NCBI GenBank assembly: GCA_964535955.1
Contig: CAZHVK010000002.1
Location: 8,122-72,121 of the forward strand
Direction of reading: 5' to 3'
DNA length: 64,000 bases
Source: an uncultured Methanosarcinales archaeon
GTDB taxonomy: Archaea > Nanobdellota > Nanobdellia > Woesearchaeales > CAXGTL01
Shown here: positions 1 through 64,000 of the stretch, piece after piece
Layout: the number at the start of each line of letters is the position of its first letter
Position numbering within the stretch: position 1 is the stretch's first letter
Notes under the pieces: model-generated
Told to the model about the DNA's origin: nothing
Seen by the model: only the letters and a program-made list of their open reading frames with translations
Database searches by the model: none
Position numbers and translations under genes: made by a program

Positions 1-1
1 T

Positions 2-3000
2 ACAGGAACAAATCCAACTATAACTTATGAATATAATTCATTTGGTAATTTAATTTTACAAAAAGATCCTAATCAAAATGAAGTGGAATATGAGCACGAT
101 TCAACACATACTTATTTGATAAAAACAACAAATTCATTAGGTCATATATTAGAATATGAATATGATGATTATGGAAATCTAATCTCAACAACAGATTCAA
201 ACGAGAACAAAATAGAATATAAGTATGATGTATTTAACAGAAAAGTAAAAGAGATTTACCCATATGATTCTGAAGAGACTCCAACAATAGAGTATATCTA
301 TGAATTTGATGGAATTGCACCTGAAAAGACAATCACTAAGAAAAAAACAGACCAAGATCAAACATTAGATAGTTATTCTTATTATAGTGGTCTTGGTAAT
401 CTTATCCAATCAAAAATTGAATCTATAGATTCAAAACTAATAACAAGTGACTATTATTATGATGATTTGTTAAGATTAAATTCTAAGACAATTCCTTATT
501 ATGCAAACAATAATGAGTATACAAATCCAAATAAAGAATTGCTAACAACATATAATTATGATACATTAAATAGAATTATAAAAGTCAATAATCCTGATAA
601 TACTATTACAAAAGTAAACTATAACAAGTACATAACAACTACTTATGATGAAAATAATAATCGGCACGATTTTATAAAAGATTCTTCTGGTAATGTGATT
701 GAAGTCAAAGAATATAATGGTGAAGAAATATATCTAACAACTTATGAGTATGACATAAATAATAATCTGATAAAAATAACAGATAGTCAAGATAATGAAA
801 TAAAATATTCCTATGATACTTTAGGAAGGAAAACAACATTAGATGATCCTGACTTAGGTATATGGACATATCAATATGATAATATGGGAAATCTCATTAA
901 ACAAACAAACAATAAAAATCAGGAAATAATATTAACATATGGTCAGTTAAATAGGTTGAAGACAAAAACATCAGAAGAGACATCAGAAACATATACTTAT
1001 GATCAAGAGACAAAAGGAACATTGTCCAAAATAGAAACAAATGATATTACAAAAGAATTTGAGTATGATAATAGATTAAGACTAATAAAAGAAAAGAAAA
1101 AGATTGACAACATAGATTTCATAACAACATATGGATATGATTCTGCAGATAGAGTAACAAAGAAGACATTACCTAATAACGAAGAAATAATCTATGACTA
1201 TGATAAAGCAGGAAACTTAAAAAGTGTAAATAATGTAATCACAGATATTCAGTACAATGAAATTAATATGCCTATATCAAAGACATATAAAAATAATTTA
1301 ATAAGTCAATATGATTATGACAATGAAAATTTCAGACTGAATAGTATTAAGACAAGTGATGTACAAGATTTATCATATGAATATGATAATGTAGGAAATA
1401 TCCTAATTATACAAAATCAAATACAAAATAAAAAACAAGAATTTGAATATGATGATTTGGATAGGTTGACAAAAGCAAAAAAAACAAAACAAGATAATCA
1501 AGAAATAGATTATGAAATTACATACAATTATGATAGTATTGGTAATATGCTTAATCTGAATTCAGATGTTGGAGATTTAGAATATTTATATGAAAACCTA
1601 GCACATACACCATCTACAATAATAACAGATTCTGATGAATTCCCTTGTTTACCTAATTGGGAATGTAGTGAATGGTCTGAATGTGTTGGCAGAAAACAAT
1701 CAAGAACATGTGTTGAATTAAATGAATGTGAAAGACCAATCCCTAAACCTCGTGAACATCAATCATGTAACAATCCACCAGCCATAATTGGTCCACCAGC
1801 AGAAGAAAGGACAATGACAAAAAAAGAAACTGATTTAATCACCCTTAATGTAAATGCAGTTGATGAAGAAGAATTAACATATTCAATAAATGATGAAAAT
1901 TTTGTTCAGGATAATGTTGAAAAGAGCAAGTTCACATGGCAAACAGATTATAATGATGCAGGAACTTATTATCCTATAATTACGGTAAGTGATGGGTTAG
2001 ATACTGTAGATGTGAGTTTTAGATTAACTATAGAAAACCTAAATGCTGCACCAACTATTGAACCCATTAAAGATATGACAGTAAATGAAGGAGAAAAAGC
2101 AGAAGTAATAATAAATGCTGAAGACATTGACAATGATGAACTAACATATTCTATTGATGATGATAGATTTATTCAAAGTAATGGACAAGATAGTGGATTC
2201 TTAATCACAGATGACTTTTCAGACAATGATTACACAAACAACCCAGCATGGGAATTTATGTATAGTGGTGATGATCAAATAGGTGGATCACAAGCTGAGA
2301 TAAAAGATGGCAAAATTAAGATAACATCTAGAAGAACAGACGCAGCTTTTTTAACAATAGGTGAATTTGATTGGTCTGATTATTCTATACAAGCAGATAT
2401 CAAGTTCTCAAATATAAAAGATTATGGAGGCTTAGTTGCAGGAATAGGAGAACCTGATGAAAACGGAAAATTTACTAAAAATGCATACCTAATTTTAAAT
2501 GGGCAAGATGAATCCTTTGAACTTTCTTATAGAGATGTGGCAAATTCTATCCTTGTAAAAGATAGAGCTATTCAAACTATTTCTGAAGATATTGCTTACA
2601 CATTAAAACTTGAATTAAAAGATTTTGAAATAATTGGTTATATTAATGGAGAAGAAAAATTATCAATAGATGTTCCAACAATTGTTCAAGGTAAAGCAGG
2701 ATTAGTCGTGTCCTCAGGTCATCCATCTACAATTGAGTTTGATAATGTTTATATTAAAAGTAAAACTAATAACAACAATATTTTCACATGGCAAACAACA
2801 TATGAAGATGGAGGAATATATGATATTATAGCAACAGTAAGTGATGGAACAGAACAAAGCACAAACTCATTCTTACTTACAATCAATAATATCAATGATG
2901 CTCCAATAGTAGAAAACATAGAACCAATGACAATAGATGAAACAGATACAGCAGAATTAATAATAAATGCACAAGACCCAGATAATGATAAATTAACATA

Positions 3001-5461
3001 CTCAGTAACAATAACAAGGTCCACAATAGTAGCACCTAAATCAGACATTTTTATACAAGATCCTAATCAAGAAAATAAGTTTACATGGAAAACAAATTAT
3101 GAAGACATGGGAACATACTATGTTTATGTTAATGTAGATGATGGTAAATCAAAAACAAGCAAAGATTTCTCACTTACTGTAAATGATATAAATGCACCAC
3201 CAACAATTGAACCAATAGAAGATATAACAGTTGATGAAAATGAACTTGTAACAATAACAATAAATGCAAATGATATTGATGAAGATACTATGACATATTC
3301 TGTTAATAATGACAACTTTGTGAAAACAGAACAATCAAATGTGTTTGAATGGCAGACAAATCATGAAGATGAAGGGACATATAATATAATTGTAACTGTT
3401 AGCGACGGAACAGAGGATATAACAGAAGACTTAACAATAACAATTGAAAACTGTAAAGAAGAATGGTCATGCACAGATTGGACAGAATGCACAGACAGTT
3501 CACAAACAAGAATATGTATTGATAATAGTAAATGCGAATCAGAAGAAGATAAACCACAAGAACAACAACAATGCGAAATGCCATGCATAGAGGACTGGTC
3601 ATGCAATGAATGGTCTGACTGCACAGACAGTTCACAAACAAGAACATGCACAGACAATAACCAATGTGAAACAACAGAAGATAAACCAACAACACAACAA
3701 GAATGTGAAATGCCATGCATAGAAGATTGGATACCTGGTGGATGGTCAGAATGTATAGATGGAATACAAACTTTATCTTATGTAGATTTCAATCAGTGTG
3801 GCACAGAAAATAACAAACCAACAAATGAAAGAGAATGTGAAACAAACAATCCACCAATCCTAGAATCAATTGGTAACAAACAAATAGATGAACTAAAAGT
3901 CTTAGACATATGGGTAGAAGCAAGTGATGAAGACAAAGATGATGAACTAATACTAACACATGATTTCCCTAAATTAACAATCGCAGAGAACTACAACTCT
4001 GGCTCAGAAATAAGAACAAAATATAGATGGCAACCACAATCAGATGATGCAGGCACATACAATGTATTATTCAAAGTAGAAGATTCAAAAGGAGCACAAG
4101 ATCAAGAACAAATAAAAATCATAGTCAATGACATACAAGAAAACACAGCACCATACATTTCACCTAAAATAGATGATATACAAAAAGACATGAATTCAGA
4201 ACCATGGACACTGGATTTAACAGACTATGAAAATGATGCACAAGACACAAACAGAAAACTTAGGTGGAAAGTAAGAGGTGGAAACAAAAACCTTATACAC
4301 ATGTCATTAAACACAAACACTGATGAATTAAAATTCTATCCAATCGAAGACCAATATGGTGAAACAATTATAAAACTAACATTAAGGGATTCAAGTGGTA
4401 AAACAGATACACAAGATGTAAAAATAATGATTAATCAAGTTGAGAATGGACCAGACTATAAATTAAAGATAGGTGCAAAAGATGAGTATTTTGAAAACTT
4501 AATTAATTCAGTGATTAAGTTTGGTAAAAAGACAAAACATGCTAATCCTTATGCATTGTTTAAGATGAGATTTAATGAACCAATTCCTGTAGAAATTAAA
4601 GCAAAAGATTATACAACTAAAGAGATAGATTATTCTTTTAATGAACGAGTTCCAGGATGTAGTGGTACATGTGTCTATAACAATAAAGGATTTAATACAA
4701 GATGCACCAAAGGAAGATCTTATACAGAATGTATATCTACAAAAGATGATACCCAATTTAGTTATGTTTATTTCCCTACAACAAAAGAATTCGTAGTAGA
4801 AGAAAAACTAGATAATTGTTATGTAGCATGCAGATCAGATTCTAATTGCAATGACAACAAACCAAACACAAAAGATTATTGCATAAACCAAGGCACATGC
4901 AATGCAGAGTGTCAGAATGAACCATGCAATGTAAGGTGTGAAAAAGATTCTGATTGTGGTAATAATGCTGTATGTTTCTTACCAAAAACATGTAATTCAT
5001 ATTGTGAAGAAAAATTTTATATTTGCAACATGGAATGCAGAAAAAACTCAGATTGTAATGACAACAAACCAGAAACATACGACATCTGTAGAAATGCAAG
5101 AACATGCAATGCAAAATGTGAATACATAACAAAACCAGAACTAAAACCAGAACTAGAGATAACAAGATTCAGTGTAAAAAGATATCTAAACAACATCGCA
5201 GTAGTCGAATTCAAGATAAAAAACACAGGTGACACAACAGCGCAAGATATTCACTGGCAACTTAACACAGGTGGTGGAATATCTGATCCACAGAGCACAG
5301 AATCACTAACACTAAGACCAGACCAATCAGCAACAATATATTCAACAGGCAATTACCAAAACTCTGGATCATACACAATGGTCTTAACAATTGACCCAAA
5401 CAACTTAGTCAAAGAACAAGATGAGAGCAATAATATTAGAGAATTGGGTGTTAGTATTTGA
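2..5461 (+). CDS. Giant YD-repeat surface protein (5'-partial): YD repeats + Cys/Trp TSP1-like repeats + cadherin/Ig-like repeats + lectin-like insert + Cys-rich repeats + C-terminal CARDB-like domain
   Basis: Frame is open from position 2 (TGTNPTITYEYNSFGNL...), so the true start lies upstream of the window. YD motifs (YDTLGR, YDNMGNL, YDDLDRL), NxxPxIxPIxDxTVxE repeats, CxxxWxCxxWxxC repeats, C-terminal VEFKIKNTG...IDPNNLVKEQDESNN. Confidence 0.85.
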   Translation, partial: TGTNPTITYEYNSFGNLILQKDPNQNEVEYEHDSTHTYLIKTTNSLGHILEYEYDDYGNLISTTDSNENKIEYKYDVFNRKVKEIYPYDSEETPTIEYIYEFDGIAPEKTITKKKTDQDQTLDSYSYYSGLGNLIQSKIESIDSKLITSDYYYDDLLRLNSKTIPYYANNNEYTNPNKELLTTYNYDTLNRIIKVNNPDNTITKVNYNKYITTTYDENNNRHDFIKDSSGNVIEVKEYNGEEIYLTTYEYDINNNLIKITDSQDNEIKYSYDTLGRKTTLDDPDLGIWTYQYDNMGNLIKQTNNKNQEIILTYGQLNRLKTKTSEETSETYTYDQETKGTLSKIETNDITKEFEYDNRLRLIKEKKKIDNIDFITTYGYDSADRVTKKTLPNNEEIIYDYDKAGNLKSVNNVITDIQYNEINMPISKTYKNNLISQYDYDNENFRLNSIKTSDVQDLSYEYDNVGNILIIQNQIQNKKQEFEYDDLDRLTKAKKTKQDNQEIDYEITYNYDSIGNMLNLNSDVGDLEYLYENLAHTPSTIITDSDEFPCLPNWECSEWSECVGRKQSRTCVELNECERPIPKPREHQSCNNPPAIIGPPAEERTMTKKETDLITLNVNAVDEEELTYSINDENFVQDNVEKSKFTWQTDYNDAGTYYPIITVSDGLDTVDVSFRLTIENLNAAPTIEPIKDMTVNEGEKAEVIINAEDIDNDELTYSIDDDRFIQSNGQDSGFLITDDFSDNDYTNNPAWEFMYSGDDQIGGSQAEIKDGKIKITSRRTDAAFLTIGEFDWSDYSIQADIKFSNIKDYGGLVAGIGEPDENGKFTKNAYLILNGQDESFELSYRDVANSILVKDRAIQTISEDIAYTLKLELKDFEIIGYINGEEKLSIDVPTIVQGKAGLVVSSGHPSTIEFDNVYIKSKTNNNNIFTWQTTYEDGGIYDIIATVSDGTEQSTNSFLLTINNINDAPIVENIEPMTIDETDTAELIINAQDPDNDKLTYSVTITRSTIVAPKSDIFIQDPNQENKFTWKTNYEDMGTYYVYVNVDDGKSKTSKDFSLTVNDINAPPTIEPIEDITVDENELVTITINANDIDEDTMTYSVNNDNFVKTEQSNVFEWQTNHEDEGTYNIIVTVSDGTEDITEDLTITIENCKEEWSCTDWTECTDSSQTRICIDNSKCESEEDKPQEQQQCEMPCIEDWSCNEWSDCTDSSQTRTCTDNNQCETTEDKPTTQQECEMPCIEDWIPGGWSECIDGIQTLSYVDFNQCGTENNKPTNERECETNNPPILESIGNKQIDELKVLDIWVEASDEDKDDELILTHDFPKLTIAENYNSGSEIRTKYRWQPQSDDAGTYNVLFKVEDSKGAQDQEQIKIIVNDIQENTAPYISPKIDDIQKDMNSEPWTLDLTDYENDAQDTNRKLRWKVRGGNKNLIHMSLNTNTDELKFYPIEDQYGETIIKLTLRDSSGKTDTQDVKIMINQVENGPDYKLKIGAKDEYFENLINSVIKFGKKTKHANPYALFKMRFNEPIPVEIKAKDYTTKEIDYSFNERVPGCSGTCVYNNKGFNTRCTKGRSYTECISTKDDTQFSYVYFPTTKEFVVEEKLDNCYVACRSDSNCNDNKPNTKDYCINQGTCNAECQNEPCNVRCEKDSDCGNNAVCFLPKTCNSYCEEKFYICNMECRKNSDCNDNKPETYDICRNARTCNAKCEYITKPELKPELEITRFSVKRYLNNIAVVEFKIKNTGDTTAQDIHWQLNTGGGISDPQSTESLTLRPDQSATIYSTGNYQNSGSYTMVLTIDPNNLVKEQDESNNIRELGVSI
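3452..3838 (+). repeat. Three tandem ~132-bp (44-aa) Cys/Trp repeats inside the YD protein
   Basis: Units start at TGT/TGC 3452, 3584 and 3716: CKEEWSCTDWTEC..., CIEDWSCNEWSDC..., CIEDWIPGGWSEC... Confidence 0.9.
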
Positions 5462-5655
5462 TTATAGAGATTAATAAAAAGATATTAAAGTGGTTAAAAT
5501 CATCAAAAAAAAACAAATCCAATTACTAACAATATTTCTTATTCTACTCATCTTAGATATACATCTTTCATCTAAACAATGCACAAATAAAGATTCTATT
5601 AATTTTGAATAGATAATGATAGTAATAAATTCAATGAAAATAGTTTACCATAAAA

Positions 5656-8600
5656 ATGAAATACATTAACCAAATCAAAACAATAATAATAATTTTCTTA
5701 GTTTTAATTAGTTTATCAAATTTTATACATGCAGGGATCTATAGTCAAGATGTTAATAGCCCAACACCCATGGCTGCTTTACCTTTATCAGGAAAACTAG
5801 ACGTTAATCCAAACACAGGAGCAGCATCATATTCATACCCTGTAGAAGTACCTAAAGGGGTGAATGGTTTACAACCGATTGTAAGTATTAATTATAACAG
5901 CCATACTGCTAAATCGCCAACAGGAATAATAAGCAGTGCATGGACATTAACTGAAAACTATATTGAAAGAAATCTTGAAACAAAGAGAGGGTTTACAAGG
6001 TTTGACAATTTTGTTTTATCTCTTAATGGTCAACAACATGAATTAGTATATGATGAGTCAGATGATAGGTATCACACAAATATTGAAACATTCATTCATA
6101 TAAGAAAATTACAAGGTGGAGAAAATGAAAACAAAGAATATTGGGAAATCAAAACAAAAGATGGAACAACATACAGGTTTGGTTATAATGAAGATTCTGA
6201 ATTAATACCTTATAGCAACACAATGAGATGGAGTTTAGATCTTATAACAGATACACATGATAACAAGATATATTACTCATATTATGAATTAGTTAATGAA
6301 AGTATGCCATCATTTATTGAACAACCAATTTTTATACAACCAAAACAAAGGTTTGATGGAATACCTTATCCAAAAAGCATAGAATATAATAATGATAAAA
6401 CACATTCAATAGAATTTGTATACCAAAGAAAAACACATGGCAAAATACAATCATACCATAAAGGATGGAAAACAGAAATATCAAAACAATTAAAAGAAAT
6501 AAATATTAAAACAAATAATAAAATAATGGGCAAATACAGGATCCAGTATACACCATCATTAGGTAATTCAAATTATATCTCAGCAATAAATGATTTTGGA
6601 AAAATAGAAATACAACTAAATAAAGAAGAAATTAAAGCTTTAGATGAATTATTTGATAAATATCCTGAAAAGAAAATAAAAATTATTAATGATCAAGAAT
6701 ACAGAAAAAGATTATTAAATAAAAACCCAGAAATGAAAAATATTGTCCAACTACTAATGCAAATAAGAAAAGTAGATTTTAAATACAGAGTTGTTAAGTA
6801 TGAAGATGGAGAAGAAGAAGAAATTGAGGAAAATATTACAGCAGAAGAAGATAATATTTTTGAAATTATGCAAAATAAGGATTTTACGCAATTCATAGGT
6901 AAAAAAGAAAACACAATTAATGAAAAAAAATCAAATGCTGGATGGGAAAAATTAATATTTGTAGATAAAAATGGTAAAGATCTTGGAGCTCGTTTAGCAG
7001 ACATAAATGGTGATGGATATATTGATTATGTAAGAAAAGATAATACACTATTATTAATTGAAGAAAGTGGTTGGGTTGGAACAACTGGATGGAAATTGCC
7101 TAAAGAGGCAGTGTTTGTTGATAAAAATGGTAAAGACAAAGGAACAAGATTAATCGATCTAAATGGAGATGGTTTTGCAGACTTAGTAAAAAGTAGAATT
7201 TATGGTGAAGATAATTATGAGCAAAAAACATGGTTAAACACAGGAACAAGCTGGATAAAATCAGACAATTTTAAAGTACCAAAAGAAGCAGCATTTATAA
7301 GAAATTACAAAGATTATGGAGTTAGGCTTTCAGATGTTAATGCAGATGGCTTACCAGATATATTAATAAGCAGAGAACTACATAATAACAAATATTATTC
7401 TAAAACTTATATTAACAAAGGTTCTTGGTGGACAGAATCAAATAATTATAATGTTCCTAAAGCTGCTGCCTTTGTTGACTCTGAACACAGAGATAGAGGG
7501 GTTCGTTTAGGAGATATGAATGGTGATGGATTAACAGACATTGTAAGAGCAGGAGACTGTGACTCATCTTGGTGTAGAGGAGTATGGCTTAATACTCATG
7601 GAGGATTTAAAAAAATAGATTACTTAGAAGTACCAGATGAAATAAGTTTTTATGATGAAGAAGAGACATTCATAATAGTAGAAAATGAAAAAGGAAAAAA
7701 ATATCCTGTTAGTGCAGGAGACATACATAAAGATAATGGTATTAGATTAGTTGACATAAATGGCAATGGTTTTTCAGACATTATAAAAGGACAAGATTGC
7801 GACCATAAAAGATGTCAGGGTATTTGGTTTAACTCAGGAAGAACATGGGGTACAATTAAAGGAAATTACTTTTTAAAAGGAATTGTATTTGTCAACAAAG
7901 AAGGTGAAAACAAAGGAGCAAGATTAGCAGATTTTAGTGCTGATAATTATATTGACGCGGTTGTGGGAAGAGCATGTGATTATAAAGGATGCAAAGATCA
8001 CAGAGCATCAATGCCATATCCTATTTATCAATTAAAACTAATAAAAAATCAAAATGGTGGTACAACAACAATTGACTATGAAAGGTCTGTAAAATATGAT
8101 AATACAGGAGATGATTTAATAAATGATCTCCCAAACACTATGTGGGTTGTAAAATCAATTGAACATCACAATGGATTAATGAATGATAAAGAAGTAAAAA
8201 CAAAAACAGAATATTCTTACAAAGATGGATTTTATGATCATATAGAAAGAGAATTCAGAGGCTTTGGCTATGTAGAAACAACAAACTCTGATGGTAGCAA
8301 AGTTAAACACCATTACCACCAAGATAAAGCTAAAAAGGGGTTAGAATATAAAATAGAAATAACAGATAAAGATAACAAAACTCATACGACAACAGAAAAT
8401 ACATTTAGTTCTATAGAAAAAGATGATTATTTTATTGTTAAATTAGATTCAAGTAAAAACTATTTATATGATGGAACCATTGAAAACCCAATAATAACAC
8501 AAACAAATATTGAGTATGATGAATATAATAATATGATAAAAACTTCTTCATTAGGCGATGTTTCAAAACAAGGAGATGAGAAATATTCATATACTGAATA

Positions 8601-10008
8601 TTCTTATGATACTGATAAATGGATTTTAAACACTCCGACAAAGACTTACTTAAAAAATTCAGAAGACTCAACAAAAGTTTCTGAATCTTATTTTGAATAT
8701 AATAATTACGGAGACTTGATCAAATCAGAATCATGGCTAAATACTGGAGAAAACCCAACAACAACTTATGATTATGATTCTTATGGTAATTTAATATCAG
8801 AAATTGATTCAAGAGGATATGAGACAAAGTATGAATATGATTCAACACACATTTTCCCAATTAAAATAATAAATGTACTAGGTCAGGAAAAAATATATGA
8901 ATATGAACATGGAACAGGCAACCTATTATCAACAACAGACCCAAATGGATATAAAACAGAATACAAGTATGATGAACATGGAAGAACAATAAAAGAAATT
9001 CTTCCTTATGATTCTAAAGAATCACCAACAATAGAATACATTTATGATTTTGATGGTATTGCTCCCGGGATCAAGATAACAAAAATAAAAGATGATAAAA
9101 ATAAATATAGAACATTTTATGAAGTTTTTGACGGCCTTGGTAATAAAATAAGAGATATTAAAGAAATAAACAACACAAACATAAAGTATGTGGTTATACA
9201 AAATCATTATGATTCAAATGGAAGATTAGAATCAGTTACAAATCCTATAATTATGAATGATTTAATTATCCCTGGGATAGGAAAAGCAAATCCAGAACTT
9301 GACATGCAAAAATGCGTAATGACTGAATGTAATTTTTATTGTTTTCAAAATAGTGAAGAAAAGGAAGAAAAAGAAAAATGCATACAAGAGAAATGTGAGG
9401 GAAATAGAAATTTACAAGTATGCAATCATTTTCATTATATTGCTAAAGAAGAAAAAGATGGTATTGGGAAAAACAGATATTATTCATTAACAGACGCACA
9501 AGAAAAGGAAATTGATTTCACAACAATAATATACAATGATATATATGGTGAAGATTTAACCAAAATGGCAAAAATAAGAGCACATAAATGGGGAACAAAT
9601 GAATATGAATTAATAAGTTCTGAGAAAACATATTTGCCTTCAGAGGAAAGATATGAAAAAGGAGGTCATCATATAATCAATAAATTAAATAAAGAACATT
9701 TTACAAAAAGATATTTTCAGACATTGATTAAATTAAACATGTTATTTTTAATGAATGACATTGAAGTTAAATTTAGATATAGTGATTATTTATTAAAAGA
9801 CTTGTCTTCAAAACCAAAGACAACTTATGTTTATGATGCTTATGGAAGGAACATAAAAACAATAAAACCAGATGGAACTGAAACAAGAACAATATATAAC
9901 AGGGATACAACCTCTATCTATGATGAAAATGATCATAGAACAGATTATATTAAAGATGTTTATGGAAATATAATTGAAGTTAAAGAATATAATAATAATG
10001 AAATATAA
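5656..10008 (+). CDS. Secreted SpvB/TcB-like protein with FG-GAP repeats and partial YD shell (C-terminally truncated paralog of the upstream gene)
   Basis: Signal peptide MKYINQIKTIIIIFLVLISLSNFIHA; SpvB-like TGAASYSYPVEVPKGVNGLQP; six DxNGDGxxD-type motifs; FRGFGYVETT (TcdB mid-type); YD repeats alignable with the upstream ORF. Confidence 0.85.
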   Translation: MKYINQIKTIIIIFLVLISLSNFIHAGIYSQDVNSPTPMAALPLSGKLDVNPNTGAASYSYPVEVPKGVNGLQPIVSINYNSHTAKSPTGIISSAWTLTENYIERNLETKRGFTRFDNFVLSLNGQQHELVYDESDDRYHTNIETFIHIRKLQGGENENKEYWEIKTKDGTTYRFGYNEDSELIPYSNTMRWSLDLITDTHDNKIYYSYYELVNESMPSFIEQPIFIQPKQRFDGIPYPKSIEYNNDKTHSIEFVYQRKTHGKIQSYHKGWKTEISKQLKEINIKTNNKIMGKYRIQYTPSLGNSNYISAINDFGKIEIQLNKEEIKALDELFDKYPEKKIKIINDQEYRKRLLNKNPEMKNIVQLLMQIRKVDFKYRVVKYEDGEEEEIEENITAEEDNIFEIMQNKDFTQFIGKKENTINEKKSNAGWEKLIFVDKNGKDLGARLADINGDGYIDYVRKDNTLLLIEESGWVGTTGWKLPKEAVFVDKNGKDKGTRLIDLNGDGFADLVKSRIYGEDNYEQKTWLNTGTSWIKSDNFKVPKEAAFIRNYKDYGVRLSDVNADGLPDILISRELHNNKYYSKTYINKGSWWTESNNYNVPKAAAFVDSEHRDRGVRLGDMNGDGLTDIVRAGDCDSSWCRGVWLNTHGGFKKIDYLEVPDEISFYDEEETFIIVENEKGKKYPVSAGDIHKDNGIRLVDINGNGFSDIIKGQDCDHKRCQGIWFNSGRTWGTIKGNYFLKGIVFVNKEGENKGARLADFSADNYIDAVVGRACDYKGCKDHRASMPYPIYQLKLIKNQNGGTTTIDYERSVKYDNTGDDLINDLPNTMWVVKSIEHHNGLMNDKEVKTKTEYSYKDGFYDHIEREFRGFGYVETTNSDGSKVKHHYHQDKAKKGLEYKIEITDKDNKTHTTTENTFSSIEKDDYFIVKLDSSKNYLYDGTIENPIITQTNIEYDEYNNMIKTSSLGDVSKQGDEKYSYTEYSYDTDKWILNTPTKTYLKNSEDSTKVSESYFEYNNYGDLIKSESWLNTGENPTTTYDYDSYGNLISEIDSRGYETKYEYDSTHIFPIKIINVLGQEKIYEYEHGTGNLLSTTDPNGYKTEYKYDEHGRTIKEILPYDSKESPTIEYIYDFDGIAPGIKITKIKDDKNKYRTFYEVFDGLGNKIRDIKEINNTNIKYVVIQNHYDSNGRLESVTNPIIMNDLIIPGIGKANPELDMQKCVMTECNFYCFQNSEEKEEKEKCIQEKCEGNRNLQVCNHFHYIAKEEKDGIGKNRYYSLTDAQEKEIDFTTIIYNDIYGEDLTKMAKIRAHKWGTNEYELISSEKTYLPSEERYEKGGHHIINKLNKEHFTKRYFQTLIKLNMLFLMNDIEVKFRYSDYLLKDLSSKPKTTYVYDAYGRNIKTIKPDGTETRTIYNRDTTSIYDENDHRTDYIKDVYGNIIEVKEYNNNEI

Positions 10009-10022
10009 AGAGCAACTACTGA

Positions 10023-12305
10023 CTAGCCCATATAACTAGGTCTTTCATCTTTCATCTGTTTTGCTTTAGAACTTCTAAAGAAATTCTGCAGATCTTTGTA
10101 AGCTTGCTCAATATCTTTACTAGCTGAAGGCCTTACTTTTTCCAAAGCCATTTCAAAATGTTTTAACTTAACTTCTTTTGCTTTTATATCTTCACGCAAA
10201 GCAAAGATTGCAGCTTCACGACAGATAGACTCAATATCAGCTCCTGTGTAATATTTACTTTCTTTAGCTAATTTATCTAATTTAACATCTTTTGCTAACT
10301 TCATATCTTTTGTATGTATCTTAAATATTTTTAACCTAGACACATCATCAGGCACACCAGCTAACACAATCCTATCAAACCTGCCAGGCCGCAGCAAAGC
10401 AGTATCAAGAATATCAGGTCTATTTGTTGCACCAATTATTATAACATCATTCAAATCCTGCAACCCGTCCATCTCTGTCAAGATCTGATTAACCACTCGT
10501 TCTGAAACTCTTCCATCTGCACCAATTCCTCTTTTAGGAGCTAATGCATCAATCTCATCAAAGAAAATTATACAAGGCGAAGCTTGCCTAGCTTTTTCAA
10601 AAACCTTACGAACACCCCTCTCAGATTCACCAACCCACATAGAAAGAAGTGAAGGACCTTTTACCAAAATAAAATTAGCTTTGCTTTCATTTGCAACAGC
10701 TTTAGCAAGTAATGTTTTACCAGTACCAGGTGCACCATAAAGTAGAACACCTTTAGGAGGTTTAATACCTAGTCTTTTGAAAGAACCAGGATGTTTTAAT
10801 GGCCATTCAACAGCTTCTGATAATTCTTGTTTAACATCAGTCATCCCACCAATATCATTCCAAGTAATATTAGGAATCTCAACAAAAACCTCTCTCATAG
10901 CTGAAGGGCGAACAACTTTTAATGCTTCTCTAAAATCTTTCATATGAATTCTTAATTTTTCTAAGATTTCTTTTGGAATAGTTGTTTCTTCTTTTAACTT
11001 GATCTCAGGCAATATTCTACGCAAAACAACCATTGCAGCTTCTTTTGCTAATGCAGCAAGATCAGCTCCAACAAAACCATGAGTAATTTCAGATAATTTA
11101 TCTAATTTAACATCTTTTTCAAGAGGCATATTCCTTGTATGAATCTTTAGAACATTTAACCTGCCTTCTCTATCAGGAACACCAATTGAAATTTCCCTAT
11201 CAAACCTACCTGGCCTACGAAGAGCAGGGTCTAACATATTAGGAATATTAGTAGCAGCAATCACAACAACCTTGCCACGAGATTGCAGACCATCCATATT
11301 AGCTAACAACTGAGCCACTACACGACGTTCAACTTCTCCTTTAACTTCTTCTCTTTTAGGAGCAATTGCATCAATTTCATCAATAAAAATAATAGAAGGT
11401 GCATTTTTCTCAGCTTCATCAAACTTTTTACGAAGATTTTCTTCACTAGCACCATAATATTTAGACATAATTTCAGGACCATTTATTAAAATAAAATGTG
11501 AATTAGTTTCATTTGCAACAGCTTTAGCAAGCAATGTCTTACCAGTACCAGGAGGACCATGTAACAACACACCTTTTGGTGCTTCTATACCTAGTGTTTC
11601 AAATATCTCAGGATGTTTTAATGGCAGCTCTACCATTTCACGAATCTTCTTAATCTCTTCTTGCAAACCACCAATATCTTCATAAGTAATATCAGGTATT
11701 GTTTCTTCTTTAACTTCTACAGCCTCAGGATTCAAAACAACCTGAGTAGAATCAGAAATAACAACAGCACCTTTAGGATTTGTTTCAGCAACAACAAACT
11801 TCAAACCACCTAAACCAAAACCCATTGAACCTTCATCAAGCATGCTAAAAATATCATCAAAAAAAGGATTTTTAGATACAGCAGTCCTTCTTCTTCTTGC
11901 TCCACCTAGTGAAACAATATCACCTTTAATAATAGCTCTCCCAAGCAAACCTTGTTTAAATATATTAGATGATGTTCTTATAACAACCCCCTTTCTTGCA
12001 GGTGCAATTGTAATTTTCTTTGCTTCTTTAACATCGGCTTTCTTAACAGTAACCATTTCTCCAATTCCTGTGCCAGCATTTCTTCTTTGTGTTCCATCAA
12101 CTCTAATAATTTTCAAACCAATATCACCAGGATAAGCTCTATCAACAATACCAACTGTAGCACGTTCACCTTTAATCTCAACAATATCACCTGGCCTAAC
12201 ACTAATCTCCTGCATAAAAGAATTATCTACACGAACAATACCTTTATCAACATCATCTTGTACAGCTTCTGCAACCTTAAGATTTAACACTTTTTCTTCA
12301 GCCAT
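10023..12305 (-). CDS. cdc48: CDC48/VAT AAA+ ATPase
   Basis: Two AAA modules ([16 protein letters not shown]; DEID Walker B; RPGRFDR) and an N-domain. Confidence 0.97.
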
Positions 12306-12358
12306 ATTACCTTGTTAGAACTTCTTATTTATAAATTTTTATATCTTCAATATACAAA

Positions 12359-12730
12359 TTAATCATCATCTTGTGAGCTCATTTCTTTCATAATTTCTTC
12401 CATAGATTGCTTCATATCATCTTCTAATGACTTTTCATCTTCTTCTGTTTGTTGTATTTCTTTTACTAGTTTCTTACCTAAGGTACTAACTTCTTCCACA
12501 CTCCCTGAATCAACAATAGCTTTTGGCAATGGTCTTACTATTGTTAAAGGAATAACACCTTTTTTAAACTCCATTTTTGCAATAGAGATAGGATTATACT
12601 TTAATTCCACAATATCCTTTTCTGTAAGCTTTATCAAGAACGGAGCACCCATTGCAATCTGCAACGCTCTACTACCTATCATTCTAGCTTTCTCATACTT
12701 TGTAAAATCCTCAGGATTAAATGTTTCCAT
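12359..12730 (-). CDS. rpoK: RNA polymerase subunit Rpo6 (K) with acidic C-terminal extension
   Basis: TKYEKARMIGSRALQIAMGAP...IPLTIVR signature; start moved to METFNP. Confidence 0.92.
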   Translation of the reverse strand: METFNPEDFTKYEKARMIGSRALQIAMGAPFLIKLTEKDIVELKYNPISIAKMEFKKGVIPLTIVRPLPKAIVDSGSVEEVSTLGKKLVKEIQQTEEDEKSLEDDMKQSMEEIMKEMSSQDDD

Positions 12731-12807
12731 ATTTATATATGAAAGTAAGGATTCATTTATAAAAGTATCGTGGAACAATGTTTTTATGAATAGTTAAAAA
12801 CACCATC

Positions 12808-14082
12808 TCAATGTATTATCACATTAATCTTATCACTAACCAAAGAACCAGTATAAACACCACCACGCTGAACCTTTTTCTTATCAATAGAAACAATATT
12901 AGCTAAAACATTCAACATTTTGCCGCTCAACATCACACCTTTAACAGGAATCTTTTCACCATTTTTATAATAATAACAATTGTCAGCTCTTACAGAAAAA
13001 TCTGTTGCTAAAGCATTAGATGTATGCGCACCAATAATAGACCCAACTATCAAACCCTTATTTATCTTATGATATTTTCCATTCAAAACAATGTTAGTAA
13101 AACCAATACCTTGTGAAGAAGCATTGCCAGTACTTTCCTTACCAAAATGTTTAGCTGTATTATGATCATAGACAAAACTTTTCAAAACACCTTTATCAAT
13201 CAACTTAGTATCTCGATTAGGTGAACCTTCAAAATCAACAGCACTAGAATTAACACCTTTATTCAAGATACCATTATCATTTATACTAAAATTAGGATCA
13301 AAAATTTTCTCATCTAACTTATCAACAAAACAAGACTGTTTTTTCTCAACACTTTTGCCATTAAAATTAGTTAAAAAAGCATACATCAATAATTCTGACA
13401 AAGACTCTGGTTTTAATATTACATTAGTCACTTTTGTAGTTAATTTTTTTGCTTTTAAAAAATCCAAACATTCTTTTTTTGCTCTTTTTATCAAATAATC
13501 ATATTTAAAAAGAAAATTTTCACCATCCCATTGCCAGCTACTAGTAACTTTACCATTAGTTCTTCCAGTCGCACCCACAAAAGCTGAAAACGATGTTGAT
13601 TCTTCTGAAATATTTACACCTTGTGAATTAAGTGTTATGCCAAAGCTATGGTGTTTTTCAAGACCACCTTTTGAAAAAGTAATCTTTGGTGCTTTTACAG
13701 ATTTTATCATTTGTTTAGCCATACTTATCAATTTTTCTTCATCTATTTCCAAAATTTTTTTATCAAAGTTTTTTGGATAAATAACTTTACTTCTACCAGG
13801 CAAACCATAAAAATATTCTAATTTTTTGCTTGCTTTTGCAATCTTAAGAGCTTTATTGACTAAGTCCAAAGAAAACTTACTTCCATAACTAACACCTTTT
13901 TGACCATTTTTCCATAAATTAATTACATACATACAAGAATTTGAATAATCTAATGTGTCAAGATTATTATTTTTTATTCCCACACCTTCTGAGACTGTTT
14001 TATTTACATTAACAACTATATAATCAGCTTTCTTTTTTCCGAATTTCAACAATTTATGTGCATTCTGTTTAATATTTTCCAT
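12808..14082 (-). CDS. pmbA: TldE/PmbA family protein
   Basis: DFEGSP...LIDKGVLKSFVYD, STGNA; adjacent to tldD. Confidence 0.85.
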   Translation of the reverse strand: MENIKQNAHKLLKFGKKKADYIVVNVNKTVSEGVGIKNNNLDTLDYSNSCMYVINLWKNGQKGVSYGSKFSLDLVNKALKIAKASKKLEYFYGLPGRSKVIYPKNFDKKILEIDEEKLISMAKQMIKSVKAPKITFSKGGLEKHHSFGITLNSQGVNISEESTSFSAFVGATGRTNGKVTSSWQWDGENFLFKYDYLIKRAKKECLDFLKAKKLTTKVTNVILKPESLSELLMYAFLTNFNGKSVEKKQSCFVDKLDEKIFDPNFSINDNGILNKGVNSSAVDFEGSPNRDTKLIDKGVLKSFVYDHNTAKHFGKESTGNASSQGIGFTNIVLNGKYHKINKGLIVGSIIGAHTSNALATDFSVRADNCYYYKNGEKIPVKGVMLSGKMLNVLANIVSIDKKKVQRGGVYTGSLVSDKINVIIH

Positions 14083-15444
14083 TTAACTACCACCAACAAT
14101 TGCATCTTTTATCAAAATTCTAGGGCATCTTCCATCTACAAAAGCCCATTGACCATTTTTTCCGCATTGACCAGGTCTAGAATCATCAAGTTTGTTTCCA
14201 ATTGCTTTGATATTTTTCAAAAGTTCTAATATGTTACCAGTTAATGCAACATTTCTTAATCTTTGCTTTAATTCTCCATTTTTTACTACAAATCCTTGCA
14301 TACACGCAAATTGAAATGTACCTTTTGCAGGACTTACTTGGCCACCTTTTGAACCAACTAAATAAAAACCATTTTTTAATTTTTTTAATAATCCTTCAAA
14401 AGAATAATCTCCTTTACCAATATAAGTGTTAGACATTCTTACTTGCAACCTATGAGAAATATCTTGTGCTCTTCCATTGCCAGTAGGTTTAACACCAAGA
14501 TAAGCAGCACTTTCTCTTGAATGTAGATATGAATTTAAAATACCATTTTTTATTAAAGTAGTGTTAGATGTTTTTGTACCTTCATCATCATAAAACTGTC
14601 CACCCCATGAAGAATTCTTGCCACGAGAATCATCATATACATTAACAAAATCATTTGCAATCTTCTTTCCCTGCAAATCTTTTAGACAAGATAAATTTTC
14701 CATTATATGATCTGCTTCACTCGCATGACCTAATGCTTCATGAATAAAAACTTCTGCTAAAGGACCATCAATAATAATATTTGATTTTCCGCCTTTAGGA
14801 TTTTTTGCTTTTAACATTGCTAAAGCATTATCATTAGATTTTTTAGCAACTTTAGGAAACCTTTTAGTAGTTTCATAACCATCCATTCCACCAGTAGCAT
14901 CTGCATAATTTTCAATAAATTTATCTTTAGCAGTAGAATGAACTCTAATATAAGTAAAAACTAAATTTTGTTTAATATCACTTCCAACAGAATTAGTAAA
15001 ATAATTTTTTTTATAATATTCAGAATAAGTTGCTTGCCTTGAAACTATGTTCTTTTCAGTTGGTTTACTATATTCTAAAACAAGTTTCTTTTTTTCTTCA
15101 AATGAAATATTCTTAGGATTTATTTTAAATTTACTTTTTTTATTATCTTTTATTGTTTTGCCAATATATATATCCCTTATCTCTTTAGTATTTTTATCCA
15201 TCAATTTAGCAATCTTAACAGCTTTATTAACAACCTTTTTTATATCTCCATCATAAGAATATGCAAACCCAACACCATTTCCAACAAATATTCTAAAGTT
15301 TATTCCAGATTTTTCACTACACAACATATCTTTGATTTCATTATTCCATCCTGTAACCCTATTCGCAGAAATAGTCTGATCTCTAAAGTCCCAATACTTT
15401 ACACCACCTATATTTTTTAATAACTTATCTATCTTATTGTACAT
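14083..15444 (-). CDS. tldD: TldD family metalloprotease
   Basis: HEALGHASEAD zinc motif, YDDEG, RMSNTYI, CGKNGQ. Confidence 0.92.
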   Translation of the reverse strand: MYNKIDKLLKNIGGVKYWDFRDQTISANRVTGWNNEIKDMLCSEKSGINFRIFVGNGVGFAYSYDGDIKKVVNKAVKIAKLMDKNTKEIRDIYIGKTIKDNKKSKFKINPKNISFEEKKKLVLEYSKPTEKNIVSRQATYSEYYKKNYFTNSVGSDIKQNLVFTYIRVHSTAKDKFIENYADATGGMDGYETTKRFPKVAKKSNDNALAMLKAKNPKGGKSNIIIDGPLAEVFIHEALGHASEADHIMENLSCLKDLQGKKIANDFVNVYDDSRGKNSSWGGQFYDDEGTKTSNTTLIKNGILNSYLHSRESAAYLGVKPTGNGRAQDISHRLQVRMSNTYIGKGDYSFEGLLKKLKNGFYLVGSKGGQVSPAKGTFQFACMQGFVVKNGELKQRLRNVALTGNILELLKNIKAIGNKLDDSRPGQCGKNGQWAFVDGRCPRILIKDAIVGGS

Positions 15445-15499
15445 AAAGAACAAAAGAATATAGGATTTATTTAAATGTATCTAAAATAAATATGATAAA

Positions 15500-16849
15500 C
15501 TAAATCAAACCTTCATCAACTAACTCTTCATAAAGAAATTCAGCAACAACCAAATGTCCATTTTCATTAAAATGTCCATCAAAAGGAAAAAACAAAGGCT
15601 TTGTCTCAGCATTTCTAAAAGTTTCTAGACTATTCATAACAATTATATTATTTTCTTTACAAAACTCTTCAACCCTTGACAATGGATCTGTAGAATAAAT
15701 ACTTCCTAATTCAAATCCCCACTTAGTTCTACCAAGACCCCATTCTTCTCCATCAACTTGTATTCCATAAGGATAAACATGCACAATAAACACAATGTCG
15801 TGCTCATCACAAATCTGTTTTAATTTCTTAACATAATCAAGAGTAAGATCCCAATGAGGTTCTAGATCAACATCAACATTATCACGAACAATAATATACT
15901 TATCTTTTTCAACATCATATTTTCCATCGTCAGAAACAATATTTTTTTCAACAAACATTGTTAAGATACTTTCCAGTCTAGGCTTAAGAAAACGAATAAT
16001 ATTAGATTTTAGAAAAACATTTACCAATCTCCGATCTTGCTTAGCTTTTTCAACATCAAAACCAACAATCTCTCCACCTTCATACAGAGCAGACTTATTA
16101 TATTTATAATTATCCATAACATCAGACATATCAAAATTAAGTATCACAATATCAGGTTCTAATTTTAAACCATGATGTTTTAGATATTGATATTCTAATA
16201 TAGATGAATAACTTATAACGCCTGTATTAATAACTTCATAAGTATCACCAAGATTTCCACCACCAACATCAACACCAGAATCATCATTCAACATAGTCTC
16301 TAACTGTTTTGTAAAAGTATCTTCTAAAGAAACACCAAAACCAAGTGTAAAAGAATCACCCAACATCAATATTCTTGTTTTATCACCTTTTTCACCTATT
16401 TCATGATCACGCAGACCAATTGAATTAATTTTAGAACTTATATCCCATTCATCTGTTTTAGACCTTGATTCTGACAAAGGTGTATTTTTATGATGCAATA
16501 AATGGTCTGATCTATCTTCACCAACAGGTGGAACAACAAATGATAACACAAACTCCAAAAACAAAAGACAGATCACAACAGTAACAAACAACAACAACAC
16601 ATTCTTTGAAAAATCTTTATGTCTTCTAAAAAACAGGTCAACCTTTTTTCTTAAAAAAACAAACACCATTCCAACTAAAATCAACAAAAGACTAAAAACA
16701 ATTATAAGATACTTAAAAATCACAGCTTCTAATGAAGTAACAGGATTAGATGTCAATGGCAATTTATATTTCATACCAAAATTAAAGATAAACAAGCCTA
16801 AGAATAAACCAATAATTGCAAATATGTTTCTTAACTTCAACCTAACCAT
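15500..16849 (-). CDS. Membrane-anchored SGNH/GDSL hydrolase (AlgX/AlgJ-like polysaccharide acyl-modifying)
   Basis: N-terminal TM helices; LGDSFTLG block I; DGHFNENGH catalytic DxH. Confidence 0.8.
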   Translation of the reverse strand: MVRLKLRNIFAIIGLFLGLFIFNFGMKYKLPLTSNPVTSLEAVIFKYLIIVFSLLLILVGMVFVFLRKKVDLFFRRHKDFSKNVLLLFVTVVICLLFLEFVLSFVVPPVGEDRSDHLLHHKNTPLSESRSKTDEWDISSKINSIGLRDHEIGEKGDKTRILMLGDSFTLGFGVSLEDTFTKQLETMLNDDSGVDVGGGNLGDTYEVINTGVISYSSILEYQYLKHHGLKLEPDIVILNFDMSDVMDNYKYNKSALYEGGEIVGFDVEKAKQDRRLVNVFLKSNIIRFLKPRLESILTMFVEKNIVSDDGKYDVEKDKYIIVRDNVDVDLEPHWDLTLDYVKKLKQICDEHDIVFIVHVYPYGIQVDGEEWGLGRTKWGFELGSIYSTDPLSRVEEFCKENNIIVMNSLETFRNAETKPLFFPFDGHFNENGHLVVAEFLYEELVDEGLI

Positions 16850-16963
16850 GATAATAAAGAACGATTACCAATATAAAAGTTTAATTAAAGTACAGAATAT
16901 AGGATGAAGAGATATAATTAACACAAAGCAAAAATCAGATAAAAAAGAAAAAGAAAAAAACAA

Positions 16964-17386
16964 TTACCTTAACAAAAATGCAAGCACAAAACCAACAACC
17001 ATTACAATCATTGGAATTTTTTCAGGAATTTTAATTCCCATTATCAACAAACCAATCAACAAGATTGCAATTCCACCTATAATCTTCAAAACATTTAGGT
17101 TTACAAACTTCAACAACTCTGGTCCAATACCAGCTGCAAGAACAACAATGATTGTTGATATGATTCCAGCTAACAAAGCAGCAATCATTCTTTCTCGCAT
17201 AGAGCCTTCAAACAACACAGCTGTAAGTATTGCAGCTGGTCCAGCCATGAACAAGATTGCTAATGAAAAAGCATTTTCCCATCTAAACAATCCAGCCAAA
17301 GCTGCCAATGCTACATGACCATTAAGTCCGCCAAGACCTAAGATCATTACAAGTTTTTTTGCTTGTTTTTGTATCATTTTAATCAA
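16964..17386 (-). CDS. Hypothetical multi-pass membrane protein
   Basis: Highly hydrophobic 140 aa; overlaps the stop of the upstream ORF. Confidence 0.7.
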   Translation of the reverse strand: MIKMIQKQAKKLVMILGLGGLNGHVALAALAGLFRWENAFSLAILFMAGPAAILTAVLFEGSMRERMIAALLAGIISTIIVVLAAGIGPELLKFVNLNVLKIIGGIAILLIGLLIMGIKIPEKIPMIVMVVGFVLAFLLR

Positions 17387-17696
17387 TCTTTAATTGCTGA
17401 ATTATATCATCTAAATCTCCAAGTTTATCGAGTGTGTTTAACATTTTTTCATAAGTAATTTCAAAACCACACATATAATTCCACTTACTCAACCGTACCA
17501 TATCCTCCATAAATTGCATAACACCTTCAAGTCCTAACTTATCCATGTTATTTAAAAACTCAACACTAGGTGGACAATGACAATACATTATTGGTAAACC
17601 CTCAACTAGATCAGCCAATAATTTTCTCTGTTCTTTACTTAATTTATTTTTATCTGATTTAACTCCTGATATGTATCCCATTTTCTTTTCCTCCAT
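17379..17696 (-). CDS. Hypothetical protein (CHC motif)
   Basis: ORF with SD-like AGGTGA upstream; no recognised family. Confidence 0.65.
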   Translation of the reverse strand: MEEKKMGYISGVKSDKNKLSKEQRKLLADLVEGLPIMYCHCPPSVEFLNNMDKLGLEGVMQFMEDMVRLSKWNYMCGFEITYEKMLNTLDKLGDLDDIIQQLKID

Positions 17697-17802
17697 CTAT
17701 CACCTATACACTATAATACATAATCCACCCTTATATAAATAACTGAAGATTATTCCAATATTAACCACAAATCTTATAAATAATTGAATATTATACGAAA
17801 AT

Positions 17803-18252
17803 ATGAAAAATATAACACCAAAACTAATAGAATTATTCAAAAAAGGATTTTGCACACCACAAATAGCTAGGATTGCTAAAAAACTAAAACAACCATCAAC
17901 AACAATACATTACAATATAAAAAAACTAGAAAAACTAGGAGCAATAAAAGCATACAAAGCAGTCTTTGACTATAAAAAGATTGACCAAGGACATTGCACA
18001 TATGTAATGATCAATTTATCACAAGAAACATATGGTGATCCAGAATCAATTGCAAAACAATTAGCAAAAGATCCAAAGGTTGAAAGTGTTGACATTTGTA
18101 CAGGAGATTATGAATTAATAATCAAATTAAGAAACAAAGACATTGATGAATATTATGAATTTATGAAACACATTATAAAAAAACATAAATTTAGAAAAAG
18201 TGTTTCAATGACTTCTCTGAAGCAAGTTAAGACAGGGTTTGTTGAGTTGTGA
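17803..18252 (+). CDS. Lrp/AsnC family transcriptional regulator
   Basis: HTH (IARIAKKLKQPSTTIHYNIKKLEKLG) plus RAM domain (TGDYELIIK). Confidence 0.9.
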   Translation: MKNITPKLIELFKKGFCTPQIARIAKKLKQPSTTIHYNIKKLEKLGAIKAYKAVFDYKKIDQGHCTYVMINLSQETYGDPESIAKQLAKDPKVESVDICTGDYELIIKLRNKDIDEYYEFMKHIIKKHKFRKSVSMTSLKQVKTGFVEL

Positions 18253-19329
18253 TCATCTAGTCACTTGAAAACTATTTACCTGTTCTAACAATTTCTTAGC
18301 CTTAGCATTCTTTTCAAAATGTTCCCGTACAGGTTTAACCAATTCATTGATATAACCAGCAACACTTTGCTTTAGATCCATTGGATGAAGATCTCCTTTA
18401 GAAAATGATTTAGCTAAATCACTATAACTTTCAAAACTTAAGTCACCACCAAACTTCTCAGGCCTCTTCACTTCTAAAACAGGAAACTTTTCAAAGACCA
18501 TGTATTTACAATACTCTAAGATAGGATTTTCTATAACAACCTTTTCTGGACAATAAGCTTTATTTATTTTTCTTTTTATATCTTTTTCATTATCAGTCAT
18601 AAATATAGCAGTATCAGGTTTTGACTTTGACATCTTCATTTCTATGCCTTTATCAGCTCCAGTTAAATTAGTTGCAGGAGGTTTACCTAAACCCATTACC
18701 ATATGATGTGAAACAACAACAGGCTTCCAAAAACCTAATTTAGGACCCACCTCACGAGCCAAGACATTCACCTTACGCTGATCCATACCCAATTGAGTAA
18801 TATCAGCTTTTAGATGAAATATGTCAGCACACTGCATACAAGGATAAAATATTTGTGCAGCTGAAAGAGTTTCTCCTTCTTTTCTTCCCATTATCTGAGA
18901 ACATCTTTTTATTCTTGTCACAGTATTTGCTCTTGCAATATTAACAACCTTTTTCCAATATTCATCATCGGCCATTACATCTTTTGACCATAAAAATTCA
19001 ATCTTATTAATATCCATACCACAAGCTTTCCAAACTTCTATTTGATAGTTTCCAACTGTTCTTAATTTTTCCAAGTCACCACCCATTTTATTATTCATCC
19101 AACCAAACCAATCAGCAACCCACATCTTAAACTTAATACCAGCTTTTAACATCTTATTAACATTTATAGCTCTCAGAACTCCTTGAGCAATATGCAAATG
19201 ACCACTAGGTTCAAAACCATCATAAGCAATAGGATGAGCTTTAGTTTCTAACAACTCTTTTAATTCTTTTTCTGTTAGAATTTCTTCACCAACTTCTTTA
19301 ATCAATCTTAATTTTTCATTTGTATCCAT
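18253..19329 (-). CDS. tyrS: Tyrosine--tRNA ligase (archaeal type)
   Basis: YDGFEPSGHLHIAQG, YPCMQCADI, QLGMDQRK, KMSKS. Confidence 0.96.
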   Translation of the reverse strand: MDTNEKLRLIKEVGEEILTEKELKELLETKAHPIAYDGFEPSGHLHIAQGVLRAINVNKMLKAGIKFKMWVADWFGWMNNKMGGDLEKLRTVGNYQIEVWKACGMDINKIEFLWSKDVMADDEYWKKVVNIARANTVTRIKRCSQIMGRKEGETLSAAQIFYPCMQCADIFHLKADITQLGMDQRKVNVLAREVGPKLGFWKPVVVSHHMVMGLGKPPATNLTGADKGIEMKMSKSKPDTAIFMTDNEKDIKRKINKAYCPEKVVIENPILEYCKYMVFEKFPVLEVKRPEKFGGDLSFESYSDLAKSFSKGDLHPMDLKQSVAGYINELVKPVREHFEKNAKAKKLLEQVNSFQVTR

Positions 19330-19364
19330 TATTTATTCACCTTTTTTATTTAATTGAATTATAT

Positions 19365-19414
19365 CACACCTTATCTTACCAGGGGCGGGTGGCCAGGAGG
19401 CAAGGATTGGTGGG
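19365..19414 (+). repeat. G-tract dispersed element, copy 1
   Basis: AGGGGCGGGTGGCCAGGAGGCAAGGATTGGTGGG preceded by a C-rich leader. Confidence 0.75.
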
Positions 19415-19484
19415 TTTATCATATAATTTTAATAGAGTATACAACATACTATAAAAACTTTTTTATAAAAAAGCAAGAAATTCT

Positions 19485-20486
19485 CTACCCCCAAACACCA
19501 CCAACAACTTCACCACAACTATAACATTTACCACTACTTAATTTATTCTGCAGAACAGTATAAGCTTTTCTTTCAATCAAAAGATTGCCACACTTAGAAC
19601 AACAAGTATTTTCAGCTTTATCAGTCAACATATTACCAACATAAACATAATGCAATTTCTTACGAGCAATATCATAAGCTTTCATAAGAGTCTTCACATT
19701 AGTAGCAGGAACATCATTCATTTTATAATTAGGAAAAAATCTAGAAATATGTAATGGCACATCAGCACTAAGTTTATCATGAATCCAGTCAACCATTTTT
19801 GTGATCAGACCCATATTATCATTAAGACCAGGAATAACAAGATTAGTCAGTTCAAGCCAGACACCAAGTTTATGAATAGTTTTAATAGTATCTAACACAG
19901 GCTCTAACCTACCACCACAATATCTAGTATAAAATCTAGGATCAAAAGCTTTAAAATCAACATTAGCAGCATCTATATAACGATACAATTTTTTCAAAGG
20001 CTCTTGATTAATGTAACCATTTGTTACCATTATATTTTTCAAACCCTTACGCTTAGCCAACCTAGCAATATCTAAAACATATTCATAAAATATAGTTGGT
20101 TCTGTATAAGTATAAGCAATACTTTTACATCCTTTATCAATTGCTTCAACAACAACTTCTTTAGGTTCTAAAGAATGACCAAATACTTCATCATTTTGAG
20201 AAATTTCATGATTTTGACAATGTTTACAATGAAGATTGCAGCCAACTGTACCAATTGAAAATACATCAGAACCAGGAAGTAGGTGAAAAATAGGTTTTTT
20301 TTCTATTGGATCAACATGAACAGCACATGGTTTGCCATAAACTAAACTAATAAGCTTACCATCTTCATTTTTCCTAACCCTGCAATTTCCTACAGAACCA
20401 GGTTTAATCAAACAATTATTAGGACAGAGTATACATTTAATCTGATTATTTTCCAATTTTTTATAGAAAAGAGCTGTTTTTGCCAT
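19485..20486 (-). CDS. AmmeMemoRadiSam system radical SAM enzyme
   Basis: CILCPNNC, DPIEKKP, GCNLHCKHCQN, AYTYTEP. Confidence 0.92.
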   Translation of the reverse strand: MAKTALFYKKLENNQIKCILCPNNCLIKPGSVGNCRVRKNEDGKLISLVYGKPCAVHVDPIEKKPIFHLLPGSDVFSIGTVGCNLHCKHCQNHEISQNDEVFGHSLEPKEVVVEAIDKGCKSIAYTYTEPTIFYEYVLDIARLAKRKGLKNIMVTNGYINQEPLKKLYRYIDAANVDFKAFDPRFYTRYCGGRLEPVLDTIKTIHKLGVWLELTNLVIPGLNDNMGLITKMVDWIHDKLSADVPLHISRFFPNYKMNDVPATNVKTLMKAYDIARKKLHYVYVGNMLTDKAENTCCSKCGNLLIERKAYTVLQNKLSSGKCYSCGEVVGGVWG

Positions 20487-20595
20487 AACAATTAATATAA
20501 AACAAGTACAATATAAATGTTCATTACCACTAAGAGATAGTTAGAAAAGTTTTAATAGGGATTTGAATTTAAAACCACTAAGGGGTGTTACTAAT

Positions 20596-21255
20596 ATGGG
20601 ATTATTTGGATTAGGAAAAAAGAAAAAAGCTAAAGATTCAAGTCTAGGAGAATTAGGAAGTTTACCAAAATTACCAGAATTGCCTTCATTACCAGGAACT
20701 AAAAAATTAGAATTACCACAAATTCCGAAAAAAAGACAAGGACTTTCTTTTCCAGGTAAAATACCTTCATTAAATAAACAAGTAAAGCCAATAAAATCTT
20801 CACAAGATATTGATATTCCTGCAATTAGAGTTAAACCAAAAACAAATGAGAAAAAACTAGTTATTAGAAAACCAATAGAAATAGGATCAAAAAAACCAGT
20901 GGAAATAGAACCAGAAGAAAGAAAACCAATGCTCAAAAAAATAATAAGAAAGCCAATGCAAATTTTATCAAAAGCAAAAAGATATGAAGAACAAATTGTT
21001 AGAGAAGAAAAAGAAGAGTTTCATGAACTTCATGCACATTTAATAGGAAAACCTGTTTTTGTTGAAGGAAATATTTTTAAAGAGATTCTTACAGATATCA
21101 CAATAATAAACAACAATCTAAAAGAAGGAAATGATTCTTTAGAAAAAATAAAATCAATAGAAAAAAGAAAAACAACTAAATTTATTAATTTAAAATCAAG
21201 CATCCTAAATGTTCAAAGAAAATTAATTTTTATTGATAGATTAATATTCAAATAA
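20596..21255 (+). CDS. Hypothetical protein, Pro/Lys-rich N-terminus + C-terminal coiled coil
   Basis: SD-like GGGGTG upstream; C-terminus resembles the next ORF. Confidence 0.7.
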   Translation: MGLFGLGKKKKAKDSSLGELGSLPKLPELPSLPGTKKLELPQIPKKRQGLSFPGKIPSLNKQVKPIKSSQDIDIPAIRVKPKTNEKKLVIRKPIEIGSKKPVEIEPEERKPMLKKIIRKPMQILSKAKRYEEQIVREEKEEFHELHAHLIGKPVFVEGNIFKEILTDITIINNNLKEGNDSLEKIKSIEKRKTTKFINLKSSILNVQRKLIFIDRLIFK

Positions 21256-21270
21256 TGAGGTGGATAAAGT

Positions 21271-21510
21271 ATGGAAAGATCAAGTGAAATAATGCCTGTT
21301 TATGTCAAAGTTGAAGAATATAAAGAAGTATTAGAACTAATTAACATCATTAAAAATAAAATAAAAGATGCAAAAATTGCATTAGAAGATATTAATAGAC
21401 TAAAAAATGAAGAAGATGCAGAGTTAGAGATTTGGCAGACAAGCATAGAAGAAGTTGAAAGAAAAGTAGACTTTATTGACAGAATAATGTTTGAGCCAGA
21501 AACATTGTAA
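21271..21510 (+). CDS. Small coiled-coil protein
   Basis: SD GAGGTG upstream; heptad pattern. Confidence 0.75.
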   Translation: MERSSEIMPVYVKVEEYKEVLELINIIKNKIKDAKIALEDINRLKNEEDAELEIWQTSIEEVERKVDFIDRIMFEPETL

Positions 21511-21524
21511 TATGGTGGGATAAT

Positions 21525-21923
21525 ATGGCAAAAAAGAAAGCCAAAAAAATAGTAAAACCAAGGAAAAAGAAAGAACTGTTTTATGTAGGTGTTAGAAACG
21601 CAATTGATGTTAGAAAAAATATTCTAGAATCAACAAGAGAGTTTGTCCAAGTTCTTCAGATGTATGAAGATTACATGAAATTAAGAAATGACATAACAAC
21701 AAAAGTTGAGAAACTACAAGTAGATGTTAAAAAAATCAAAAGCCTTAACAGTAAATTAAAAAGAATGCTTCCAGATACAGGTTTAAGAGCAGGTTTGATC
21801 AAAAAGAAAAAACCAAAAAAAGAAAAACATGAAAAACCTAAGCCAAAGAAACCTGCATCAGAATTAGATGCATTAGAAGCAGAGTTGAACATGATTGAGT
21901 CTAGGTTGAATAAGATTCATTAA
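21525..21923 (+). CDS. Hypothetical coiled-coil/basic protein
   Basis: SD-like GGTGGG upstream; third gene of the cluster. Confidence 0.75.
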   Translation: MAKKKAKKIVKPRKKKELFYVGVRNAIDVRKNILESTREFVQVLQMYEDYMKLRNDITTKVEKLQVDVKKIKSLNSKLKRMLPDTGLRAGLIKKKKPKKEKHEKPKPKKPASELDALEAELNMIESRLNKIH

Positions 21924-21995
21924 TTTCTTTTTTTTCTATTTTTTATGATTTTTCCAATACATTTTTAAAGATTCTAGATTTTTCTTTATTTATAT

Positions 21996-22122
21996 GTGGG
22001 GATGCCGGAGTGGCCAAGTATCTGGTAAAGATAGGCTAAACGGGGCAGACTCAAAATCTGCTAGCTTAGTGCTTACGGGGGTTCGAACCAATAATTATAT
22101 TGCGAAAGTCCCTCTCCCCACA
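21996..22122 (+). tRNA. tRNA-Leu(CAA) with two non-canonical introns (D-loop 22018-22039; T-loop 59/60 22088-22108)
   Basis: Acceptor GTGGGGA/TCCCCAC; anticodon arm GCAGA-CTCAAAA-TCTGC; long variable arm; both inserts form BHB motifs (GGCC/GGCT and TTCG/CGAA central helices). Confidence 0.92.
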
Positions 22123-22262
22123 TTATCTTTTCTTAACTTATATTATGTGCTATACATATAATATATCTTATATATATACTACAATAGAAAAGCATATAAA
22201 TACCTAATTTAATCCTAAATATATAAATAATAATTAAAAAAATCAAGGGGGATTGATTATAT

Positions 22263-23006
22263 ATGAGACTTACTTTAGCAGAACCAAAATACCTTAAAGA
22301 TAGCATAACAATTATTTCTGGCTTAGTAAATGAAGCCACATTTAAAATAAGACAAGAAGCAATAGAACTAGTTGCAATGGATCCAGCAAATGTTGCAATG
22401 ATTATATTTAAACTATTGTCAAGCAGTTTTACAGAGTATGATGTTAAGAATGAAGTAGAGATTGCAATAAATCTAAACAATTTTAAACAAATTTTAAGAA
22501 GAATAAAACCAAATGATATGTTGACTCTAGAATCACATGAAAACAAGCTAAAAATCACTCTAAAAGGTGACACAAGAAGAACTTTCTCTTTACCAATCAT
22601 AGAATTAGACGAAAGAGAACAAAAAATACCAGATTTAACATTTAACACACAAATAAGAATAAACTCAGCTACATTTAATGAAGCAATTGAGGATGCAGAT
22701 ATTATTGCAGAATCTGTTTTATTATCAGCAGAAGCTGACAAATTCTCAATAAATGCAGAAGGTGATTTATCAAAAGTAAACATTGAGATTAAGAAGTCAG
22801 ATTCAACAAATATAAGCACTACTTCAGCAGAAAAAATAAAAGCAAAATATTCAATTGAATACTTGAAAAAGATGATTGTCGCATCAAAGCTTTGTGATGA
22901 AGTCATGATAAACTTTAGCAAAGACTATCCATTAAAACTAGAATACAAAGTGATTGACAAGATGATGATGAATTTTATTCTAGCTCCTAGAGTAGAGAAT
23001 GATTGA
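22263..23006 (+). CDS. pcn: PCNA DNA polymerase sliding clamp
   Basis: AMDPANVAM, KYSIEYLKK, DYPLKLEY, FILAPRVE. Confidence 0.96.
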   Translation: MRLTLAEPKYLKDSITIISGLVNEATFKIRQEAIELVAMDPANVAMIIFKLLSSSFTEYDVKNEVEIAINLNNFKQILRRIKPNDMLTLESHENKLKITLKGDTRRTFSLPIIELDEREQKIPDLTFNTQIRINSATFNEAIEDADIIAESVLLSAEADKFSINAEGDLSKVNIEIKKSDSTNISTTSAEKIKAKYSIEYLKKMIVASKLCDEVMINFSKDYPLKLEYKVIDKMMMNFILAPRVEND

Positions 23007-23189
23007 TTGAATATACTACTCAGAAGTGAATAATATCGAAACATTTATAAACCTAGTTCTACTTCTCTATATAAATAAAGTATAAGTCATAAGAAGGGGT
23101 TCTTTAGATTAATTACACAATTAAGGGGATAAACTATGTTTCAAAATCTTTAGATTTTGAAGCTGCGAATGAGACAGAGGCGAATGAGT

Positions 23190-26100
23190 ATGAATACACC
23201 ACAAAAAATAGACATAACAATCAATGATCTAATTGATACTATCATAAGATCAAAAGCAAAAAAACCAGAAACAATCAAAAAACACCTAGACCAAGACAAG
23301 ATAAGAGGTAAATTAGCAACTATTTTTGGTCAAGACTATCTAAATAGAACAATAGAAACAATTAAATCTGATTCTAAAGACAAATTAAAAGAAAAAACTG
23401 ATGATGATGGTGACTTGTACTATGATGAAGATGATGTAATAAGACAAATTGAAAGTGATATTGAAAAGATAAGATACACAACAAGACCAACAGGCATAAG
23501 ACCAACATTAGACCAATTAAGAGATTATGTAAACAAAGCAATTAGCCACAGAGCCTGGGATTTATTAGACAAAATATTAAGCTTGTCAGAAGAAGGTGAA
23601 CTAGAACCAAAAGCTGTTCAAAAAATGGCACTAGACAATATTATAGATGGAGATGATGATTCATATGTATTATTTACAAATAAGTTTGGTGAAGTTGATT
23701 TTACAAAAGATGTTGTCATACCAATTTATGATGAACTAATAGAAGAAGAAAATTATATTAAGCTCCAAAGAATAAAAACAGAAACAGGAATTCCTGTTCC
23801 ACAAGATTCATGCCAAGAAAAATATGAAGAAATAGTTTTAGATGACAAATTTTCAAAAATAGATGAATTGTTTAGTGCAAGTGGTGTACAACCAGAGCTG
23901 ACAAAAACAATGAAAAATAACATAATTCAAAGACTAAAAAAACAAGGATTTCAAGGAAAAATATGTGAAAACCGTTGGAGAAACATAGAAGCAGAAGAAG
24001 ATGAAATAAGTTCTTTAGAAAATTATTTTGAAATAAGTAAACAAACAAGATTCATAAGAAAACTTCAAGAAACTGCATTAAGCAATGATTATATAGATAA
24101 TTTCTTAAGATTATATAATATAACTACACACAAGATATCAGAAACAGTTCTTAATGATGGATATAAAAGATTATCGGAAGAATATGAAAAAGATAAAGCA
24201 ATAGACGAAGATGAAAGTCAAGGTAATGAAGAAAAACAAGAAATCAAAAGAGATAGATTAGAAGAAATTCTTAGAATAATAAAAACAACAAAAACAATAA
24301 AAACAAAGAAAATAGCTCACAAGATTTACAATAAATTACTAAAAGAACAAAGATATAAAGAGATAGAACTATTGCAAAAAGACATAAACATAAAACCTAA
24401 ATTTGATAAACAAACAATTGAACACAGATTAATGCAATTATGTGATTCTTCAATACATAGAAGAGACAAATTTAATATGAATAAATTCTTATCATTTGCA
24501 GACATGGTAACTGAAACAGGATTTGAAATACCAAGAACATATATTGACCAAGCATGTTTTAATCATCTTGATCACAAAGGAAGAGCATTTGAATCAATAG
24601 AAAAAGTAAATAAAGTATATAAAAAATTCAATCTAGAACCACATGAAAGTGTTAACTCATATAAAATCATGTGTTTGATGTGGGAATTAGATTCAAAAAT
24701 TAAGAGAAAAGAAACAGAATATAGTAAAAAAGAATATCAAAGAAAGATTTCACCACTTGAACCAATAAACAGATTCAACACAACCATGTATAACAAATAC
24801 AAAACCTCTGTTAATTCATTGGTTAAAAAATATATCAAAGAAATGTCTCAAATAGACAAAACAAAGATAAATAAAAAGGTTTTTGAACAACACAATCATG
24901 AAATGCAAAAAGTATATGAAAGATGTCTAGAATTACTTATAGTCCAAGCATCAAAAAATGAACAATCTCTAGTAAAAGTTGATAAATTAGAAAAACAAAC
25001 AGGAATAAAAATAAAAGATAGAACAATCAGCGACGCAATAAGGAAATTTATAGAAAAAAATTATAGGAATATTGAAAACCCAGAAAACATAATAAAAACA
25101 ATCAACACAAGAACAGACATAAACATAGATTTAGAACAACCATTTTATTATATTCCTGGAATGAAAGCAAATGATACACTTACAGACAAAATAGGGGGCC
25201 ACCTTATCACAGTACAACAGTATCATGAAGAAAGAACAGATTTAGGAGAAAAATTGAATTATCTCCTTGCTTTTGCAAATAAAGATAAATTTTCAGAAAA
25301 AACACAAGCAGAAATAAGAAAAAAGATGATTGAATATTTAGAAAACGGTCAAACAAAGAAATATGATAATCTGATTCCATTCTTATCAAAAAAAATAAGA
25401 TTCAATAAACAAGAAAAACAAACATTAGAACAAAAAGCAATTGAATTTATTAAAAATAGTAGTTGGGAATATGGTGGACTAAACAGATTAAAAAGATTTG
25501 ATTGCATTGCCTCAAGAGCAAACATCAAACCAAAAATACAACAACAAGAATTAAATGAATTAATAAAACAATATTTTGACAAAAGCAATTCAAACAATGC
25601 ACCAACAGATATTTCAAAAAGATTCAATCTAGTTCCAGATGAAAAACAAATAAAAGACAGATATGTTTATTTACTTGAAAAAAAAGAAAAATATGATTGG
25701 CCAGATAAATGGTATGTAAATGATGCAACAAAACAAGTAGAAAAACTAAGAAAAGATACAGGTGTTAAACTAGATAGAGATTATATAAAAATATTTATAC
25801 AAACATGGTTAAATAAACAAGATTATTACAGAGCAAAAGAATATATTAAATTATTCACAGAATCATTTGATTTTAGATATTCTGAACAAGAATTACAAAG
25901 ATTATACAATGGAAATGATAATTATGAAATCGTAAATTTACTATTAAATACACACAAAATACCACCTAACAAAGAAAAAGCAGAAGAAATAATAAAAAAA
26001 GTATATAAAAGTGAAAGAGCTTATGGAAGAGATTTAGTAAAAAGTCTAACTCATGATCATAAGATTCAAACACCAGATGAAATAACAGACAATATCAAAG

Positions 26101-26570
26101 AAAGCATAACATTTTATCTTGAAAAAAGAGAGATTATCAATTTGATTCCAATAGCATATGAATTACACAACATATATAATAAATCAGACATAGTGTCTAA
26201 ACAACAAGCAGAACAAATAATCTCTGAAATAGGTTATTTATTCCAAAAAAGAACAGAAGACATAACAAGATCATCTTTAAATGCATTAGACATATCATAT
26301 ATCTATGAAAAAGCAAATGCTCAAGACAAAGCAATTGACTTTGCAACACAATTATTCAAAACAGCATTTGACAAAGAACTTTATAAGAATAATATCTATA
26401 GAGGATATGTATTTTGCGCAATCACAGGTGCAAAACCAGACTTAGATCAAGAAAAATTAGCAGAACTTAAACATGATGCACAATTATCAGGAAAATATCA
26501 ATACACATTTGGAGCAGAACAAAGACAAGAATATATAGAAATGCTAGACAAATGGGTTTCAGGTGAATAA
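23190..26570 (+). CDS. Large hypothetical helical-repeat protein (TG[IV]K-type repeats)
   Basis: Long ORF with recurring ETGIPV, SGVQPE, ETGFEI, QTGIKI, DTGVKL motifs; start uncertain (23157/23184/23190). Confidence 0.75.
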   Translation: MNTPQKIDITINDLIDTIIRSKAKKPETIKKHLDQDKIRGKLATIFGQDYLNRTIETIKSDSKDKLKEKTDDDGDLYYDEDDVIRQIESDIEKIRYTTRPTGIRPTLDQLRDYVNKAISHRAWDLLDKILSLSEEGELEPKAVQKMALDNIIDGDDDSYVLFTNKFGEVDFTKDVVIPIYDELIEEENYIKLQRIKTETGIPVPQDSCQEKYEEIVLDDKFSKIDELFSASGVQPELTKTMKNNIIQRLKKQGFQGKICENRWRNIEAEEDEISSLENYFEISKQTRFIRKLQETALSNDYIDNFLRLYNITTHKISETVLNDGYKRLSEEYEKDKAIDEDESQGNEEKQEIKRDRLEEILRIIKTTKTIKTKKIAHKIYNKLLKEQRYKEIELLQKDINIKPKFDKQTIEHRLMQLCDSSIHRRDKFNMNKFLSFADMVTETGFEIPRTYIDQACFNHLDHKGRAFESIEKVNKVYKKFNLEPHESVNSYKIMCLMWELDSKIKRKETEYSKKEYQRKISPLEPINRFNTTMYNKYKTSVNSLVKKYIKEMSQIDKTKINKKVFEQHNHEMQKVYERCLELLIVQASKNEQSLVKVDKLEKQTGIKIKDRTISDAIRKFIEKNYRNIENPENIIKTINTRTDINIDLEQPFYYIPGMKANDTLTDKIGGHLITVQQYHEERTDLGEKLNYLLAFANKDKFSEKTQAEIRKKMIEYLENGQTKKYDNLIPFLSKKIRFNKQEKQTLEQKAIEFIKNSSWEYGGLNRLKRFDCIASRANIKPKIQQQELNELIKQYFDKSNSNNAPTDISKRFNLVPDEKQIKDRYVYLLEKKEKYDWPDKWYVNDATKQVEKLRKDTGVKLDRDYIKIFIQTWLNKQDYYRAKEYIKLFTESFDFRYSEQELQRLYNGNDNYEIVNLLLNTHKIPPNKEKAEEIIKKVYKSERAYGRDLVKSLTHDHKIQTPDEITDNIKESITFYLEKREIINLIPIAYELHNIYNKSDIVSKQQAEQIISEIGYLFQKRTEDITRSSLNALDISYIYEKANAQDKAIDFATQLFKTAFDKELYKNNIYRGYVFCAITGAKPDLDQEKLAELKHDAQLSGKYQYTFGAEQRQEYIEMLDKWVSGE

Positions 26571-26572
26571 TA

Positions 26573-29002
26573 ATGCCAGGATTTGGATTAGGTTTGGGTC
26601 TACAAATGCAAACAAGTTGTCACATGCAGTTACAATGTGGTTTACAGTTACAACTAACATTAGCACAACCAACAGACCCTGATGCATTCAGACCAGAAGG
26701 AGAAATAGAACACATTTCTCAGCATGAAATCCTTGAACAATTAATAGAAAAGATTGATAACAAAGAATTCTGCGACAATATTTATTTTGGCTTAGAGATC
26801 AACAGGACAATATTTGGCCATTCTCTTGAGACAAGATTAGGATATTTTGGTAAAGATATACAACAACTTATGGAATTTTATGATAGTAATGAAGAATCAA
26901 CAAAAAACCTCCTGCATATATTAGGCTCAAGAAAAAAAGCACAAATACCACAAAATGTAGAAGATGATGAAATTAATGAAAGACAAGAGATAATACAAAA
27001 ACAAACACCTGGTGTTGTTGCTCATGCATGGAACAACATAAACAAGTCATATTATTTTAAAAAAGAAAAAACAAACAAACAAATATTCAATTTCTTAGCA
27101 TATCTTAATCAAACAGAAGCTGACATTGCTGTTGGTATTGAAAACCTGTCGAAAGTAACAGAATTAAAAAACCAAAGACATTTAGTAAAAAAAACATTTG
27201 ACAAGATAAAATCATATGCTCAAACAGATACAAGACTTATAACATTTAGTAAAAGTATATTATGCCCTATTGTAAAAGCATTAAAACAAAATAAAGAAAA
27301 ACTAACAACAAATGAATCAGAATTATTATACAAAAACATAATAGAATATCTTTTCATGCTTGACCAAGAATTAAGAATAGGTGACACTGTAGAAAAAATA
27401 GCTGATTCAATAAAAGAAAATGGGATAAAAAAACTTCTTAATCAGAAGATTCCAATTCCATTACAAACTTATCTAGAAAATATACAGCCAAACAAAAAAA
27501 CACAAGACAAGATAGTCAACTTATTCAATGAAAAAGAATTTAAACAAGGAAGAGAATTGCAAAGAAAAATTTACAAAGGATTTTCAGCATTAGAAGAACT
27601 TGATAAAGGAAAACAAATTCTGGAACACATAGTAGAAAACACACCAACATCAAAAATATTATCTAGTATTTTATTAAGATTATATCTTGTCCACCACGAA
27701 CCTGATTTTGAATACAATTTTCAACTAGAGAATCATAAAAAAATAATAAGAAACCTAAAATTTCAATTAGTAGACAAAAGCATAAAAAGATTAAACCTTG
27801 ATGATGATACATTAGAAAAATATCTTCAAAGATTAGAAACAGATGACAGATTTCAAAGAATAAGTGGAATAATCACAAAACTTGCAAGTTATAAACATTA
27901 TCAAAATTCTCAACAATTAGAATTATTAAAAGAGATCACAGAACAAGAACTTGATAATAATTTCAATAAATGGAGATATTCTCATGACAAAGCACAAGAA
28001 CAATTAAAAGTACTAGGTAAAGATATAGATGAATGGAAAAATAATACACAAGTTACAAGAATAGTAGGAAAAATAGAAAAAGCTCTCAACACGCATGTAG
28101 AATCTGTTAAAAACATGCTACCAACAATATTTACAATATATAGAGACCATTATGGTAATGAATTTGATGAACCAGATGAAGATGACTTAAAACAACAAAT
28201 ATCTGATAATGAACAAGAATTAAAAACAGGAAATTTGTCAAAAAAACATAAAAAACAAATAGGATATAAGACTTTTTTATTAAGAGAACGTCTGACTTAC
28301 TTAGAATTCATAAACAGCCTAAATCATCTTGATATAAACAATTACACAGACATATTAAATAAAGCACAAGAGATCTTAAAAAAGAAATCAAAAAACCCTG
28401 TATATCAAAATATCCAATGTGTTAAAGAAACACTAGACCAACCAGAATATAGAAATTCAAGAAAAATAATAGTAAGAGAGACAGATGATCTTGAAACAAT
28501 GCTAAGATTCGGTGAAATTCCAGTATCACATTGTCAAAATTGGAAGAGTGAAAGTTCATATAATACATCATTATTAAGCTTTGTTGCAGATGCAAATAAA
28601 AAACTTTACCATATTATAAATGGTGAAGACAAAGCAATTAGTATGACTATAGTAAGATTAATAGATTGGTATGATAACCCTACAATCTTAGCTGAAAATG
28701 TGTATGCAAGAGAATGGTCAGAAGATTATGGTATTGCATTATTCTCTAGCTTAGCAGAAAAAGCATATTCCATATATGAGGAAACAGGCAAACAAGTAAG
28801 AATTGCAACAAATGATTCAAGACTAGAAAAAGCAATGGAACAATTTGCTGAAAAATATGAAATAGAAGTATTTAAAGACACTATTAAAACAATACCTCCT
28901 GAAAGCAAAAACACTAAAGAATACTATGATTTTAGTCATAGAACAGATAAAAAATATATAACAGCAAATGTCAAATATATCTGTTTTGGTGAACAAGAGT
29001 AA
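26573..29002 (+). CDS. Large hypothetical protein with Gln/Leu-rich N-terminus and conserved-looking C-terminal domain
   Basis: Starts 2 nt after the previous stop; C-terminal ETDDLETMLRFGEIPVSHCQNW...DANKK...ENVY. Confidence 0.75.
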   Translation: MPGFGLGLGLQMQTSCHMQLQCGLQLQLTLAQPTDPDAFRPEGEIEHISQHEILEQLIEKIDNKEFCDNIYFGLEINRTIFGHSLETRLGYFGKDIQQLMEFYDSNEESTKNLLHILGSRKKAQIPQNVEDDEINERQEIIQKQTPGVVAHAWNNINKSYYFKKEKTNKQIFNFLAYLNQTEADIAVGIENLSKVTELKNQRHLVKKTFDKIKSYAQTDTRLITFSKSILCPIVKALKQNKEKLTTNESELLYKNIIEYLFMLDQELRIGDTVEKIADSIKENGIKKLLNQKIPIPLQTYLENIQPNKKTQDKIVNLFNEKEFKQGRELQRKIYKGFSALEELDKGKQILEHIVENTPTSKILSSILLRLYLVHHEPDFEYNFQLENHKKIIRNLKFQLVDKSIKRLNLDDDTLEKYLQRLETDDRFQRISGIITKLASYKHYQNSQQLELLKEITEQELDNNFNKWRYSHDKAQEQLKVLGKDIDEWKNNTQVTRIVGKIEKALNTHVESVKNMLPTIFTIYRDHYGNEFDEPDEDDLKQQISDNEQELKTGNLSKKHKKQIGYKTFLLRERLTYLEFINSLNHLDINNYTDILNKAQEILKKKSKNPVYQNIQCVKETLDQPEYRNSRKIIVRETDDLETMLRFGEIPVSHCQNWKSESSYNTSLLSFVADANKKLYHIINGEDKAISMTIVRLIDWYDNPTILAENVYAREWSEDYGIALFSSLAEKAYSIYEETGKQVRIATNDSRLEKAMEQFAEKYEIEVFKDTIKTIPPESKNTKEYYDFSHRTDKKYITANVKYICFGEQE

Positions 29003-29287
29003 AAAAATAATATAGCAAAAACCAGAAAAAACAATAAAAATAGTAAAAAAACAACAAAAACAGTAAAAAAGACAAAAATAGAAAAAATCAAAAAAATAGT
29101 AAAAAAACCATAATTTCTTGCAAAAATTACATAACATTTATACAATAAAAAACAAGTTTTTTAAGCATAAAAGCACAAATTCTATAGAAATTTTAGATAC
29201 TTTTATATAGTAAATCCTTTTTTTCTATATATAACTCATATATAAATCATATATGGCTTAATCATAATAACAAAGGAGGAAGATATT

Positions 29288-29434
29288 ATGGCAGAAGGAA
29301 GATGCATGAAATGCAAAAAACAAGTTGAAATTAAAGATGGAAAAGAGGTTGTTTTCAAGAATGGTATGAAAGCACTTAAAGGATTATGCCCTAAATGTGG
29401 AACAAAAGTATGTAGGATTTTAGGAAAAGCATAA
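29288..29434 (+). CDS. Small zinc-ribbon protein, DUF5679/Cren7-like (not in ORF track)
   Basis: MAEGRCMKCKKQVEIKDGKEVVFKNGMKALKGLCPKCGTKVCRILGKA; strong SD GGAGGA upstream. Confidence 0.85.
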   Translation: MAEGRCMKCKKQVEIKDGKEVVFKNGMKALKGLCPKCGTKVCRILGKA

Positions 29435-29480
29435 AGCTTTCCCAAAAAAATCTCAGATTTTTTGGGCCCAGAAAACTTTT
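29435..29480. repeat. REP-like palindrome/terminator (CCCAAAAAAATCTCAGATTTTTTGGG-CCC), inverted copy at ~61500
   Basis: Hairpin directly after the stop codon; near-identical reverse-complement copy at 61500-61542. Confidence 0.7.
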
Positions 29481-29562
29481 AGTTTTCTTGGTTTTTTCTT
29501 TATTTTTTTATATTTGTATTAATAGCAATCAATCTTAATCATAAATAGAATTCTAAAAAAGA

Positions 29563-29758
29563 TGGGGATGCCGGGATTTGAACCCAGATTTCAACTCCTA
29601 ATATCATACAATACCAGGATCCGTTGGTCTCTTCATCAGAAGCGATAGACCAATAGTTAATCATCGCATTTCTGCTCATCGCTCCATTACTGGAGCCAAC
29701 TATTAAGGACAGATTGTGCTTAAACACAAATCTTCTAGCCAAGTTATACTACATCCCC
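29563..29758 (-). tRNA. tRNA-Trp(CCA) with three introns (D-arm ~29705-29734; 37/38 29629-29689; variable region 45/46 29590-29620)
   Basis: Acceptor GGGGATG/CATCCCC; anticodon arm GTTGG-CTCCAGA-CCAAC; T arm CTGGG-TTCAAAT-CCCGG; the 45/46 intron has a perfect CAAC/GTTG BHB; D-arm boundaries are less certain. Confidence 0.88.
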
Positions 29759-29863
29759 ATTGGCTTATATTAAGAATAATGTAGCCCTTTTTAAATATTA
29801 CTAAAATATTAGAGATCTAAATATCTTTATTTTTTAAGTAACCACTGATAGAACTAAAAAAAA

Positions 29864-30000
29864 TGGGCCTGCCGAGACTCTCATACACCAAAATTATTTT
29901 GATGATTTTGAACTCGGGACCGCCCGATCTCTGAATTGATTATTTATCAGTCGGGTGCTCTAATTGACCAGTATATACTTCCAGTCTAAGCCACAGGCCC
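29864..30000 (-). tRNA. tRNA-Ile(GAT) with three introns (19/20 29964-29980; 37/38 29929-29944; 59/60 29878-29906)
   Basis: Acceptor GGGCCTG/CAGGCCC; anticodon arm CCCGA-CTGATAA-TCGGG; each insert has BHB geometry (GACT/GGTC, CTGA/TCAG, TTCA/TGAG). Confidence 0.92.
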
Positions 30001-30196
30001 AATTGTTTTGTTGCGGGACTGAAGTGAGCGCAGCGAACGGAATGTCGCGCTATCCTGATCGAACTTGATAAAGTTCGCCATGACTCAGCCACAGGCCCAA
30101 TTGTTTTGTTGCGGGACTGAAGTGAGCGCAGCGAACGGAATGTCGCGCTATCCTGATCGAACTTGATAAAGTTCGCCATGACTCAGCCACAGGCCC
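30001..30196. repeat. Perfect 2 x 98-bp tandem repeat abutting the tRNA-Ile 5' end
   Basis: 30001-30098 = 30099-30196; each unit ends in AGCCACAGGCCC, identical to 29989-30000. Confidence 0.95.
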
Positions 30197-30282
30197 ATGA
30201 TTTTGTTTATTAATTATATTAATATATAAGCATATACAATTAATATATAAAAAGAAAAAAACTTATTTTATAAAGCTATCGA

Positions 30283-30639
30283 TTAAATCTCAACAGCTCC
30301 ATCCATTGTCAAAGCCATCAATCTAAATCCTAAACCTAATTTCATAATTGCTGACAACAAAGCCATATGTTCTTTACCAGTTCCAGACGCTAAATTAATC
30401 GCAACCTCTGTTCCTTCAACTTTGCCTTTCAAACCTTCTTGAATCTTTTCAATCATTTGTTTTAAAGGTAGATTAATATCAATAGTAACTAATTCTGCTT
30501 GTTTTTCAGACTTAAAATTCTTTTCTCCAAAATCATTTGTAATCAATATAATTTTACCCCAATCTTGGCTCATCATTAATCTTCCAACATGTCCCCAAGA
30601 TCCTTTACCTACAGATAAGCATGCAACTAAATCAGTCAT
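30283..30639 (-). CDS. Small Rossmann-like hypothetical protein (possible stand-alone CARF-like domain)
   Basis: VAINLASGTGKEHMALLSA resembles the CARF 'N-x-(S/T)GG-x-K' strand-helix motif; family assignment is inference. Confidence 0.6.
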   Translation of the reverse strand: MTDLVACLSVGKGSWGHVGRLMMSQDWGKIILITNDFGEKNFKSEKQAELVTIDINLPLKQMIEKIQEGLKGKVEGTEVAINLASGTGKEHMALLSAIMKLGLGFRLMALTMDGAVEI

Positions 30640-31049
30640 TTTTACTCAACCCCCATATAATTATTATTATTAATATAATAATATATATATATAGAACTAG
30701 ACTTATATATAAATTTATTGGAAAAACAAGATATAAATCAAAAAAAACAATAACTTAAAAAAACTGGCAAGTGGTAACAAAAGTTTAAATAAAGAAAGAA
30801 CTTTACTTCAAAATACCATTTAAAGAGACAATTCGGTTGCTTTGGAAATAGGCATTCAATGATTACCTCTTTCAGGTGTTCGGCCAGTAATATGATGACT
30901 GGACTATACCTCATCGTATGTTACCTATCGCCTGTTAAGTTAAAAGTCAATGAATAAAAAATGTGTTTGATAATTGGTATTCAATCAAAAGGTTATGATC
31001 GATTTGATTTTAAGTTTGCCAAACCTTTTTTACCGTGTCCAGATTTAAT

Positions 31050-31238
31050 ATGGTATGTCCAAAACTAAAAAAAGGGGATTGTATGATTTCTAGTAATGCT
31101 TGTAGTCAGTCTTATATGAAAAAGATGATTATGTTCAAATCTTGTCCTATATTCAAAAAAGGAAAAATGAAAAAACCAAAGATGATGAGTAAGAAAAAGA
31201 AAGTAATGAAAAGAAAATCTAAAAAAAGAAAAAAATAA
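31050..31238 (+). CDS. Small Cys4 protein with Lys/Met-rich basic tail
   Basis: MVCPKLKKGDCMISSNACSQSYMKKMIMFKSCPIFKK...KKRKK; A-rich coding-like composition. Confidence 0.55.
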   Translation: MVCPKLKKGDCMISSNACSQSYMKKMIMFKSCPIFKKGKMKKPKMMSKKKKVMKRKSKKRKK

Positions 31239-31245
31239 GCACATA

Positions 31246-32103
31246 CTAACCTTTTTGTTCTAAATCAATAATCTTTTTCAAAGAAAATATTGCAGTTTTT
31301 ATTTGTTTATCATTAGGCTCCCTTGTTGTCAAACTTTGTAGCCAAAGTCCAGGAGTAATAACCAACCTAAAGAACAAATTTTTACAAAACTTTGCACTCA
31401 ATTTTAATATTTCATAAGAAATTCCTGCAATTACTGGAATTAAAATAATTCTTGCTAATAGCTTAATCCACCAAGATTCTGTTATCACAAAAGAAAAAAT
31501 AATTATACTTATGACCAAAACAATTAATATAAAAGAAGTACCACATCTCGGATGTTTTGTTGAAAATTTCTTACAATTCTTAACATTCAAATTTAATCCA
31601 GCATCATAACAATTAACAGCTTTATGCTCTGCTCCATGATACTCAAACAATATTTTAATATCATCCATAAAAGAAATAATTGATAAATAAACAACAAAAA
31701 CTACCACTCTAAAAATTCCATCAACAATATTAAATAAGAGCATACTTTCAAAATTAAAAAGTTTAGTTAAATACAAAGGCAAAATAATGAAAAATAATAT
31801 ACCAAAAAAAGCAGAAGTAAATAGTAAGAAAAATAATTCTTTGAAAGTAAATTCTTCAGATTCTTCTGTTTGTTGATTAGCACTCCAAACCAATGTTTTT
31901 ATTCCAATAACTAATATCTGCAATAATTGAAAAAAACCCCTAATAAAAGGCCAGTACAAAAAACCAAACCTGTATTTTCTAATTCTTTTATTGATATTTT
32001 TTATTTTGCCATCTTTCCATATAGAAACAGAATAATAATTATCACTTTTCATCATAACTCCCTCTATTACTGCTTGTCCACCTATTTGTAGTTTTTTATT
32101 CAT
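31246..32103 (-). CDS. DUF1385 membrane metal-dependent protein
   Basis: GGQAVIEGVMM, YHGAEHK, HPRCGTSF, LTTREP. Confidence 0.92.
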   Translation of the reverse strand: MNKKLQIGGQAVIEGVMMKSDNYYSVSIWKDGKIKNINKRIRKYRFGFLYWPFIRGFFQLLQILVIGIKTLVWSANQQTEESEEFTFKELFFLLFTSAFFGILFFIILPLYLTKLFNFESMLLFNIVDGIFRVVVFVVYLSIISFMDDIKILFEYHGAEHKAVNCYDAGLNLNVKNCKKFSTKHPRCGTSFILIVLVISIIIFSFVITESWWIKLLARIILIPVIAGISYEILKLSAKFCKNLFFRLVITPGLWLQSLTTREPNDKQIKTAIFSLKKIIDLEQKG

Positions 32104-32129
32104 TAATAACACCTAATCATAACACAAAA

Positions 32130-35100
32130 TCACAACTTCAAACTAGTCACTTTAGTCATACCATGTTCATTCATACTAACTCCATACAAATTATCAGCTT
32201 CAGAGATAACAGCATCATTATGTGAAATAACAATATATTGAGCTTTTTCACAATATTGTCTTATCAATTTAGCTAATTTTTCAGAATTGTGTTTATCCAA
32301 AGCAGCATCAACTTCATCTAAGATATAAAATGAATGTGGTTTATGTTCTTGAATTGCAAATATAAATGCTAAAGCAGTCATTGTTTTTTCTCCGCCAGAT
32401 AATGACCTAATATCTAAGAATTTCTGTCCAGACAACCTAACCTTTATGTTCAAACCTGCATCAAAAGGTTTTGTAGGATTCTCAAGCTGTAAAAATGCTT
32501 CTCCTTTCTTAGACAATGCTAAAAATATCTCTTTAAATTTATTATTCACAACTTCAAAAGTCCCTGTAAATAAATCTGTTTTCTTACCTTCAATTTCTTC
32601 AATCATTCCCAAAACACTATGTTTTTCAGTATCCAGCTTATCTTTTTTCTCTATAAGATTATTATATTCTCTTTCAACTTTGTCATACACTTCCAAAGCT
32701 TTCATATTAACAGCCCCCATATTAGCAGCCATCCTTTCAAATTTATCTATTTCATATTTTAATTCTTGTTCTGTTTTATTTTCATTTATAACAACGCCTT
32801 CGTACTGTTTAAACTCTTGTTTTAACCCTGACAGATCTGCTTTAACTCTTGCGTTTTCCAAAGAGAATGTATTCATATCTATCTCTGTTTTTCTTGATAA
32901 TTCTCTCAATAAATCAATCTTATTTTCAGTTTTATTAACAGAATCTTTTAATTTGCTTCTTTCATTAAACAAAGCTTTGTATTTTTTATAAAATTCCTTA
33001 GCCATTTGTTCTTTTTTCTTTAAGAACTTTTTAGAATTTTTTATTTTTGTATTAAGGCCCTCCATCTCAAGTTTGAATTTATGAATCTCTTTATCATGCT
33101 GTTTTAATATGTCTTCAATTTTCTCGCGTTCAGGTGAAATTAAACTCATTTGTGCATCAAAATTCTTAATTTCACTCTCGATTTGTATCAATCTTTCTTT
33201 AACTTCATTTTTCTTTTCTTCAAATGCATTTAATTCAGCAACAAGCCTTGGATTCCTTAACTGTGAGATCTTTCCACGAAGCTTTTGTCTATTTATCTTA
33301 TTTTGTGCTAATTCTCTATTTAAAGAAGAAAGATCCATATTGATTTTGTTCAAATCAGAATTAGTTTTTTTTAAATCATCTTTTAATTCTTTTTTCTTAT
33401 CAACAGAAATACCTAAATCACCAGATTCCAAGTGCAAACTTTTTTCTAATTTAATTACTTCACCCTCATATTCTGCTTTTAAGATTCTTAATTTATCAAT
33501 ACTTTTTTCATTTTCACCTCTCTTTTTTTCTAATAAAGATATTAAATTTCTCAACTCAGAAACAGATTTGCTTAGATTTTCCAACTCCTCTGTAACCTCT
33601 TTTTCAGAAAATCCCAATCCTTTTGTCTTTTTAAGAATATAACCACCACGCATTTCACCACTAAGACCAGTCATATCTCCATCAAGTGTTACCATTTTTG
33701 CTTTACCAATACCAATTTTTCTTGCAGTATCAATATTATCAACAACTGCTACATTCGAGAAAATATATTCAAACACTTTTCTAAATTTATTATCAAAATC
33801 AACCAAATCAATAGCCAATCCATGCACACCCTTATTATTTAAAATATTTTTAATATTAGGATTTGATTTATGTGGTTTGATTTTATTTAAAGGTAAAAAA
33901 GTTGCAACACCAAGTCTTTTTTGTTTTAGATATTTTATGCATTTAGATGCTACTTCATCATTTTCAACAACAATACTTTTGATATGATGACCAGCAGCAA
34001 CTTTTAATGCTAATGAATATTTAGAATTTACATTACCAATCTGAGAAACAGTGCCGTGTATACCTTTCATATTTGATTTTTGTTCAATTATTTTTTGAAC
34101 AGCTATATTTCCAGATAATTTTTCTTTTACACCAACATTTGTTAATTCCAACTTAGCTAATCTTTCGCTTTGTTCTTGATGTCTTCGACGTGTATCACCT
34201 AACTGTGCAGCAAATTTAGAATCTTGTGTTAAACATTTATTTAATTCTAAAGTTGTTTTTTTAAATAATTGTTTTCTATTCATCAGCTCTTTAATCTGAG
34301 CTTTATGAGCACTTTCAATTTTTTTTACTTTATCAAGCTGTTGATCAATTGTTTCTAGTTGAAATTCTATTTGGTCTTTTTGTCTTAACAAAAATTGCTG
34401 TTTTTGTCTAAATTCTTGGATAGATTTTTCTTTTCCTTCTGTAAAATTATCAAGTTCTTCTATTTGTTTTTGAATTCCATCTTCATTATCCATGTGATGT
34501 TTTTTTCTAAATTTCTTAATTTCATCTTCAACTTTTTTAAGTTCTGTTTGTTTTCTCTCTTTTTCTTTGATCAATTCTTCCTTTTCAGCTACTAAATCCT
34601 TTACTTTATCACCCTGTTCTTTAAAATTATCTTTTAATTTCTTTTTTCTTTGCTTAACTTTATCAATTTCAGCTTCAACATTATTCAATCTTTCATTGTT
34701 TGTTGCAAGATTGACTTTCAATGTTTCAACTTCTTTATGAAGTTTAACTTGTTCTTTTTCACCTTTTTGTTCTATTTCGCCAGAAATATTATCAACAGAA
34801 GATTTTTTTTGTTCAATATCCTTTCTAAGATCTGAAATCTGTTTGTTTACTTCTGCAAGTTTGCTTTTATTCTTATTCAAATTAGTTCCTAGCTTATCTG
34901 ATTCCTTTGTTTTTTTTTTAATTTTAATATGCAAAAATGATGCTTTGTTTCCAGAAAGTTTGTCTCTAAGACTTTTAAATTTAAAAGCATGGTCCCTTTC
35001 TTTTTTTAATTCCCTGAGATAAGTTTTTCTTTCAGCAAGGATGATATCAGCTTCATTTAATTTTTCATCAACTTTGCCGAGCTCACGTAGTGCTTTATCT

Positions 35101-35624
35101 TTTCGTTCTTCATAAACACCTAAACCAGAGATCTCATCAATAATCTTTCTTCTTTCAATAGGATGCATTTCAACAAATTTAACAATATCACCTTGTAAAA
35201 CAATATTAAATCCATCTGGATCTACATCCCCATAACTTAACAACTCTAAAATTTGCTGTCTTGTAACTTTTTTATCATTAATTTTGTAAACACTTTGACC
35301 ATTTTGTCTTACTCTTCTTGAAACTTTAAGCTCTTCTTCTTCAATAGGAAAAACTTTATGAGTATTATCAAAATGAATATAAACCTCACCAAATTTAGAA
35401 GGTTTTTTTGCTTTTCCGCCATTATATATCAGGTTCGCTGATTTCTCAGCCCTCATTGATTTAGCTGAACCTCTACCAAGAACAAAACACAATGCATCTA
35501 ATAAATTAGATTTACCACTACCATTAGCACCAATTACACAATTGAATTCATCACCAAACAAAAACTCTGTATGCTTAGCAAAACTCTTAAATCCAAGCAT
35601 TGACATTTTATTTATTTTGATCAT
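32130..35624 (-). CDS. smc: Chromosome segregation protein SMC
   Basis: GFKSF, GANGSGKSN, hinge (GTVSQIG...ATFLPLNKI), LSGGEK, LDEVDAALD. Confidence 0.97.
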   Translation of the reverse strand: MIKINKMSMLGFKSFAKHTEFLFGDEFNCVIGANGSGKSNLLDALCFVLGRGSAKSMRAEKSANLIYNGGKAKKPSKFGEVYIHFDNTHKVFPIEEEELKVSRRVRQNGQSVYKINDKKVTRQQILELLSYGDVDPDGFNIVLQGDIVKFVEMHPIERRKIIDEISGLGVYEERKDKALRELGKVDEKLNEADIILAERKTYLRELKKERDHAFKFKSLRDKLSGNKASFLHIKIKKKTKESDKLGTNLNKNKSKLAEVNKQISDLRKDIEQKKSSVDNISGEIEQKGEKEQVKLHKEVETLKVNLATNNERLNNVEAEIDKVKQRKKKLKDNFKEQGDKVKDLVAEKEELIKEKERKQTELKKVEDEIKKFRKKHHMDNEDGIQKQIEELDNFTEGKEKSIQEFRQKQQFLLRQKDQIEFQLETIDQQLDKVKKIESAHKAQIKELMNRKQLFKKTTLELNKCLTQDSKFAAQLGDTRRRHQEQSERLAKLELTNVGVKEKLSGNIAVQKIIEQKSNMKGIHGTVSQIGNVNSKYSLALKVAAGHHIKSIVVENDEVASKCIKYLKQKRLGVATFLPLNKIKPHKSNPNIKNILNNKGVHGLAIDLVDFDNKFRKVFEYIFSNVAVVDNIDTARKIGIGKAKMVTLDGDMTGLSGEMRGGYILKKTKGLGFSEKEVTEELENLSKSVSELRNLISLLEKKRGENEKSIDKLRILKAEYEGEVIKLEKSLHLESGDLGISVDKKKELKDDLKKTNSDLNKINMDLSSLNRELAQNKINRQKLRGKISQLRNPRLVAELNAFEEKKNEVKERLIQIESEIKNFDAQMSLISPEREKIEDILKQHDKEIHKFKLEMEGLNTKIKNSKKFLKKKEQMAKEFYKKYKALFNERSKLKDSVNKTENKIDLLRELSRKTEIDMNTFSLENARVKADLSGLKQEFKQYEGVVINENKTEQELKYEIDKFERMAANMGAVNMKALEVYDKVEREYNNLIEKKDKLDTEKHSVLGMIEEIEGKKTDLFTGTFEVVNNKFKEIFLALSKKGEAFLQLENPTKPFDAGLNIKVRLSGQKFLDIRSLSGGEKTMTALAFIFAIQEHKPHSFYILDEVDAALDKHNSEKLAKLIRQYCEKAQYIVISHNDAVISEADNLYGVSMNEHGMTKVTSLKL

Positions 35625-35666
35625 TAGTTTTGTTCACCTTTGTTTTTATTATAATTATTAATATTG

Positions 35667-35712
35667 TCCCTTACATCCTCAGGGGTGGGTGGTCGGGGGT
35701 TAGGAAGGTGGG
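35667..35712 (+). repeat. G-tract dispersed element, copy 2
   Basis: AGGGGTGGGTGGTCGGGGGTTAGGAAGGTGGG in a divergent intergenic region. Confidence 0.85.
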
Positions 35713-35839
35713 AAAATTTCTTTATTTATATATATAAAACCTATTTTATTTATATATATTGTGGTTGTAGAAAAAACAATAAAATAATAACTAAACAATA
35801 GAAAACTTTAAAACCAGCACAACAATCCTGCAAAATAAC

Positions 35840-37111
35840 ATGAAAAACATAGCTGTGATAGGACTTGGATACGTTGGTTTACCCTTAGCATGCCTTCTTG
35901 CAAAGAATAACTTTACTGTTTATGGTATTGATAAAGATCAAAATAAAGTTGATCTAACAAACCAAGGCTTTAGTCATATTGATGATCCAGAGCTTAAGAC
36001 ATCAGTAGCAGAAGTAAAAGACAAGATCATTGCATCAACACAAGATGATAATTTAGCAAATTCAGATATAATAATAATATGTGTACCTACACCAATTGAT
36101 TCAAAATATAATCCAGATTTTAAATACATTGTTTCTGCTTCAGAAATGATTAAAAAACATTTGAAAAAAGATCAGATAATCATTTTAGAATCAACAGTTT
36201 CTCCAGGCACATGTGAAGAAGTAATTCTTCCAATTCTTGAACAAACAGGTTTAGTAGGTGGAAAAGATTTTGAATTAGTACATTGTCCTGAAAGAATTGA
36301 TCCTGGTAATAAAAAGTACAAATTAATCAATTTACCAAGAGTTGTAGGTGGATTAACAAAACAAGGAACAAAACAAGCAGCAGAATTTTACAGATCATTT
36401 ATCCAAGCACCAATTACAGAACTAACATCTGCAAAAGCAGCAGAAGCAACAAAAATAATTGAAAACACTTTTCGTGACATAAACATTGCTTTTGTCAATG
36501 AACTTGCAAAAAGTTTTGATAAACTAGGAATAGATGTGACAGAAGTAATAAGAGGTGCTTCAACAAAACCATTTGCATTTATGCCTCATCTTCCAGGTTG
36601 TGGAGTAGGTGGACACTGTATAGGTGTTGATCCATACTATTTGATTGAACGTGGCAAAGGTGTTGGTTTTAATCACAAATTCATGAAACTTGCAAGAGAA
36701 ATTAATAATAGTATGCCTAACTACACAATCATTCGTCTGATAAAAGCATTGAATGAAATTGGTAAGAGTATAAAAGGCACAAGAATCACATTACTCGGAC
36801 TTGCATACAAACCAGATGTAGATGATATAAGAGAAAGTGCATCATTAAAAATAATTAAAAAATTAAAAGAACTTGACGCTGACTTACAAATTTATGATCC
36901 TTTTATTCCACACAAATCAACAATACCAAACCTTGACCAAGCTTTGGATTGTGATGCAATTGTGTTATGCACAGCTCACACAGAATTCTTAAACATTCTA
37001 CCACAGACTTTTAAAAACAAAGGAATAAAAGTTATTATCGACGGCAGAAACTGTTTAGACAAAGATAAGATAAAAGAATTAGGTATTGTTTATAAGGGAA
37101 TTGGTAGATAA
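35840..37111 (+). CDS. Nucleotide-sugar (UDP-HexNAc) dehydrogenase
   Basis: GLGYVGLP, CVPTP, CPERIDPG, GVGGHCI, AYKPDVDDIRES. Confidence 0.93.
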   Translation: MKNIAVIGLGYVGLPLACLLAKNNFTVYGIDKDQNKVDLTNQGFSHIDDPELKTSVAEVKDKIIASTQDDNLANSDIIIICVPTPIDSKYNPDFKYIVSASEMIKKHLKKDQIIILESTVSPGTCEEVILPILEQTGLVGGKDFELVHCPERIDPGNKKYKLINLPRVVGGLTKQGTKQAAEFYRSFIQAPITELTSAKAAEATKIIENTFRDINIAFVNELAKSFDKLGIDVTEVIRGASTKPFAFMPHLPGCGVGGHCIGVDPYYLIERGKGVGFNHKFMKLAREINNSMPNYTIIRLIKALNEIGKSIKGTRITLLGLAYKPDVDDIRESASLKIIKKLKELDADLQIYDPFIPHKSTIPNLDQALDCDAIVLCTAHTEFLNILPQTFKNKGIKVIIDGRNCLDKDKIKELGIVYKGIGR

Positions 37112-37153
37112 AAACAAACCACAACCCAAGAATTTAGAAAACAAAAAAATACA

Positions 37154-37202
37154 GCCTACCTACTGAACCTGGGTCGGGTGGCCGTGGGCATTACAAGGTG
37201 GG
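37154..37202 (+). repeat. G-tract dispersed element, copy 3
   Basis: GGGTCGGGTGGCCGTGGGCATTACAAGGTGGG between convergent genes. Confidence 0.8.
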
Positions 37203-37206
37203 TCAA

Positions 37207-37767
37207 TCAAACAATATCCTTAACAACTTCTCCATTCTTAACAATACCAATCTGACAAAAACCAAGAGATTTCCATCGACTCATAATATCATCCAGTTTG
37301 CCTAATAAAGAAGCAAAGTAAAGCGCTAGAACAGTTCCATGTGTTGCAATAATTATTTTATTATTATTATATTTTTTATCAATATCAGAAACAGCTTTTT
37401 TAAACCGACTAAGAGCATGATTTGGTGTTTCCCATCCAAAATCATTATGATCAAAATCTTCAAACAAAGCTTTTTTCATTTGTTTATATTTTTCAGTAGG
37501 AATCCCTTCACCACCACCTCTTTCTAATTCTCTAAGATCATTTACCTGAATTATTTCCTTACCAAGTTTCTGTGCCAATGGTCTGATTGTCAAAAATGCT
37601 TTGTTTTCTATAGATGAAATAATTATATCAGCATCCTGAAGTTCACGATTATCTGCTAATTTTTCAGCTTCTTGTTTACCAGAATCAGTAAGATCCCAAT
37701 CTGTAATTATTGTGTTCCAATCTTTCTTTGTCTCAGCATGACGGATAAATATTAGTGTATTGTTCAT
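37207..37767 (-). CDS. Histidine phosphatase (phosphoglycerate mutase-like)
   Basis: FIRHAET, LRELERG, IATHG. Confidence 0.9.
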   Translation of the reverse strand: MNNTLIFIRHAETKKDWNTIITDWDLTDSGKQEAEKLADNRELQDADIIISSIENKAFLTIRPLAQKLGKEIIQVNDLRELERGGGEGIPTEKYKQMKKALFEDFDHNDFGWETPNHALSRFKKAVSDIDKKYNNNKIIIATHGTVLALYFASLLGKLDDIMSRWKSLGFCQIGIVKNGEVVKDIV

Positions 37768-37805
37768 ATTAGAGAAAAGAAAGCATAATCACATTATAAA
37801 ACTTT

Positions 37806-37853
37806 GCCTGCTACCGAGCCAGGTGTGGGTGGTCGGGGGATGGAATTGGAGGG
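37806..37853 (+). repeat. G-tract dispersed element, copy 4
   Basis: AGGTGTGGGTGGTCGGGGGATGGAATTGGAGGG. Confidence 0.75.
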
Positions 37854-37855
37854 AA

Positions 37856-38686
37856 TTAATCAAACACCTTCTTAACATTACCCCAATTCATCTTAACAAA
37901 CTGTTTTGGATCTCTCTTTGACTTTTTCAAAAACTCTAGAGCATCTGTAACATGAGAACTTCCTTTTGGCACTGTTATGCCAAGTTTAGCACTAAGCTTA
38001 GCCAACTGCTGTAATGCAAAGTCTCGTGCAACAATAGAAGCTGCTGCAACTTCGACATACTTAGACTCAGCTTTTGTCACAGCAATTTCACCAACATTAC
38101 AACCAGGATATTTATCAACAACCCACTTTGCTCTGCCAAACTTTGAACTTTGCTTTAGATCGGCATGAACTTCCCTGTGCAGTTTATTCATCAACTTTGT
38201 AAGACCAAACTTATAATCATTATATCTATTTGGTGGAAGACTTTTCACTGAAACCTTGACAAGCTTTCTTATTTCATCTGAATATGCACCAATATCTTTG
38301 TCTTTGATTTTCTTAGAATCCATGACACCAAAAAGTCTAAGATTCTCACGTTCAAGATTATTAGCTCTTACACCAACAACAACAATTCCACCAAAAGTAT
38401 CACCTTTAAGTGCTTCATCACTTCCAATAAAGATTCCTTCTTGCTTAACAAACTTAGTCTTTTTTTGTTCAATAAAACCAGATGATTTCAACAGTTTAGA
38501 ATAATACATAACATTCTCATCTTTTCCTTGCAGCACAAGTTTGCCTGACTTAAACAATACCATGACAATGTCTCTATTTCTTAGGCGGAATGTTTCATAT
38601 TTTGTTTTAACTTCATCTAAACCTAACTTTAATTTTTCTATAAGAAATGCTTTATCACCTTTTTTTATGTTCAGGAAAACTGTCAT
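37856..38686 (-). CDS. rnhC: Ribonuclease HIII
   Basis: N-terminal TBP-like segment (VLFKSGKLVLQG); GSDEALKGDTFG, DSKK, VAAASIVAR. Confidence 0.85.
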   Translation of the reverse strand: MTVFLNIKKGDKAFLIEKLKLGLDEVKTKYETFRLRNRDIVMVLFKSGKLVLQGKDENVMYYSKLLKSSGFIEQKKTKFVKQEGIFIGSDEALKGDTFGGIVVVGVRANNLERENLRLFGVMDSKKIKDKDIGAYSDEIRKLVKVSVKSLPPNRYNDYKFGLTKLMNKLHREVHADLKQSSKFGRAKWVVDKYPGCNVGEIAVTKAESKYVEVAAASIVARDFALQQLAKLSAKLGITVPKGSSHVTDALEFLKKSKRDPKQFVKMNWGNVKKVFD

Positions 38687-38862
38687 AATGATACTTTTGA
38701 TTTAAGAGTATAAAAATGTTTGTGTAGATGGTGAGAAAGGAGTAGGTGGTGTGGAAGTGGGTTTGGTGGGCAAAGTTTAAATACTACCTACTACAAATAA
38801 TACAATTAACATGTATGCAAATCTTGATTTGCATGCTACGAACGAAACAAGGTGAAGTGAGT

Positions 38863-39192
38863 ATGGCAACAATCCAATATGCAGGACTAAATGAATTAAC
38901 AGATTCAGAAAAACAAGAAGTAAAGAGTTTAACAGAAGAATATGGTGACAAGATAGACAGATCTTTGCCAAACATGGATAGGTTAACAATCCACATTAAA
39001 ACACAAAAAGCAACAGGTGGAAAAAGAAAATTCTCAATAAAAGTCAAAGCTTCTGTTGGCAACAAAGTATTTGAGACAAAAGCATTTGACTGGGACTTAC
39101 CAAGAACATTACACAAAGTATTCAAAAACATGGAAAACCATATCAACCATACACTAAGGAATGATACTAGTTATAAAAAACCTTATGCTTGA
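38863..39192 (+). CDS. HPF/RaiA-like (ribosome hibernation-type) protein
   Basis: SD AGGTGA before ATG 38863; LTIHIK...FSIKVK...AFDWDLPRTLHKVFKNME fits the HPF beta-alpha pattern (inference). Confidence 0.6.
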   Translation: MATIQYAGLNELTDSEKQEVKSLTEEYGDKIDRSLPNMDRLTIHIKTQKATGGKRKFSIKVKASVGNKVFETKAFDWDLPRTLHKVFKNMENHINHTLRNDTSYKKPYA

Positions 39193-39270
39193 GCTCTTTT
39201 ATATTACATTTTATATCACTTCAAACATAGTTTCAACTATTAAATTATGATTTTCTTGTTTATCACTGGC

Positions 39271-39322
39271 CACAATTTGAGCAAAGCTCAAATGTGCATT
39301 TTAGTCTCTGACTAAAATTGCA
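39271..39322. repeat. Tandem hairpin pair upstream of the LAGLIDADG gene
   Basis: ATTTGAGC-AAA-GCTCAAAT and TTTTAGTC-TCT-GACTAAAA. Confidence 0.7.
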
Positions 39323-39389
39323 TCCGTAAGATATATAAACTAAAAAATTAATTATATAGTATTAAGATAATAAAATTTGATGATATAAA

Positions 39390-40127
39390 ATGACTAATAA
39401 TGTAAATATAAAATTAAGTTCAAAAGATAAAATTAAAGGTTTAAAACTACCCAACAATATTTCTAAAGAATTAGCCTATTTATGTGGTGTTCTGATAGGA
39501 GACGGAAGTTTATACATAAGAAAGAAAAAATATGATTATATTATCAAATGTGTTGGTAATCCAAAAAATGAAAAAGAATATTATCATAGAATAATTGCTC
39601 CTTATTTTAAAAAAGTTTTTGGTTTATTACCAGCAATAAAGTTACATGACTCAAATACTACTTTTGGATTTACAATTCATTCTAAATCTTTACTTAAATA
39701 CTTTGAAAAAATAGGATTTTCTATTGGAAAAAAAGACGAAAATTTAGACATTCCTCATTCAATTAAAGAAAATAAAAACCTTTTAATTCCATTTATAAGA
39801 GGGTTATTTGACACTGATGGTTGCATTTGTTTTAAAAAAAAGTATAAGCTTAAACCTTATTATCCAGTCATAAGTGTTTCTTCACAAAGTAAAAAATTAA
39901 TCAAAGAAGTATCAAAAATACTCAAAGAATTAGGATTTAAAATTGTAGAAACATATGATTACAAAGTTAAAGATAAAAGAAATGAAAAAGGATTTACAAT
40001 AATAAACAGAATAGAATTAAATGGTAAAGATAATCTTAGGAAATGGATGTCTACAATTAATTTTTACAGTCCAAAACATTTAGAGAAGATAAAAATTTGG
40101 GAAGAAAATAGCGGGGAGAGGATTTGA
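39390..40127 (+). CDS. Free-standing two-motif LAGLIDADG homing endonuclease
   Basis: LAYLCGVLIGDGSL and FIRGLFDTDGC motifs; no intein Hint ends; 3' end overlaps the tRNA-iMet antisense. Confidence 0.9.
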   Translation: MTNNVNIKLSSKDKIKGLKLPNNISKELAYLCGVLIGDGSLYIRKKKYDYIIKCVGNPKNEKEYYHRIIAPYFKKVFGLLPAIKLHDSNTTFGFTIHSKSLLKYFEKIGFSIGKKDENLDIPHSIKENKNLLIPFIRGLFDTDGCICFKKKYKLKPYYPVISVSSQSKKLIKEVSKILKELGFKIVETYDYKVKDKRNEKGFTIINRIELNGKDNLRKWMSTINFYSPKHLEKIKIWEENSGERI

Positions 40128-40207
40128 ATTCGGCAACAGCTTCCCTCTGTTTCCTCCGACCTGAGGGTTATGAGCCCTCCGGGCACTCCTGACTGCCCTA
40201 CCCCGCT
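40109..40207 (-). tRNA. Initiator tRNA-Met(CAT) with a 24-nt intron at 53/54 (40129-40152)
   Basis: A1:U72 acceptor AGCGGGG/CCCCGCT; GAGGG-CTCATAA-CCCTC with three G-C pairs; hairpin insert AACAG/CTGTT in relaxed BHB. Confidence 0.93.
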
Positions 40208-40307
40208 ATAACCAGGATTCTATATATCAAGAAACCAACCCCATTTATAAATATTACCCAATATATCAGAAATCTTTAAAAACACAAACCAATTCTATTA
40301 ATAACAT

Positions 40308-40425
40308 GTCGAGGTGGCACAATCTGGTACTGCGCCAGCCTGCTATTGCAAGGCTGACAGCTGGTTTCCTTCGGGATTTCGGGGTTCAAATTGATTACAA
40401 TATCATGAAAGTCCCCGCCTCGACG
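40308..40425 (+). tRNA. tRNA-Ser(GCT) with two introns (37/38 40346-40358; 59/60 40391-40411)
   Basis: Acceptor GTCGAGG/CCTCGAC; CCAGC-CTGCTA..A-GCTGG; long variable arm; TTCA/TGAA BHB. Confidence 0.9.
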
Positions 40426-40436
40426 TTTTTATTATT

Positions 40437-41231
40437 CTAAGAACTATCTTCTAAATAATTTCTAACCCTATTATAATCTCTCCAACCATCAACATCAATT
40501 GCAGGTTCTGCACAATCTAGCTTAACCAAAGAAAACCTTGTACCTGAGATGCTTGAGATTACATTTTTAAGGTAATCAAAACTAACATCATTCAATAAAT
40601 ATTTAATCAAAAGTTTAGGAACAGTATAAGGAAACCTAATACACCATGCTAACTTAGTTCTAAACTTTTTCATATTCCTAAGCATGTATGCAGTTTTAAC
40701 ATACTCCTTATTTCTAAAATTATCAACATTACATATCAACATATTACCAGTAACAAAATTACCTTCAACAGTTTTAAAATATTTCTTTTTCACAGCTCCA
40801 TCTTTTTCATACCCATGCAATAAATAATCTTCAACAACAGAAAAAAACAAATCATGATTACCAAAATCATGCTTGCACTTATCTACAAAACAATCAATGT
40901 GTTTTTCTTCTATAAAAGGTAAATCCCCTGTGATAAATAATTTATAATCCTTCTTAGTACCAATAGAATCTAAAATCTCTACACCAATCTCAGCATTATT
41001 CAATATATTTCCATAATTACTAACACCTACAACATTTTTTCCTTTAAAACTTTGATTAATGATCTGTTCTGTTTTTCTCTTACCAACAACCACAACATTC
41101 TTAATATAATTACTATTAACCAATGCTTCAACCACATAGCAAACTATATGTTTATCATTGATCTTTTTCAATGCATTTCTTCCTCTTAACCCTCCTGCCA
41201 TAACAACAGCATCTAGTGTGATATTTCCCAT
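40437..41231 (-). CDS. MobA-like NTP transferase
   Basis: DAVVMAGG, ITGDLP, AIDVD; start moved to MGNIT. Confidence 0.85.
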   Translation of the reverse strand: MGNITLDAVVMAGGLRGRNALKKINDKHIVCYVVEALVNSNYIKNVVVVGKRKTEQIINQSFKGKNVVGVSNYGNILNNAEIGVEILDSIGTKKDYKLFITGDLPFIEEKHIDCFVDKCKHDFGNHDLFFSVVEDYLLHGYEKDGAVKKKYFKTVEGNFVTGNMLICNVDNFRNKEYVKTAYMLRNMKKFRTKLAWCIRFPYTVPKLLIKYLLNDVSFDYLKNVISSISGTRFSLVKLDCAEPAIDVDGWRDYNRVRNYLEDSS

Positions 41232-41340
41232 GTTCTTAGTGATAACTTTTGCATTTATATTGATTTGTATATTATAATAATTATAATAGAAAAACTTTAT
41301 ATATAACAAAACTATTATTAATTAAAACGAGGAACACAAT

Positions 41341-43782
41341 GTGACATATGAAATAGTAATCGGAAGAAATAAACAACAGATCGAACAATATGGTAAATTA
41401 GGAACTATTTTCTTAGCAAAACAATATGTCCAGATGGGTCAGGTCACATCATTAGCAAATGAAGTTTACATGGACATTGCAAGTGCACATGTTGTATTTG
41501 TAGTAGGTAAGAGAGGCTGTATTACAGGTGATACTAAAATATTTACTAATAGTGGATATAAGGATATTAAAGATTTTGATGAAACAAATGACTTAGTAAT
41601 ATCATTTAACAAAAACAAAGAAAGTTTTCAATGGGAAAATGCTAAATTACTAAAATACGACACTAAAAAGAGTGAAGAAATGATCAAAATTCAAAATTAT
41701 GATGGTCAAGAATTAATAATGACAAAAGAACATCCTTTATTAATTAAAGAAAAAGGAAAATTAATCTGGAAAAATGCAGAAAATCTGAAAAAAGGTGATA
41801 TTCTAGTAGGAATTTCAAAAGTTCCAGAAGTAAAGAATGATTCTGAAAGTCTAAGAATTGCAAGATTATTAGGATTTATATTAGCAGATGGAACAATGCA
41901 AGCAAGAAAAGGCAGATTTAAAGATGGTAGAGGGAAATGGTATAATGGGACAAAAAGAAGAGTAAGAATAATAAATGCTTCAGAAGATGTTCTAAAAACA
42001 TCAAAACAAGATTTAGAAAAAGAATTCAATATTACAGCAAAAAGATACAAAAAAAGTAAAGAAAACTGCTATGTTATTGAAACAAAACAAGGGAAAGTTC
42101 TAAGAAAATTAAATAAATTAGGGATTCCACTAGGATTAAAATCTCATAAAATAAGAGTTCCAAAAGTAGTATTTGAAAGTTCAAATAAATTTAAAGCAAA
42201 TTTTTTAAAAGCATTATTTTCTTGTGATGGTTATGTTAATAAAGATGGAAAACATATTGTTTATTATTCAAAATCCAGAAGATTTTTAGAAGATCTTAAT
42301 TTAGTGTTAAATCATTTTAATATTCAATCAACAATAAGGGATAAAATTGTGAAATTAAATGGCAAAATATTTCCTAATTTTCAGCTTTATATTACAGACC
42401 ATAATTCTTTAGAAAGTTTCAAGAAAATAGGATTTACAGATACGACTAAAGAAAAAAAATTAAGTAAACATAAATTCTGGAGAATGAAAAGAAGAAAAAG
42501 AACAAAATATTTTAATAATGATGTATTCGAACAAAAGATTACAAAGGTTTCTAAGATAAAAGGAGTTAAAGAAGTGTATGATTTACAGGTTCTTGAAAAT
42601 AATTCATTCATAGCAAATGGAATTATCTCCCATAACAGCGGAAAATCCTACACAATGGGAGTCATAGCAGAAGGCTTAGCTTCAATGCCAATCAAAGTCA
42701 GAAATAATCTAAGCATTGTGATGCTAGATACAATGGGTGTTTATTGGACAATGAAATATCCAAATAGACAAGATTCAGAAATTCTTAGAGATTGGAACCT
42801 AGAGCCAAAACCACTTGATGTCATAATCTTTACACCAATTGGTTATTATAATAAATATAAAGAAGAAGGTGTTCCAACTGATTATCCTTTTTCAATCAAA
42901 CCTTCAGAATTAAGTATAGTCGACTGGTGTCTTAGTTTTGGTATTGATAGGAATTCAGATCTTGGTGTATTGATAGAACGAGTTATCAATGATCTCGGTG
43001 AGAGAAAAAAAGATTATTCAATAGATGATATAATAAAGGCAATAAAAGATGACACAAAATCAGGGGATAATATAAAAAATGCAGCAGAAAATCGTTTTCT
43101 TAACACAGAAACATGGGGTTTATTTTCAGAACAAGGTGTTAAACTAATTGATTTAGTCAAACCAGGAAAAATAACTATCTTAGATGTAAGTTGTTATGCA
43201 ACTGTTCCAGGTGGTTGGACAATAAAATCTTTAGTAATTGGTTTAGTTGCACAAAAATTATTTATTGATAGGATGAAGCAAAGAAAAACAGAAGAATTTG
43301 CAGACATTGAAAAATCCATCCACTTTTTCTCAGAAAAAAAAATAACAACAATGCCTCTTGTTTGGTTAGTCATTGATGAAGCACATGAATTCTTACCAAA
43401 CAAAGGAAAAACAACTGCAAGTGACGCCCTAATTACAATCTTAAGAGAAGGAAGACAACCAGGAATCTCATTAATCTTAGCTTCACAACAACCAGGAAAG
43501 ATACACACAGATGTAATGACACAATCAGACATAATAGTTGCACACAGACTAACAGCAAAGATTGACACAGATGCATTAGCAGTATTAATGCAAAGTTATA
43601 TGAGAGAAGGCCTTGACAGACAACTAGACAATCTTCCAGGTGAAAAAGGTTCTGCATTAATAATAGATGACCAGAATGAAAGAATCTATCCAGTCCACAT
43701 AAGACCAAGGTTCACATGGCATGGTGGTGGATCACCGATTGCTATAAGACAACAAGTTAAAAAGAATGAGTTTGATTTATAA
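41341..43782 (+). CDS. HerA/FtsK-like (DUF87) ATPase containing an intein
   Basis: Walker A GKRG|SGKS split by the intein; LVIDEAHEF, LREGRQPGISLILASQQP. Confidence 0.9.
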   Translation: MTYEIVIGRNKQQIEQYGKLGTIFLAKQYVQMGQVTSLANEVYMDIASAHVVFVVGKRGCITGDTKIFTNSGYKDIKDFDETNDLVISFNKNKESFQWENAKLLKYDTKKSEEMIKIQNYDGQELIMTKEHPLLIKEKGKLIWKNAENLKKGDILVGISKVPEVKNDSESLRIARLLGFILADGTMQARKGRFKDGRGKWYNGTKRRVRIINASEDVLKTSKQDLEKEFNITAKRYKKSKENCYVIETKQGKVLRKLNKLGIPLGLKSHKIRVPKVVFESSNKFKANFLKALFSCDGYVNKDGKHIVYYSKSRRFLEDLNLVLNHFNIQSTIRDKIVKLNGKIFPNFQLYITDHNSLESFKKIGFTDTTKEKKLSKHKFWRMKRRKRTKYFNNDVFEQKITKVSKIKGVKEVYDLQVLENNSFIANGIISHNSGKSYTMGVIAEGLASMPIKVRNNLSIVMLDTMGVYWTMKYPNRQDSEILRDWNLEPKPLDVIIFTPIGYYNKYKEEGVPTDYPFSIKPSELSIVDWCLSFGIDRNSDLGVLIERVINDLGERKKDYSIDDIIKAIKDDTKSGDNIKNAAENRFLNTETWGLFSEQGVKLIDLVKPGKITILDVSCYATVPGGWTIKSLVIGLVAQKLFIDRMKQRKTEEFADIEKSIHFFSEKKITTMPLVWLVIDEAHEFLPNKGKTTASDALITILREGRQPGISLILASQQPGKIHTDVMTQSDIIVAHRLTAKIDTDALAVLMQSYMREGLDRQLDNLPGEKGSALIIDDQNERIYPVHIRPRFTWHGGGSPIAIRQQVKKNEFDL
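41518..42636 (+). mobile_element. 373-aa intein with LAGLIDADG endonuclease inserted in the P-loop
   Basis: Begins C(ITGDT), block B TKEHP, LGFILADG / LFSCDG, ends VYDLQV...ISHN followed by Ser. Confidence 0.95.
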
Positions 43783-43882
43783 CAGAATATATAATTATTA
43801 CCAACAAGATTATAATATTTTCAAAAATAGAAACCAAAACATATAAATCTATATATACCCCTAAACCAAAACTAAAACCATA

Positions 43883-45094
43883 ATGGAATTAGAAAGACTA
43901 ACAAAACTAGTTCTTGTAACAGGAAGTTCTCCAAATAGCTTAAAACTTGGAAAAGGAATTGAAAACATCCTAAAAAATGACTATAGATTAGAAAATATTG
44001 AACTATTTCCTTCTAAAAAAATCTCAGAACTTACACCAGAACAAAAAGAACATAGAGATTCATCAAGACCTTTAATCTTAGACAAATATCCTGATGGTGA
44101 AACAAGACCAGAGATTGGTAAAGAATTTTTAAGAAAAAAAATAAGTGGAAAAAGTATATTTTTAGTAAACTATATGTTCAAACCAAATCCAGATAAAGAT
44201 GAACCAAGGATTAATGACTGTTTATTTGAAGTATTATCATTATTCAATACACTTAAACAGATAGAAACAGAAAAAATGACATTAGTAACACCATATCTAA
44301 CATATCTAAGATCACATAGTGTTGAAAAATATATAAAAAATAAAGGTCTTTACCAAGGAAATACATTAGAAATGATGGTTAATTATTTAGCATTAGAGGA
44401 TGTTAAAGAGATCTTGACAATTGATCCTCATTCGACACAAATAGAAAAATACTGTGAACTTAACAATATAGGTTTTCATTACAGAGATCCTTTTAGCACA
44501 TCAAGATACACACCTTATCCTAAACTAGGTTTTAAGACAAAAGAACAAGCAAAACATGTTTTAGAAAAACTACAGCCATTTATTACATATTTTAAAGAAC
44601 ATGAAGAAGAATACAAGAAGAAATATAAAAAAATATTAGTAGTATGTCCAGATCCTAGTTCAGAAACAAGAGCAGAAGAATTTGCAGAAGATGTAGGTTT
44701 AGGATTTGAAAATCTGGGTTATATAATAAAAGAAAGAATTGATGTTGGTAAAGTAAAAATTTCTGGTTTTAAAAATTTTAGTTGTGTAAAGAAAAAAGAT
44801 GTAGAAGGTGCATTAATTATATTAATAGATGACATGGTTTCAAGTGGTACAACAATGAATGAAAATGCAAGAGATCTTAAATATATGGGTGCAAAAAGAA
44901 TTGAGGCTTGGGCATCTCATCCAGTATGTCCAAATATAGAAAAAATAAATGACCTTGATGCAATTGACAAGTTTGTATTTCTAAATACAATACAACAAAA
45001 ATCAAAAAAAATAGAATTAATACCAGACTCAGCAGAATACCTATTATCTGCATTAATCTTCAAGAGTTATATGAGAGGTCCTGCTATTAGGTGA
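43883..45094 (+). CDS. Divergent ribose-phosphate pyrophosphokinase-like protein
   Basis: YPDGET, TIDPHS, VCPD, ILIDDMVSSGTT, ASHPV. Confidence 0.75.
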   Translation: MELERLTKLVLVTGSSPNSLKLGKGIENILKNDYRLENIELFPSKKISELTPEQKEHRDSSRPLILDKYPDGETRPEIGKEFLRKKISGKSIFLVNYMFKPNPDKDEPRINDCLFEVLSLFNTLKQIETEKMTLVTPYLTYLRSHSVEKYIKNKGLYQGNTLEMMVNYLALEDVKEILTIDPHSTQIEKYCELNNIGFHYRDPFSTSRYTPYPKLGFKTKEQAKHVLEKLQPFITYFKEHEEEYKKKYKKILVVCPDPSSETRAEEFAEDVGLGFENLGYIIKERIDVGKVKISGFKNFSCVKKKDVEGALIILIDDMVSSGTTMNENARDLKYMGAKRIEAWASHPVCPNIEKINDLDAIDKFVFLNTIQQKSKKIELIPDSAEYLLSALIFKSYMRGPAIR

Positions 45095-45141
45095 TTTAAA
45101 AAAAATTAAGAAACAATAAAAAATATAACATAGCCTTTAAC

Positions 45142-45177
45142 AGCCACTGGCGGGATGATTGGGGCGGAGCAGGTGGG
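45142..45177 (+). repeat. G-tract dispersed element, degenerate copy 5
   Basis: GGCGGGATGATTGGGGCGGAGCAGGTGGG between convergent genes. Confidence 0.5.
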
Positions 45178-45183
45178 AAATTA

Positions 45184-45501
45184 TCAGCTGATTTCTAAAG
45201 ACCTAAACGAAGCAATAATCACTATTATAAAAAAGATTATAAATGTTGCTCCCCATTCAAGTGCTAATTTTTTTCCTTCAAAACCAAAGTATGTCCACCA
45301 AAGTGCTACTATCAAACCAAGAAGACCAAACATAAAAAAACCTTGCGATAGTGGTATTCTCTTGATTGGTTTTTTAGTTTTTACAATTTTTACTTTTTTT
45401 GGTTTTCTTTTAACAACTTTTTTCTTAGCTCTTGATTTTCTTTTAACAACCCTTTTCTTAATTTTCCTTTTTTTAACAGCTTTTTTCTTTTTCTTAGCCA
45501 T
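45184..45501 (-). CDS. Small membrane protein with Lys/Arg-rich N-terminal tail and two TM helices
   Basis: SD GAGGTGA upstream; MAKKKKKAVKKRK... followed by two hydrophobic segments. Confidence 0.75.
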   Translation of the reverse strand: MAKKKKKAVKKRKIKKRVVKRKSRAKKKVVKRKPKKVKIVKTKKPIKRIPLSQGFFMFGLLGLIVALWWTYFGFEGKKLALEWGATFIIFFIIVIIASFRSLEIS

Positions 45502-45522
45502 GATATTCACCTCTTATTTATT

Positions 45523-45569
45523 CCACCTACTAAACCAAGGGCGGGTGGCCGGGGGTTATGGAAGGTGGG
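45523..45569 (+). repeat. G-tract dispersed element, copy 6
   Basis: CCACCT...AGGGCGGGTGGCCGGGGGTTATGGAAGGTGGG. Confidence 0.85.
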
Positions 45570-45571
45570 TA

Positions 45572-46696
45572 TTATTTTATTTTATACAGATACTTATCAA
45601 TCAATTTTTCAGCTTTTTTTCTTTTTTTCTGATGCTCTGCCAAAAACTCATTTATTCTCTCAATCAATATTAATTTTAACTCACCTGTTAACATAGCACC
45701 AGACTTATAATTATCATGAATTTCTTTTAATTTTTTATCATCAGGTTCAAAATATCTTAACCATTGATAACTAACATCCACATCAGGATTTCCACCCTTT
45801 TTTCTATGCTCTTCAACAGTAGCTTGTCCACCTGAAAAAGCATATTTATTTATTTTTCTTTTAACAGTTTTAGCATCATCAGTTGTTAAGATAGCTTGTT
45901 CAGAACTTGATGTACTCATCTTACCAGTTACACCTACCAATGGAGGCATAAATTTAGAATGTATGATTGCTGGTTTATGATGACCTAGTTTCTCAACAAC
46001 ATCCCTGCTTAATCTAAAATGTGTATCTTGATCAATACCTAAAGGAATCAAGCAAGGCTTATCTTCTTTTCTCAACACATTTGGTAAAAAAACAGGCACT
46101 GTTTGCATTGCAGTATAAAAAATACTCCCAATATTATTTTCATTTGTAAAACCAAATGCAGCTTTTATTGATGAAAAATTAATCTTTTTTGCAACCTTTA
46201 TTGCTTCAGGATACATTATTCCTGCATGAACAGTATCAACCAAAAAATGTGTCTTTTTAGGATCAAAACCAAGAGCAATAACATCTAACATATTATCATG
46301 AGTCCATTTTTGTATTTCATCATAAGACTTTTTCTTATTAAACAAAAATTTTTCATCATCTGTAAATTGAAACCACAGATCAACTTTAAACTTGTCTTGC
46401 AACCATTTAGTAAATATCCATGTTGCTAAATGACCTATGTGTAATGGTCCTGAAGGGCCACAACCAGTATATAAAAAAAATTTATTACCTTTTTCATATT
46501 CATCTAAACACCATTTAAGATCTCTATTGGCAAAAAATATACCTCTCCTAAGAAAAGGATGAACCTCTCCTGCCAACTTATTGATTCTATCCAAGTCATT
46601 TTTAGAAAGCTTCTTTACACCAAACTCATTAATCAATTTATCATAATCTACTTCACCCTGCACTTCATATGGGTTTACCACAAACTTTTTTGCCAT
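45572..46696 (-). CDS. trpS: Tryptophan--tRNA ligase (archaeal type)
   Basis: YTGCGPSGPLHIGH, TDDEK, GIDQD, KMSTS, AFSGGQ. Confidence 0.96.
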   Translation of the reverse strand: MAKKFVVNPYEVQGEVDYDKLINEFGVKKLSKNDLDRINKLAGEVHPFLRRGIFFANRDLKWCLDEYEKGNKFFLYTGCGPSGPLHIGHLATWIFTKWLQDKFKVDLWFQFTDDEKFLFNKKKSYDEIQKWTHDNMLDVIALGFDPKKTHFLVDTVHAGIMYPEAIKVAKKINFSSIKAAFGFTNENNIGSIFYTAMQTVPVFLPNVLRKEDKPCLIPLGIDQDTHFRLSRDVVEKLGHHKPAIIHSKFMPPLVGVTGKMSTSSSEQAILTTDDAKTVKRKINKYAFSGGQATVEEHRKKGGNPDVDVSYQWLRYFEPDDKKLKEIHDNYKSGAMLTGELKLILIERINEFLAEHQKKRKKAEKLIDKYLYKIK

Positions 46697-46776
46697 ATAC
46701 ATTCTTATAGCAGTATTGTATAAAAACCTTTCTAATATTCATTAATTTTATATACATATTATACATAGCAACAAAT

Positions 46777-47307
46777 ATGAGAACCTTTATATCAATATCA
46801 ATACCAGAAAATGTGTCAAAAATAATACAAAATATACAAAACCACTTACCAAGTGAAGATTGCAAACTAAACATAGCAAAAAACCTTCATTTGACATTAA
46901 AATTCTTAGGAGAAATAGATAAAAAACAAGCAGAACAAGTAAAACAAATACTAAAGACAGTTAAATTCAAGAAATTCAACCTAGAACTTGACAAAATAGG
47001 TTATTTCCCAAACAAAGACTATATAAGGGTTGTATGGATAGGTTTCAAAGACAATACACAAGTAAACCAATTACAAAAACAGATTGACAATAAACTTAAA
47101 GACCTCAACTTTTCAGTAGAAAAAAAGTTCCACCCACACATAACATTAGCAAGAGTCAAATTCATCAAAGACAAAGTAATGTTTAAGAATGAGATAAATA
47201 ACATAGAAATTGATAAACAAACCTTCCAAATTACCAAATTTAAACTAATCAAAAGCACACTAACACCTAAAGGTCCTGTTTATGAAGATTTAGCTGAATA
47301 TGAGTAA
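46777..47307 (+). CDS. thpR: RNA 2',3'-cyclic phosphodiesterase / 2'-5' RNA ligase
   Basis: Two HxT motifs (HLTLKF, HITLAR), KSTLTPKGPVY. Confidence 0.93.
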   Translation: MRTFISISIPENVSKIIQNIQNHLPSEDCKLNIAKNLHLTLKFLGEIDKKQAEQVKQILKTVKFKKFNLELDKIGYFPNKDYIRVVWIGFKDNTQVNQLQKQIDNKLKDLNFSVEKKFHPHITLARVKFIKDKVMFKNEINNIEIDKQTFQITKFKLIKSTLTPKGPVYEDLAEYE

Positions 47308-47373
47308 GGATTTCTACAAGGCAGTTAAAAAGAAACCTTTTTAAATGGATTCTAATTCTTATATATAAATAGA

Positions 47374-47468
47374 GGGGCTATGGGGTAGCTTGGTCTATCC
47401 TTTCTGGTTTGGGACCAGACGACCCCGGTTCAAAATGAAATAATATCATGAAAGTCCGGGTAGCCCCA
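47374..47468 (+). tRNA. tRNA-Pro(TGG) with a 20-nt intron at 59/60 (47435-47454)
   Basis: Acceptor GGGGCTA/TAGCCCC; TCTGG-TTTGGGA-CCAGA; TTCA/TGAA BHB; TATA-like TTATATATAAAT upstream. Confidence 0.93.
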
Positions 47469-47493
47469 TTTTATAGTAAATTAGGTGAACTAT

Positions 47494-47796
47494 ATGGCAA
47501 AAGAAAAATCATTAGGATCTGTAAAAAGATTCGGTCCAAGATACGGAAGAACTACAAAAAAGAAATTTGCAGTTATTGAAAAAGAACATAGGAAATTACA
47601 TGATTGTCCTTATTGTAATTATACAAAAGTAAAAAGAAAATCACAAGGGATATGGCATTGTAAAAAGTGTAATGCTACTTTTACAGGCAAAGCATATAGT
47701 GTCAAAAAAGAGATAAAAATAAAAGAAATAGAAAAAGAAGAACCAGAAGTACTAAAAGAAGAAGAAGAAGAAGAAAAACTAAAAGAGGATAATTAA
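47494..47796 (+). CDS. rpl37ae: 50S ribosomal protein L37Ae with acidic tail
   Basis: RFGPRYG, CPYC, GIWHCKKC...FTGKAY. Confidence 0.95.
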   Translation: MAKEKSLGSVKRFGPRYGRTTKKKFAVIEKEHRKLHDCPYCNYTKVKRKSQGIWHCKKCNATFTGKAYSVKKEIKIKEIEKEEPEVLKEEEEEEKLKEDN

Positions 47797-47815
47797 ATTT
47801 TGAGGTGGAAAATTT

Positions 47816-47953
47816 ATGGCAACATACAAATGTTTAAACTGCAATAAAAAAGTAAGTCAAGACTATCTAAGAAAAAAGATTAGATGTCCATATTGTGGTG
47901 CAAAGATTTTATTCAAACCAAGAACAGTTACAACAAAAGTAAAAGCAAGATAA
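47816..47953 (+). CDS. rpoP: RNA polymerase subunit Rpo12 (P) (not in ORF track)
   Basis: MATYKCLNCNKKV...IRCPYCGAKILFKPR; conserved position after rpl37ae. Confidence 0.93.
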   Translation: MATYKCLNCNKKVSQDYLRKKIRCPYCGAKILFKPRTVTTKVKAR

Positions 47954-47954
47954 A

Positions 47955-48200
47955 ATGATAGTTGATTATAAATATCAAGCAACAATAAGAATTGATAAAG
48001 ATCCTGAAATCGTTATGAAAAGTTTAAAACCAGATTTCATGCACACAAGAAGGAGTTCAGTTATTGCTGAAAAAAAACAAGGTTATGTTCTGCTTCATGT
48101 AAAAGCAGAAGACATAATTGCTTTAAAAGCAGCACTTTTATCACTAATAAAGATGCTTGAAGTACATGAAAAGATTAAAAAAGTTATTGAAAAGAAATAA
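47955..48200 (+). CDS. pcc1: KEOPS complex subunit Pcc1
   Basis: SLKPD...RRSSV...LHVKAEDIIALKAALLS; conserved operon position. Confidence 0.85.
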   Translation: MIVDYKYQATIRIDKDPEIVMKSLKPDFMHTRRSSVIAEKKQGYVLLHVKAEDIIALKAALLSLIKMLEVHEKIKKVIEKK

Positions 48201-48216
48201 TACAGGTGAATTATAT

Positions 48217-48552
48217 ATGACAGAAAAAAAAGTATCAAAAGAAACAGAACAACAAATAATGCAGCTTCAAATGTTAGAACAAAATTTAACTAATTTAACA
48301 GCTCAAAAACAACAATTTCAAAGTCAATTGATAGAAATAGATTCTGCTCTAAAAGAGTTAAAAGACGCTAAAACATCATACAAAATTGTTGGAAATATAA
48401 TGGTATCAGCAAAAAAAGAAGATCTAGAAAAAGATCTTAATCAGAAAAAGGAAATTGTTGATTTAAGAATAAAAAATTTTGATAAACAAGAAAAAGTTTT
48501 AAAAGATAAAGCTTCTAATATACAAAAACAAGTAATGGAAAAACTTAAATAA
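48217..48552 (+). CDS. pfdB: Prefoldin beta subunit
   Basis: EIDSALKEL...YKIVGNIMV; start moved to MTEKK. Confidence 0.92.
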   Translation: MTEKKVSKETEQQIMQLQMLEQNLTNLTAQKQQFQSQLIEIDSALKELKDAKTSYKIVGNIMVSAKKEDLEKDLNQKKEIVDLRIKNFDKQEKVLKDKASNIQKQVMEKLK

Positions 48553-48561
48553 GTAGAAAAA

Positions 48562-48819
48562 ATGACAAAAAAACAAGAACAATTAAATGATATATTAGAT
48601 GTCTTAAAAGAACTTGCAGAAGATTCTACAGTGCCTAAAAATGTTAAAAACAAAGTCTCTGAGGTAATAGAGATTTTAAAGGATGATTCAGAGATGTCAT
48701 TAAAAATAAGCAAAGCTTTACAAGAATTAGAAGAAATAAGTGATGACTCAAATTTGCAGCCATTTACAAGAACACAAATATGGAACATAACAAGTATGCT
48801 GGAAAAGATTAATTCTTGA
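48562..48819 (+). CDS. UPF0147 family protein
   Basis: EDSTVPKNV, LEEISDDSNLQPFTRTQIW. Confidence 0.9.
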   Translation: MTKKQEQLNDILDVLKELAEDSTVPKNVKNKVSEVIEILKDDSEMSLKISKALQELEEISDDSNLQPFTRTQIWNITSMLEKINS

Positions 48820-49360
48820 TTAAAATATTCTTAATATTTTTTCTTATTGTTCTATTAGGAATATAGAGATTATCATTATCAGATGTTTCTAAAACAAAAT
48901 TAGTTGAGGTTATTTTTTTAATTTTTCCTTTTATATTTCCAAAAACAAAATCCTGACCTTTTTTAAAATTACTTTTATTCTTTATAATAAGCCCAAATAA
49001 AAAATCAGGAACAAAATCATAAATCCACAATAATAAAGAAACAATTAATATTACACCAATTATAACCAAAATAGACATCATAACATAATAACCTATTTCA
49101 AGCTTTGTTAAAGCAATAAATACAGTAATTATATAAAACAAATAAGTCACTAAATAACTTATTCTATTTTCTAATTTTAATTTCAATCCCAAAGTTTTAT
49201 GAGTAATATTATCAAGTTCTATTTCTTTTAGAATCTTTCTTACTATTCTTCCTAACAAATAACTTATAATAACACCAACCAATATGATAATCACAGCTGA
49301 CGCTAAATTAGTTTGAATATAATCCCATGCTTTTGTTGAAAAATCAGAGATATTTACCAT
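48809..49360 (-). CDS. Short MscS-like mechanosensitive channel protein
   Basis: TM helices plus GKIKKIT...LYIPN beta-domain motif. Confidence 0.75.
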   Translation of the reverse strand: MVNISDFSTKAWDYIQTNLASAVIIILVGVIISYLLGRIVRKILKEIELDNITHKTLGLKLKLENRISYLVTYLFYIITVFIALTKLEIGYYVMMSILVIIGVILIVSLLLWIYDFVPDFLFGLIIKNKSNFKKGQDFVFGNIKGKIKKITSTNFVLETSDNDNLYIPNRTIRKNIKNILIKN

Positions 49361-49445
49361 AATATGTATTTAGGTGAAAACAAGTTTATAAAGATTTATG
49401 TTTTTTTCCTCAATCTTTATAAATACAAACACTACTTTAATCTTC

Positions 49446-50570
49446 ATGGACAGAAGAATACTAAAGAAAATAGGTAGAAAGACAATTAGAGACAAGATAA
49501 AAGCATTAGAAGTAGAAATATCTACAACAAAATACAACAAAAGAACACAACACCATATTGGCTTAGTCAAAGCAAAAATCAGAAAATTAAAAGAAAAACA
49601 AGCAACAAGATCAGCTAAAAAATCTGTTCATGATAAATATGCTGTTAAAAAGACAGGCAATGCAACAGTTATATTAGTAGGATTTCCATCAGTAGGAAAA
49701 AGTACATTATTAAATGCAATAACAGATGCAAAGTCTAAAATTGCTGACTACGAATTCACAACTCTGAGTGTTATTCCTGGATTACTAAATTATAATCATG
49801 CAAAAATACAAGTTCTTGATGTTCCAGGAATTGTACAAGGTGCTGCAGATGGAACTGGCCGTGGAAAGGAAGTGCTAAGTGTAATGAGAAATGCTGATTT
49901 AGTTGTTTTCCTTATAGATATTAATTACCCCAAACATCTTAATATATTAAAAAAAGAAGTGTATGATGCACATCTTCGTGTTAATCAAATAAAACCAGAC
50001 ATTACTATCTCAAAAAAAGAAAAAGGTGGCTTAGATATTGGTTTCACAGTTAAACAAAAATATATAACAAAGCAAACAGTCGCAGGCATATTAAAAGAGT
50101 TCAGAATAAATAATGCACAAGTTGTGATTAGGGGAAAAATAACACCAGATGACATGATAGATGGAATAGAAAAAAACAAGATTTATATTCCAGGAATCAC
50201 AGTTTTAAACAAAATAGACACAGTCTCACAAGAAAGAATAACAAAAGTCAAAAAAAAATTAAAAGCAGACATTTGTATCTCAGCTGATAAAAAAACTAAT
50301 TTAAAAGAATTAAAAGAATTAATATTTCAAAGATTAAATCTGATAAGACTTTATTGTAAAGAAGTTGGAAAACCTGCTGACCTTGATGAACCAATCATCA
50401 TGAAAAAAGGCACTACTATTGAAGACTTTTGTGCAAAACTACACAGAGATTTTATAAATAAGTTCAGATTTGCAAGATTATGGGGATCGTCTAAGTTCCC
50501 TGGACAAGAATTCAAAAAACTTGGCAGAGAATTAAAAGATGGAGATATAGTTGAAATACATTTATTATAA
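49446..50570 (+). CDS. DRG/Rbg1 family GTPase with TGS domain
   Basis: GFPSVGKST, YEFTT, DVPG, NKID, TGS (LKDGDIVEIH). Confidence 0.93.
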   Translation: MDRRILKKIGRKTIRDKIKALEVEISTTKYNKRTQHHIGLVKAKIRKLKEKQATRSAKKSVHDKYAVKKTGNATVILVGFPSVGKSTLLNAITDAKSKIADYEFTTLSVIPGLLNYNHAKIQVLDVPGIVQGAADGTGRGKEVLSVMRNADLVVFLIDINYPKHLNILKKEVYDAHLRVNQIKPDITISKKEKGGLDIGFTVKQKYITKQTVAGILKEFRINNAQVVIRGKITPDDMIDGIEKNKIYIPGITVLNKIDTVSQERITKVKKKLKADICISADKKTNLKELKELIFQRLNLIRLYCKEVGKPADLDEPIIMKKGTTIEDFCAKLHRDFINKFRFARLWGSSKFPGQEFKKLGRELKDGDIVEIHLL

Positions 50571-50596
50571 AGCATTTCTACCAAACTAAACAAATC

Positions 50597-50652
50597 ATCG
50601 CCTACCTAAAGAGACAGGGGCGGGTGGCCGGGGGCATCATGAGGATGGTGGG
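50597..50652 (+). repeat. G-tract dispersed element, copy 7
   Basis: AGGGGCGGGTGGCCGGGGGCATCATGAGGATGGTGGG. Confidence 0.85.
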
Positions 50653-50697
50653 AATAATAAGAATAAGAAAGAAAAAAAACAAAAAAGGTGAAAACAT

Positions 50698-50835
50698 ATG
50701 GGAGACATAATATGCCAAAAATGTAAAAGTGTTATGATAAAAAGAGGAACAATGGATTCAGGTAATAGTAAATTCGATGTATTCAAATGCACAAACTGCA
50801 GCAATGAGAAGATGATGTGTAGAGGTATTAATTAA
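50698..50835 (+). CDS. Small zinc-ribbon protein (not in ORF track)
   Basis: MGDIICQKCKSVM...FKCTNCSNEKMMCRGIN; SD AGGTGA upstream. Confidence 0.75.
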   Translation: MGDIICQKCKSVMIKRGTMDSGNSKFDVFKCTNCSNEKMMCRGIN

Positions 50836-53078
50836 ACAACCTCATACCTAACAATAAAACAATCCTTAACATCAACAATATCCAAGAACTGATTTAATTT
50901 CTTTTTAATTTCATCAAAAGATCTTACTTTTTCTTCTTTTTCATTAAACTCAATAGATTCATACTTAATATCTTCATTATATGAATAATCCATTGGGTGC
51001 GAAACCAAAGTAGTATCGTGTGATATTGTATAGAATTCATTTGTCTTGTTAAGAACTCCTTCATTATAAAGCAAATTCAATATATTTTGAACCTTTGTAA
51101 TACCTAATCCTGTTTTATTAGTTATCATAGATTCTGTAAATGTATACATGTGAAGCCCTGTTTCTAAAACCTGTATTTCTGCAATAGAAAATTTATCAAG
51201 ATCCACAATCTTCATTGTTCTCATCTTATCAACATCTTCAATAACATTTCCACTTATTAATTCAATCAATAAATTAAAATTATGATCTTTTCTTCTACAA
51301 TTAACTAAAACAGCAGGAATCAGAAGTGTATCAATTCTTGCAACAGGATCTGAAGAAATAATTCTTAAATCTTTTTTAGATAATTTTGGTTTAATTAGTG
51401 GCAGTAATTCTTGATATTCACCAACTTTTTCAACAACATCAATCTTTGGACTATCCATTTCATTTTCTGGTTTTTTCAATCTTAACATTGGCTTTTCAAC
51501 TTTCTCATCATCACCTTGAAATTCATCTAAAGTAAGATACTTTTCAGCCTTAACTTCTTTAACAAGATCTTCAGGAGTTTCTTCAATCATGATTATTTCT
51601 TCTTCATCTTCAACCAAACCTTCATCTTCAATCTCTTCAACCTCTTCAACAACTTCTTCTAACAAAACCTTTGGTTCTGGTTGATCTCTAACAATTTCAA
51701 TTGAAGTTCCTCCATGTTTACTTTTTCTAGGACGAATATTAACAAATAATGGCATTTCTAAAAAACCAGTTACCATTGCAACACCGACTGGCAAATTCTT
51801 AATATCTTCATCAGCATTATAAGTTAAACCTTCAGCAGATGTTGTTATGGCTTTAAGATCGTTAGGATTTGTCACTTTAAGAATAATCTGTGTATTACAT
51901 TGTGATAAAACGTTTTTCTCAATTAATGCCGGCCGCTGTGAAACAACACACAAACCTAATCCAAACTTTCTACCTTCAGAAGCAATTGTTCGAATTATTT
52001 GAGAAGACTTTGCTTCACCAATATGTTTTTCAGGAATGAAATTATGAGCCTCTTCAAGAACACAGAAAAAAGGACTAATCTTGTTTTGTTTTCGTAGTTG
52101 AAATAAATCTTTTAATAATTTATAAACAATAATCTGTTGGATCTGAGGCTCTATTCCTTTTAGATTAATAATTGAAGCTTTACCAACAGAAACAATTTCA
52201 TTATAATCAGTAGGGAATAATGAAAATAAATCAGTTTTTTTCAAATAATCAAGCACAGACAATATCATAAACTTAGCATTATTATCAACAAATCTTAATT
52301 TCTCTGTTAAATTTTCAAAATTAACAAGATCTAAGTCCTGTACAGCAGAATATAAAACAGCTTGTTGTGTTGAAGTCAATCTCGGAAAAAGATTGATTAA
52401 TTCTTGTGGTGTAAAACTATCATTGAGTTTTAATGGTTTAAATTTATCATCAATATTAATATCACCATACTCTTGAACCTGTGTTGCATAACTTTTGGCA
52501 TCTATATTAAATTGATTTATTTTTTCTAATTCAAAAGGGTTAGTATTTCTTTCATTTAAAGAACCATACTCACCATGTGGATCAATTATTAATAAAGGAA
52601 TTCCTTTATCCAACATCTCTTCTATCAAAACACCAACAGTATAACTTTTTCCAGCACCTGTTTTTGCTAAGATAGCAACATGTTTTGTAACTAACTTATT
52701 AATATCCAAATGAACAGAAGAATTTCTATATTCTAAATTACCAATATATGCACCTTTCCCAATATTATATTTAAGAATCTCATTAATAAATTCATCTTCA
52801 GCAATCAAAACTTCTGTTTCAGGTATAAAAGGTGTTCTAATTGCTCTAATTGTATCAGTTGATTTATCTCTATAACCAATTATATTACACTTTGCAAGTG
52901 TTTTCTCAATATCCTTTATTAATTTTATGATTTGACAAAGAACAAAACCATAATCCTTATGATAAACTTGTAAGAACTCATGTTTTTTAGCTTTTCCTTC
53001 CATTAATCTATCTACTATGAATTCAAATTCATGTGTAGTTGTTTTTCCAATAATTTTGCCTAATATTAATCTAATCAC
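50832..53078 (-). CDS. HerA-like (DUF87) ATPase with acidic linker and C-terminal extension
   Basis: HAS-barrel-like N-terminus, AKTGAGKS, LEEAHNF, EGRKFGLGLCVVSQRP. Confidence 0.9.
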   Translation of the reverse strand: MIRLILGKIIGKTTTHEFEFIVDRLMEGKAKKHEFLQVYHKDYGFVLCQIIKLIKDIEKTLAKCNIIGYRDKSTDTIRAIRTPFIPETEVLIAEDEFINEILKYNIGKGAYIGNLEYRNSSVHLDINKLVTKHVAILAKTGAGKSYTVGVLIEEMLDKGIPLLIIDPHGEYGSLNERNTNPFELEKINQFNIDAKSYATQVQEYGDINIDDKFKPLKLNDSFTPQELINLFPRLTSTQQAVLYSAVQDLDLVNFENLTEKLRFVDNNAKFMILSVLDYLKKTDLFSLFPTDYNEIVSVGKASIINLKGIEPQIQQIIVYKLLKDLFQLRKQNKISPFFCVLEEAHNFIPEKHIGEAKSSQIIRTIASEGRKFGLGLCVVSQRPALIEKNVLSQCNTQIILKVTNPNDLKAITTSAEGLTYNADEDIKNLPVGVAMVTGFLEMPLFVNIRPRKSKHGGTSIEIVRDQPEPKVLLEEVVEEVEEIEDEGLVEDEEEIIMIEETPEDLVKEVKAEKYLTLDEFQGDDEKVEKPMLRLKKPENEMDSPKIDVVEKVGEYQELLPLIKPKLSKKDLRIISSDPVARIDTLLIPAVLVNCRRKDHNFNLLIELISGNVIEDVDKMRTMKIVDLDKFSIAEIQVLETGLHMYTFTESMITNKTGLGITKVQNILNLLYNEGVLNKTNEFYTISHDTTLVSHPMDYSYNEDIKYESIEFNEKEEKVRSFDEIKKKLNQFLDIVDVKDCFIVRYEVV

Positions 53079-53248
53079 CCTAGTTTTAATTGTATTTATA
53101 TATATGAGAGAATCATTTATTTATTAAGATAATTGTAGAGCAATATATTGAGTTGAATGTGTATTTTAGAGGATATAATTGGAAAATAAAAAATAAAATG
53201 TAAAAATAGAAGAATAAAAAAGGAAAACAAATAAAAAATAAAAAAAAA

Positions 53249-53629
53249 TTAAACAAACAATGCATAAAGCACCCAAATAATCAATCCAAGCCATATGATT
53301 ATTCCTAACCATGCTCTTTTCATTAAATCTTTTTTAAAGAATATGTCTGCAACTTTTACTAATTCTTTTGAAAATGGTGCAATTGTTGCCATCATTATAA
53401 ATCCTAAGAACAGCATTGCTGCAAATACTTGCACAATAGTTAGTTCTACACGTAAATAATACCAACTAACACATGCTAATATTAGCCCAAGAATTGTCAT
53501 CATCATAGGATTTGACCAAGTTCCTTTTACAACTTTATCATACCAGATTCTAGGATTCACTCCTGCTACAATTAATTTAATAAGAGAAACTAATGCAATA
53601 ATCAAAGCCATTATTTCAACTGGTGTCAT
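53249..53629 (-). CDS. Hypothetical membrane protein (~4 TM)
   Basis: Hydrophobic ORF with SD GGAGGTGA. Confidence 0.75.
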   Translation of the reverse strand: MTPVEIMALIIALVSLIKLIVAGVNPRIWYDKVVKGTWSNPMMMTILGLILACVSWYYLRVELTIVQVFAAMLFLGFIMMATIAPFSKELVKVADIFFKKDLMKRAWLGIIIWLGLIIWVLYALFV

Positions 53630-53784
53630 TTTTTCACCTCCTTTAGATTTTTATAACTTAATAATATCTATATCATCTAAATATTTAATAGTATATAAAA
53701 TCTATTATTTTATCACAAATATTTATAAACAAAACATGTTTATCAAACAATATAAAATAAGATAAAATAATATAGGTGGAACAT

Positions 53785-54024
53785 ATGGCAAAAAAACAAC
53801 AATCTTCAAAAGACGAACAAATAGGTTTTCATAAAGGTGCATTAGCAACTTTAGTAAAAGAAAGAGAAGAAATGATTAAAATATTACAAATAGTTGAACA
53901 ACTAATGCAGATGCATGTAAAAGGATTAAAAGATTTAGGTGTTGATTTAGAAGCAGCAGCTAAACAAGCACAAAAGTCAGGAAAATCTAAACCAAAAGCA
54001 GGAAAAATAGAAGATATATTATAA
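53785..54024 (+). CDS. Small hypothetical protein
   Basis: SD AGGTGG; EQIGFHKGALATLVKER. Confidence 0.75.
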   Translation: MAKKQQSSKDEQIGFHKGALATLVKEREEMIKILQIVEQLMQMHVKGLKDLGVDLEAAAKQAQKSGKSKPKAGKIEDIL

Positions 54025-54074
54025 TAAAAGAATTATATTAAATATAAAAGAAAATTACAATATTAATCATCATA

Positions 54075-54461
54075 ATGAAGTACATCTTTACATGCACAGG
54101 TCATCAAAACATTCTAGCTACACATAAAACTACTTTGGAGTTTACTAAAGATAATTTCTTAACCAAGAAAGGTGATTGCATTGTTGGCATCAATGCTGAC
54201 TTTGATTTAGAAAAGATAAAAGAATTCTTAAAATTTGATAAGATAAAGATTATAATCAAAGTAGATGATTTAGAAGAAACAATAACATGCACACCAAACA
54301 AAGACTTTGACGATGACAAAGAAATAGTCATAAGACTGGGTGAACATAATTCTAAAAGAACATTAGGAATAGGTGCTGATAAAGCTGCTGTTCATTTGAA
54401 TAGGGAATTGGTTGAAAAGATAAAAACAAAACAACAAAAATTAGAAATCACAATAACATAA
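54075..54461 (+). CDS. DUF371 family protein
   Basis: GHQNILATHKTTLEFTKD...GDCIVGINAD. Confidence 0.9.
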   Translation: MKYIFTCTGHQNILATHKTTLEFTKDNFLTKKGDCIVGINADFDLEKIKEFLKFDKIKIIIKVDDLEETITCTPNKDFDDDKEIVIRLGEHNSKRTLGIGADKAAVHLNRELVEKIKTKQQKLEITIT

Positions 54462-55734
54462 TACTAGCCAAACCTAAAAACACAAAAAAACCACACACAT
54501 CAGTCGCAGTTGTAACAAACACAGATGCAGATGATGCAGGATCCTTACCCAATGATTTCATTATCAAAGGAACAATTGCTCCAAACAATCCAGCAATAAA
54601 CAGATTAGCAACCATTGACAAACCAATCACCAATCCAAACATAGGATTCTTATTAAACACAGTAGAAATCAAAGCAACTATTATACCAATCAAAATACCA
54701 TTAATAATACCAGCTAAAATCTCATTAAACAAAACCCTTTTACAAGTTTTTAATTCAACTTCTTTTAATGTTAAACCACGAATCATTACAGCAGAAGTTT
54801 GTGTTCCAGCATTTCCACCCATTCCAGCAACTATTGGCATGTAAACAGCTAACAAAACTAATGCATTAATTGTACTCTGAAATAAACCAACAACAGCAGC
54901 AGCCAGAAACGCTGTTCCTAAGTTAATAACCAACCAACCAAACCGATTCTTAACTTTGACTGCAAAACTATCTAAAACATCTTCTTGTTCTCTAACACCT
55001 GCGAAATCATACAAAGTGCTTGTAGAATTTTCATGTAAAATTCTTAACACATCATCAGAATAAATAATACCCAATATACTATCATCATCATCTAATACAA
55101 CTATTTTATTATGAGGATGTTTTTTAAACATATTCAAGACATCTTTTTGATTAGAATTATATTTAACTGTTGCAACTCTTTTAACATGTTTACTAACTTT
55201 TTCTCTTCCTGTGTGTAAAGCAAATTTATGTCCTATCACTTCACCAATTAAAAATCCATCATCAACAACAAGAATAGCAGGAAACTTGCCTGTTTGTTTT
55301 TCATGTTTTTTAATTAATCTTGAAACATGTTTAAAAACATGCTTTTTATTAACCTCAATATAATCCAAACTCATCAAACCAGCAGCACTTTTAGGATCAA
55401 ATTTAAGCAAGAATTCTACTTTTTCTTTAGCTTCTATTTTTAATTTTTTTATTATTCTTTTTCTTCTACCATTATCCAAGTAATGTAATAAATCTACTGC
55501 TTTATCAGGATCTAAGTAATGTAACAAAGTTACTATTTCTTTATTTTTTAATTCATCAAGAATCTTTTTTTTATATTTCTTAGACAATCTTAGTAAAACA
55601 AAACCCTGCTTATTAATATCAATACTTCTAAAAAATTCAGCCTTATCTTTAGAAATACGCAACTTATACAGAAAATCATCAAGATTATGATGATTATGCC
55701 TCTCTTTTTTAGTCATATTATGTATTAATATCAA
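54448..55734 (-). CDS. mgtE: Magnesium transporter MgtE
   Basis: CBS pair, GMGGNAGTQT, DPASASSVFVTTATD. Confidence 0.93.
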   Translation of the reverse strand: MILIHNMTKKERHNHHNLDDFLYKLRISKDKAEFFRSIDINKQGFVLLRLSKKYKKKILDELKNKEIVTLLHYLDPDKAVDLLHYLDNGRRKRIIKKLKIEAKEKVEFLLKFDPKSAAGLMSLDYIEVNKKHVFKHVSRLIKKHEKQTGKFPAILVVDDGFLIGEVIGHKFALHTGREKVSKHVKRVATVKYNSNQKDVLNMFKKHPHNKIVVLDDDDSILGIIYSDDVLRILHENSTSTLYDFAGVREQEDVLDSFAVKVKNRFGWLVINLGTAFLAAAVVGLFQSTINALVLLAVYMPIVAGMGGNAGTQTSAVMIRGLTLKEVELKTCKRVLFNEILAGIINGILIGIIVALISTVFNKNPMFGLVIGLSMVANLFIAGLFGAIVPLIMKSLGKDPASSASVFVTTATDVCGFFVFLGLASIMLL

Positions 55735-55749
55735 GTATATTTATTAATT

Positions 55750-56454
55750 TTACCTTTTTTTAACCTTATTAATAACTTTCCTCAAAAAACCCATAACAAC
55801 AAAAGCTTCTCTTCTTGTTAAAAAAGCTTTATTAAAAACACGTTTCCAAACCAACTTTTGTGTATCTTTTTTTTCTTTGGTTGAAAACTCTAAACAATTA
55901 AGAATTTTATTCAACATTTTCATTATCTGTTTTTTATCAATATTTAGTGCAGGATTAATTCTATCTAACTTAGTTTCTTTACTACTTTTCTTAAATAGTT
56001 CATACAAAATAACACCAACAGAATGACTTAGATTCAAAGTAGGATATTTTTTAGATGAAGGTATTGTTACAATCAAATCACATTTCATTATTTCTTCATT
56101 TGTTAGACCTATTCCTTCTCTGCCAAATAATAAGCCAACTGAGACTTTATTTGGTAACTTCATCAACTTATGTGCTAATTGTTCAGGTAATAATGGTAAT
56201 CTATTAACATTATAATCACTTCCAAGTTTTGCAGTTGTACCAATAACATAATCAAATTTAGGTATTTTCTTTACCAATTTAGCTTTGCGCAATACATCTT
56301 GTGCATGCTTAGCCCTATTCTTAACTTCTTCTGATTTATGATCACACCTAGGATTAACCAACACTAATTTATCAAAATCAAAATTCTTCATAATCCTGCA
56401 TATAGCTCCAATATTTCCTGAAATCTCAGGCTCTATTAACACAATTGATATCAT
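55750..56454 (-). CDS. trmJ: SPOUT tRNA methyltransferase (TrmJ-like)
   Basis: GNIGAICRIMKNF, FGREGIGL, YPTLNLSHSV. Confidence 0.88.
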   Translation of the reverse strand: MISIVLIEPEISGNIGAICRIMKNFDFDKLVLVNPRCDHKSEEVKNRAKHAQDVLRKAKLVKKIPKFDYVIGTTAKLGSDYNVNRLPLLPEQLAHKLMKLPNKVSVGLLFGREGIGLTNEEIMKCDLIVTIPSSKKYPTLNLSHSVGVILYELFKKSSKETKLDRINPALNIDKKQIMKMLNKILNCLEFSTKEKKDTQKLVWKRVFNKAFLTRREAFVVMGFLRKVINKVKKR

Positions 56455-56697
56455 AAATAAGATTAGGTAGAAAGTAATTTAAAAATGTATTGTAAGAAAA
56501 AACAGAATCAAAAAGATATAAAAAAAGATGATCTCACATCATCATACTAGAATCTTTTAATTTAGATCTGAATTCTTTTTCATGTTTTATTGTTTTATAA
56601 TCTTTTTCTTCAAATAAGTCATTAAAAGACTTCACTGTTATTCTTTGTTTTATGTTTCTCACCCTTATATTTAGTTTTAAGTTAATTCATAAAAGTC

Positions 56698-56895
56698 TTA
56701 ATGTTTAGCATGAAATAGGATTTTTCCATTATCTTTAATTTCTACATATTTTCCTTTAGAAGGCTCTGATGAAGATTCAAATGTCTCTTCAGCACTATGA
56801 TAATCAAAATGTCTTTCTGCAATAGAATCTAAAGCTTCATATTCACTCTTAACTAATTCATTACCACAAAAATCAACAACATCTTTATCCTTCAT
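56698..56895 (-). pseudogene. Short ORF, possibly a truncated remnant of a larger protein
   Basis: SD GAGGTG before MKDKDVVDFCGNELVKSEYEAL...; ends after 65 aa with coding-like sequence downstream in other frames. Confidence 0.35.
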
Positions 56896-57111
56896 ATTAA
56901 TAACACCTCATATTTGTAAGGAAGCACCCCAAGAGCTTATAGAAATTATAAAGTCATTAGTGGGGGGATTTTATAATCATGATTACCCTTGGGCTCCCTA
57001 TAAGACTAAGATAACAATACTAGTATTTAAACCTTTCGCTTATTTCATTACTCTAAAGTGACTAATTATTCATAGAAACCTTTATAAATATAGATTTTTA
57101 TATATAAAATC

Positions 57112-57282
57112 ATGAAAGAAAAAAAAGAAAAAACAAGTAAAGTAAAATTCAGATGTAGTAAATGTAAATATGTATTTGAGCCTTGGAAAAAAGGAAGGAC
57201 AAAGCCATTCAACAGATGCCCATACTGTGGCACAGAAGGCAGTGTAACTGAAAAAAAGCATATTTTAGAAGAATTATACTAA
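57112..57282 (+). CDS. Small zinc-ribbon protein (not in ORF track)
   Basis: FRCSKCKYVF...RCPYCG. Confidence 0.75.
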   Translation: MKEKKEKTSKVKFRCSKCKYVFEPWKKGRTKPFNRCPYCGTEGSVTEKKHILEELY

Positions 57283-57304
57283 GACAGTACTAAACTCACA
57301 AGAA

Positions 57305-57844
57305 CTAGTTCTGATTCTTGACACTCAATATACGCTGTGAATTCTTAAGTTTAACACTAACCTTATCCTGTCTTTCTAGATCTTTTAAATATCTATAAAA
57401 TGAGGTTTTACCACATAATCCTTGCTGTTCTACAATAAGGGTATAGAGCTCATAAGCACTGAATTCTCTAGTTTCAAGCAGTACCAATATCTTATTCTTA
57501 ACAATAGCAGCCTTGTTCTGCTGAAACTGTTTGACTAATCTAAGCTCTACAGGGACCCGTTCATTTCCTTTGGAACTAGTTCCATTGGAACTCAAGGGGT
57601 GCCTGGTTAACAATCTATCCAACTTATCAATTAAAATACTCATCTTTCTACTGTTTTCTCTAGCAATTTCGCTCAAATTAGCTTGATTTTGTTTTAAAAA
57701 ATCAATTTCAGACTTAATTTTGCCAATAGAAGCACCTAATTTGACAATAACAACATTATTAGAAGAAATTTCCTTTTTTGACTTATCAAAAGCCTTTTTC
57801 ACCGCTTTTTCAAAGCTTAATTCAGTTCTCATCAGTTCCCCCAT
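57305..57844 (-). CDS. Coiled-coil + C-terminal winged-helix protein
   Basis: N-terminal heptads; C-terminal ILVLL...SAYEL...GKTSFYRYLKDLE wHTH pattern. Confidence 0.7.
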   Translation of the reverse strand: MGELMRTELSFEKAVKKAFDKSKKEISSNNVVIVKLGASIGKIKSEIDFLKQNQANLSEIARENSRKMSILIDKLDRLLTRHPLSSNGTSSKGNERVPVELRLVKQFQQNKAAIVKNKILVLLETREFSAYELYTLIVEQQGLCGKTSFYRYLKDLERQDKVSVKLKNSQRILSVKNQN

Positions 57845-57917
57845 ACATTATCAAAAGAAACTAGTTCTTAATAAAGATTTTGTGAGTATAAACAAAGAGT
57901 AAAAAAAGAATAAAAAA

Positions 57918-59528
57918 TTAAGGTATACGCATACAATGCAAACCTCTATGATAAAGCTCTGATATCAATTCAGTCAAGACATGTGCATCTTTTTTTGCAT
58001 TAAGATTACCTTCATCAATACTCTTCATAAATTCACCTAATGCAACTTCTTTACTCAACATATGTGCAATATATCTCTTTGATATTCTACCATCTTTTGC
58101 ATCATAAGATTTTTTAAAATCATCATGATCTATATTAACATGAATTAAACCCATACGATGATCAAGCTTACTTCTTAAATGTTGATCTTCAACATCAAAA
58201 CCAACAAAATTAGGAGTATAAAAACCTGAAATTATTTTTCTTGCTCTTCTTACATGAGTTTCCTTACCATCAGGATCAGGAGTCACAGTACTTCTTCCTT
58301 CTTCTTTAGGTTTTTTAGTCCTAGTACCACCAACACGGGTACTACCTTTAGCACCTTCACCATCCTTAACTTTTTCCTTAGGATCTCCTCTTCTTCCACG
58401 AACAAGCGCAGGATTTTTATCAAGCAAATCTCTAAAAACAGCATCAATTGATCTTAAAAAATCATCAGCAAACTTATATGTTTGATCTTTCTTTGGATCT
58501 ATTTTCAATCTATTTACTTCATCACCAAGATATTCTTCTTGATCAGTCAATATTTCAACAAGTTTTGAATATCTTCCTTGTTCATCATTTCTCTTTGGAG
58601 CAGTTCTTGAAGGAATAAGTTTAACAAAATTTTCATCTACTTCTCCTATTAATTTACCACTTCCCCAAGGATGAACACCTAATTCATCTAAATCAACTAT
58701 ATCATCTAAAACCAATACACCTTTATTATAATAACCAACCTTGTCTCCTGTTCCCTTTGGATTAACAAATAAATATAATTCAACTTCACCCTTAATAGTA
58801 TGTTTCCTAGTTTTTATTTCAACAGGAAACACATCATCAAGCACTTTTACAACTCCTGAATTCTTAGTATAATCAACAGGATCTATTGGAATTTTTTTTT
58901 GATTTCTTCCTAAATAACCAACCTTTACACTAATTATGCCTTTTCTTAGTAAAGGTGAAAAAGTTGTACTAATTATTTCCTTTATTGAACCAGGTGTAAA
59001 ATATTTTTCAATCTTATCAACAGGAATTCCTGTTAATTCAACAATAGTTCCATGACCAAAATTAGGCAATGCTCTAAGCATAGGAACATCTTTTGGCTTG
59101 ATTATGTCACGAAATGCACCAGCTTTCAAATCAGCATTCATTCTTAAATAATTAAAATCATCACTCTTAGAATCATATCTTCTTGAATAAACAATACATT
59201 GTGTTGCAAAACAAGATGGAAAACCCATCATTCCAAATGCTTTTTCACCAATAGCAGACTGGACTCCTCTTTTCAATGATTCACCAACTTCAAATGGAAT
59301 CATTTTAAGAGTTTTATAAGTTATTCCTGATCCATTATCAACAAAAATTATTTTATTATTTGTTTTACTAACCAAAATACCTAAGTTCAAAGCCTCATTT
59401 TCTAATCTATTATCAATAGCATTTGAAGCAAATTCTTTGAATCCATATTTAGGACTAGGATACATTTGTTGAATTTCTCCAATCATAAAAAGATCATTTC
59501 CAATCCTATAAGGTATTTTTTCTCCCAT
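57918..59528 (-). CDS. GHKL (MORC/MutL/Hsp90-like) ATPase
   Basis: Bergerat motifs KEFASNAID, VDNGSGI, GEKAFG, GHGTIV; start MGEKI with SD GGAGGAG. Confidence 0.85.
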   Translation of the reverse strand: MGEKIPYRIGNDLFMIGEIQQMYPSPKYGFKEFASNAIDNRLENEALNLGILVSKTNNKIIFVDNGSGITYKTLKMIPFEVGESLKRGVQSAIGEKAFGMMGFPSCFATQCIVYSRRYDSKSDDFNYLRMNADLKAGAFRDIIKPKDVPMLRALPNFGHGTIVELTGIPVDKIEKYFTPGSIKEIISTTFSPLLRKGIISVKVGYLGRNQKKIPIDPVDYTKNSGVVKVLDDVFPVEIKTRKHTIKGEVELYLFVNPKGTGDKVGYYNKGVLVLDDIVDLDELGVHPWGSGKLIGEVDENFVKLIPSRTAPKRNDEQGRYSKLVEILTDQEEYLGDEVNRLKIDPKKDQTYKFADDFLRSIDAVFRDLLDKNPALVRGRRGDPKEKVKDGEGAKGSTRVGGTRTKKPKEEGRSTVTPDPDGKETHVRRARKIISGFYTPNFVGFDVEDQHLRSKLDHRMGLIHVNIDHDDFKKSYDAKDGRISKRYIAHMLSKEVALGEFMKSIDEGNLNAKKDAHVLTELISELYHRGLHCMRIP

Positions 59529-59529
59529 T

Positions 59530-60147
59530 TTATTCTCCTCCTTTAGGTACATAAATAGAATCAAAAACAAATGCCCTTAAATCATCATCTTTGTAAATAG
59601 CATTTATCATTGCATTTAAATTACCAGCATCTCTTGGATTTATTGCTTTTCTTAATTCCATAATTTCATCAGGTGTAACATCCCTTCCATAATTAAACAC
59701 AAGTTCTCTTAATTTGTAAAAAGTTTCCTTGATTTCAGCAACCCTTTCATCAACAGGAGCTTTTTCTTGTTCATTTCCTTGTACTCTTTCTGCAAGCAGA
59801 GTTGTTTCAACTGCTATATATTTTAATCTTAAAATTAATTCATCATTACTAACACCAGGAACTTCTAATATTGCAACCTTTTTTTCAGGTGTTTTAGATT
59901 TAGCAGTAACTTTAGGAACAACACTTTCTTTAGATTGTATGTTACCTCTATATTCATCAGGTATTGCAAGAACTTCTTCTAATTTAGATAATGTATCTTC
60001 ATCAGGTCGATATTCATTACTTTCATATCCACCAATAGTACTTTTAGCTTTATCTACAAGTGAACCTAATTTGATCTGAGAAATACCTTTTTGTTTCCTA
60101 AAATATTTTATTTTTTCCCCTAATGTGTTAAATTCTAAATCTGACAT
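59530..60147 (-). CDS. XRE-family HTH protein with unknown C-terminal domain
   Basis: LGEKIKYFRKQKGISQIKLG...STIGGYESNEYRP; stop is 1 nt from the GHKL start. Confidence 0.85.
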   Translation of the reverse strand: MSDLEFNTLGEKIKYFRKQKGISQIKLGSLVDKAKSTIGGYESNEYRPDEDTLSKLEEVLAIPDEYRGNIQSKESVVPKVTAKSKTPEKKVAILEVPGVSNDELILRLKYIAVETTLLAERVQGNEQEKAPVDERVAEIKETFYKLRELVFNYGRDVTPDEIMELRKAINPRDAGNLNAMINAIYKDDDLRAFVFDSIYVPKGGE

Positions 60148-60243
60148 ATAATCCCCTCAATTATTATATAGTAAACAGAAATGGTATATAAAGGTTTCTA
60201 TTGTTTACTACTGAGAAATAGTTAAATCATTTGTTCTTTAGCA

Positions 60244-60903
60244 TTAATTGATTTTTTTACCCAAATAAACAAAGTGTTTTGTTGGCAAAGGCGCTCTTGA
60301 CCAATTTTGACTTTTTAATCCTGCTCTAGAAAAAAGACAATCAACCCCTTTATTTCGCATGATCTGAATACAATCATCTAAACCAAAACTTGTATGCATT
60401 CTATATGATTCTAGATCTCCTAATAATTCCCTTTCTCTTTGTTCAATTCTTATATATCCCCATCTTTGATAAAATTCATCATAAGACATGCTTTTCATAT
60501 CATAATCAACAACTCCAATAAACCCTCTTAATCTTAAAAAAGATAATGCTTCATCAATTAGTTCATTAGGGTTTTCATGCAAAACAGCTAATGCAAAAAC
60601 AAAATCAAAAACAAAACTAGGTTTAGTATGTGTAAATATAACATCAAAATATTCATCAAATCTTTTTGAAGATGTTTTCTCTATAATTGCACCAATAGCA
60701 TTAGAACGCTCTTTTATAGATTGTATTTTTTCTTGATTTTTATCATACGCAGTTACTTGTGTATTTCCTAAATATCTATTAACCATAACAGGAAAAAAAC
60801 TATCACCAGATCCAAAAACCAAAGCATTATTGATAGGATCATAGTTATCTAATTCCTTTAAAACAAGTCCTGGAATAAGTCCTTCAATAGCATCTTCTCT
60901 CAT
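60244..60903 (-). CDS. Class I SAM-dependent methyltransferase
   Basis: LVFGSGDS, TAYD, FALAVLHE, GFIGVVDY. Confidence 0.75.
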   Translation of the reverse strand: MREDAIEGLIPGLVLKELDNYDPINNALVFGSGDSFFPVMVNRYLGNTQVTAYDKNQEKIQSIKERSNAIGAIIEKTSSKRFDEYFDVIFTHTKPSFVFDFVFALAVLHENPNELIDEALSFLRLRGFIGVVDYDMKSMSYDEFYQRWGYIRIEQRERELLGDLESYRMHTSFGLDDCIQIMRNKGVDCLFSRAGLKSQNWSRAPLPTKHFVYLGKKIN

Positions 60904-60965
60904 AACATATTGGGAAAACCAGAACTATAAAAAGATATTTAAACTAAACAATATAAATAAAGTTT

Positions 60966-61499
60966 ATGAAAGTAATCATAGTAACAGGCTCACCAGGAAC
61001 TGGTAAAACAAAACTAGCTAAGAAACTAGCAAAACAAAAACACTATGAATACATTAATGTATCTAAGCTAGTCAAAAATGGAAAACTTTATGATTATTAT
61101 GACAGGAAAAGAAGAACATATGTTGTTGATACTAAAAAACTTAACAAATTTCTTATTGAAATAATAAAAATGTATAAATGTAATAAGCATCCAGCCCTTA
61201 CTAAGTCAGGGGTGGGTGGCCGGGTGGCTGGAAGGTGGGCTAATAAAAAAGATAAAGTCAAAGGCATAATCATAGACTCTCACATGTCACATTACCTACC
61301 AAAGAAGTATGTTAATCTGTGCATTGTGACAAAATGCAACCTAAAACAACTAAAAACAAGACTTAAAAGAAGAAAATACAACAAAGCAAAGATCAGAGAA
61401 AACTTAGATTGTGAGATATTTGATGTATGTTTAACAGAAGCAAAAGAAAAAGACCATAAAATAAAAATAATTGATACAAGTAAAACCCAAAAAAGCTGA
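60966..61499 (+). CDS. Adenylate kinase AK6/Fap7 family with an in-frame G-tract insertion
   Basis: VTGSPGTGKT, IIDSH, RLKRRKY...KIRENLDCEI. Confidence 0.9.
   Translation: MKVIIVTGSPGTGKTKLAKKLAKQKHYEYINVSKLVKNGKLYDYYDRKRRTYVVDTKKLNKFLIEIIKMYKCNKHPALTKSGVGGRVAGRWANKKDKVKGIIIDSHMSHYLPKKYVNLCIVTKCNLKQLKTRLKRRKYNKAKIRENLDCEIFDVCLTEAKEKDHKIKIIDTSKTQKS
61191..61239 (+). repeat. G-tract dispersed element, copy 8 (intragenic)
   Basis: CCAGCC...AGGGGTGGGTGGCCGGGTGGCTGGAAGGTGGG. Confidence 0.85.
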
Positions 61500-61542
61500 A
61501 AGCTTTTTGGGCCCAAAAAATCTCTGATTTTTTTGGGAAAAG
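61500..61542. repeat. REP-like palindrome, inverted copy of 29435-29480
   Basis: GGGCCCAAAAAATCTCTGATTTTTTTGGGAAA between convergent stop codons. Confidence 0.7.
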
Positions 61543-61554
61543 AAAAAATAAAAA

Positions 61555-61998
61555 CTATTCTTTTGGTTCTAGTTCTATTATTTCTTTTAACTTGTTCAGA
61601 TCTTCTATTCTTCCATGTTCTTTGTACTCAACATATGCATCTTTAACAATATTATCAAAAGGTTTTATTCCTGTTACATCAATTGCATCTTTTAAAACAT
61701 TTAATCTTTGTCCACCATTATGCATATAAAGCGAATACATCATCTGAACATATCCATTTACATCTTTTGGTAACTCAGGTTTTACTCCTGTTAATTCTTG
61801 CATTTGTATCAATGTATAAGGAAAACCAAAATAACCATTCCTAACATGTTTAACATATGCGCTTTTGATTAAATTTTCATCTAATTCAGGTTTAATTCCT
61901 GTATTCTCATATGTCATAAGCAAATCAAATATATTTCCACTTTCTGCATACTTAAGGTAATCTTCCTGAATTTTTTTTATTAAATCTTGTTTTTCCAT
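61555..61998 (-). CDS. Small helical-repeat protein (TG[IV]KP repeats)
   Basis: NTGIKPEL, LTGVKPEL, VTGIKPF; SD GAGGTG before MEKQD. Confidence 0.75.
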   Translation of the reverse strand: MEKQDLIKKIQEDYLKYAESGNIFDLLMTYENTGIKPELDENLIKSAYVKHVRNGYFGFPYTLIQMQELTGVKPELPKDVNGYVQMMYSLYMHNGGQRLNVLKDAIDVTGIKPFDNIVKDAYVEYKEHGRIEDLNKLKEIIELEPKE

Positions 61999-62142
61999 TT
62001 TATTCCACCTCGAATTTTTAATACTCATAGTAGGGATGTTTTACTACACATTAATAGTAATAAAATGAATATATTAATCTTTGTCGTACCAAATTAGTAC
62101 GAAAACCAAACAATTATATACTAAAACACATTAAATCAATAC

Positions 62143-62889
62143 ATGAACACAGAAATACTAAGAAAAATAGGCTTAACAGACAATGAGATAAAGATTTACA
62201 TCACACTGCTAAAAATAGGCTCAGCAACAGCATATCAAATAAGCCAAAAAACCAATATATACAGAGTACATGTATATGACAAACTAGAACAATTGATGAA
62301 TAAAGGCCTTGTAACACATGTTCATAAAGGTGCTAAAAAATACTTCCAAGCAACACACCCGCACAAGATAAAACAATATCTAGAAGATAAAAGACAAAAC
62401 CTAGAACAACAAGAAAAACAACTAAACAAAGTATTGCCACAACTAGTACAATTAACAAAATTACCAAGAGAAGACACATTTGTTGAGATATTCAAAGGAA
62501 AGCAAGGATTAAAATACTTTTTAAAAGACATAATAAAAACAGCAAAACAAGTAATGATAACAGGAATCGATGATCAAAAATATAATGAAACTATTCCAAT
62601 ATTTATGAAACAATATTTTAGAGATATAAGAAACAAGAATATTAAAGAAAGAGTAATAACATTGAAAAAAAAGAATGTATTTAAGTTCGGTAAAACAATG
62701 GCACCAACAACAGAATACAAATATTTAGAAGAAAAACAATTCAATCCAACAAACACCTTTATCTACCAAAACAAAGTTGTAATTGTTTCATGGGGTACTC
62801 CTGTAACAGCAATAATGATTAAGAACAATGAAATTGCTGAAACATATAAACATCATTTTGAATTTCTCTGGAATATTGCTGAGAAATAA
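62143..62889 (+). CDS. TrmB family transcriptional regulator
   Basis: IGLTDNEIKIYITLL...HVYDKLEQLMNKGLV; PLD-like sensor domain (IYQNKVVIVSW). Confidence 0.9.
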   Translation: MNTEILRKIGLTDNEIKIYITLLKIGSATAYQISQKTNIYRVHVYDKLEQLMNKGLVTHVHKGAKKYFQATHPHKIKQYLEDKRQNLEQQEKQLNKVLPQLVQLTKLPREDTFVEIFKGKQGLKYFLKDIIKTAKQVMITGIDDQKYNETIPIFMKQYFRDIRNKNIKERVITLKKKNVFKFGKTMAPTTEYKYLEEKQFNPTNTFIYQNKVVIVSWGTPVTAIMIKNNEIAETYKHHFEFLWNIAEK

Positions 62890-62945
62890 TATATACATCA
62901 AAACAAACAAAAACTTAAATACTAAACCAATTCTCAAATACAATC

Positions 62946-64000
62946 ATGAAAGCAATTGCAGTCTACCCAGGAAAACCAAACTCATTGCACCTAAGAGATG
63001 AACCAATACCAAAAATAAATGATAATGAAGTTCTTGTCAGGGTTTATCAAGCAGGAGTTTGCAGAACAGACATTGAGATTAATGATGGAGGATATGGAGA
63101 ACCACCAAAAGATCAAGATTACTTAATTCTTGGACACGAATCAGGAGGCATTGTTGAAAAAGTAGGCAAAAATGTAAAAGAATTAAACATAGGAGATTAT
63201 GTTTCAAGAATAGTAAGAAGAGAATGTGGTTTAGATAAATGCATAAATTGTTATAATAATGAAAGTGATATGTGTTTAACAGGAAATTTTACAGAATCTG
63301 GAATAAAACAAGTACATGGAACAATGGCTGAATATTTCAAAGATAGACCACAATACTTAGTAAAGATTCCACAACAAATAACACATTTGGGAATATTACT
63401 TGAACCACAAAGTGTTGTTGAAAAAGTACTCAGACAAATATATTCAATACAAAGCAGATTCCATGCATGTGATTCTGAAACAGCTCTTGTCATAGGAGCA
63501 GGACCAATTGGTTTGTTACAAGCAATGTTATTAAGAGAAAGAGGATTAAACACATATGTTATTGCAAGAAGTGAACCAGGAAATCTTAAATCACAGATAG
63601 TTGAACAAACAGGTGCTCATTACATTAGTACAAAACAAACTTCTTTACACGATTTAAAAGAAATAATAACAACAAAAGACAAAAACATAGATATGATAGT
63701 AGAAGCATCTGGAAGTTATAAAATGGTTGCACAATCAATAGAAATCTTAGGCACTAATGGCATTCTTTGCTTGACAAGCATAACAGATGGTAAAGAAGAA
63801 TTAAACATGCCGGTTGCACAGATCAATTTTGATTTTGTTCTAGAAAATAAAACTATGTTTGGTATTGTTAATGCAAATTCTGATGATTGGGATGAAGCTG
63901 TAAAAAGTTTACAAGGATTCAGGAAAAGATGGCCTGGAGCACTTGAACAAATGATAACAAAAAAGGTTAAGCCAGAACAATATGAACAAGCTTTTGAAAA
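62946..64000 (+). CDS. gdh: Zn-dependent glucose 1-dehydrogenase (3'-partial; not in ORF track)
   Basis: MKAIAVYPGKPNS, GVCRTD, LGHESGG, GAGPIGLL, VFGIVNA; runs off the window end. Confidence 0.88.
   Translation, partial: MKAIAVYPGKPNSLHLRDEPIPKINDNEVLVRVYQAGVCRTDIEINDGGYGEPPKDQDYLILGHESGGIVEKVGKNVKELNIGDYVSRIVRRECGLDKCINCYNNESDMCLTGNFTESGIKQVHGTMAEYFKDRPQYLVKIPQQITHLGILLEPQSVVEKVLRQIYSIQSRFHACDSETALVIGAGPIGLLQAMLLRERGLNTYVIARSEPGNLKSQIVEQTGAHYISTKQTSLHDLKEIITTKDKNIDMIVEASGSYKMVAQSIEILGTNGILCLTSITDGKEELNMPVAQINFDFVLENKTMFGIVNANSDDWDEAVKSLQGFRKRWPGALEQMITKKVKPEQYEQAFE

Follow-up and report, generated by a model that had tools for sequence, protein, structure and literature searches.

The giant gene and its domains

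The 64-kb window that we analysed (the whole stretch of DNA presented above) comes from a DPANN archaeon of the Woesearchaeota type, in agreement with the DPANN symbiont named in the original prediction. The window starts inside an open reading frame on the forward strand (nt 2-5461, 1,819 codons, TGA at 5459-5461), which represents the C-terminal 60% of a giant protein of 3,013 aa and is followed by the remnant of a short gene and by a paralogue, ORF2 (Table 1). The giant gene begins 3,582 nt upstream of the window (L001 765 = L004 10001). The absent 1,194 N-terminal residues, which the original prediction had singled out for recovery, were obtained from a near-identical JGI contig, the upstream DNA being reached through an exact-protein look-up. 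Scanning genome contigs with the giant protein, or metagenome contigs with the upstream fragment, yielded no relatives, and tRNA and Rfam scans of the 64-kb window returned no match.

Table 1. Features in the window, in nucleotide positions of the window; residue numbers are those of the window ORF.
Feature	Position	Strand	Evidence or remarks
C-terminal 543 aa of the YD/RHS beta-hairpin shell	2..1630	+	RHS_repeat x6, YD_repeat_2x x5, AlphaFold2, Foldseek
Family-wide shell-end motif YLYENLAHTPS (aa 528-538)	1583..1615	+	Y530 invariant and H535 at least 90% conserved in an alignment of 31-32 sequences
Cys/Trp module 1, CLPNWECSEWSEC...Q.R.C...C...C	1646..1768	+	sequence pattern; no Pfam TSP_1 match
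Four Ig-like domains (Big_9 / cadherin-like / He_PIG / PKD), the second split by an insert	1769..3448	+	Pfam
Lectin/jelly-roll-like insert within Ig-like domain 2, ~187 aa	2207..2767	+	boundaries read from sequence
Cys/Trp modules 2-4 in tandem	3452..3850	+	module 3 at 3584-3715
Ig-like domains 5 and 6	3851..4435	+	Big_9 stretches; weak K319L-like PKD match; signature
~120-aa domain	4436..4804	+	no Pfam match
Three ~35-aa Cys-rich repeats, C...C...SDC.D...C...C...C	4805..5149	+	sequence pattern
CARDB domain and stop codon	5150..5461	+	aa 1727-1813, 35 bits against a cutoff of 22.7
Remnant of a short RHS-core toxin gene (coding part 5490-5612)	5458..5612	+	similarity to the 459-aa gene
Paralogous TcB-like gene ORF2, 1,450 aa	5656..10008	+	signal peptide, SpvB, FG-GAP, TcdB_toxin_midN, YD repeats

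The recovered N-terminal part carries a signal peptide, an SpvB-like region, an FG-GAP propeller and TcdB_toxin_midN ahead of the RHS repeats, and the giant protein is therefore TcB-like. TcdB_toxin_midN and FG-GAP_3 were found by Pfam (E 3.9e-26 and 3.5e-13, respectively), while the SpvB-like region, which has no direct Pfam match in the giant protein, was assigned through its 34% identity to the Pfam-SpvB region of ORF2. The reading frame is intact over 3,013 codons in a genome of 29% GC, which argues that the gene is under selection.

Within the window ORF, Pfam RHS_repeat matched six stretches (E 1.6e-32) and TIGR01643 YD_repeat five (E 5.6e-19). AlphaFold2 modelled aa 1-543 as a beta-hairpin array with pLDDT above 90, and Foldseek matched this spiral to Rhs/Tc shells at E 1e-27; past aa 545 the model is unstructured or of low confidence (pLDDT below 50) and the first tail domains have no usable model. 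The Tc/RHS-type YD shell of the original prediction is supported by both the repeats and the domains upstream of them. Past the shell-end motif, fused relatives continue with the last YD repeats and the RHS core, and minimal relatives terminate there. As had also been predicted, the YD repeats of the giant protein stop, at nt ~1615-1630, with neither an RHS core nor a DPxG motif. The window ORF gave no TIGR03696 or PF03527 match at E<=1 and no phmmer match to the bona fide cores of neighbouring genes, and no DPxG or PxxxxD[PD]xG string occurs throughout the 3,013 aa, so that the shell end is not joined in the same polypeptide to a TIGR03696 core with a PxxxxDPxG site. A hidden core elsewhere in the window was ruled out by a scan of all six frames of the 64 kb, which contained none. 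The interval of nt ~1500-1650, where the original prediction proposed to look for a core or autoproteolysis site, likewise held neither; a test limited to that interval is blind to a core supplied by a neighbouring gene.

The C-terminal 1,275 aa of the giant protein consist of extracellular adhesin-type domains and hold all 44 cysteines. Most of the anatomy that had been read from the letters was recovered. The cadherin/Ig-like repeats correspond to six Ig-like domains, with Big_9 matches in five stretches (E 4.5e-17), Cadherin_4, He_PIG and PKD_4 above cutoff and a recurring signature F.W.T...D.G.Y; the CxxDxxCxD repeats and the CARDB-like end are both present; and the lectin-like insert matches the Glyco_hydro_59_C lectin domain below the 27-bit Pfam cutoff (aa 782-919, E 9e-5, 22.9 bits). 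The predicted TSP1-like Cys/Trp repeats are real as a pattern, in four modules of ~44 aa each, but TSP1 homology is not detectable: Pfam TSP_1 found nothing in these modules in either the window ORF or the full-length protein, and 'TSP1-like' therefore denotes mere resemblance. The giant protein has no C-terminal membrane anchor. A tail-only homologue search returned solely generic multi-Ig surface proteins (21-39% identity), ordinary surface proteins of Woesearchaeota and Patescibacteria, and no protein sharing the whole tail.

Upstream core genes, synteny and natural fusions

Directly upstream of the giant gene, outside the window, lie two short genes on the same strand (L004 6587-7966 and 8426-9967) encoding products of 459 and 513 aa. 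Each product has a signal peptide, three to four YD repeats and its own toxin-like C-terminal domain, preceded by a canonical RHS core that TIGR03696 (Rhs_assc_core) matches above cutoff at E 2e-19; the core motifs include YYHPNHLGST, YKPFG, YYNARYYSP and NNPVKNSDPSGN, the last of the PxxxxDPSGN type. The N-terminal ~245 aa of the two proteins, comprising signal peptide, YD repeats and core, are closely similar and the C-termini are unrelated. This combination of a conserved N-terminal region with divergent C-termini among paralogues, as in polymorphic toxins, is likewise seen in two short genes of locus L089. A 157-aa ORF with no family match lies between both short genes, after the 459-aa gene, and no immunity-like ORF follows the 513-aa gene. 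Neither the toxin-like C-termini nor the 157-aa ORF gave a significant match in Pfam, NCBIfam or PDB sequence searches. The C-terminus of the 513-aa protein may be ParB-like, as weakly suggested by a faint similarity to ParBc-containing relatives. When aligned to known proteins, the mature N-terminus of the short protein corresponds to the ~200 residues that precede the cleavage site in RhsP and in the bacterial teneurin-like protein (TLP), and its core part to the final ~110 residues of TccC3. Among the 120 matches listed for the short-protein family, the median length is 482 aa; these relatives are named as RHS core proteins from Woesearchaeota, Nanoarchaeota and Paceibacterota, and ParBc C-termini occur in some of them.

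The remnant behind the giant gene comprises 32 nt of upstream region followed by 40 codons, which encode the signal peptide and run into the first YD repeat before a stop, and it is identical, ungapped, at 130 of 155 nt to the start of the 459-aa core/toxin gene (L004 6587). ORF2 contains a ~190-aa insert and ends ~297 aa short of the family shell end; it is probably a degenerate second module, and its truncation indicates that part of the island is decaying. This island is ~17.4 kb long and accessory: in the closest genome found, orthologues of Sua5/GatD and CDC48 are present without it between them. Absence of an island from a close relative is typical of conflict systems.

A TcB-like gene was paired with a short core gene in all 8 family loci examined. 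At least one short same-strand core gene abuts the TcB-like gene in each of the 7 other loci; the core was confirmed by TIGR03696 in 4 of them and by core motifs read directly in L089, and the short genes of P0012 and L090 are known solely from precomputed TEN_YD-shell hits. In some loci the start and stop of shell gene and short core gene overlap, and neighbours in related loci include Imm26, Colicin_immun and Tox-REase-7 genes. The split layout recurs in lineages with just 31-46% identity across the YD region. Among 120 homologues of the giant protein, 25 carry the core in cis, fused past the same HAP shell-end motif. Several of these fused proteins place surface domains between motif and core, as P0071 does with a CARDB-like domain and P0053 with a stretch of ~500 aa, and in L005 additional domains are found at the N-terminus of the core protein instead. 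Six homologues terminate exactly at the HAP motif, and many have a shell followed by surface domains, including Big_9 and CARDB tails.

Fold comparison placed aa 1-543 of the window ORF closest to the TcdB2-TccC3 fusion chain (Foldseek TMq 0.70), with lower scores to TcC alone (0.41) and TcB alone (0.27). A fused homologue, modelled from TcdB_midN to core (pTM 0.71), reached TMt 0.69 over TccC2 and TMq 0.66 to TcdB2-TccC3. The mapping onto TcB and TcC is by TM-scores of a repetitive fold, not by residue-level alignment. Against aa 1-543 of the window ORF, teneurins and TLP scored 0.18-0.34 (teneurins ~0.2-0.3, TLP 0.33).

A proposed two-part toxin system

Since core and toxin are encoded in small separate upstream genes, the giant protein probably belongs to a two-part toxin system as one of its subunits and is not a harmless adhesin. 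The reading that we consider likely is a split, TcA-less RHS polymorphic toxin system made of a Tc 'B-like' cocoon and separately encoded plug-toxins. The first ~1,734 aa of the giant protein would form the cocoon (SpvB-like region, FG-GAP, TcdB_midN and a long YD spiral), with the spiral, by fold, also covering much of what is TcC's share in Photorhabdus. At the conserved HAP/HTP motif the cocoon would break off with 3-4 YD repeats and the RHS core plug still to come, and the small upstream-encoded proteins would supply these missing repeats, the core with its PxxxxDPxG aspartyl autoprotease site and a variable toxin. Docked on the open shell rim, the short plug-toxin protein would complete and seal the shell and cleave itself, the toxin domain staying inside. 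The 1,275-aa tail would exit at the shell/plug junction, outside, and may bind a surface, most likely that of a host or competitor cell, so doing the targeting that other RHS systems leave to TcA, a T6SS or a cell-wall anchor. A candidate immunity protein is the 157-aa product encoded between the toxin genes. All three proteins have their own signal peptides, and assembly and toxin enclosure would therefore have to be extracellular; we know of no RHS system with separate subunits for which this has been demonstrated.

The original prediction had instead seen a non-toxic, re-purposed, teneurin-like attachment protein, and none of the three adjectives is supported by what was found. A core with its autoproteolysis motif is present in trans, next to divergent toxin-like C-termini and an immunity-like ORF; shell and core genes are paired in every locus examined and joined into one chain in the 25 fused homologues; and the fold of the shell part in the window lies far nearer to TcdB2-TccC3 (TMq 0.70) than to teneurins (~0.2), with no NHL, ABD or Tox-GHH domain in the giant protein. 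A related reading, in which toxin function was lost, the shell is the rigid, empty, teneurin-like base of a giant attachment protein and the short RHS toxins are independent secreted effectors, would account for the missing core and DPxG in cis, the very large adhesin-type tail with its homologues among ordinary Woesearchaeota and Patescibacteria surface proteins, the signal peptides of the short toxins and the six family members that stop at the shell with no cargo. It sits poorly, however, with the tight same-strand gene pairing and its start/stop overlaps, with natural fusions precisely at the shell-end motif, and with a YD part far closer in fold to TcB-TcC than to teneurin. Moreover, the short proteins carry no more of a shell than the part missing here, its final 3-4 YD repeats and the plug, and alone they are unable to enclose anything. 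We regard this reading as unlikely.

Another possibility is that the locus is decaying, the giant gene being a formerly fused RHS toxin that has lost its core and the short genes being orphan recombination cassettes, as in classical rhs loci, with no joint function. Two cassettes with closely similar N-terminal regions and different C-termini, the remnant of a third, the truncated ORF2 and a stop codon in the tail of one assembly are all in keeping with this. Yet starts and signal peptides are complete in the cassettes, which are found upstream rather than downstream of the large gene; this gene itself has an intact 3,013-codon frame and no core-homologous stretch for recombination; the split layout recurs at 31-46% YD-region identity, and short core proteins of ~480 aa stand alone in more than 100 cases. 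Such decay seems to us improbable as an explanation of the whole. That YD part and adhesin tail come from different genes and were misjoined is very improbable. The JGI contig, an independent assembly, equals the window over 20 kb except for one 132-nt stretch, Cys/Trp module 3 (nt 3584-3715), where 31 positions differ and the JGI version contains a premature TAA stop. These differences indicate polymorphism in the tandem Cys/Trp repeats or difficulty in assembling them, but at the YD/tail junction the two assemblies are identical, and many homologues share the shell-then-surface-domain architecture. The chimera that the original prediction had named as a possible objection was rejected on these grounds.

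Under the split-toxin reading, this locus, taken with its many relatives, suggests that an RHS system divided between genes is widespread in Woese-, Pace-, Nano-, Micr- and Aenigmarchaeota; its shell subunit would bear cell-binding domains, and small exchangeable genes would bear plug and toxin. More tentatively, a TcA-independent two-piece 'cocoon plus plug-toxin' machine might be widespread in DPANN and some CPR, with swappable plug-toxins and an adhesin tail that picks the target cell; if so, these loci would determine the host range of episymbiotic archaea, or their killing of hosts. Little is known of how DPANN episymbionts recognize their hosts, bind to them and harm them. Should the subunits assemble, they would offer a testable handle on DPANN-host or DPANN-competitor interaction and a new way to divide a Tc/Rhs cocoon among polypeptides, and they would correct an annotation trap, as 'core-less' YD shells are not necessarily toxin-less.

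Comparison with known systems

Among RHS-repeat proteins, WapA of Bacillus subtilis is Sec-exported and wall- and surface-associated and delivers a C-terminal toxin to neighbouring cells without T6SS or TcA, which is also what the archaeal system would do. WapA has a cognate immunity gene and is a single chain, with its core in cis and no SpvB/propeller module. Teneurins and TLPs combine in one chain an FN-plug, an NHL propeller, a YD shell with an internal Rhs core and then ABD/Tox-GHH or an enclosed toxin, and bacterial TLPs enclose a toxin and possess adhesin domains (PMC5851990, PMC13018210). The archaeal giant protein shares with them a YD shell joined to extracellular adhesion domains, and alignment of the short core protein with the TLP core gave E 7e-13. 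Unlike them, the giant protein has no FN-plug, NHL propeller or in-chain Rhs core, nor an ABD or Tox-GHH domain.

The closest single-chain counterparts are the 'TcdB/TcaC-class' RHS polymorphic toxins, with the order signal peptide, SpvB, integrin-like propeller, RHS repeats and toxin and with an immunity gene downstream; this class was reported in a few Euryarchaeota, and polymorphic RHS toxins had been considered uncommon among archaea (Zhang et al. 2012, PMC3482391). Shared are the N-terminal module and repeat shell, polymorphic toxin-like C-termini on closely similar N-terminal regions, and small immunity-like ORFs, with Imm26 and Colicin_immun in related loci; the 25 fused homologues are exactly of this type. 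In the archaeal locus, by contrast, the HAP motif marks a break: the shell is one gene, which runs on into surface-binding domains, and the plug-toxins are upstream genes whose products are exported on their own. In the literature searched on DPANN and RHS/Tc-type toxins, we did not find the split form, or its abundance in DPANN, described.

Two polypeptides also build the Tc BC cocoon (Photorhabdus TcdB2-TccC3, Yersinia YenB-YenC2), where the SpvB-like region, FG-GAP propeller, TcdB_toxin_midN and YD shell are found again, the core plug, aspartyl autoprotease site and variable toxin reside on the second chain, and the structural match to the archaeal shell is best (TMq 0.66-0.70). TcCs join an RHS half-shell of ~680 aa to a core and a hypervariable toxin of 200-400 aa, with 97% measuring 851-1,050 aa (PMC7861908). 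The archaeal short proteins have the core and variable C-terminus, but their YD repeats and core together span just ~215 aa ahead of the cleavage motif, the split lying near the shell end. The archaeal locus also lacks the TcA injector: no VRP1, TcA_TcB_BD or neuraminidase-like domain was found in the large ORFs of the window or 10 kb upstream, so that no TcA pentamer is encoded alongside within that span. Finally, in contrast to the Tc cocoon, the host here is an archaeon, both subunits carry Sec signal peptides, and the shell subunit bears a 1,275-aa adhesin-type tail.

The giant gene and its adhesin-like tail

The reading frame that is open at the left edge of the window had been described as a series of YD repeats lacking a core and followed by an Ig-like, Cys-rich tail ending in CARDB. 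Pfam, NCBIfam and sequence patterns bear this description out. RHS/YD repeats are confined to the first ~540 residues of the window ORF, and neither the TIGR03696 RHS-associated core nor PF03527 was found in it even at E<=1. C-terminal to the repeats, Pfam identifies Ig-like Big_9, Cadherin_4, He_PIG and PKD domains, a lectin-type match below threshold and, at the very end of the protein, a CARDB domain. By sequence pattern, the tail comprises four Cys/Trp modules (~44 aa each), six Ig-like domains (a jelly-roll-like insert of ~187 aa splits the second), a domain of ~120 aa without family assignment and three Cys-rich repeats (~35 aa each). The window part has 44 cysteines, every one of them in this tail. 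The modules had been labelled TSP1-like, which holds for the Cys/Trp resemblance and not for homology to TSP_1, for which Pfam returned no match.

Exact-sequence look-up of ORF2, the paralogous TcB-like gene that follows the giant gene, located a 53-kb contig of an independent assembly (JGI Ga0118720_1000719), identical to the window across 20 kb except for 31 mismatches within one short interval. The giant gene begins 3,582 nt before the window does, and once joined it forms a frame of 3,013 codons with no internal stops. At its recovered N-terminus are a signal peptide, an SpvB-like region (34% identical to the stretch of ORF2 that Pfam assigns to SpvB), an FG-GAP/VCBS propeller whose repeats are interrupted by a Cys-rich insert, and TcdB_toxin_midN (E 4e-26). 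The protein is thus a long-tailed, Tc-toxin "B-like" shell. The propeller insert (~240 aa) is common to two homologues, P0002 and P0007, and has just a weak PliI-like Pfam match. The 31 mismatches cluster in the third Cys/Trp module (78% identity in 132 nt), where a TAA stop in the JGI version (QQEC*MP) breaks the gene into products of 2,429 and 583 aa; the discrepancy may reflect strain-level variation, gene conversion in the tandem repeat or an assembly error.

Coordinates of features in and around the YD/RHS island (window nt unless stated; L001 and L004 are recovered stretches carrying DNA upstream of the window)
Feature	Position	Remark
YD/RHS island, ~17.4 kb	L004 6162-23603	right part = window ~1-10022
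Giant gene, window part	2-5461	1,819 codons; TGA 5459-5461
Cys-rich propeller insert	giant protein aa ~480-720	within L001 765-4346
Shell-end motif	1583-1615	YLYENLAHTPS
Glyco_hydro_59_C match	window ORF aa 782-919	below threshold
Mismatches to JGI contig	3574-3707	31
Cys/Trp module 3	3584-3715
Similarity to start of 459-aa gene	5458-5612	130/155 nt (84%); 40 codons + 32 nt upstream region
ORF2 (+)	5656-10008	1,450 aa
Lys/Cys-rich insert of ORF2	ORF2 aa ~1202-1389	~190 aa
Large ORF	23157-26570	1,137 aa
Large ORF	26573-29002	809 aa
HerA/DUF87-type ATPase gene	41341-43782	split by intein

Core genes paired with shell genes

The giant protein contains no DPxG string and no match to the core of the short upstream proteins, and an RHS core is likewise missing from every reading frame of the 64-kb window. 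In the 10 kb of upstream DNA examined, two short genes (459 and 513 aa), with a 157-aa ORF between them, directly precede the giant gene on the same strand. Both products combine a signal peptide and three to four YD repeats with an RHS core that scores above the TIGR03696 cutoff (E ~2e-19) and contains the motifs YYHPNHLGST, YKPFG, YYNARYYSP and the PxxxxDPxG site NNPVKNSDPSGN. Their C-terminal regions are mutually unrelated: one is Pro-rich with a His-rich end, while the other combines a glycine-zipper stretch with an end that weakly resembles ParB, Pfam ParBc being present in related short proteins. Short core proteins of this kind form a populated family of their own, with at least 120 matches. 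Among those listed, the median length is 482 aa, the cleavage motif falls at about residue 236, and source names describe RHS core proteins from Woesearchaeota, Nanoarchaeota and Paceibacterota.

In all seven further loci inspected, the TcB-like gene has at least one short gene directly next to it on the same strand. The short genes of four were confirmed by TIGR03696, those of a fifth show core motifs on direct reading, and those of the last two (P0012 and L090) are known solely from precomputed TEN_YD-shell matches. Small ORFs are frequent alongside the paired genes, including Imm26, Colicin_immun and Tox-REase-7.

Homologues of the giant protein form a large family with SpvB, FG-GAP, TcdB_midN and YD architecture, found in Woese-, Pace-, Nano-, Micr-, Aenigm- and Altiarchaeota, CPR bacteria and various other bacteria. 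They align to the YD third of the query only, and have in common a conserved end of the shell, Y.Y....(P)HAP/HAV. Six terminate at this motif, and 25 of the 120 listed continue in cis with the last YD repeats, an RHS core and a toxin; others carry varied surface domains after it (MopE-like, dockerin, beta-helix, LamG, CARDB). Some fused members have surface domains between motif and core (CARDB-like in P0071, ~500 aa in P0053), and in one split locus it is the core protein that has extra N-terminal domains (DNRLRE, LamG), so that accessory domains always fall at the shell/plug junction.

The island and its genomic setting

The archaeal character of the window is evident from CDC48, SMC, HerA, an intein and a GC content of 29%. 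The best genome matches of CDC48 are MAGs labelled Woesearchaeota (within Nanobdellati, the DPANN group) and Nanoarchaeota, and one, at 89%, "uncultured Methanosarcinales", which is probably a mislabel. Several GTDB representative MAGs with this title, L009 among them, have a CDC48 68-89% identical to that of the window and placed among the Woesearchaeota and Nanoarchaeota matches; their titles, too, look mislabelled. In the 89% relative (CAZYAB010000006.1, the closest genome found), CDC48 is directly adjoined by Sua5 (76%) and GatD (91%), orthologues of the genes flanking the far side of the island here, and the whole island is therefore accessory.

ORF2 (SpvB, FG-GAP, TcdB_midN, YD) stops ~297 aa short of the family shell end, at the island edge adjoining CDC48. 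In the 194-nt spacer between it and the giant gene lies what remains of a short core gene, 40 codons (VVKIIKKKQIQLLTIFLILLILDIHLSSKQCTNKDSINFE) and a stop. Truncated ORF2 and this remnant show that a second module of the island is decaying. Elsewhere in the window, an intein that carries a LAGLIDADG homing endonuclease splits the ATPase gene (Intein_splicing, LAGLIDADG_3). The two adjacent large ORFs, which drew no Pfam match at E<=0.001, might encode additional surface proteins particular to this lineage, or unknown proteins.

Comparison with Tc and RHS toxins

The AF2 model of window residues 1-543 is a confident hairpin spiral. Used as a Foldseek query, it matched the TcdB2-TccC3 fusion chain best (TMq 0.70), ahead of TcC alone (0.41), TcB alone (0.27) and teneurins (~0.2). 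Residues 761-1960 of the natural fusion P0071 were modelled with pTM 0.71, confidence being high in the shell and a short core segment and low in the inserted domain and toxin; the model superposes on TccC2 (TMt 0.69) and on TcdB2-TccC3 (TMq 0.66). In sequence, the mature short protein aligns with the ~200 residues that precede the cleavage site in RhsP and in the bacterial teneurin-like protein, and its core part with the last ~110 residues of TccC3. These fold scores and alignments indicate that the giant protein would be equivalent to TcB plus most of the TcC shell, and that the short proteins would supply exactly the final repeats and plug absent from it, equivalence and register being read from scores rather than residue-level alignments.

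Other explanations have to be weighed. That the giant protein is a toxin-less adhesin, as in the original prediction, seems unlikely to us, and a decaying locus with orphan cassettes appears doubtful as well. Mis-assembly is highly improbable. Against all three stand the conserved synteny, the fusions found in nature, a 3,013-codon frame that is intact and two assemblies that agree.

The literature we examined contains no account of a shell and a plug-toxin divided in this way. In the arrangement we favour, the shell subunit would carry an external adhesin tail and be partnered by exchangeable plug-toxin subunits, with one or more immunity candidates. For such a system we infer assembly, enclosure, self-cleavage and toxicity, as well as a ligand for the tail. 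With reasonable though not high confidence, we refer the locus to the "TcdB/TcaC-class" RHS polymorphic toxins (PMC3482391), as a split, TcA-less member.

What the first reader, a model, noticed from the sequence alone, without database searches (positions are those of the whole stretch)
19365..61239. Strand-polarised dispersed G-tract element with G-quadruplex-like architecture
Seen: about 8 copies (near 19381, 35681, 37171, 37821, 45149, 45538, 50616, 61208; a looser one at ~38730-38770). Consensus is a C-rich leader, then (A)GGGGYGGGTGGYCGGGGG-N-(A)GGTGGG, striking in AT-rich DNA. All are G-rich on the + strand whether the flanks are convergent, divergent, tandem or coding; I saw no inverted copy (8 of 8 is about 1/128 by chance). 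The G-tracts persist while loops diverge, and five copies have four G>=3 runs. Inference: a replichore-oriented chromosome signal (KOPS/Chi-like, e.g. for SMC or the HerA/FtsK-like motors in this window), a G4-forming regulatory element, or a small non-autonomous mobile element.
Basis: partly seen in the sequence, partly recalled or inferred. Interest (0 to 1): 0.85.

Follow-up and report, generated by a model that had tools for sequence, protein, structure and literature searches.

The report
Replication-polar G-rich mini-repeat in DPANN archaeon
A small clade of uncultivated marine Woesearchaeota-like archaea carries a roughly 50-base, G-rich, non-palindromic repeat that has been inserted between and even inside genes and always points the same way relative to the genome's strand asymmetry, so it looks like a new kind of small mobile repeat whose orientation is locked to DNA replication rather than a chromosome-guiding signal.

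Summary
Eight copies plus one degenerate copy of a 45-54 bp element (CCYTTAC leader, CAGGGGYGGGTGGYCGGGGG core, variable loop, GGTGGG tail) all lie G-rich on the + strand. No inverted copy exists in the window or in about 236 kb of related DNA. They are the only G-quadruplex-capable sequences in the 64 kb window.

The host is a 29% GC DPANN (Woesearchaeota-like) archaeon. The element has no conserved hairpin and no Rfam match. Relative to neighbouring genes it is sense, antisense or coding, so an RNA role is unlikely. It is gained and lost between close relatives. One case is a clean 54-nt insertion with a duplicated AATAA inside an adenylate-kinase-like gene, and another copy sits in frame in FtsY.

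Third-codon GC skew, separated by gene strand, shows the whole window is one compositional replichore. The G-rich strand always lies on the C-rich strand, also in two independent loci of relatives with the opposite skew sign.

Best reading: a lineage-restricted, non-autonomous insertion repeat whose orientation is fixed by replication. A KOPS/Chi-type signal is not supported. Orientation flipping at an origin or terminus, G4 folding and the mobilising enzyme remain untested.

The parts
19366..19414 (+). Copy c1. It lies between two minus-strand genes: 37 nt upstream of the TyrRS/TrpRS-type gene start (19329) and 71 nt past the radical-SAM gene stop (19485). It has three G>=3 runs.
35666..35712 (+). 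Copy c2, in the divergent spacer between smc (-, start 35624) and UDP-glucose dehydrogenase (+, start 35840). It sits between the shared TATA-like box and the smc Shine-Dalgarno sequence. It is present at the same place in relative B, and absent in C and G.
37154..37204 (+). Copy c3, 43 nt after the UDP-glucose dehydrogenase stop and 3 nt from the stop codon of the minus-strand histidine-phosphatase gene. Together with c4 it brackets that single gene as a direct repeat.
37806..37853 (+). Copy c4, between the histidine-phosphatase start (37767) and the RNase HII stop (37856). Relative C has one element here and no histidine-phosphatase gene.
38727..38771 (+). It lies directly upstream of a BRE/TATA-like AAAGTTTAAATA. 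G-rich orthologues occur at the same place in relatives B and C.
45133..45177 (+). Copy c5, the most diverged copy. It lies 39 nt after the PRPP-synthetase-like gene stop and 7 nt from the stop of the minus-strand 108-aa gene. Together with c6 it brackets that single gene.
45522..45570 (+). Copy c6, which fills the 61-nt spacer between two co-oriented minus-strand genes (TrpRS stop 45572, 108-aa gene start 45510). If the two genes share a transcript, as the 61-nt spacer suggests, this copy would be in the C-rich sense.
50600..50652 (+). Copy c7, 30 nt after the Drg-type GTPase stop and 45 nt before a conserved 45-aa zinc-ribbon ORF (50698-50835, +). It is present at the orthologous place in relatives B and C.
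61188..61241 (+). Copy c8, a 54-nt in-frame insertion (HPALTKSGVGGRVAGRWA) in the AAA_18/adenylate-kinase-like gene 60966-61499. It is flanked by AATAAG and AATAAA, where the empty site in relatives has a single AATAAA.
60966..61499 (+). Host gene of c8 (adenylate-kinase/Fap7-like, Pfam AAA_18). Close homologues (80-84% identical over the aligned parts) and all five outgroups aligned lack the insert.

Best explanation
The element is a lineage-restricted family of 45-54 bp, non-palindromic, G-rich insertion repeats in a shallow clade of marine Woesearchaeota-like DPANN archaea. Copies have been added to the chromosome at different times, in AT-rich spacers and occasionally in frame in tolerant protein loops. 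They act at the DNA level, not as an RNA.

Their orientation is locked to replication. The G-rich strand is always the strand that is C-rich at synonymous sites, which I infer to be the leading-strand template. The C-rich strand therefore lies on the lagging-strand template.

I favour the following mechanism. A still unidentified enzyme mobilises or copies the repeat. Only insertions that keep the G4-prone strand off the single-stranded lagging-strand template survive, or integration itself happens at the fork on one strand.

Shown: copy family, polarity, gain and loss, lack of hairpin, G4 potential, strand asymmetry. Inferred: the direction of replication, the reason for the polarity and the mobilising activity.
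For: - Family and polarity: 7 core hits on +, 0 expected; no inverted copy in about 236 kb.
- Gain and loss: c8 is a precise 54-nt insertion plus a duplicated AATAA, compared with empty sites in relatives B and C. It is absent from all outgroups. A second in-frame insertion lies in the FtsY N-terminal region of another relative. c2 is present in A and B but not in C or G. The copy downstream of PCNA is present in B but not C. One copy sits at the RNase HII site in C against two copies bracketing a gene in A. No copy was found in the 18 kb sampled from lineages G/H or the 21 kb from a more distant Woesearchaeote.
- DNA level rather than RNA level: c6 lies in a 61-nt spacer between two co-oriented minus-strand genes, c8 is sense in a plus-strand gene, and a B copy is sense between tandem genes. 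There is no consensus fold. Fold z-scores are near 0 for 7 of 8 copies. Rfam finds nothing.
- Replication link: GC3 skew split by gene strand gives a + strand component of -0.36 to -0.37, uniform over 50 genes. Loci L002 and L018 have skew components of +0.20 and +0.46 and carry the element on the minus strand, so the rule is the same. That makes 13 of 13 sites, or about 10 independent clusters.
- The observed orientation runs against the mutational bias, so differential decay cannot produce it.
- G4 potential: the only putative quadruplex sequences in the window.
Against: - No transposase or recombinase partner was found in the window or in the related loci.
- Target duplications are not significant across copies (permutation p = 0.15).
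- Terminal complementarity is generic (CCC...GGG) and not copy-specific (p = 0.34 and 0.89).
- Copies within one genome are only about 68% identical, which is old for an active MITE.
- c7 and c9 are kept at orthologous sites in three species. G columns, a leader TA and the T of GGGTGG are conserved (1.4 against 0.6 bits). This could mean function rather than selfishness.
- Some 'empty' sites (c2 in C, PCNA in C) could be deletions.
- Replication direction is inferred from skew only, and no origin or terminus was available to see a flip.
- One doubtful member (L017) has the opposite orientation.
Confidence: 0.48

Rival explanations
1. A functional polar chromosome signal. The element would be a long, oriented recognition site read by a DNA motor or replisome-associated factor (SMC, a HerA/FtsK-like ATPase, or a fork-pausing protein). 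It would be analogous in logic to KOPS, Chi or Ter sites and maintained by selection.
For: - Perfect co-orientation with strand asymmetry, including two independent loci.
- c7 and c9 are retained at orthologous positions in three species.
- Specific positions beyond the G runs are conserved: the leader TA and the T in GGGTGG.
- The orientation persists against the mutational bias.
- Orthologous copies are no more alike than paralogues, and tail variants are shared within a genome, as for repeats co-evolving with a reader.
Against: - Sparse and irregular: none in window 1-19 kb or in 61.3-71.5 kb.
- Gained and lost between relatives whose proteins are 80-87% identical.
- No copy in the 18 kb and 21 kb sampled from slightly more distant lineages.
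- Inserted into two protein-coding genes.
- The G-rich 5'-to-3' direction points against the inferred fork movement, the opposite of KOPS and Chi.
- No reader protein is identified, and the nearness of smc and herA is anecdotal.
Confidence: 0.17
2. A recombination site that delimits exchangeable gene cassettes, integron-attC-like in logic. A circular gene-plus-element unit integrates at a resident element and leaves the gene bracketed by two direct copies.
For: - Single genes are bracketed by direct copies: c3-histidine phosphatase-c4, c5-108 aa gene-c6, and c2-UDP-glucose dehydrogenase-c3.
- Relative C has one copy and no histidine-phosphatase gene at exactly that site.
- The RNase HII-smc interval holds different genes in A, B and C, with elements at the junctions. 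In lineage G the two genes are adjacent and there is no element.
Against: - c1, c7, c8, c9 and the FtsY copy carry no cargo, and c8 is the element alone.
- There is no palindrome or hairpin as in attC.
- No integrase was seen.
- Deletion between direct repeats explains the C configuration equally well.
- Bracketing copies are not more alike than random pairs (c3-c4 0.67, c5-c6 0.58).
- This reading does not explain the genome-wide polarity relative to skew.
Confidence: 0.12
3. A G-quadruplex regulatory element acting on transcription or translation of neighbouring genes, as a terminator, pause site, promoter-proximal element or mRNA G4.
For: - High G4 propensity (G4Hunter up to 2.08), and the only putative quadruplex sequences in the window.
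- c3, c5, c7, the B copy downstream of PCNA and the B copy at L025 about 7050 lie 25-70 nt downstream of a sense-strand stop codon.
- c2 and c9 adjoin TATA-like boxes.
Against: - The position relative to genes is inconsistent: sense, antisense, 5', 3' and coding.
- c1, c4 and c6 are antisense between co-oriented genes.
- Three of eight copies in the window lack a fourth G3 run.
- The same sites are empty in close relatives that keep the same genes and promoters.
Confidence: 0.1
4. A small structured non-coding RNA gene, or a REP/IS200-type hairpin element.
For: - A GC-rich island in AT-rich DNA is typical of RNA genes.
- The leader contains YTAC, like the GTAG/CTAC of REPs and the TTAC target of IS608 (my own knowledge).
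- Copy c6 folds well (z = -2.8).
Against: - No consensus structure.
- Fold z-scores of -0.7 to +1.3 for 7 of 8 copies, as RNA, and between -1.6 and +1.3 for the same seven as DNA.
- No covariation between the ends.
- No Rfam match even at E <= 10.
- Neighbouring genes place different copies in opposite senses.
Confidence: 0.03

Closest known systems
KOPS (FtsK), Chi (RecBCD/AddAB) and archaeal ASPS
   Same: Strand-polarised, G-rich and dispersed, with orientation tied to replication-associated strand asymmetry. ASPS show that archaea can carry skewed motifs pointing to dif (PMC2958812).
   Different: Those motifs are 4-8 nt, very frequent, conserved across whole families of genomes and G-rich on the leading strand. 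This element is about 50 bp, occurs about once per 8 kb with long gaps, is variably present between close relatives, sits inside genes, and is G-rich on the strand inferred to be lagging-type.
MITEs (miniature inverted-repeat transposable elements)
   Same: Small, non-coding and multi-copy, mostly intergenic in AT-rich targets. It shows presence/absence polymorphism and one clean 5-bp target duplication.
   Different: It is at or below the small end of MITE sizes. Only a weak, generic CCC...GGG end complementarity is present. No autonomous partner was found, the copies are old (about 68% identical), and the orientation is 100% uniform, whereas MITEs, as far as I know, show no such uniform orientation.
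Rickettsia palindromic elements (RPE)
   Same: A small repeat that inserts in frame into protein-coding genes and is translated as an extra surface loop. Here this happens in an adenylate-kinase-like protein and in FtsY.
   Different: RPEs are 100-150 bp and palindromic, occur in a bacterium and show no reported replication polarity. This element is half that size, not palindromic and strictly polar.
IS200/IS605-derived elements and REP/RAYT repeats
   Same: Strand-specific behaviour coupled to replication (single-strand transposition into the lagging-strand template; my own knowledge of Ton-Hoang et al. 2010). A YTAC-like tetranucleotide lies near one end.
   Different: Those elements depend on imperfect hairpins recognised by a Y1/HUH transposase. 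Here no hairpin is detectable, no conserved flanking target tetranucleotide exists, and no TnpA or RAYT gene was seen.
Integron attC sites
   Same: Direct repeats that bracket single genes. For integrons, too, orientation relative to replication matters (my own knowledge).
   Different: attC sites are folded palindromes next to an intI/attI platform in one array. Here there is no palindrome, no integrase, the copies are scattered, and some copies carry no cargo.
G-quadruplex motifs (for example mitochondrial CSB II)
   Same: Four G runs with conserved runs and variable loops, with a strand-specific placement.
   Different: Extra conserved non-G positions and a conserved C-rich leader. Three of eight copies in the window lack a canonical fourth run. 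No consistent relation to transcription units.

Membership tests
KOPS/Chi/ASPS-type polar chromosome motif | Short motif (4-8 nt) at high, fairly even density along each replichore | tested here: not met
   The element is 45-54 bp. There are 9 copies in 64 kb, none in 1-19 kb and none in 61.3-71.5 kb.
KOPS/Chi/ASPS-type polar chromosome motif | Orientation follows the replichore and flips at origin and terminus | tested here: inconclusive
   Orientation tracks the sign of the strand GC3 skew in the window and in loci L002 and L018. No skew switch point was available, so a flip within one chromosome was not seen.
KOPS/Chi/ASPS-type polar chromosome motif | Conserved across related genomes as part of core chromosome organisation | tested here: not met
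   Sites are filled or empty between relatives whose proteins are 80-87% identical. None was found in lineages G/H (18 kb) or in a more distant Woesearchaeote (21 kb).
KOPS/Chi/ASPS-type polar chromosome motif | Read by a known translocase or nuclease (FtsK gamma domain, RecBCD/AddAB) | not testable with these tools
   HerA-like and SMC genes are nearby, but no binding can be tested.
MITE | Terminal inverted repeats | tested here: inconclusive
   The ends are generically complementary (CCYACC against GGTGGG, 4-6 nt). True left/right pairs are no better matched than shuffled pairs (p = 0.34 and 0.89).
MITE | Target-site duplication | tested here: inconclusive
   One clean case was seen (AATAAG...AATAAA around c8 and its orthologue, against a single AATAAA in empty sites). 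Across eight copies the result is not significant (p = 0.15).
MITE | Presence/absence polymorphism at orthologous sites | tested here: met
   Seen at the c8, c2, PCNA-downstream and RNase HII sites.
MITE | A related autonomous element with the same ends | tested here: not met
   No transposase domain was found among 40 window proteins scanned against Pfam. The rest of the genome could not be searched.
REP/RAYT and IS200/IS605-derived elements | Imperfect palindrome (hairpin) recognised on single-stranded DNA | tested here: not met
   DNA and RNA folding z-scores lie between -1.6 and +1.3 for 7 of 8 copies, and no consensus structure was found.
REP/RAYT and IS200/IS605-derived elements | Orientation bias relative to replication | tested here: met
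   13 of 13 sites have the same relation to the strand skew.
Rickettsia-type in-frame palindromic element | In-frame insertion into protein-coding genes with the reading frame preserved | tested here: met
   c8 in the AAA_18 gene (54 nt, with variants that differ by multiples of 3) and a copy in FtsY.
Rickettsia-type in-frame palindromic element | Palindromic sequence of 100-150 bp | tested here: not met
   The element is 45-54 bp and not palindromic.
Integron attC | Folded palindromic site at cassette 3' ends beside intI/attI | tested here: not met
   No palindrome, and no integrase among the proteins scanned. Bracketing of single genes is seen three times.
Canonical G-quadruplex motif | Four runs of three or more G with short loops | tested here: met
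   5 of 8 window copies meet this with loops of 15 nt or less, and none with loops of 7 or less. G4Hunter is 1.5-2.08 for six copies. By eye, most copies in relatives also qualify.
Canonical G-quadruplex motif | Cation-dependent folding | not testable with these tools
   This needs CD, UV melting or NMR in K+ compared with Li+.
Known structured RNA family (Rfam) | Match to a covariance model, or a conserved covarying structure | tested here: not met
   No hit at gathering score. Only chance-level hits at E <= 10. No covariation.

The most novel reading that the evidence does not exclude
The repeats could be a genuine, selected, replication-oriented DNA signal of DPANN archaea. This would be a long, G4-forming polar site that a replisome-associated or chromosome-organising factor reads in one direction only, for example to pause forks, to prime or to load SMC/HerA-type motors. 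It would spread by copying itself to new sites. That would be the first long polar 'architecture' element described in archaea.
Probability: 0.15. Interest if true: 0.85.

Novelty: new variant of a known kind. Interest (0 to 1): 0.55.

Why it matters
Small dispersed repeats are common, but I know of none that combines these traits: non-palindromic, G-quadruplex-prone, translated when it lands in genes, and perfectly co-oriented with an unusually strong replication-type strand asymmetry. It also occurs in DPANN archaea, whose replication and genome dynamics are almost unstudied.

If the polarity comes from selection, the family is a natural experiment. It would show that G4-prone DNA is tolerated on only one template strand in a reduced genome.

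If the polarity comes from the insertion mechanism, it points to an unknown single-strand or fork-coupled mobilisation system in archaea.

Either way, the element and the GC3 skew give a practical marker for orienting replichores in fragmentary DPANN assemblies.

Tried and rejected
- **Structured RNA or riboswitch.** Rejected: no Rfam hits, no consensus fold, and fold energies like those of shuffles.
- **Hairpin-based REP, IS200 or attC element.** Rejected on the same fold evidence, and no end covariation.
- **Small protein or conserved peptide (SGVGGRG).** The shared open frame is broken by indels between orthologues (B's c7 copy). Most copies have stops and no start codon nearby. Two of the three forward frames of the G-rich strand are open anyway (my reading).
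- **Archaeal BHB intron in c8.** There is no helix-bulge-helix, and the variants differ by multiples of three nucleotides, as expected for translated sequence.
- **Archaeal origin boxes (ORB).** There is no dyad, and the copies are spread over 42 kb.
- **SRP-RNA-derived, SINE-like origin.** This was only a recollection of similarity. No Archaea_SRP hit at E <= 10 in the c5/c6 region searched. Not pursued further.
- **Sequencing poly-G artefact.** Rejected because the copies are internal and identical in 12 contigs from different samples and assemblers, and they are conserved across species.
- **Collection scans.** The genome and metagenome scans gave only four relevant loci. The source genome is not in those collections.
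- **Viral collection.** The full pattern gave no hit. The 18-nt core occurs in 11 contigs in unrelated contexts, 5 within about 420 nt of a contig end (3 of them under 10% of the contig length), and was judged unrelated.
- **TrpRS homologue search for the c5/c6 site.** It returned no syntenic relative.
- **Target-duplication and end-pairing permutation tests.** Both were non-significant.

Full report
**What is there.** The window is 29% GC. Its genes are archaeal housekeeping genes: SMC, PCNA, RNase HII, HerA-type ATPases (one with a LAGLIDADG intein), Cdc48, Rpb6/RpoK, TyrRS/TrpRS, L37ae, prefoldin and a Drg GTPase. The nearest named homologues are from Woesearchaeota/Nanoarchaeota MAGs. The same sequence occurs in ENA, JGI and Logan metagenome assemblies, including a 309-kb scaffold.

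The 17-nt core with up to 3 mismatches hits 7 times, always on +, with 0.00 hits expected by shuffling. Profile searches add the diverged c5. They find no further or inverted copy in the window, or in about 236 kb of window plus related loci.

The consensus is CCYTTAC, then 5 nt, then CAGGGGYGGGTGGYCGGGGG, then 6-15 nt, then GGTGGG. G columns carry 1.40 bits against 0.62 bits for the rest. A TA in the leader and the T of GGGTGG are also conserved.

The elements are the only putative quadruplex sequences in 64 kb on either strand: 5 with loops of 15 nt or less. All six G4Hunter peaks of 1.5 or more are elements.

**Not an RNA and not a hairpin.** Rfam gives nothing at gathering score, and only chance hits at E <= 10 in the c5/c6 region searched. 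RNAalifold finds no consensus structure on either strand. Single-sequence folding of the G-rich strand, as DNA or as RNA, is no better than shuffles for 7 of 8 copies. The complementarity between the leader (CC-rich) and the tail (GG-rich) is generic, because true pairs are no better than shuffled pairs.

The relation to transcription is inconsistent:
- c6 fills a 61-nt spacer between two co-oriented minus-strand genes, so it is probably transcribed C-rich.
- c8 is sense inside a plus-strand gene.
- c3, c5 and c7 follow plus-strand stops.
- c1 and c4 are antisense between tandem genes.
- A copy in relative B is sense between tandem genes.

Whatever constrains the orientation acts on the DNA.

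**Evidence of gain and loss.** c8 is an in-frame 54-nt block encoding HPALTKSGVGGRVAGRWA in an adenylate-kinase/Fap7-like protein.
- Homologues that are 80-84% identical over the aligned parts (relatives B, C and lineage H), and all five more distant homologues aligned, lack the block. Two lineages (A' and E) have variants that differ by multiples of three nucleotides.
- At the DNA level the filled sites read AATAAG-[element]-AATAAA, while the empty sites have one AATAAA. This is a clean insertion with a 5-bp duplication.
- Another relative (D) carries the element in frame in the low-complexity N-terminal region of FtsY.

Other sites behave as follows:
- c7 is present at the same place in relatives B and C.
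- c2 is present in A and B but not in C or G.
- A copy downstream of PCNA is present in B but not C.
- At the RNase HII stop, C has one copy where A has two copies bracketing a histidine-phosphatase gene that C lacks.
- In lineage G, RNase HII is followed directly by a large truncated ORF, taken to be smc from its position, with no element. In A, B and C the RNase HII-smc interval holds different genes with elements at the junctions.
- No copy was found in 18 kb of lineages G/H or in 21 kb of a more distant Woesearchaeote.

Target duplications are not significant over all copies (p = 0.15). Some empty sites could be deletions. No transposase was seen among 40 proteins scanned.

Paralogues within the window genome average 68% identity. 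That is no less than orthologous copies across species (60-68%). Tail variants are shared among copies of one genome, for example GGGGAAGTGGGTTTGGYGGG in B. This points to an old family with some homogenisation or site re-use.

**The polarity is tied to replication-type strand asymmetry.** I split third-codon GC skew by gene strand.
- Plus-strand genes have a coding-strand GC3 skew of -0.15 to -0.18.
- Minus-strand genes have +0.57 to +0.58.
- This gives a gene-orientation-independent + strand component of -0.36 to -0.37 (AT3 +0.18), seen across all 50 genes with no switch inside the window.
- Coding is evenly split between the strands (28.8 against 27.1 kb), so gene orientation does not cause this.

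By the usual rule that the leading strand has G > C and T > A, the minus strand is the leading strand (inference; the rule is established for bacteria and several archaea, my own knowledge). The G-rich strand of every element then lies on the leading-strand template, and the C-rich strand on the lagging-strand template.

Two independent loci from relatives, found by DNA pattern and stored in the opposite orientation, have + strand components of +0.20 (L002) and +0.46 (L018). They carry the element on the minus strand, so they follow the same rule. The syntenic loci L020, L022, L024, L025 and L026 also obey it.

Counting orthologues once, 13 of 13 sites follow the rule. Collapsing possible local duplications leaves about 10 independent clusters, which gives P of about 0.002.

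A doubtful member (L017) has the exact core but no leader or tail and a profile E-value of 0.07-0.13. It would be an exception.

The observed orientation places G runs on the strand that mutation makes G-poor, so differential decay predicts the opposite. The polarity must come from the insertion mechanism or from selection.

**Most likely mechanism.** I commit to a non-autonomous insertion repeat whose orientation is fixed by replication (confidence about 0.48). Two sub-mechanisms remain open.
- Dual-orientation insertion, followed by loss of copies whose G4-prone strand would be exposed on the single-stranded lagging-strand template. The single clean target duplication favours this.
- Integration into one strand at the fork, as for IS200/IS605 elements. 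The lack of hairpins argues against this.

In strain A' the flanks shown are identical, yet c8 carries a 15-nt deletion and clustered substitutions. This fits instability of the G-rich core, although that contig is short and the difference could be an assembly error.

**Rivals.**
- A selected polar chromosome signal (0.17). It is favoured by retention of c7 and c9 in three species, by conserved non-G positions and by persistence against mutational bias. It is disfavoured by sparse and irregular spacing, gain and loss among close relatives, coding insertions and restriction to a shallow clade.
- An att-like recombination site for gene cassettes (0.12). It explains the three bracketed genes and the variable RNase HII-smc interval. 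It does not explain cargo-free copies or the global polarity.
- A G4 regulatory element (0.10). It fits some positions, after stops and beside TATA boxes, but not others.
- A structured RNA or hairpin element (0.03). This is essentially excluded.

**Comparison with known systems.** In logic the element resembles KOPS, Chi and archaeal ASPS, which are tetramers such as GTTG (PMC2958812). It fails their defining features of short length, density and conservation. It shares multi-copy, polymorphic, AT-target behaviour with MITEs, and in-frame coding insertion with Rickettsia palindromic elements. It lacks clear terminal repeats, a palindrome and a partner element, and it has a uniform orientation that I do not know of for those families. 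It shares replication-coupled strand specificity with IS200/IS605 and REP elements but lacks their hairpins. I therefore rate it a new variant of a known kind: a small dispersed prokaryotic repeat.

**Limits.** The genome and metagenome scans did not contain the source genome, so no origin or terminus could be examined. Replication direction is inferred from skew. G4 folding, binding proteins and transcripts are untested.

Noticed in passing
window 1-64000; also loci L018, L020, L022, L025, L026, L028: There is an unusually strong, gene-orientation-independent strand asymmetry at third codon positions. The + strand GC3-skew component is about -0.37 in the window and 0.2-0.46 in absolute value in relatives, including a more distant Woesearchaeote. 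This contrasts with a preprint in the search results (10.1101/2023.11.15.567178, abstract only), which attributes archaeal skew to gene orientation.
   Followed up: partly
window 21995-22090 (+), about 29560-29900 (-), about 40150-40235 (-): There are tRNA-like GC-rich sequences: acceptor and T-arm-like ends, a Leu-like CAA loop and a Met-like CAT loop. ARAGORN and the Rfam tRNA model do not call them, even in E-value mode. They probably carry introns at unusual positions or are split. No tRNA at all was called in 64 kb.
   Followed up: partly
window 29989-30197: A perfect 98-nt tandem repeat (2.1 copies, 100% match) of GC-rich sequence lies next to the tRNA-like region. It looks like a duplicated piece of a structured RNA gene.
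   Followed up: no
window 50698-50835 (+): An uncalled 45-aa zinc-ribbon ORF (MGDIICQKCK...CTNCSNEKMMCRGIN) with a Shine-Dalgarno sequence is conserved in relatives B and C. The Drg-HerA spacer is therefore not a plain convergent spacer.
   Followed up: partly
window 35624-37856, compared with L025 10831-12661, L026 10127-11687 and L041 2094-2181: The interval between RNase HII and smc is a hot spot of gene-content change. Lineage G has nothing there. C has UDP-glucose dehydrogenase. A has UDP-glucose dehydrogenase plus histidine phosphatase. B has a 287-aa gene plus TrmB.
   Followed up: partly
window 23157-29002: Two very large ORFs (1137 and 809 aa, no Pfam match) sit between PCNA and the DUF5679 gene, which are adjacent in relatives B and C. 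This is a 6-kb lineage-specific insertion. Two further giant ORFs (1792 and 1450 aa) occupy window 83-10008.
   Followed up: no
window 41341-43782 and 39390-40127: A HerA/DUF87-type ATPase is interrupted by an intein with a LAGLIDADG endonuclease. A free-standing LAGLIDADG gene lies beside a tRNA-like sequence.
   Followed up: no
L044 311-436 compared with window 61150-61290: In a strain with identical flanks, c8 carries a 15-nt deletion and clustered substitutions within the G-rich core. This is either real instability of the repeat or an assembly error in a 947-nt contig.
   Followed up: partly
L030-L040 (IMG/VR contigs): The exact 18-nt core GGGGYGGGTGGYCGGGGG occurs in 11 viral contigs, 7 of them with 36-47% GC. 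That is more than simple base-composition odds would give. Five lie within about 420 nt of a contig end (3 of them under 10% of the contig length). The contexts are unrelated to the archaeal element, and poly-G-type sequencing artefacts are possible.
   Followed up: partly
L025 1815-5090: Relative B has tandem duplicated gene pairs (275-276 aa plus 76 aa, repeated) with no Pfam match, beside one of its element copies.
   Followed up: no

Follow-up and report, generated by a model that had tools for sequence, protein, structure and literature searches.

Six tRNA genes split by twelve short BHB-type introns in a woesearchaeal DNA window

The window, a 64,000-nt stretch of DNA analysed as a whole, carries six tRNA genes, each of them interrupted. 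Unspliced, it yields no tRNA gene with ARAGORN and no tRNA match at the Rfam gathering score, and a T-arm/acceptor fragment at 29560-29598 is the sole match in Rfam E-value mode; standard tRNA finders are blind to all six genes because these are broken by 12 short introns. When sequence was spliced in silico at BHB-compatible sites and ARAGORN was run on the products, removal of 12 inserts (13-61 nt) gave six canonical tRNAs scoring 114.8-120.9, with all stems intact and identity elements present: Leu-CAA, Trp-CCA, Ile-GAU, initiator Met, Ser-GCU and Pro-UGG. The features are listed below, with H, h and h' for the central, outer and inner helices of the motif.

21996..22122, plus strand: tRNA-Leu(CAA), exons 21996-22017, 22040-22087 and 22109-22122; ARAGORN 120.1 spliced
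22018..22039, plus strand: Leu intron 1, 22 nt, D-loop 20b/21; relaxed HBh'
22088..22108, plus strand: Leu intron 2, 21 nt, 59/60; strict hBHBh' (H4, h5, h'5)
29563..29758, minus strand: tRNA-Trp(CCA), three introns; ARAGORN 114.8-118.5 spliced
29705..29734, minus strand: Trp intron 1, 30 nt, D-arm 22/23; relaxed HBh' (H 3/4, h' 5)
29629..29689, minus strand: Trp intron 2, 61 nt, canonical 37/38; hBH (H 3/4, h 5)
29590..29620, minus strand: Trp intron 3, 31 nt, variable region 45/46; HBh' (H 4/4, h' 11 bp)
29864..30000, minus strand: tRNA-Ile(GAU), three introns; ARAGORN 119.6-120.9 spliced
29964..29980, minus strand: Ile intron 1, 17 nt, 19/20; strict hBHBh' (H4, h3, h'4)
29929..29944, minus strand: Ile intron 2, 16 nt, canonical 37/38; strict hBHBh' (H4, h5, h'2)
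29878..29906, minus strand: Ile intron 3, 29 nt, 59/60; hBH with weak h' (H4, h5, h'1)
30001..30197, minus strand: 5' leader preceding tRNA-Ile, with a perfect tandem repeat of 98-nt units (TRF)
40109..40207, minus strand: initiator tRNA-Met(CAU), with A1:U72 and G29-31:C39-41; one intron; ARAGORN 118.2 spliced
40129..40152, minus strand: initiator Met intron, 24 nt, 53/54; relaxed HBh' (H 3/4, h' 5 bp)
40308..40425, plus strand: tRNA-Ser(GCU), class II with a long variable arm; two introns; ARAGORN 119.4 spliced
40346..40358, plus strand: Ser intron 1, 13 nt, 37/38; hBH (H 3/4, h 6) with a closing GCAA tetraloop
40391..40411, plus strand: Ser intron 2, 21 nt, 59/60; strict hBHBh' (H4, h5, h'4)
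47374..47468, plus strand: tRNA-Pro(UGG), one intron; ARAGORN 119.4 spliced
47435..47454, plus strand: Pro intron, 20 nt, 59/60; strict hBHBh' (H4, h5, h'3)

Splicing and ARAGORN thus bear out the sequence-only reading that every tRNA gene here is intron-split, with 12 introns in six genes, three at 37/38 and nine at non-canonical sites; the positions, too, are those it had listed (20b/21, 19/20, 22/23, 45/46 and 53/54 once each, 59/60 four times and 37/38 three times). In a chance control with the same pipeline, 6 of 1064 window tiles from both strands gave a match, and one tile beyond the tRNA loci, scoring 101.0, set the background maximum. A T-tract follows each of the six genes. A G-rich motif of ~50 nt occurs seven times, always on the same strand.

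Metagenomic contigs raise the question of whether the inserts are artefacts of assembly or scaffolding. The 98-nt repeat does vary in copy number between assemblies, and several contigs break within it. For five of the six genes, however, the tRNA region is 100% identical in 3-6 independently assembled contigs (ENA, JGI and Logan; several samples), which do not cover the Leu region, and the five-intron initiator tRNA of a sister species has the same sequence in an NCBI MAG as in a JGI contig. We consider an artefact next to impossible.

Inspection of the junctions revealed that all 12 have a BHB, full or relaxed, in correct register. The motif is strict (hBHBh') at Leu 59/60, Ile 19/20, Ile 37/38, Ser 59/60 and Pro 59/60 and nearly so at Ile 59/60; six or seven of the 12 are relaxed, either with H 3/4 or without the outer or inner helix. 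An initial description of the geometry as mostly clean is too generous, because just 5-6 of 12 are strict and the others are HBh' or hBH. BHB motifs alone are frequent in this AT-rich window, with thousands of matches; the quality seen at the 12 junctions is matched by between 1e-2 and <5e-6 of equal-length random site pairs. In Leu intron 2, whose outer helix is the T stem and whose central helix takes one strand from UUCG(54-57), 0 of 200,000 random site pairs reached an equal BHB score. Leu intron 1 has a complete central helix (H 4/4) and an h' of 5 bp with no outer helix (GGCC[AA/G]tatct..agataGGCT[AA/A], slashes marking the cuts), and for Trp 22/23 and Ser 37/38 the exact cut site was chosen as the best BHB among near-equivalent junctions. 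At 13-61 nt the introns are short and have neither an ORF nor a group I/II ribozyme core, and the window holds no Rfam intron family.

Orthologues lacking the intron confirm five junctions: Leu 20b/21 and 59/60, Ile 19/20, Trp 45/46 and initiator Met 53/54. Three intron-less Leu orthologues (L067, L071, L083) carry GGCCAAACGGG and GGTTCGAATCC uninterrupted across both junctions, and Leu intron 1 is also missing from two sister species, one represented by loci L103/L008 and the other by L007 (missing in L008 and L007). In L103, GACTGGTTAGAGC is uninterrupted at Ile 19/20, and CCAACGGATCTGGG runs through exactly at the predicted Trp 45/46 junction; in the intron-less initiator Met orthologue of L105, GGTCGGAGGTTCAAATCC crosses 53/54. 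At the other junctions, the introns of relatives differ in length and sequence and keep the BHB-critical 3' end. Ser orthologues have three introns in L103 and two in L105, at sites that include 37/38 and 59/60; the Pro orthologue in L097, upstream of L37ae, is likewise interrupted at 59/60, by a 42-nt intron; Ile 59/60 is occupied in relatives by 20-23-nt introns of unrelated sequence; and Ile 37/38 holds a homologous 16-nt intron in L007 and a different 21-nt one in L103. Taken together, the restored cloverleaf, the BHB register and presence or absence at the same junction in orthologues identify the inserts as tRNA introns of BHB type, as had been proposed.

The same comparisons bear on whether, in otherwise real genes, some of the 12 inserts have been mis-delimited or are not EndA introns, for example if Trp had a long variable arm, if the 13-nt Ser insert were an enlarged anticodon loop, or if the Trp D-arm were cut elsewhere. 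ARAGORN indeed favours a long-variable-arm Trp when the 45/46 insert is kept (126 vs 118), and Ser 37/38, Trp 37/38, Trp 22/23 and initiator Met 53/54 have three of four central pairs. The L103 Trp orthologue, which has no 45/46 insert, counters the long-arm reading; Ser 37/38 carries unrelated inserts of 14 nt in L103 and 34 nt in L105; the Trp 22/23 intron recurs at the same position and in the same frame with 4/4 central pairs in L103 and L007 (h' 6 in the latter); and L105 has no intron at initiator Met 53/54. This alternative is accordingly very unlikely.

The loci might instead be decaying tRNA pseudogenes with random insertions, their functional, intron-less copies lying elsewhere in the genome. 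The portion examined for such copies is about 73 kb (the 64 kb plus about 9 kb), and the decayed exon 1 that precedes tRNA-Ile, a genuine relic, indicates that tRNA fragments can persist here. Set against this are the intact stems and identity elements, the placement of each insert in BHB frame, the retention of terminator T-tracts, and the conservation of exons, with compensatory changes, in three species while the inserts turn over. In the Trp orthologues of L103/L008 and L007, for instance, the exons are conserved and the acceptor stem changes in a compensatory manner (GGGGAUG/CAUCCCC vs GGGGGCA/UGCCCCC). Neither the window nor the 23.5-kb sister-species locus L103 contains an intron-less tRNA of any kind, and the one complete-looking relative encountered, a contig with an SMC match, is about 1.0 Mb, which leaves little room for duplicate tRNA sets. 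We therefore regard pseudogenes as highly improbable and are confident that these are six functional tRNA genes, each with one to three short, protein-spliced introns of BHB type.

tRNA-Ile illustrates how such introns turn over. Its exons are identical in L103, which lacks the 19/20 intron, and L007 has an 89-90-nt intron at that same site, with a compensated central helix (GACU/GGUC here vs GUCU/GGAC in L007). The 98-nt repeat in the 5' leader, present in 2.1 copies if the first 12 nt of the tRNA-Ile gene are counted, consists of a decayed copy of exon 1 (GGGCCTGTGGCTGAGTCATGG) followed by a GC-rich element, and the unit aligns over its full length, at about 70% identity and with a compensatory hairpin change, to exon 1 of the L007 gene together with the long intron that follows it at 19/20. 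Three contigs have 1.1 copies (L088, L093, L094) and three have at least two (L087, L089, L095). The repeat neither is a tRNA nor contains a BHB; from the alignment, we interpret it as the probable remnant of an earlier exon 1 together with its long intron.

In tRNA-Trp, intron 3, missing in L103, is 30/31 identical in L007, and the 61-nt intron 2, structured around an 8-bp internal stem, is the best-conserved intron of the set, with 59/61 identities in L103 and about 57/61 in L007. A euryarchaeal tRNA-Trp intron of the Haloferax and Pyrococcus type hosts a box C/D guide RNA. Here, too, the 37/38 intron is long, structured and far better conserved than the others, and it contains C-box-like GCGAUGA (twice) and CUGAUGA. 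The box spacing, by contrast, is 1 and 21 nt rather than about 12, the D-like CUGA is CUUA in L007, the intron gives no N+5-rule guide for positions 34 or 39, and it has no Rfam match. A box C/D sRNA was rejected on these four grounds; the high conservation nevertheless suggests that the intron has some function.

PCNA and SMC relatives place the lineage in Woesearchaeota (DPANN). Next to PCNA in relatives, 33 of 37 tRNA-Leu(CAA) orthologues have 1-3 introns, and the two sister species have 15 introns in five tRNAs, and 3-4 in Ile and Trp, so that the suggestion of a tRNA-intron hotspot holds for the lineage. Sister species share identical exons and differ in their intron sets, which include an initiator tRNA with five introns and a tRNA-Trp with four; intron gain, loss and replacement are rapid, and the species concerned still share about 90% identity in PCNA. 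A preference for 59/60, also suggested from the window, is found within the close clade (four of six tRNAs here, all five in the sister species, and the Pro gene of L097) and fails in more distant Woesearchaeota, where 37/38 is dominant and 53/54 also recurs; the preference is therefore local.

EndA cleavage and exon ligation, together with the splicing order and the EndA type, are inferred rather than observed. Each gene would be transcribed from an AT-rich promoter as a single precursor ending at the T-tract right after the discriminator base, in which each exon-intron pair would fold as a BHB, with a 3-nt bulge on either side of a 4-bp helix, or a relaxed form of it. EndA would cleave both bulges, an RtcB-type ligase would then join the exons, and the introns would probably be released as circles. 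At 59/60 the tRNA itself would supply half of the motif, with the T stem as outer helix and U54-U55-C56-R57 as a central-helix strand, so that an intron would need only a small hairpin and the 3' end YGARAG; the invariant T loop may thus act as a universal landing site, which would account for the dominance of 59/60 in this clade. Pfam scans and phmmer, the latter with an M. jannaschii EndA query, found no EndA or RtcB either in the window or across retrieved loci totalling roughly 650 kb. A broad-specificity EndA would be expected from the literature (PMC5829648). The idea that the introns shield tRNA attachment sites from integrative elements finds no support here: neither the spliced 3' end of tRNA-Pro nor that of tRNA-Ile is matched exactly in IMG/VR viral contigs, and the window ORFs scanned include no integrase.

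A broader reading, which we put forward tentatively and hold to be rather doubtful as a whole, is that this clade, made up of the window organism and the L103/L008 and L007 species, combines the heaviest tRNA-intron load yet described with mobile 59/60 mini-introns and at least two functional intron-derived RNAs. The load averages 2-3 introns per sampled gene, with five in one tRNA and four in another, and would be driven by mobile mini-introns using the invariant T loop as a ready-made half BHB. RNAs with functions of their own may derive from the 61-nt Trp 37/38 intron and from the GC-rich element, which is a tRNA-Ile intron in L007 and a duplicated 5' leader in the window organism.

Among known systems, split or permuted tRNA genes occur in Nanoarchaeum equitans, in Caldivirga (tri-split) and in Thermofilum (permuted). 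The present genes resemble them in their predicted BHB-dependent processing, known in a DPANN relative, and in the stray 5' piece upstream of tRNA-Ile. That piece forms no BHB with the gene and is a decayed duplicate; a split or permuted arrangement was rejected, the exons of all six genes being collinear on one strand within 95-196 nt. Multi-intron tRNAs are also found in Thermoproteales (Pyrobaculum, Thermofilum, Caldivirga), which have an (alpha-beta)2 EndA with a Crenarchaea-specific loop. As in that order, several short BHB or relaxed introns share a gene here and lie at non-canonical sites (D-arm, 45/46, 53/54, 59/60). Similar introns in different tRNAs of Thermoproteales have been read as intron transposition (PMC4033280), and the Ser and Pro 59/60 introns here likewise have their final 13 nt in common (AATATCATGAAAG). 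Thermoproteales average 0.84 introns per gene, with a maximum of 71 per 46 genes and 'up to three' per gene (PMC8450103); the host here, in contrast, is a DPANN archaeon of 29% G+C, with 2.0 introns per gene in the window, 3.0 in the sister species and one five-intron gene.

In complete genomes of the Asgard Atabeyarchaeia and Freyarchaeia, to which the window lineage is unrelated, 92-95% of tRNA genes have at least one intron, often non-canonical, and more than half have several (Valentin-Alvarado et al. 2024, PMC11291895). The supplementary table of that paper reserves columns for as many as four introns in a gene, and the available part, with 228 introns in three genomes, lists no five-intron gene. 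Closest to the window organism is Woesearchaeota RBG_13_36_6, of the same superphylum and phylum-level group, in Kaneta et al. 2018 (PMC5829648). That study ties DPANN EndAs, Woesearchaeota included, to increased tRNA gene disruption, assigning an epsilon2 EndA to ARMAN-1/-2 and an alpha4 EndA with an L3 loop to Pacearchaeota and Woesearchaeota; its survey, made with tRNAscan-SE 2.0, covers one woesearchaeal genome and, in the available part, gives no gene-level description. DPANN tRNA disruption having been flagged in 2018, the lineage is not newly recognised in principle; intron positions, BHB classes, orthologue-verified junctions and between-species turnover are worked out here beyond that survey. 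The introns are thus of the ordinary EndA/BHB type in kind and unusual in their high load, which, here and in the two sister species, equals or exceeds the highest values published.

Neither gene finder applied to the window reports a tRNA gene: ARAGORN found none in the 64 kb, Rfam gave no matches at gathering score, and its E-value mode left as the sole relevant trace a T-arm plus acceptor fragment (29560-29598, minus strand). Overall G+C content is 29%, and recognisable pieces of tRNA lie in the G+C-rich intergenic islands. We analysed the window with a SPLITS-like procedure that lists inserts with ends compatible with a bulge-helix-bulge (BHB) frame, removes up to three of them and scores the product by ARAGORN; where this was too strict, deletions were made by brute force irrespective of BHB fit. 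In the frame used, the exon ends at p, a 4-bp central helix (H) joins p-5..p-2 to q-5..q-2, the bulges are p-1,p/p+1 and q-1,q/q+1, the outer helix (h) runs from p-6:q+2 and the inner helix (h') from p+2:q-6. Splicing in silico recovers six tRNA genes with 12 introns, 3 canonical and 9 non-canonical:

21996-22122, plus strand, tRNA-Leu(CAA); introns 22018-22039 (D-loop, 20b/21) and 22088-22108 (59/60); ARAGORN 120.1
29758-29563, minus strand, tRNA-Trp(CCA); introns 29734-29705 (22/23), 29689-29629 (37/38) and 29620-29590 (45/46); ARAGORN 114.8-118.5
30000-29864, minus strand, tRNA-Ile(GAU); introns 29980-29964 (19/20), 29944-29929 (37/38) and 29906-29878 (59/60); ARAGORN 119.6-120.9
40207-40109, minus strand, initiator tRNA-Met; intron 40152-40129 (53/54); ARAGORN 118.2
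40308-40425, plus strand, tRNA-Ser(GCU); introns 40346-40358 (37/38) and 40391-40411 (59/60); ARAGORN 119.4
47374-47468, plus strand, tRNA-Pro(UGG); intron 47435-47454 (59/60); ARAGORN 119.4

The sequence-only reading had listed 12 introns in six tRNAs, nine of them non-canonical, and is right in every countable detail, its isoacceptors, intron counts and positions all having been recovered. A T-tract lies directly 3' of each of the six genes. No further tRNA was found in a 9-kb extension beyond the window (~73 kb of genome covered in all).

Taken alone, the BHB motif was rejected as evidence because even its strict version fits thousands of site pairs in this AT-rich window; in its place, we relied on the combined spliced-tRNA score and on random controls for each junction. 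Among 1064 overlapping 240-nt tiles on both strands, only 6 gave a match, with four tRNA loci scoring 118-120 and one background tile 101.0; the limited combinations of this control left the Trp solution incomplete and missed Ile, which focused runs recovered. For each junction, 200,000 random site pairs matched in length were scored; the share with an equal or better BHB score ranged from 1.1e-2 (initiator 53/54) to 0 (Leu 59/60). Five of the tRNA regions are 100% identical in 3-6 independently assembled contigs (ENA, JGI, Logan), and assembly artefacts are therefore excluded for these five; the Leu region lies outside those contigs.

Classification of each junction indicates that the BHB geometry, described earlier as mostly clean, was judged generously: BHB frames are present, but about half of the motifs are relaxed. 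Five junctions have the strict hBHBh' form (Leu 59/60, Ile 19/20, Ile 37/38, Ser 59/60, Pro 59/60), and Ile 59/60 comes near it (h' of 1 bp). An HBh' form without outer helix occurs at the Leu D-loop, Trp 22/23 (H 3/4), Trp 45/46 (h' 11 bp) and initiator 53/54 (H 3/4), and an hBH form at Trp 37/38 and Ser 37/38 (both H 3/4), the latter closed by a GCAA tetraloop. Several of the central helices are in competition with stems of the mature tRNA. In characterised systems, relaxed motifs need a splicing endonuclease (EndA) of broad specificity (PMC5829648; PMC4033280). EndA was found neither in Pfam scans of 40 window ORFs nor, by phmmer with an M. jannaschii EndA as query, in any ORF of the window or of 100 loci. 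The ligase RtcB was likewise absent from the window and the relatives' loci examined, and for the type of enzyme we therefore rely on published work. Kaneta et al. (2018), whose tRNA survey covered Woesearchaeota RBG_13_36_6, describe L3-loop alpha4 EndAs in several DPANN lineages, link them to increased tRNA disruption and note gaps in tRNA sets, a sign that some disrupted genes escaped detection (PMC5829648).

A LigT/2H-phosphoesterase gene (2'-5' RNA ligase / cyclic phosphodiesterase fold; 46777-47307, plus strand) lies 66 nt upstream of tRNA-Pro. This family acts on RNA ends with a 2',3'-cyclic phosphate, the product of EndA cleavage; its place beside tRNA-Pro may be coincidence.

Comparison with relatives provides a second line of evidence for the junctions. 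The window's ORFs are archaeal (PCNA, L37ae, SMC, an intein-containing HerA, RNase HII, Rpb6), and a PCNA search of GTDB species representatives returned 80 loci at 63-91% identity, labelled overwhelmingly Woesearchaeota, Nanoarchaeota or Nanoarchaeia; judged by these matches, the 'Methanosarcinales' labels of some TPA bins placed among them look like mislabels. SMC relatives with a name nearly all belong, by label, to Woesearchaeota or Nanoarchaeota; one is labelled Thermoproteota. The window itself matches SUTE22-1_SAMN10231903 scaffold_3 (309 kb) and contigs of several other metagenomes. A sister species (GCA_964645705.1; loci L103 and L104), present in the same JGI sample, is 78% identical in SMC and 90% in PCNA and keeps the gene order; a third species (locus L007) is 91% identical in PCNA, and a more distant relative (L105) is 60% identical in SMC. 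Between PCNA and the tRNA-Trp/Ile pair, the window carries two ORFs of 1137 and 809 aa (23157-29002, plus strand) that have no Pfam matches. Both are absent from the sister species, where the tRNA pair lies ~0.5-0.8 kb from PCNA, indicating a lineage-specific insertion or loss of ~6 kb.

A spliced-alignment search found tRNA-Leu(CAA) adjoining PCNA in 37 relatives, with no intron in 4 (L067, L071, L083, L084), one in 17, two in 11 and three in 5, a mean of ~1.5, at positions 20-22, 30/31, 37/38, 53/54 and 59/60. In three of the four intron-less genes, which we inspected, GGCCAAACGGG and GGTTCGAATCC run uninterrupted exactly across both Leu junctions of the window. The L103 tRNA-Ile has exons identical to those of the window, lacks the 19/20 intron (GACTGGTTAGAGC is contiguous) and carries unrelated introns at 37/38 and 59/60. 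Its tRNA-Trp shares the 22/23 and 37/38 introns, lacks that at 45/46 (CCAACGGATCTGGG is contiguous) and has instead a 46-nt intron at 59/60, along with compensatory changes in the acceptor stem. In the L103 tRNA-Leu the D-loop is uninterrupted and introns occur at 30/31 and 59/60; the L103 tRNA-Ser has three. The intron-less initiator tRNA of L105 reads GGTCGGAGGTTCAAATCC across the window's 53/54 junction, and the tRNA-Ser of that relative has introns at 37/38 and 59/60. By sequence comparison, then, five of the 12 junctions are confirmed by intron-less orthologues; at the other seven, relatives hold introns at the same positions. The 264-aa protein flanking the initiator and Ser genes has no homologues, and so gave no handle on their orthologues; a scan of metagenome contigs for L37ae was swamped by low-complexity patterns and yielded only 6 loci, one of them informative. 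By eye only, the tRNA-Pro(UGG) of L099 (~1290-1430), the locus of a more distant relative, appears to have a ~70-nt insert near the 5' end of the acceptor stem (GGG/.../GCTG, ~3/4) and no T-loop intron.

Position 59/60 had been proposed as a preferred insertion site. The preference holds in the window (4 of 6 tRNAs) and in the close clade but not in distant Woesearchaeota, where 37/38 dominates. The arrangement is the same in the four window introns and in every relative seen: the outer helix is the T stem, U54-U55-C56-R57 pairs with an intron YGAR, and the bulges are A58-A59/N and AG/U60. The tRNA itself contributes half of the motif, in almost the same form from tRNA to tRNA, which would make any intron that has a small hairpin and ends in YGARAG portable among them. 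The 59/60 introns of Ser and Pro have the same 13 nt at their 3' ends, including 7 that the motif does not require, a pattern that would fit intron transposition as described for Thermoproteales (PMC4033280). The tRNA-Pro upstream of L37ae in the relative L097 has a 42-nt 59/60 intron of unrelated sequence whose 3' end is still UGAAAG. Orthologous 59/60 introns of the window, L103 and L007 cannot be aligned, indicating that replacement is fast.

The 61-nt Trp 37/38 intron (29629-29689, minus strand) is identical to that of L103 at 59/61 positions and to that of L007 at ~57/61 (93-97% across the three species); the L103 Trp exons differ at ~10/73 positions, and conservation of the other introns is much lower. 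The Trp 37/38 intron contains an 8-bp internal stem and C-box-like sequences. A box C/D guide of the euryarchaeal tRNA-Trp type was considered and rejected: the box spacings are 1 and 21 nt, the N+5 rule fails, and the D-like CUGA is lost in L007. Rfam gave no match. This degree of conservation suggests that the intron likely has some function besides being spliced out, and it may be a functional intron-derived RNA.

Upstream of tRNA-Ile, TRF detects a perfect 98-nt tandem repeat of 2.1 copies (29989-30197, minus strand), each unit of which begins with the first 12 nt of tRNA-Ile. Other assemblies of this region carry 1.1 copies (L088, L093, L094) or at least 2 (L087, L089, L095), several contigs breaking there; L103 lacks the repeat. 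The unit is not a hidden tRNA (none emerges after all single deletions), an additional tRNA-Ile intron (no BHB at any rotation) or a known RNA family (no significant Rfam match); its folding energy is not unusual, and it has no match in viral contigs. What accounts for it is homology: the unit aligns over its full length, at ~70% identity, with exon 1 plus the GC-rich, structured 89-90-nt 19/20 intron of the L007 tRNA-Ile, including a compensatory hairpin change (GAACUU/AAGUUC versus GAACCU/AGGUUC). A second compensatory difference affects the central BHB helix at 19/20 (GACU/GGUC in the window, GUCU/GGAC in L007). We infer that the repeat is a relic exon and intron turned 5' leader. In the ancestral gene, a long intron would have separated exons 1 and 2. 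A new copy of exon 1 would then have been placed beside the 3' splice site in the window lineage, so that an intron of 17 nt was left; the original exon 1, which now reads GGGCCTGTGGCTGAGTCATGG and has its D-stem broken by G13, would have turned, together with its intron, into a leader that was later tandemly duplicated. The locus thus looks caught mid-change.

The sequence-only reading also suggested that introns may shield tRNA attachment sites from integrative elements, an idea of Randau and Soll (cited in PMC4033280). The spliced 3' ends of tRNA-Pro and tRNA-Ile, the two searched, have no exact matches in IMG/VR, which neither supports nor contradicts the idea.

The 3' ends of a free-standing LAGLIDADG homing-endonuclease-like ORF (39390-40127, plus strand) and of the initiator tRNA gene overlap by 19 nt. 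The neighbouring HerA gene (41341-43782, plus strand) contains an intein with a LAGLIDADG domain, and a further LAGLIDADG ORF lies ~8 kb past the window (L106, 19353-20351).

A G-rich motif of ~50 nt, consensus CCnCCTAC-n5-CCAGGGGCGGGTGGCCGGGGG-n5-8-GGTGGG, occurs seven times in the window:

19366-19418, plus strand, G-rich motif
35666-35715, plus strand, G-rich motif
37153-37205, plus strand, G-rich motif
37805-37857, plus strand, G-rich motif
45522-45575, plus strand, G-rich motif
50599-50654, plus strand, G-rich motif
61192-61245, plus strand, G-rich motif

All copies lie on one strand, independent of the orientation of neighbouring genes, and shuffled sequences predict 0.7 matches to the core. 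A copy flanks each of two class Ib aminoacyl-tRNA synthetase genes (Trp/Tyr family; 18253-19329 and 45572-46702, both minus strand), and one lies in frame within an AAA_18 kinase ORF, encoding ...SGVGGRVAGRWA... The motif recurs in the two sister species (L103 near 4400, 9937 and 16051; L007 near 196; L008 near 3827) and was not found in more distant relatives. It belongs to no Rfam family, and a structured RNA was rejected, the RNAalifold consensus being unconvincing.

The proposal that this lineage is a tRNA-intron hotspot is supported: the sampled genes carry 2.0 introns each in the window (6 tRNAs) and 3.0 in L103 (15 introns in 5 tRNAs), and 33 of the 37 relatives with tRNA-Leu(CAA) have introns in it. 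The L103 initiator tRNA-Met (5860-6067, minus strand) has five, after mature nucleotides 7, 15, 31, 47 and 61, all in BHB frame, four of them with H 4/4 and one with 3/4, and with h' of 3-10 bp. The exons of this tRNA match the mature initiator of the window exactly, and the independent JGI contig L104 has the same 208-nt precursor. Downstream of PCNA, L007 has four introns in tRNA-Trp, including an extra 20-nt one in the D-arm, and three in tRNA-Ile:

2423-2637 on the reverse complement of the 6741-nt locus (~4105-4319, locus plus strand), L007 tRNA-Trp
1631-1828 on the reverse complement of the same locus (~4914-5111, locus plus strand), L007 tRNA-Ile

Several aspects go beyond the routine: the 2-3 introns per gene sampled, with five- and four-intron tRNAs in sister species; the intron turnover among species whose PCNA is ~90% identical; the tRNA-Ile leader made of a relic exon and intron; and the failure of both finders on all six genes. 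This failure means that the tRNA counts by which DPANN bins are graded, and conclusions about 'missing' tRNAs in reduced DPANN genomes, will be badly wrong without intron-aware methods. The three near species, whose exons are otherwise identical but interrupted by different sets of introns, offer a natural series for following tRNA intron gain, loss and movement. If the load holds genome-wide, the lineage tests the limits of EndA substrate relaxation in a DPANN enzyme and would bear on the association reported between the L3 loop and disrupted tRNA genes.

Published accounts give 'a maximum of three' introns per tRNA gene (PMC4033280) or 'up to three', with a Thermoproteales average of 0.84 and a record of 71 introns in 46 genes for Pyrobaculum calidifontis (PMC8450103); a 2024 Asgard study tabulates at most 4 per gene (PMC11291895). 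The five introns of the L103 initiator exceed the 3-4 per gene that we found in this literature, and the averages of 2.0 and 3.0, from six and five genes only, exceed the published figures found. In kind, these are ordinary archaeal BHB introns, in a phylum already flagged for tRNA disruption.

Follow-up and report, generated by a model that had tools for sequence, protein, structure and literature searches.

A conserved box C/D-type guide candidate in rotated order within the anticodon intron of a three-intron tRNA-Trp gene of the Woesearchaeales

A tRNA-Trp gene interrupted by three introns

The minus strand of the window, by which we mean the whole 64-kb stretch of DNA that was analysed, carries a tRNA-Trp gene that starts with GGGGAUG, ends with CAUCCCCA and is interrupted three times (Table 1). 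Removal of the introns leaves a 74-nt product that ARAGORN folds as tRNA-Trp(cca). The initial annotation had described a triple-intron tRNA-Trp, and this description is borne out by intron-less relatives, by bulge-helix-bulge (BHB) geometry and by the ARAGORN call on the spliced 74 nt. Applied to the whole window, ARAGORN detected no tRNA, and Rfam, in gathering as well as E-value mode, reported neither the tRNA-Trp gene nor a C/D family there; relaxed Rfam thresholds gave a weak tRNA score for the T arm and acceptor alone. Across the whole assembly (1.49 Mb, 29% G+C, rated 100% complete), ARAGORN with intron search returned only 11 tRNAs, which means that most tRNA genes in this genome must be disrupted. 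Disrupted tRNA genes have been described in DPANN lineages (PMC5829648). The block upstream of the gene that contains TTTAAAAA is also conserved in a genome of the same genus (L006).

Table 1. Coordinates of the tRNA-Trp gene, its exons and introns, and the elements discussed in the text, in transcript order
Feature	Position in window	Strand	Remarks
TATA-like box TTTAAAAA	29788..29795	-	30-37 nt upstream of G1; putative promoter element
pre-tRNA-Trp(CCA) gene	29563..29758	-	196 nt, four exons and three introns
Exon 1, tRNA positions 1-22	29735..29758	-	near-identical or identical in intron-less relatives
Intron 1	29705..29734	-	30 nt, D-stem position 22/23
Exon 2, positions 23-37 with anticodon CCA	29690..29704	-	ARAGORN-folded spliced product
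Intron 2	29629..29689	-	61 nt, canonical position 37/38; carries the putative guide module
g34 antisense UGGAGCG	29680..29686	-	pairs with A36 C35 C34 U33 C32 G31
D-type box AUGA	29676..29679	-	among 114 introns: AUGA 91, CUGA 14, UUGA 9
Hairpin GCAGAAAUGC, closed C-stem of predicted kink-turn	29666..29675	-	compensatory changes among 114 introns
C-type box G-AUGAUUA	29658..29665	-	predicted 3-nt bulge (G-A-U), G.A and A.G, U.U, U6-A1
g39 antisense UUGGUCU	29647..29653	-	pairs with last two intron nucleotides and A38 C39 C40 A41 A42
UCGC where D' is expected (N+5 for C39); no D-type box	29643..29646	-	tetramer survey of introns
AUCGCUUCUGAU, 3' strand of helix h'	29635..29646	-	hand pairing and BHB-enforced fold; sequesters g34
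GAAG, strand of central BHB helix	29631..29634	-	pairs with C32 U33 (C34.A) C35
Exon 3, positions 38-45	29621..29628	-	ARAGORN-folded spliced product
Intron 3	29590..29620	-	31 nt, variable-loop position 45/46
Exon 4, positions 46-73	29563..29589	-	ARAGORN-folded spliced product
T6 run immediately 3' of the gene	29555..29560	-	read from the sequence; putative terminator

The intron borders were set by a DNA search in 100 relatives combined with BHB geometry, where cleavage falls after the second nucleotide of each 3-nt bulge and follows the A-I pair rule. In many relatives, such as L018, the 5' exon (to about position 24) is fused directly to the anticodon arm, and intron-less relatives fix the mature D arm as GUAU-AACUUGGCUA-GAAU. 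A BHB or a relaxed variant is present at all three exon-intron pairs, with borders that agree with these intron-less relatives. Read by hand, intron 1 has a helix H of GGCU/GUCC with one C.U mismatch, absent from the same helix in the same-genus genome L007, and a helix h' of AGAUU(U)GUG/CACAAUCU. For intron 2, the corresponding hand-read helices are CUCC/GAAG, with a C34.A mismatch, and GGAGCGAU/AUCGCUUC; for intron 3, they are a perfect CAAC(40-43)/GUUG and UCCU/AGGA. Most relatives do not have intron 1 (for example L018 and L010), intron 3 is not present in, for example, L012, L013 and L020, and matches to both were found within the genus only. The anticodon arm and the entire 37/38 intron, on the other hand, retain 70-80% identity in genomes of many different families.

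Elements of the anticodon intron and their conservation

The 61-nt intron 2 carries UGGAGCG-AUGA-hairpin-GAUGAUUA, an arrangement of the box C/D kink-turn type. Every sequence word listed for it in the initial annotation was found, namely UGGAGC(G), AUGA, GCGAUGA (29658-29665), UUGGUCU and CUGAUGA (29633-29639). Its first antisense element, g34, pairs through UGGAGC with A36 to G31, and a gap of one nucleotide separates this pairing from the box, so that the G opposite C34 falls fifth upstream of AUGA (N+5). In C/D RNPs, the nucleotide to be methylated is set by this N+5 rule. This complementarity to the tRNA, with an NTGA box in register for C34, had been pointed out before, and the register proves to be fixed in relatives, GGAGC(G/A) abutting NUGA in 20 of the 21 Trp genes collected by similarity and in 114/114 introns collected by pattern.

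The same 20 of 21 genes share an architecture that consists of the 5' splice site, 3-7 nt, (U)GGAGC(G/A), NUGA, a hairpin, (G/A)AUGA plus 3 nt and a variable 3' part; among the 21 parsed Trp genes, L015 has a 21-nt intron in which the module was not found. A pattern search with CTCCA-N3-9-GGAGC-NN-TGA-G-N5-35-RRTGA found matches in 185 of 401 genomes from the order, spread over 138 of 258 genera, whereas the reversed pattern, used as control, matched 1 of 401; about half of the order's genomes gave no match to this strict pattern. In a sample of the phylum, the rotated pattern occurred in 138 of 401 genomes, including about 14 from other orders of the class; the canonical order yielded 6 matches in the same 401, none of them in tRNA-Trp, and its control yielded 3. 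When the stretch was sought in sequence studies, it was found in DNA metagenomes only, the metatranscriptome contigs of the same studies being empty. A generic genome scan for NUGA-hairpin-RAUGA was dominated by noise (216 matches versus about 105 in shuffles), and addition of a self-target filter left the Trp and Met introns as the sole credible candidates.

In a kink-turn, an xUGA stands 5' of a helix and faces, on the other strand, a 3-nt bulge, tandem G.A and A.G pairs, a U.U-type pair and a Watson-Crick pair. The 114 distinct pattern-collected introns were examined for these features, with the GA dinucleotides invariant by construction of the search and the hairpin constrained at its first G alone. 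Among them, 89 different hairpin sequences occur; the first pair of the hairpin is G-C or G.U in 114/114 introns, and the second is formed in all of them, drawn from CG, GC, UA and AU. RAUGA of the C-type box is invariant across the 114, and position 1 of the D box covaries with position 6 of the C box (A:U 68/91, C:G 12/14, U:A 7/9). Watson-Crick combinations at these two positions total 87/114, compared with a mean of 59 in shuffles that ignore phylogenetic relatedness, of which 0/10000 reach 87. The occurrence of three pair types over many families is what a canonical C6-D1 pair predicts, and in the predicted fold the D-type and C-type boxes have the kink-turn features of a box C/D guide.

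Downstream of the C-type box, the second antisense element, g39 (UUGGUCU), forms a 7-bp duplex across the 3' splice junction, with the partner of C39 lying 8 nt past the box. In the introns of the long type, 47-51 in number, a GGUNN word stands 8-10 nt past the C box and pairs with C40, C39, A38 and the last two intron nucleotides, for a total of 5-10 bp. The two variable positions of this word are Watson-Crick partners of the last two intron nucleotides in 98 of 102 cells, through eight pair types (CU:AG, AU:AU, CA:UG, GC:GC, UU:AA, AA:UU, GA:UC and GU:AC); the mean in shuffles, again made regardless of phylogenetic relatedness, is 59 and 0/10000 reach 98. This covariation indicates that the pairing is real and that it recognises the unspliced precursor. 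The suggested complementarity of TTGGTCT to the intron/3'-exon junction near position 39 is thus upheld. Guidance of Um39 in the classical form is not, as position 39 is C here, and in this genome the tetramer at N+5 for position 39 is UCGC rather than a D-type box.

At the D' place, a survey of introns found UUGA 17 times, UCGC 11 times, UCAG 4 times and others. The UUGA of other clades was considered as a D' box and rejected: it is the 5' strand of a covarying 7-bp hairpin (UAGAGGC/GCUUCUA versus UUGGAGC/GCUCCAA) in which the GA can be lost. The CUGAUGA that the initial annotation had listed is likewise rejected as a conserved C or D box for the genus, since L006 has CUUAUGA in its stead. 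In the splicing-competent fold, it lies within the strand that pairs with AAUGGAGCGAU and overlaps AUCGCUUCUGAU; it is possibly a relic of C'. GAAGAN forms the end of most long introns here and also ends the Archaeoglobus-type introns described below. No second (C'/D') kink-turn or K-loop was found in the intron, the UGAUGA at the C' place having no GA partner and not being conserved, and when the 3' GAAGA was matched with the 5' intron end, hairpin 2 or the exon, none of the combinations put a GA beside a helix on the unbulged strand. A single kink-turn can be drawn, and no partner for the second C-type box fits kink-turn geometry, an observation that speaks against reading the intron as a guide; efficient activity of archaeal C/D RNPs reportedly depends on two symmetric motifs (PMC1865073).

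The two antisense elements also bear on splicing. Because g39 covers the 3' splice site and g34 covers the bulge at the 5' site, the guide-duplex fold and the BHB fold exclude each other, and in the latter g34 is buried in helix h'. ViennaRNA energies computed for the anticodon arm plus intron 2 are -24.0 kcal/mol for the predicted guide-duplex fold and -18.9 kcal/mol for the BHB-enforced fold.

A parallel was found in a tRNA(CAU) gene on contig C13 of the genome, which ARAGORN calls as Met after removal of two insertions. Its 37/38 intron reads CUCAUA|UGUU-UGAGCG-AUGA-UCCUUAGGGA-GAUGAUUA-..., where the guide word UGAGCG again places C34 at N+5 and the base opposite position 35 is U instead of G, in keeping with the anticodon. 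The Met-type pattern was present in 35 of 61 relatives versus 1 of 61 for the control, with guides that range between UUGAGCG and AUGAGUG. In Pyrococcus and Haloferax, C/D-guided Cm34 is carried by these two tRNAs, Trp and Met (PMC7994747, PMC7668247). The contig of the tRNA-Trp gene also holds a free-standing C/D sRNA in canonical order (C2:158245-158330), whose D box is AUGA and whose D' and C' are separated by a hairpin; this indicates that such variants are normal for the lineage. A strict canonical C/D sRNA regular expression, run on the genome itself, matched acidic-repeat coding sequence only, and missed this sRNA because of its AUGA box and one 15-nt spacer.

The genome was also searched for the protein partners of such RNAs, as the initial annotation had advised. 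Genes were found for L7Ae (TIGR03677, 136 bits, above cut-off), fibrillarin (NF003276, 261 bits) and a Nop5 homologue (Pfam Nop 169 bits; NCBIfam 237 bits, below cut-off), the last of which adjoins the fibrillarin gene and encodes an N-terminally short protein without about the first 77 profile positions. The genes for EndA (C2:173259-173519, TIGR00324, 116 bits) and RtcB (C7:17570-18859) are present as well.

The box order was compared with that of known introns by scanning named genomes with the pattern CTCCA...TGATGA-N4-6-TGGAGNNCTGA, which retrieved 68 tRNA-Trp genes from Archaeoglobus, Geoglobus, Archaeoglobaceae, DHVE2/Aciduliprofundum, Thermoplasmata, Methanobacteriota and a few records labelled otherwise. 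All 68 have the arrangement 5'ss-CGGUG-[C UGAUGA]-...GGGUCUG-[D' CUGA]-loop-[C' UGAUGA]-...UUGGAGCG-[D CUGA]-CCCGAAGAG-3'ss, with g39 first and the C34 guide last. Singh et al. 2004 reportedly assigned guidance of C34 to the C/D motif and of U39 to C'/D', and the order in the Archaeoglobus-type genes agrees with that assignment. Intron 2 holds the same words in rotation, UGGAGCG-[AUGA]-hairpin-[AUGAUUA]-ACUAUUGGUCUA-[UCGC]-UUC-UGAUGA-AGAG. When it is rotated to start at the C box, a hand alignment with the Archaeoglobus intron is collinear box for box, with UGAUGA at the C' place and 14 nt (versus 12) between it and the D box when counted over the junction that a circle would have. In both types the D box that follows g34 is the partner of the C box that precedes g39; the two are joined by a hairpin here, where the other junction is open, and by the intron ends in the euryarchaeal type, which makes the relationship one of circular permutation. 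The permuted box order that had been suspected is therefore confirmed, as g34-D-hairpin-C-g39 here versus C-g39-D'-C'-g34-D in the 68 named genes.

A probable methylation guide and the alternatives to it

The conservation of the intron, the covariation of the kink-turn, the fixed N+5 register, the tRNA-Met parallel and the protein genes together support the earlier proposal for the anticodon intron, and we consider it about 75% probable that the 61-nt 37/38 intron of tRNA-Trp encodes a box C/D-type methylation guide. What the sequences show is the anatomy, the conservation, the covariation, the register and the protein genes; the binding of the proteins, the methylation, whether the guide acts in cis or in trans and any part played by the excised circle are inferred. 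AUGA and AUGAUUA, joined by the short hairpin, would fold into a kink-turn that serves as an L7Ae binding site, and L7Ae would then recruit Nop5 and fibrillarin. The 6-7 nt of UGGAGCG just upstream of the D box would pair with the anticodon loop so that the wobble C34 falls fifth from the box, as is canonical, with Cm34 as the expected product. UUGGUCU, which begins at the canonical distance past the C box, is the counterpart of the euryarchaeal position-39 guide. Its own D' box is decayed here, and the element may do no more than clamp the substrate or hold the precursor in the methylation fold. Methylation would precede splicing, given that the guide and BHB folds are mutually exclusive.

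The least credible alternative is that C/D-like words arose by chance in an ordinary BHB intron, the complementarities being splicing helices. BHB helix h' does account for the CUGAUGA word and for some of the 3' region, and Rfam found no C/D family, but this reading is already contradicted by the comparative sequence data: the 185 matches among 401 genomes stand against 1 for the control, the hairpin and the D1:C6 pair show compensatory changes, both splice sites lie under the g34 and g39 duplexes in a way that is incompatible with BHB bulges, and the other two introns of the gene are not conserved. Another reading accepts the kink-turn as real and bound by L7Ae, and assigns it a purely structural or chaperone function in folding, splicing order or excised-intron stability, with the antisense elements acting as a conformational switch and no methylation. 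It would fit the single kink-turn, the missing D' box, the short guide duplex of 6 bp and the participation of both g34 and g39 in folds alternative to the BHB helices; L7Ae is, moreover, an established binder of kink-turns beyond C/D RNAs. We nevertheless judge it unlikely, because the wobble base never departs from the N+5 register, which recurs in tRNA(CAU) with a retuned guide, because Trp and Met carry C/D-guided Cm34 in other archaea (PMC7994747, PMC7668247), and because g34 with D, C with g39 and GAAGAG are words common to the proven euryarchaeal guide type.

A further question concerns the form in which a guide would operate. The functional form could be the excised, circularised intron acting in trans, with the linear precursor merely its substrate; on the circle, the 3'-terminal UGAUGA/xGAAGA would lie 11-14 nt upstream of the D box and give a canonical C'-g34-D-(stem)-C-g39-D'. 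The collinearity of the rotated intron with the Archaeoglobus intron, including UGAUGA at the C' place, and the presence of EndA and RtcB genes agree with this, as does precedent, since the Haloferax intron acts in trans and accumulates in circular form (PMC3326292, PMC4090602) and a permuted C/D sRNA of Nanoarchaeum equitans is correctly ordered only as a circle (PMC3491384). We hold it to be doubtful all the same: the candidate C' is not conserved (UUAUGA in the same-genus L006), UCGC occupies the D' place, the UUGA of another clade is part of a covarying hairpin, and recognition of the unspliced precursor by g39 fits trans action and does not require a circle.

Returning to the intronic methylation guide as the preferred reading, we tentatively extend it, as a proposal that stands clearly below even odds, to Woesearchaeales-type tRNA-Trp and tRNA-Met introns as natural circularly permuted box C/D guides. 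These might work as single-kink-turn "half-mer" RNPs on the precursor that carries them, perhaps with two precursors bridged by Nop5 into a dimer, or might become active only once EndA/RtcB excision and circularisation have restored the canonical C'-guide-D order. In the latter case, the guide RNA would be obligately circular. The permutation may have originated from a circular intron intermediate or from tandem duplication followed by loss.

On the guide reading, the module would explain why intron 2 is conserved while its neighbours turn over, and the classical self-targeting tRNA-Trp intron guide would be extended from the Euryarchaeota to a very large DPANN order. A rotated unit with a single clear kink-turn would call into question the two-symmetric-motif rule for archaeal C/D RNPs and would be a natural system for testing guide RNPs of the half-mer or circle-dependent type. 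Annotators can also use the module as a simple signature when looking in these genomes for genes of tRNA-Trp and tRNA-Met that escape tRNA finders.

Relation to known introns and guide RNAs

As a multi-intron tRNA, the pre-tRNA-Trp gene is an ordinary member of its kind, with nothing essential that is different. The multi-intron tRNA genes of Thermoproteales, ARMAN and other DPANN likewise have up to three BHB or relaxed-BHB introns per gene (PMC4090602, PMC5829648), and the present gene resembles them in its non-canonical sites (22/23 and 45/46) and in being overlooked by standard tRNA finders.

Intronic guides for Cm34 and Um39 in tRNA-Trp are known (PMC4090602, PMC11408192), Cm34 has been detected in tRNA-Trp of several archaea (PMC7668247), and the Haloferax intron is dispensable for growth (PMC4090602). 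The euryarchaeal guide (Haloferax volcanii; Pyrococcus sR50) shares with intron 2 the host site, 37/38 of tRNA-Trp, the two target positions (34 and 39) and the N+5 register for C34. The likeness extends to the words UGGAGCG plus NUGA, C box plus ...GGUCU(G/A) and a 3'-terminal GAAGAG, and to the spacing from the C39 partner to the C box; there, too, the splice sites lie within the guide duplexes, so that the BHB fold is excluded. Unlike the euryarchaeal guide, the predicted C/D kink-turn here is closed by a hairpin rather than by the intron ends, the C'/D' motif is degenerate, with UCGC at the D' place, and the boxes are AUGA (D) and AUGAUUA (C) with a compensating U6-A1 pair. The g34 duplex is also shorter, 6 bp versus about 10 bp in the Archaeoglobus-type introns.

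A search of the available literature found no paper on a rotated intronic arrangement; the nearest cases were sRNA24 of N. equitans (PMC3491384) and the Sulfolobus intron (PMC3326292). The first is likewise a C/D RNA with rotated box order, and N. equitans also has a C/D-like RNA inside its tRNA-Met intron (PMC3491384), as on contig C13 here. sRNA24 is free-standing, has all four boxes and has a demonstrated circular form, unlike the permuted unit described here, which lies inside a tRNA-Trp intron, has one clear kink-turn and is known from DNA sequence alone. The tRNA-Trp intron of Sulfolobus solfataricus is 65 nt long and forms a stable circle with no consensus boxes (PMC3326292). It resembles intron 2 in being long, in occurring outside the classical Euryarchaeota and in carrying short antisense elements (7-bp complementarities in that case) to positions 34 and 39, and it differs, as far as its published description allows the two to be likened, in that intron 2 has a clear covarying kink-turn with D-type and C-type boxes. 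The locus thus holds what looks like a conserved, circularly permuted intronic methylation guide that resembles a single-kink-turn guide. The predicted device is one known from other archaea, and the rotated order of its parts is what differs here.

A second tRNA gene carrying the module

The guide module of the tRNA-Trp 37/38 intron has a parallel in a tRNA(CAU) gene of the organism's own genome, from which two insertions were taken out, one of 18 nt near 26/27-30/31 and the other an intron of ~81 nt at 37/38. As in tRNA-Trp, this long intron reads guide-AUGA-hairpin-GAUGAUUA, and the predicted guide would face the tRNA's own C34. In the tRNA(CAU) intron, 13 nt separate the C box from a downstream CUGA. 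The tRNA(CAU) intron module was found in 35 of 61 relatives.

Features in the window and in the organism's own genome (contigs C2, C3 and C13)
Feature	Location	Strand	Remarks
tRNA(CAU) gene	C13:~29589-29764, outside the window	+	ARAGORN calls Met once the two insertions are removed
A12.A23 D-stem mismatch (tRNA-Trp positions 12 and 23)	window 29746/29703	-	Conserved in most relatives
Intron-split tRNA gene, GGGCCUG...CAGGCCCA	window ~29853-30010	-	Immediately upstream of the Trp gene, same strand
Free-standing box C/D sRNA, canonical order	C2:158245-158330, outside the window	+	D box AUGA
Nop5 homologue, ~295 aa	C3:76770-77387	+	NCBIfam aNOP56 profile match

Intron turnover and disrupted tRNA genes

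Intron positions in tRNA-Trp turn over fast, whereas the 37/38 intron is retained. The orthologous gene of a same-genus genome (L006, G003) carries, in addition to the three introns of the window gene, a fourth one, ~20 nt long, that interrupts the D loop (GUAUA/AAGGAAAGCUUUUCCGUAC/AACUUGG). The 22/23 and 45/46 introns are missing from many relatives, which instead carry a T-loop insertion of 20-115 nt (GGGUUCAAAU/.../GUCCCAG; relatives L007, L008, L010, L011, L014, L018 and L027), probably at 59/60. The 12/23 pair is G12-C23 in L025 and A12-U23 in L033, in contrast to the mismatch of most relatives.

The anticodon loop CUGAUAA of the upstream intron-split gene identifies it as Ile-GAU, and a T8 run closes it ~95 nt ahead of the Trp gene. 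Across the whole genome, whose assembly is rated 100% complete, ARAGORN with intron search returned just 11 tRNA genes; nearly the entire set must be interrupted by non-canonical or multiple introns.

Box C/D components of the genome

The Nop5 homologue covers positions 78-371 of the 417 in the aNOP56 profile, with a score under the cut-off; a shortened N-terminal fibrillarin-binding domain is possible, as is a mis-read start. The free-standing box C/D sRNA is enclosed by a GUGUGU/ACACAC terminal stem and contains a C box (GUGAUGA), D' (CUGA), C' (AUGAUGA) and D (AUGA), with the hairpin ACCUUCGGGU between D' and C' and the 12-nt guide CCGGAAGUAACU between C' and the D box.
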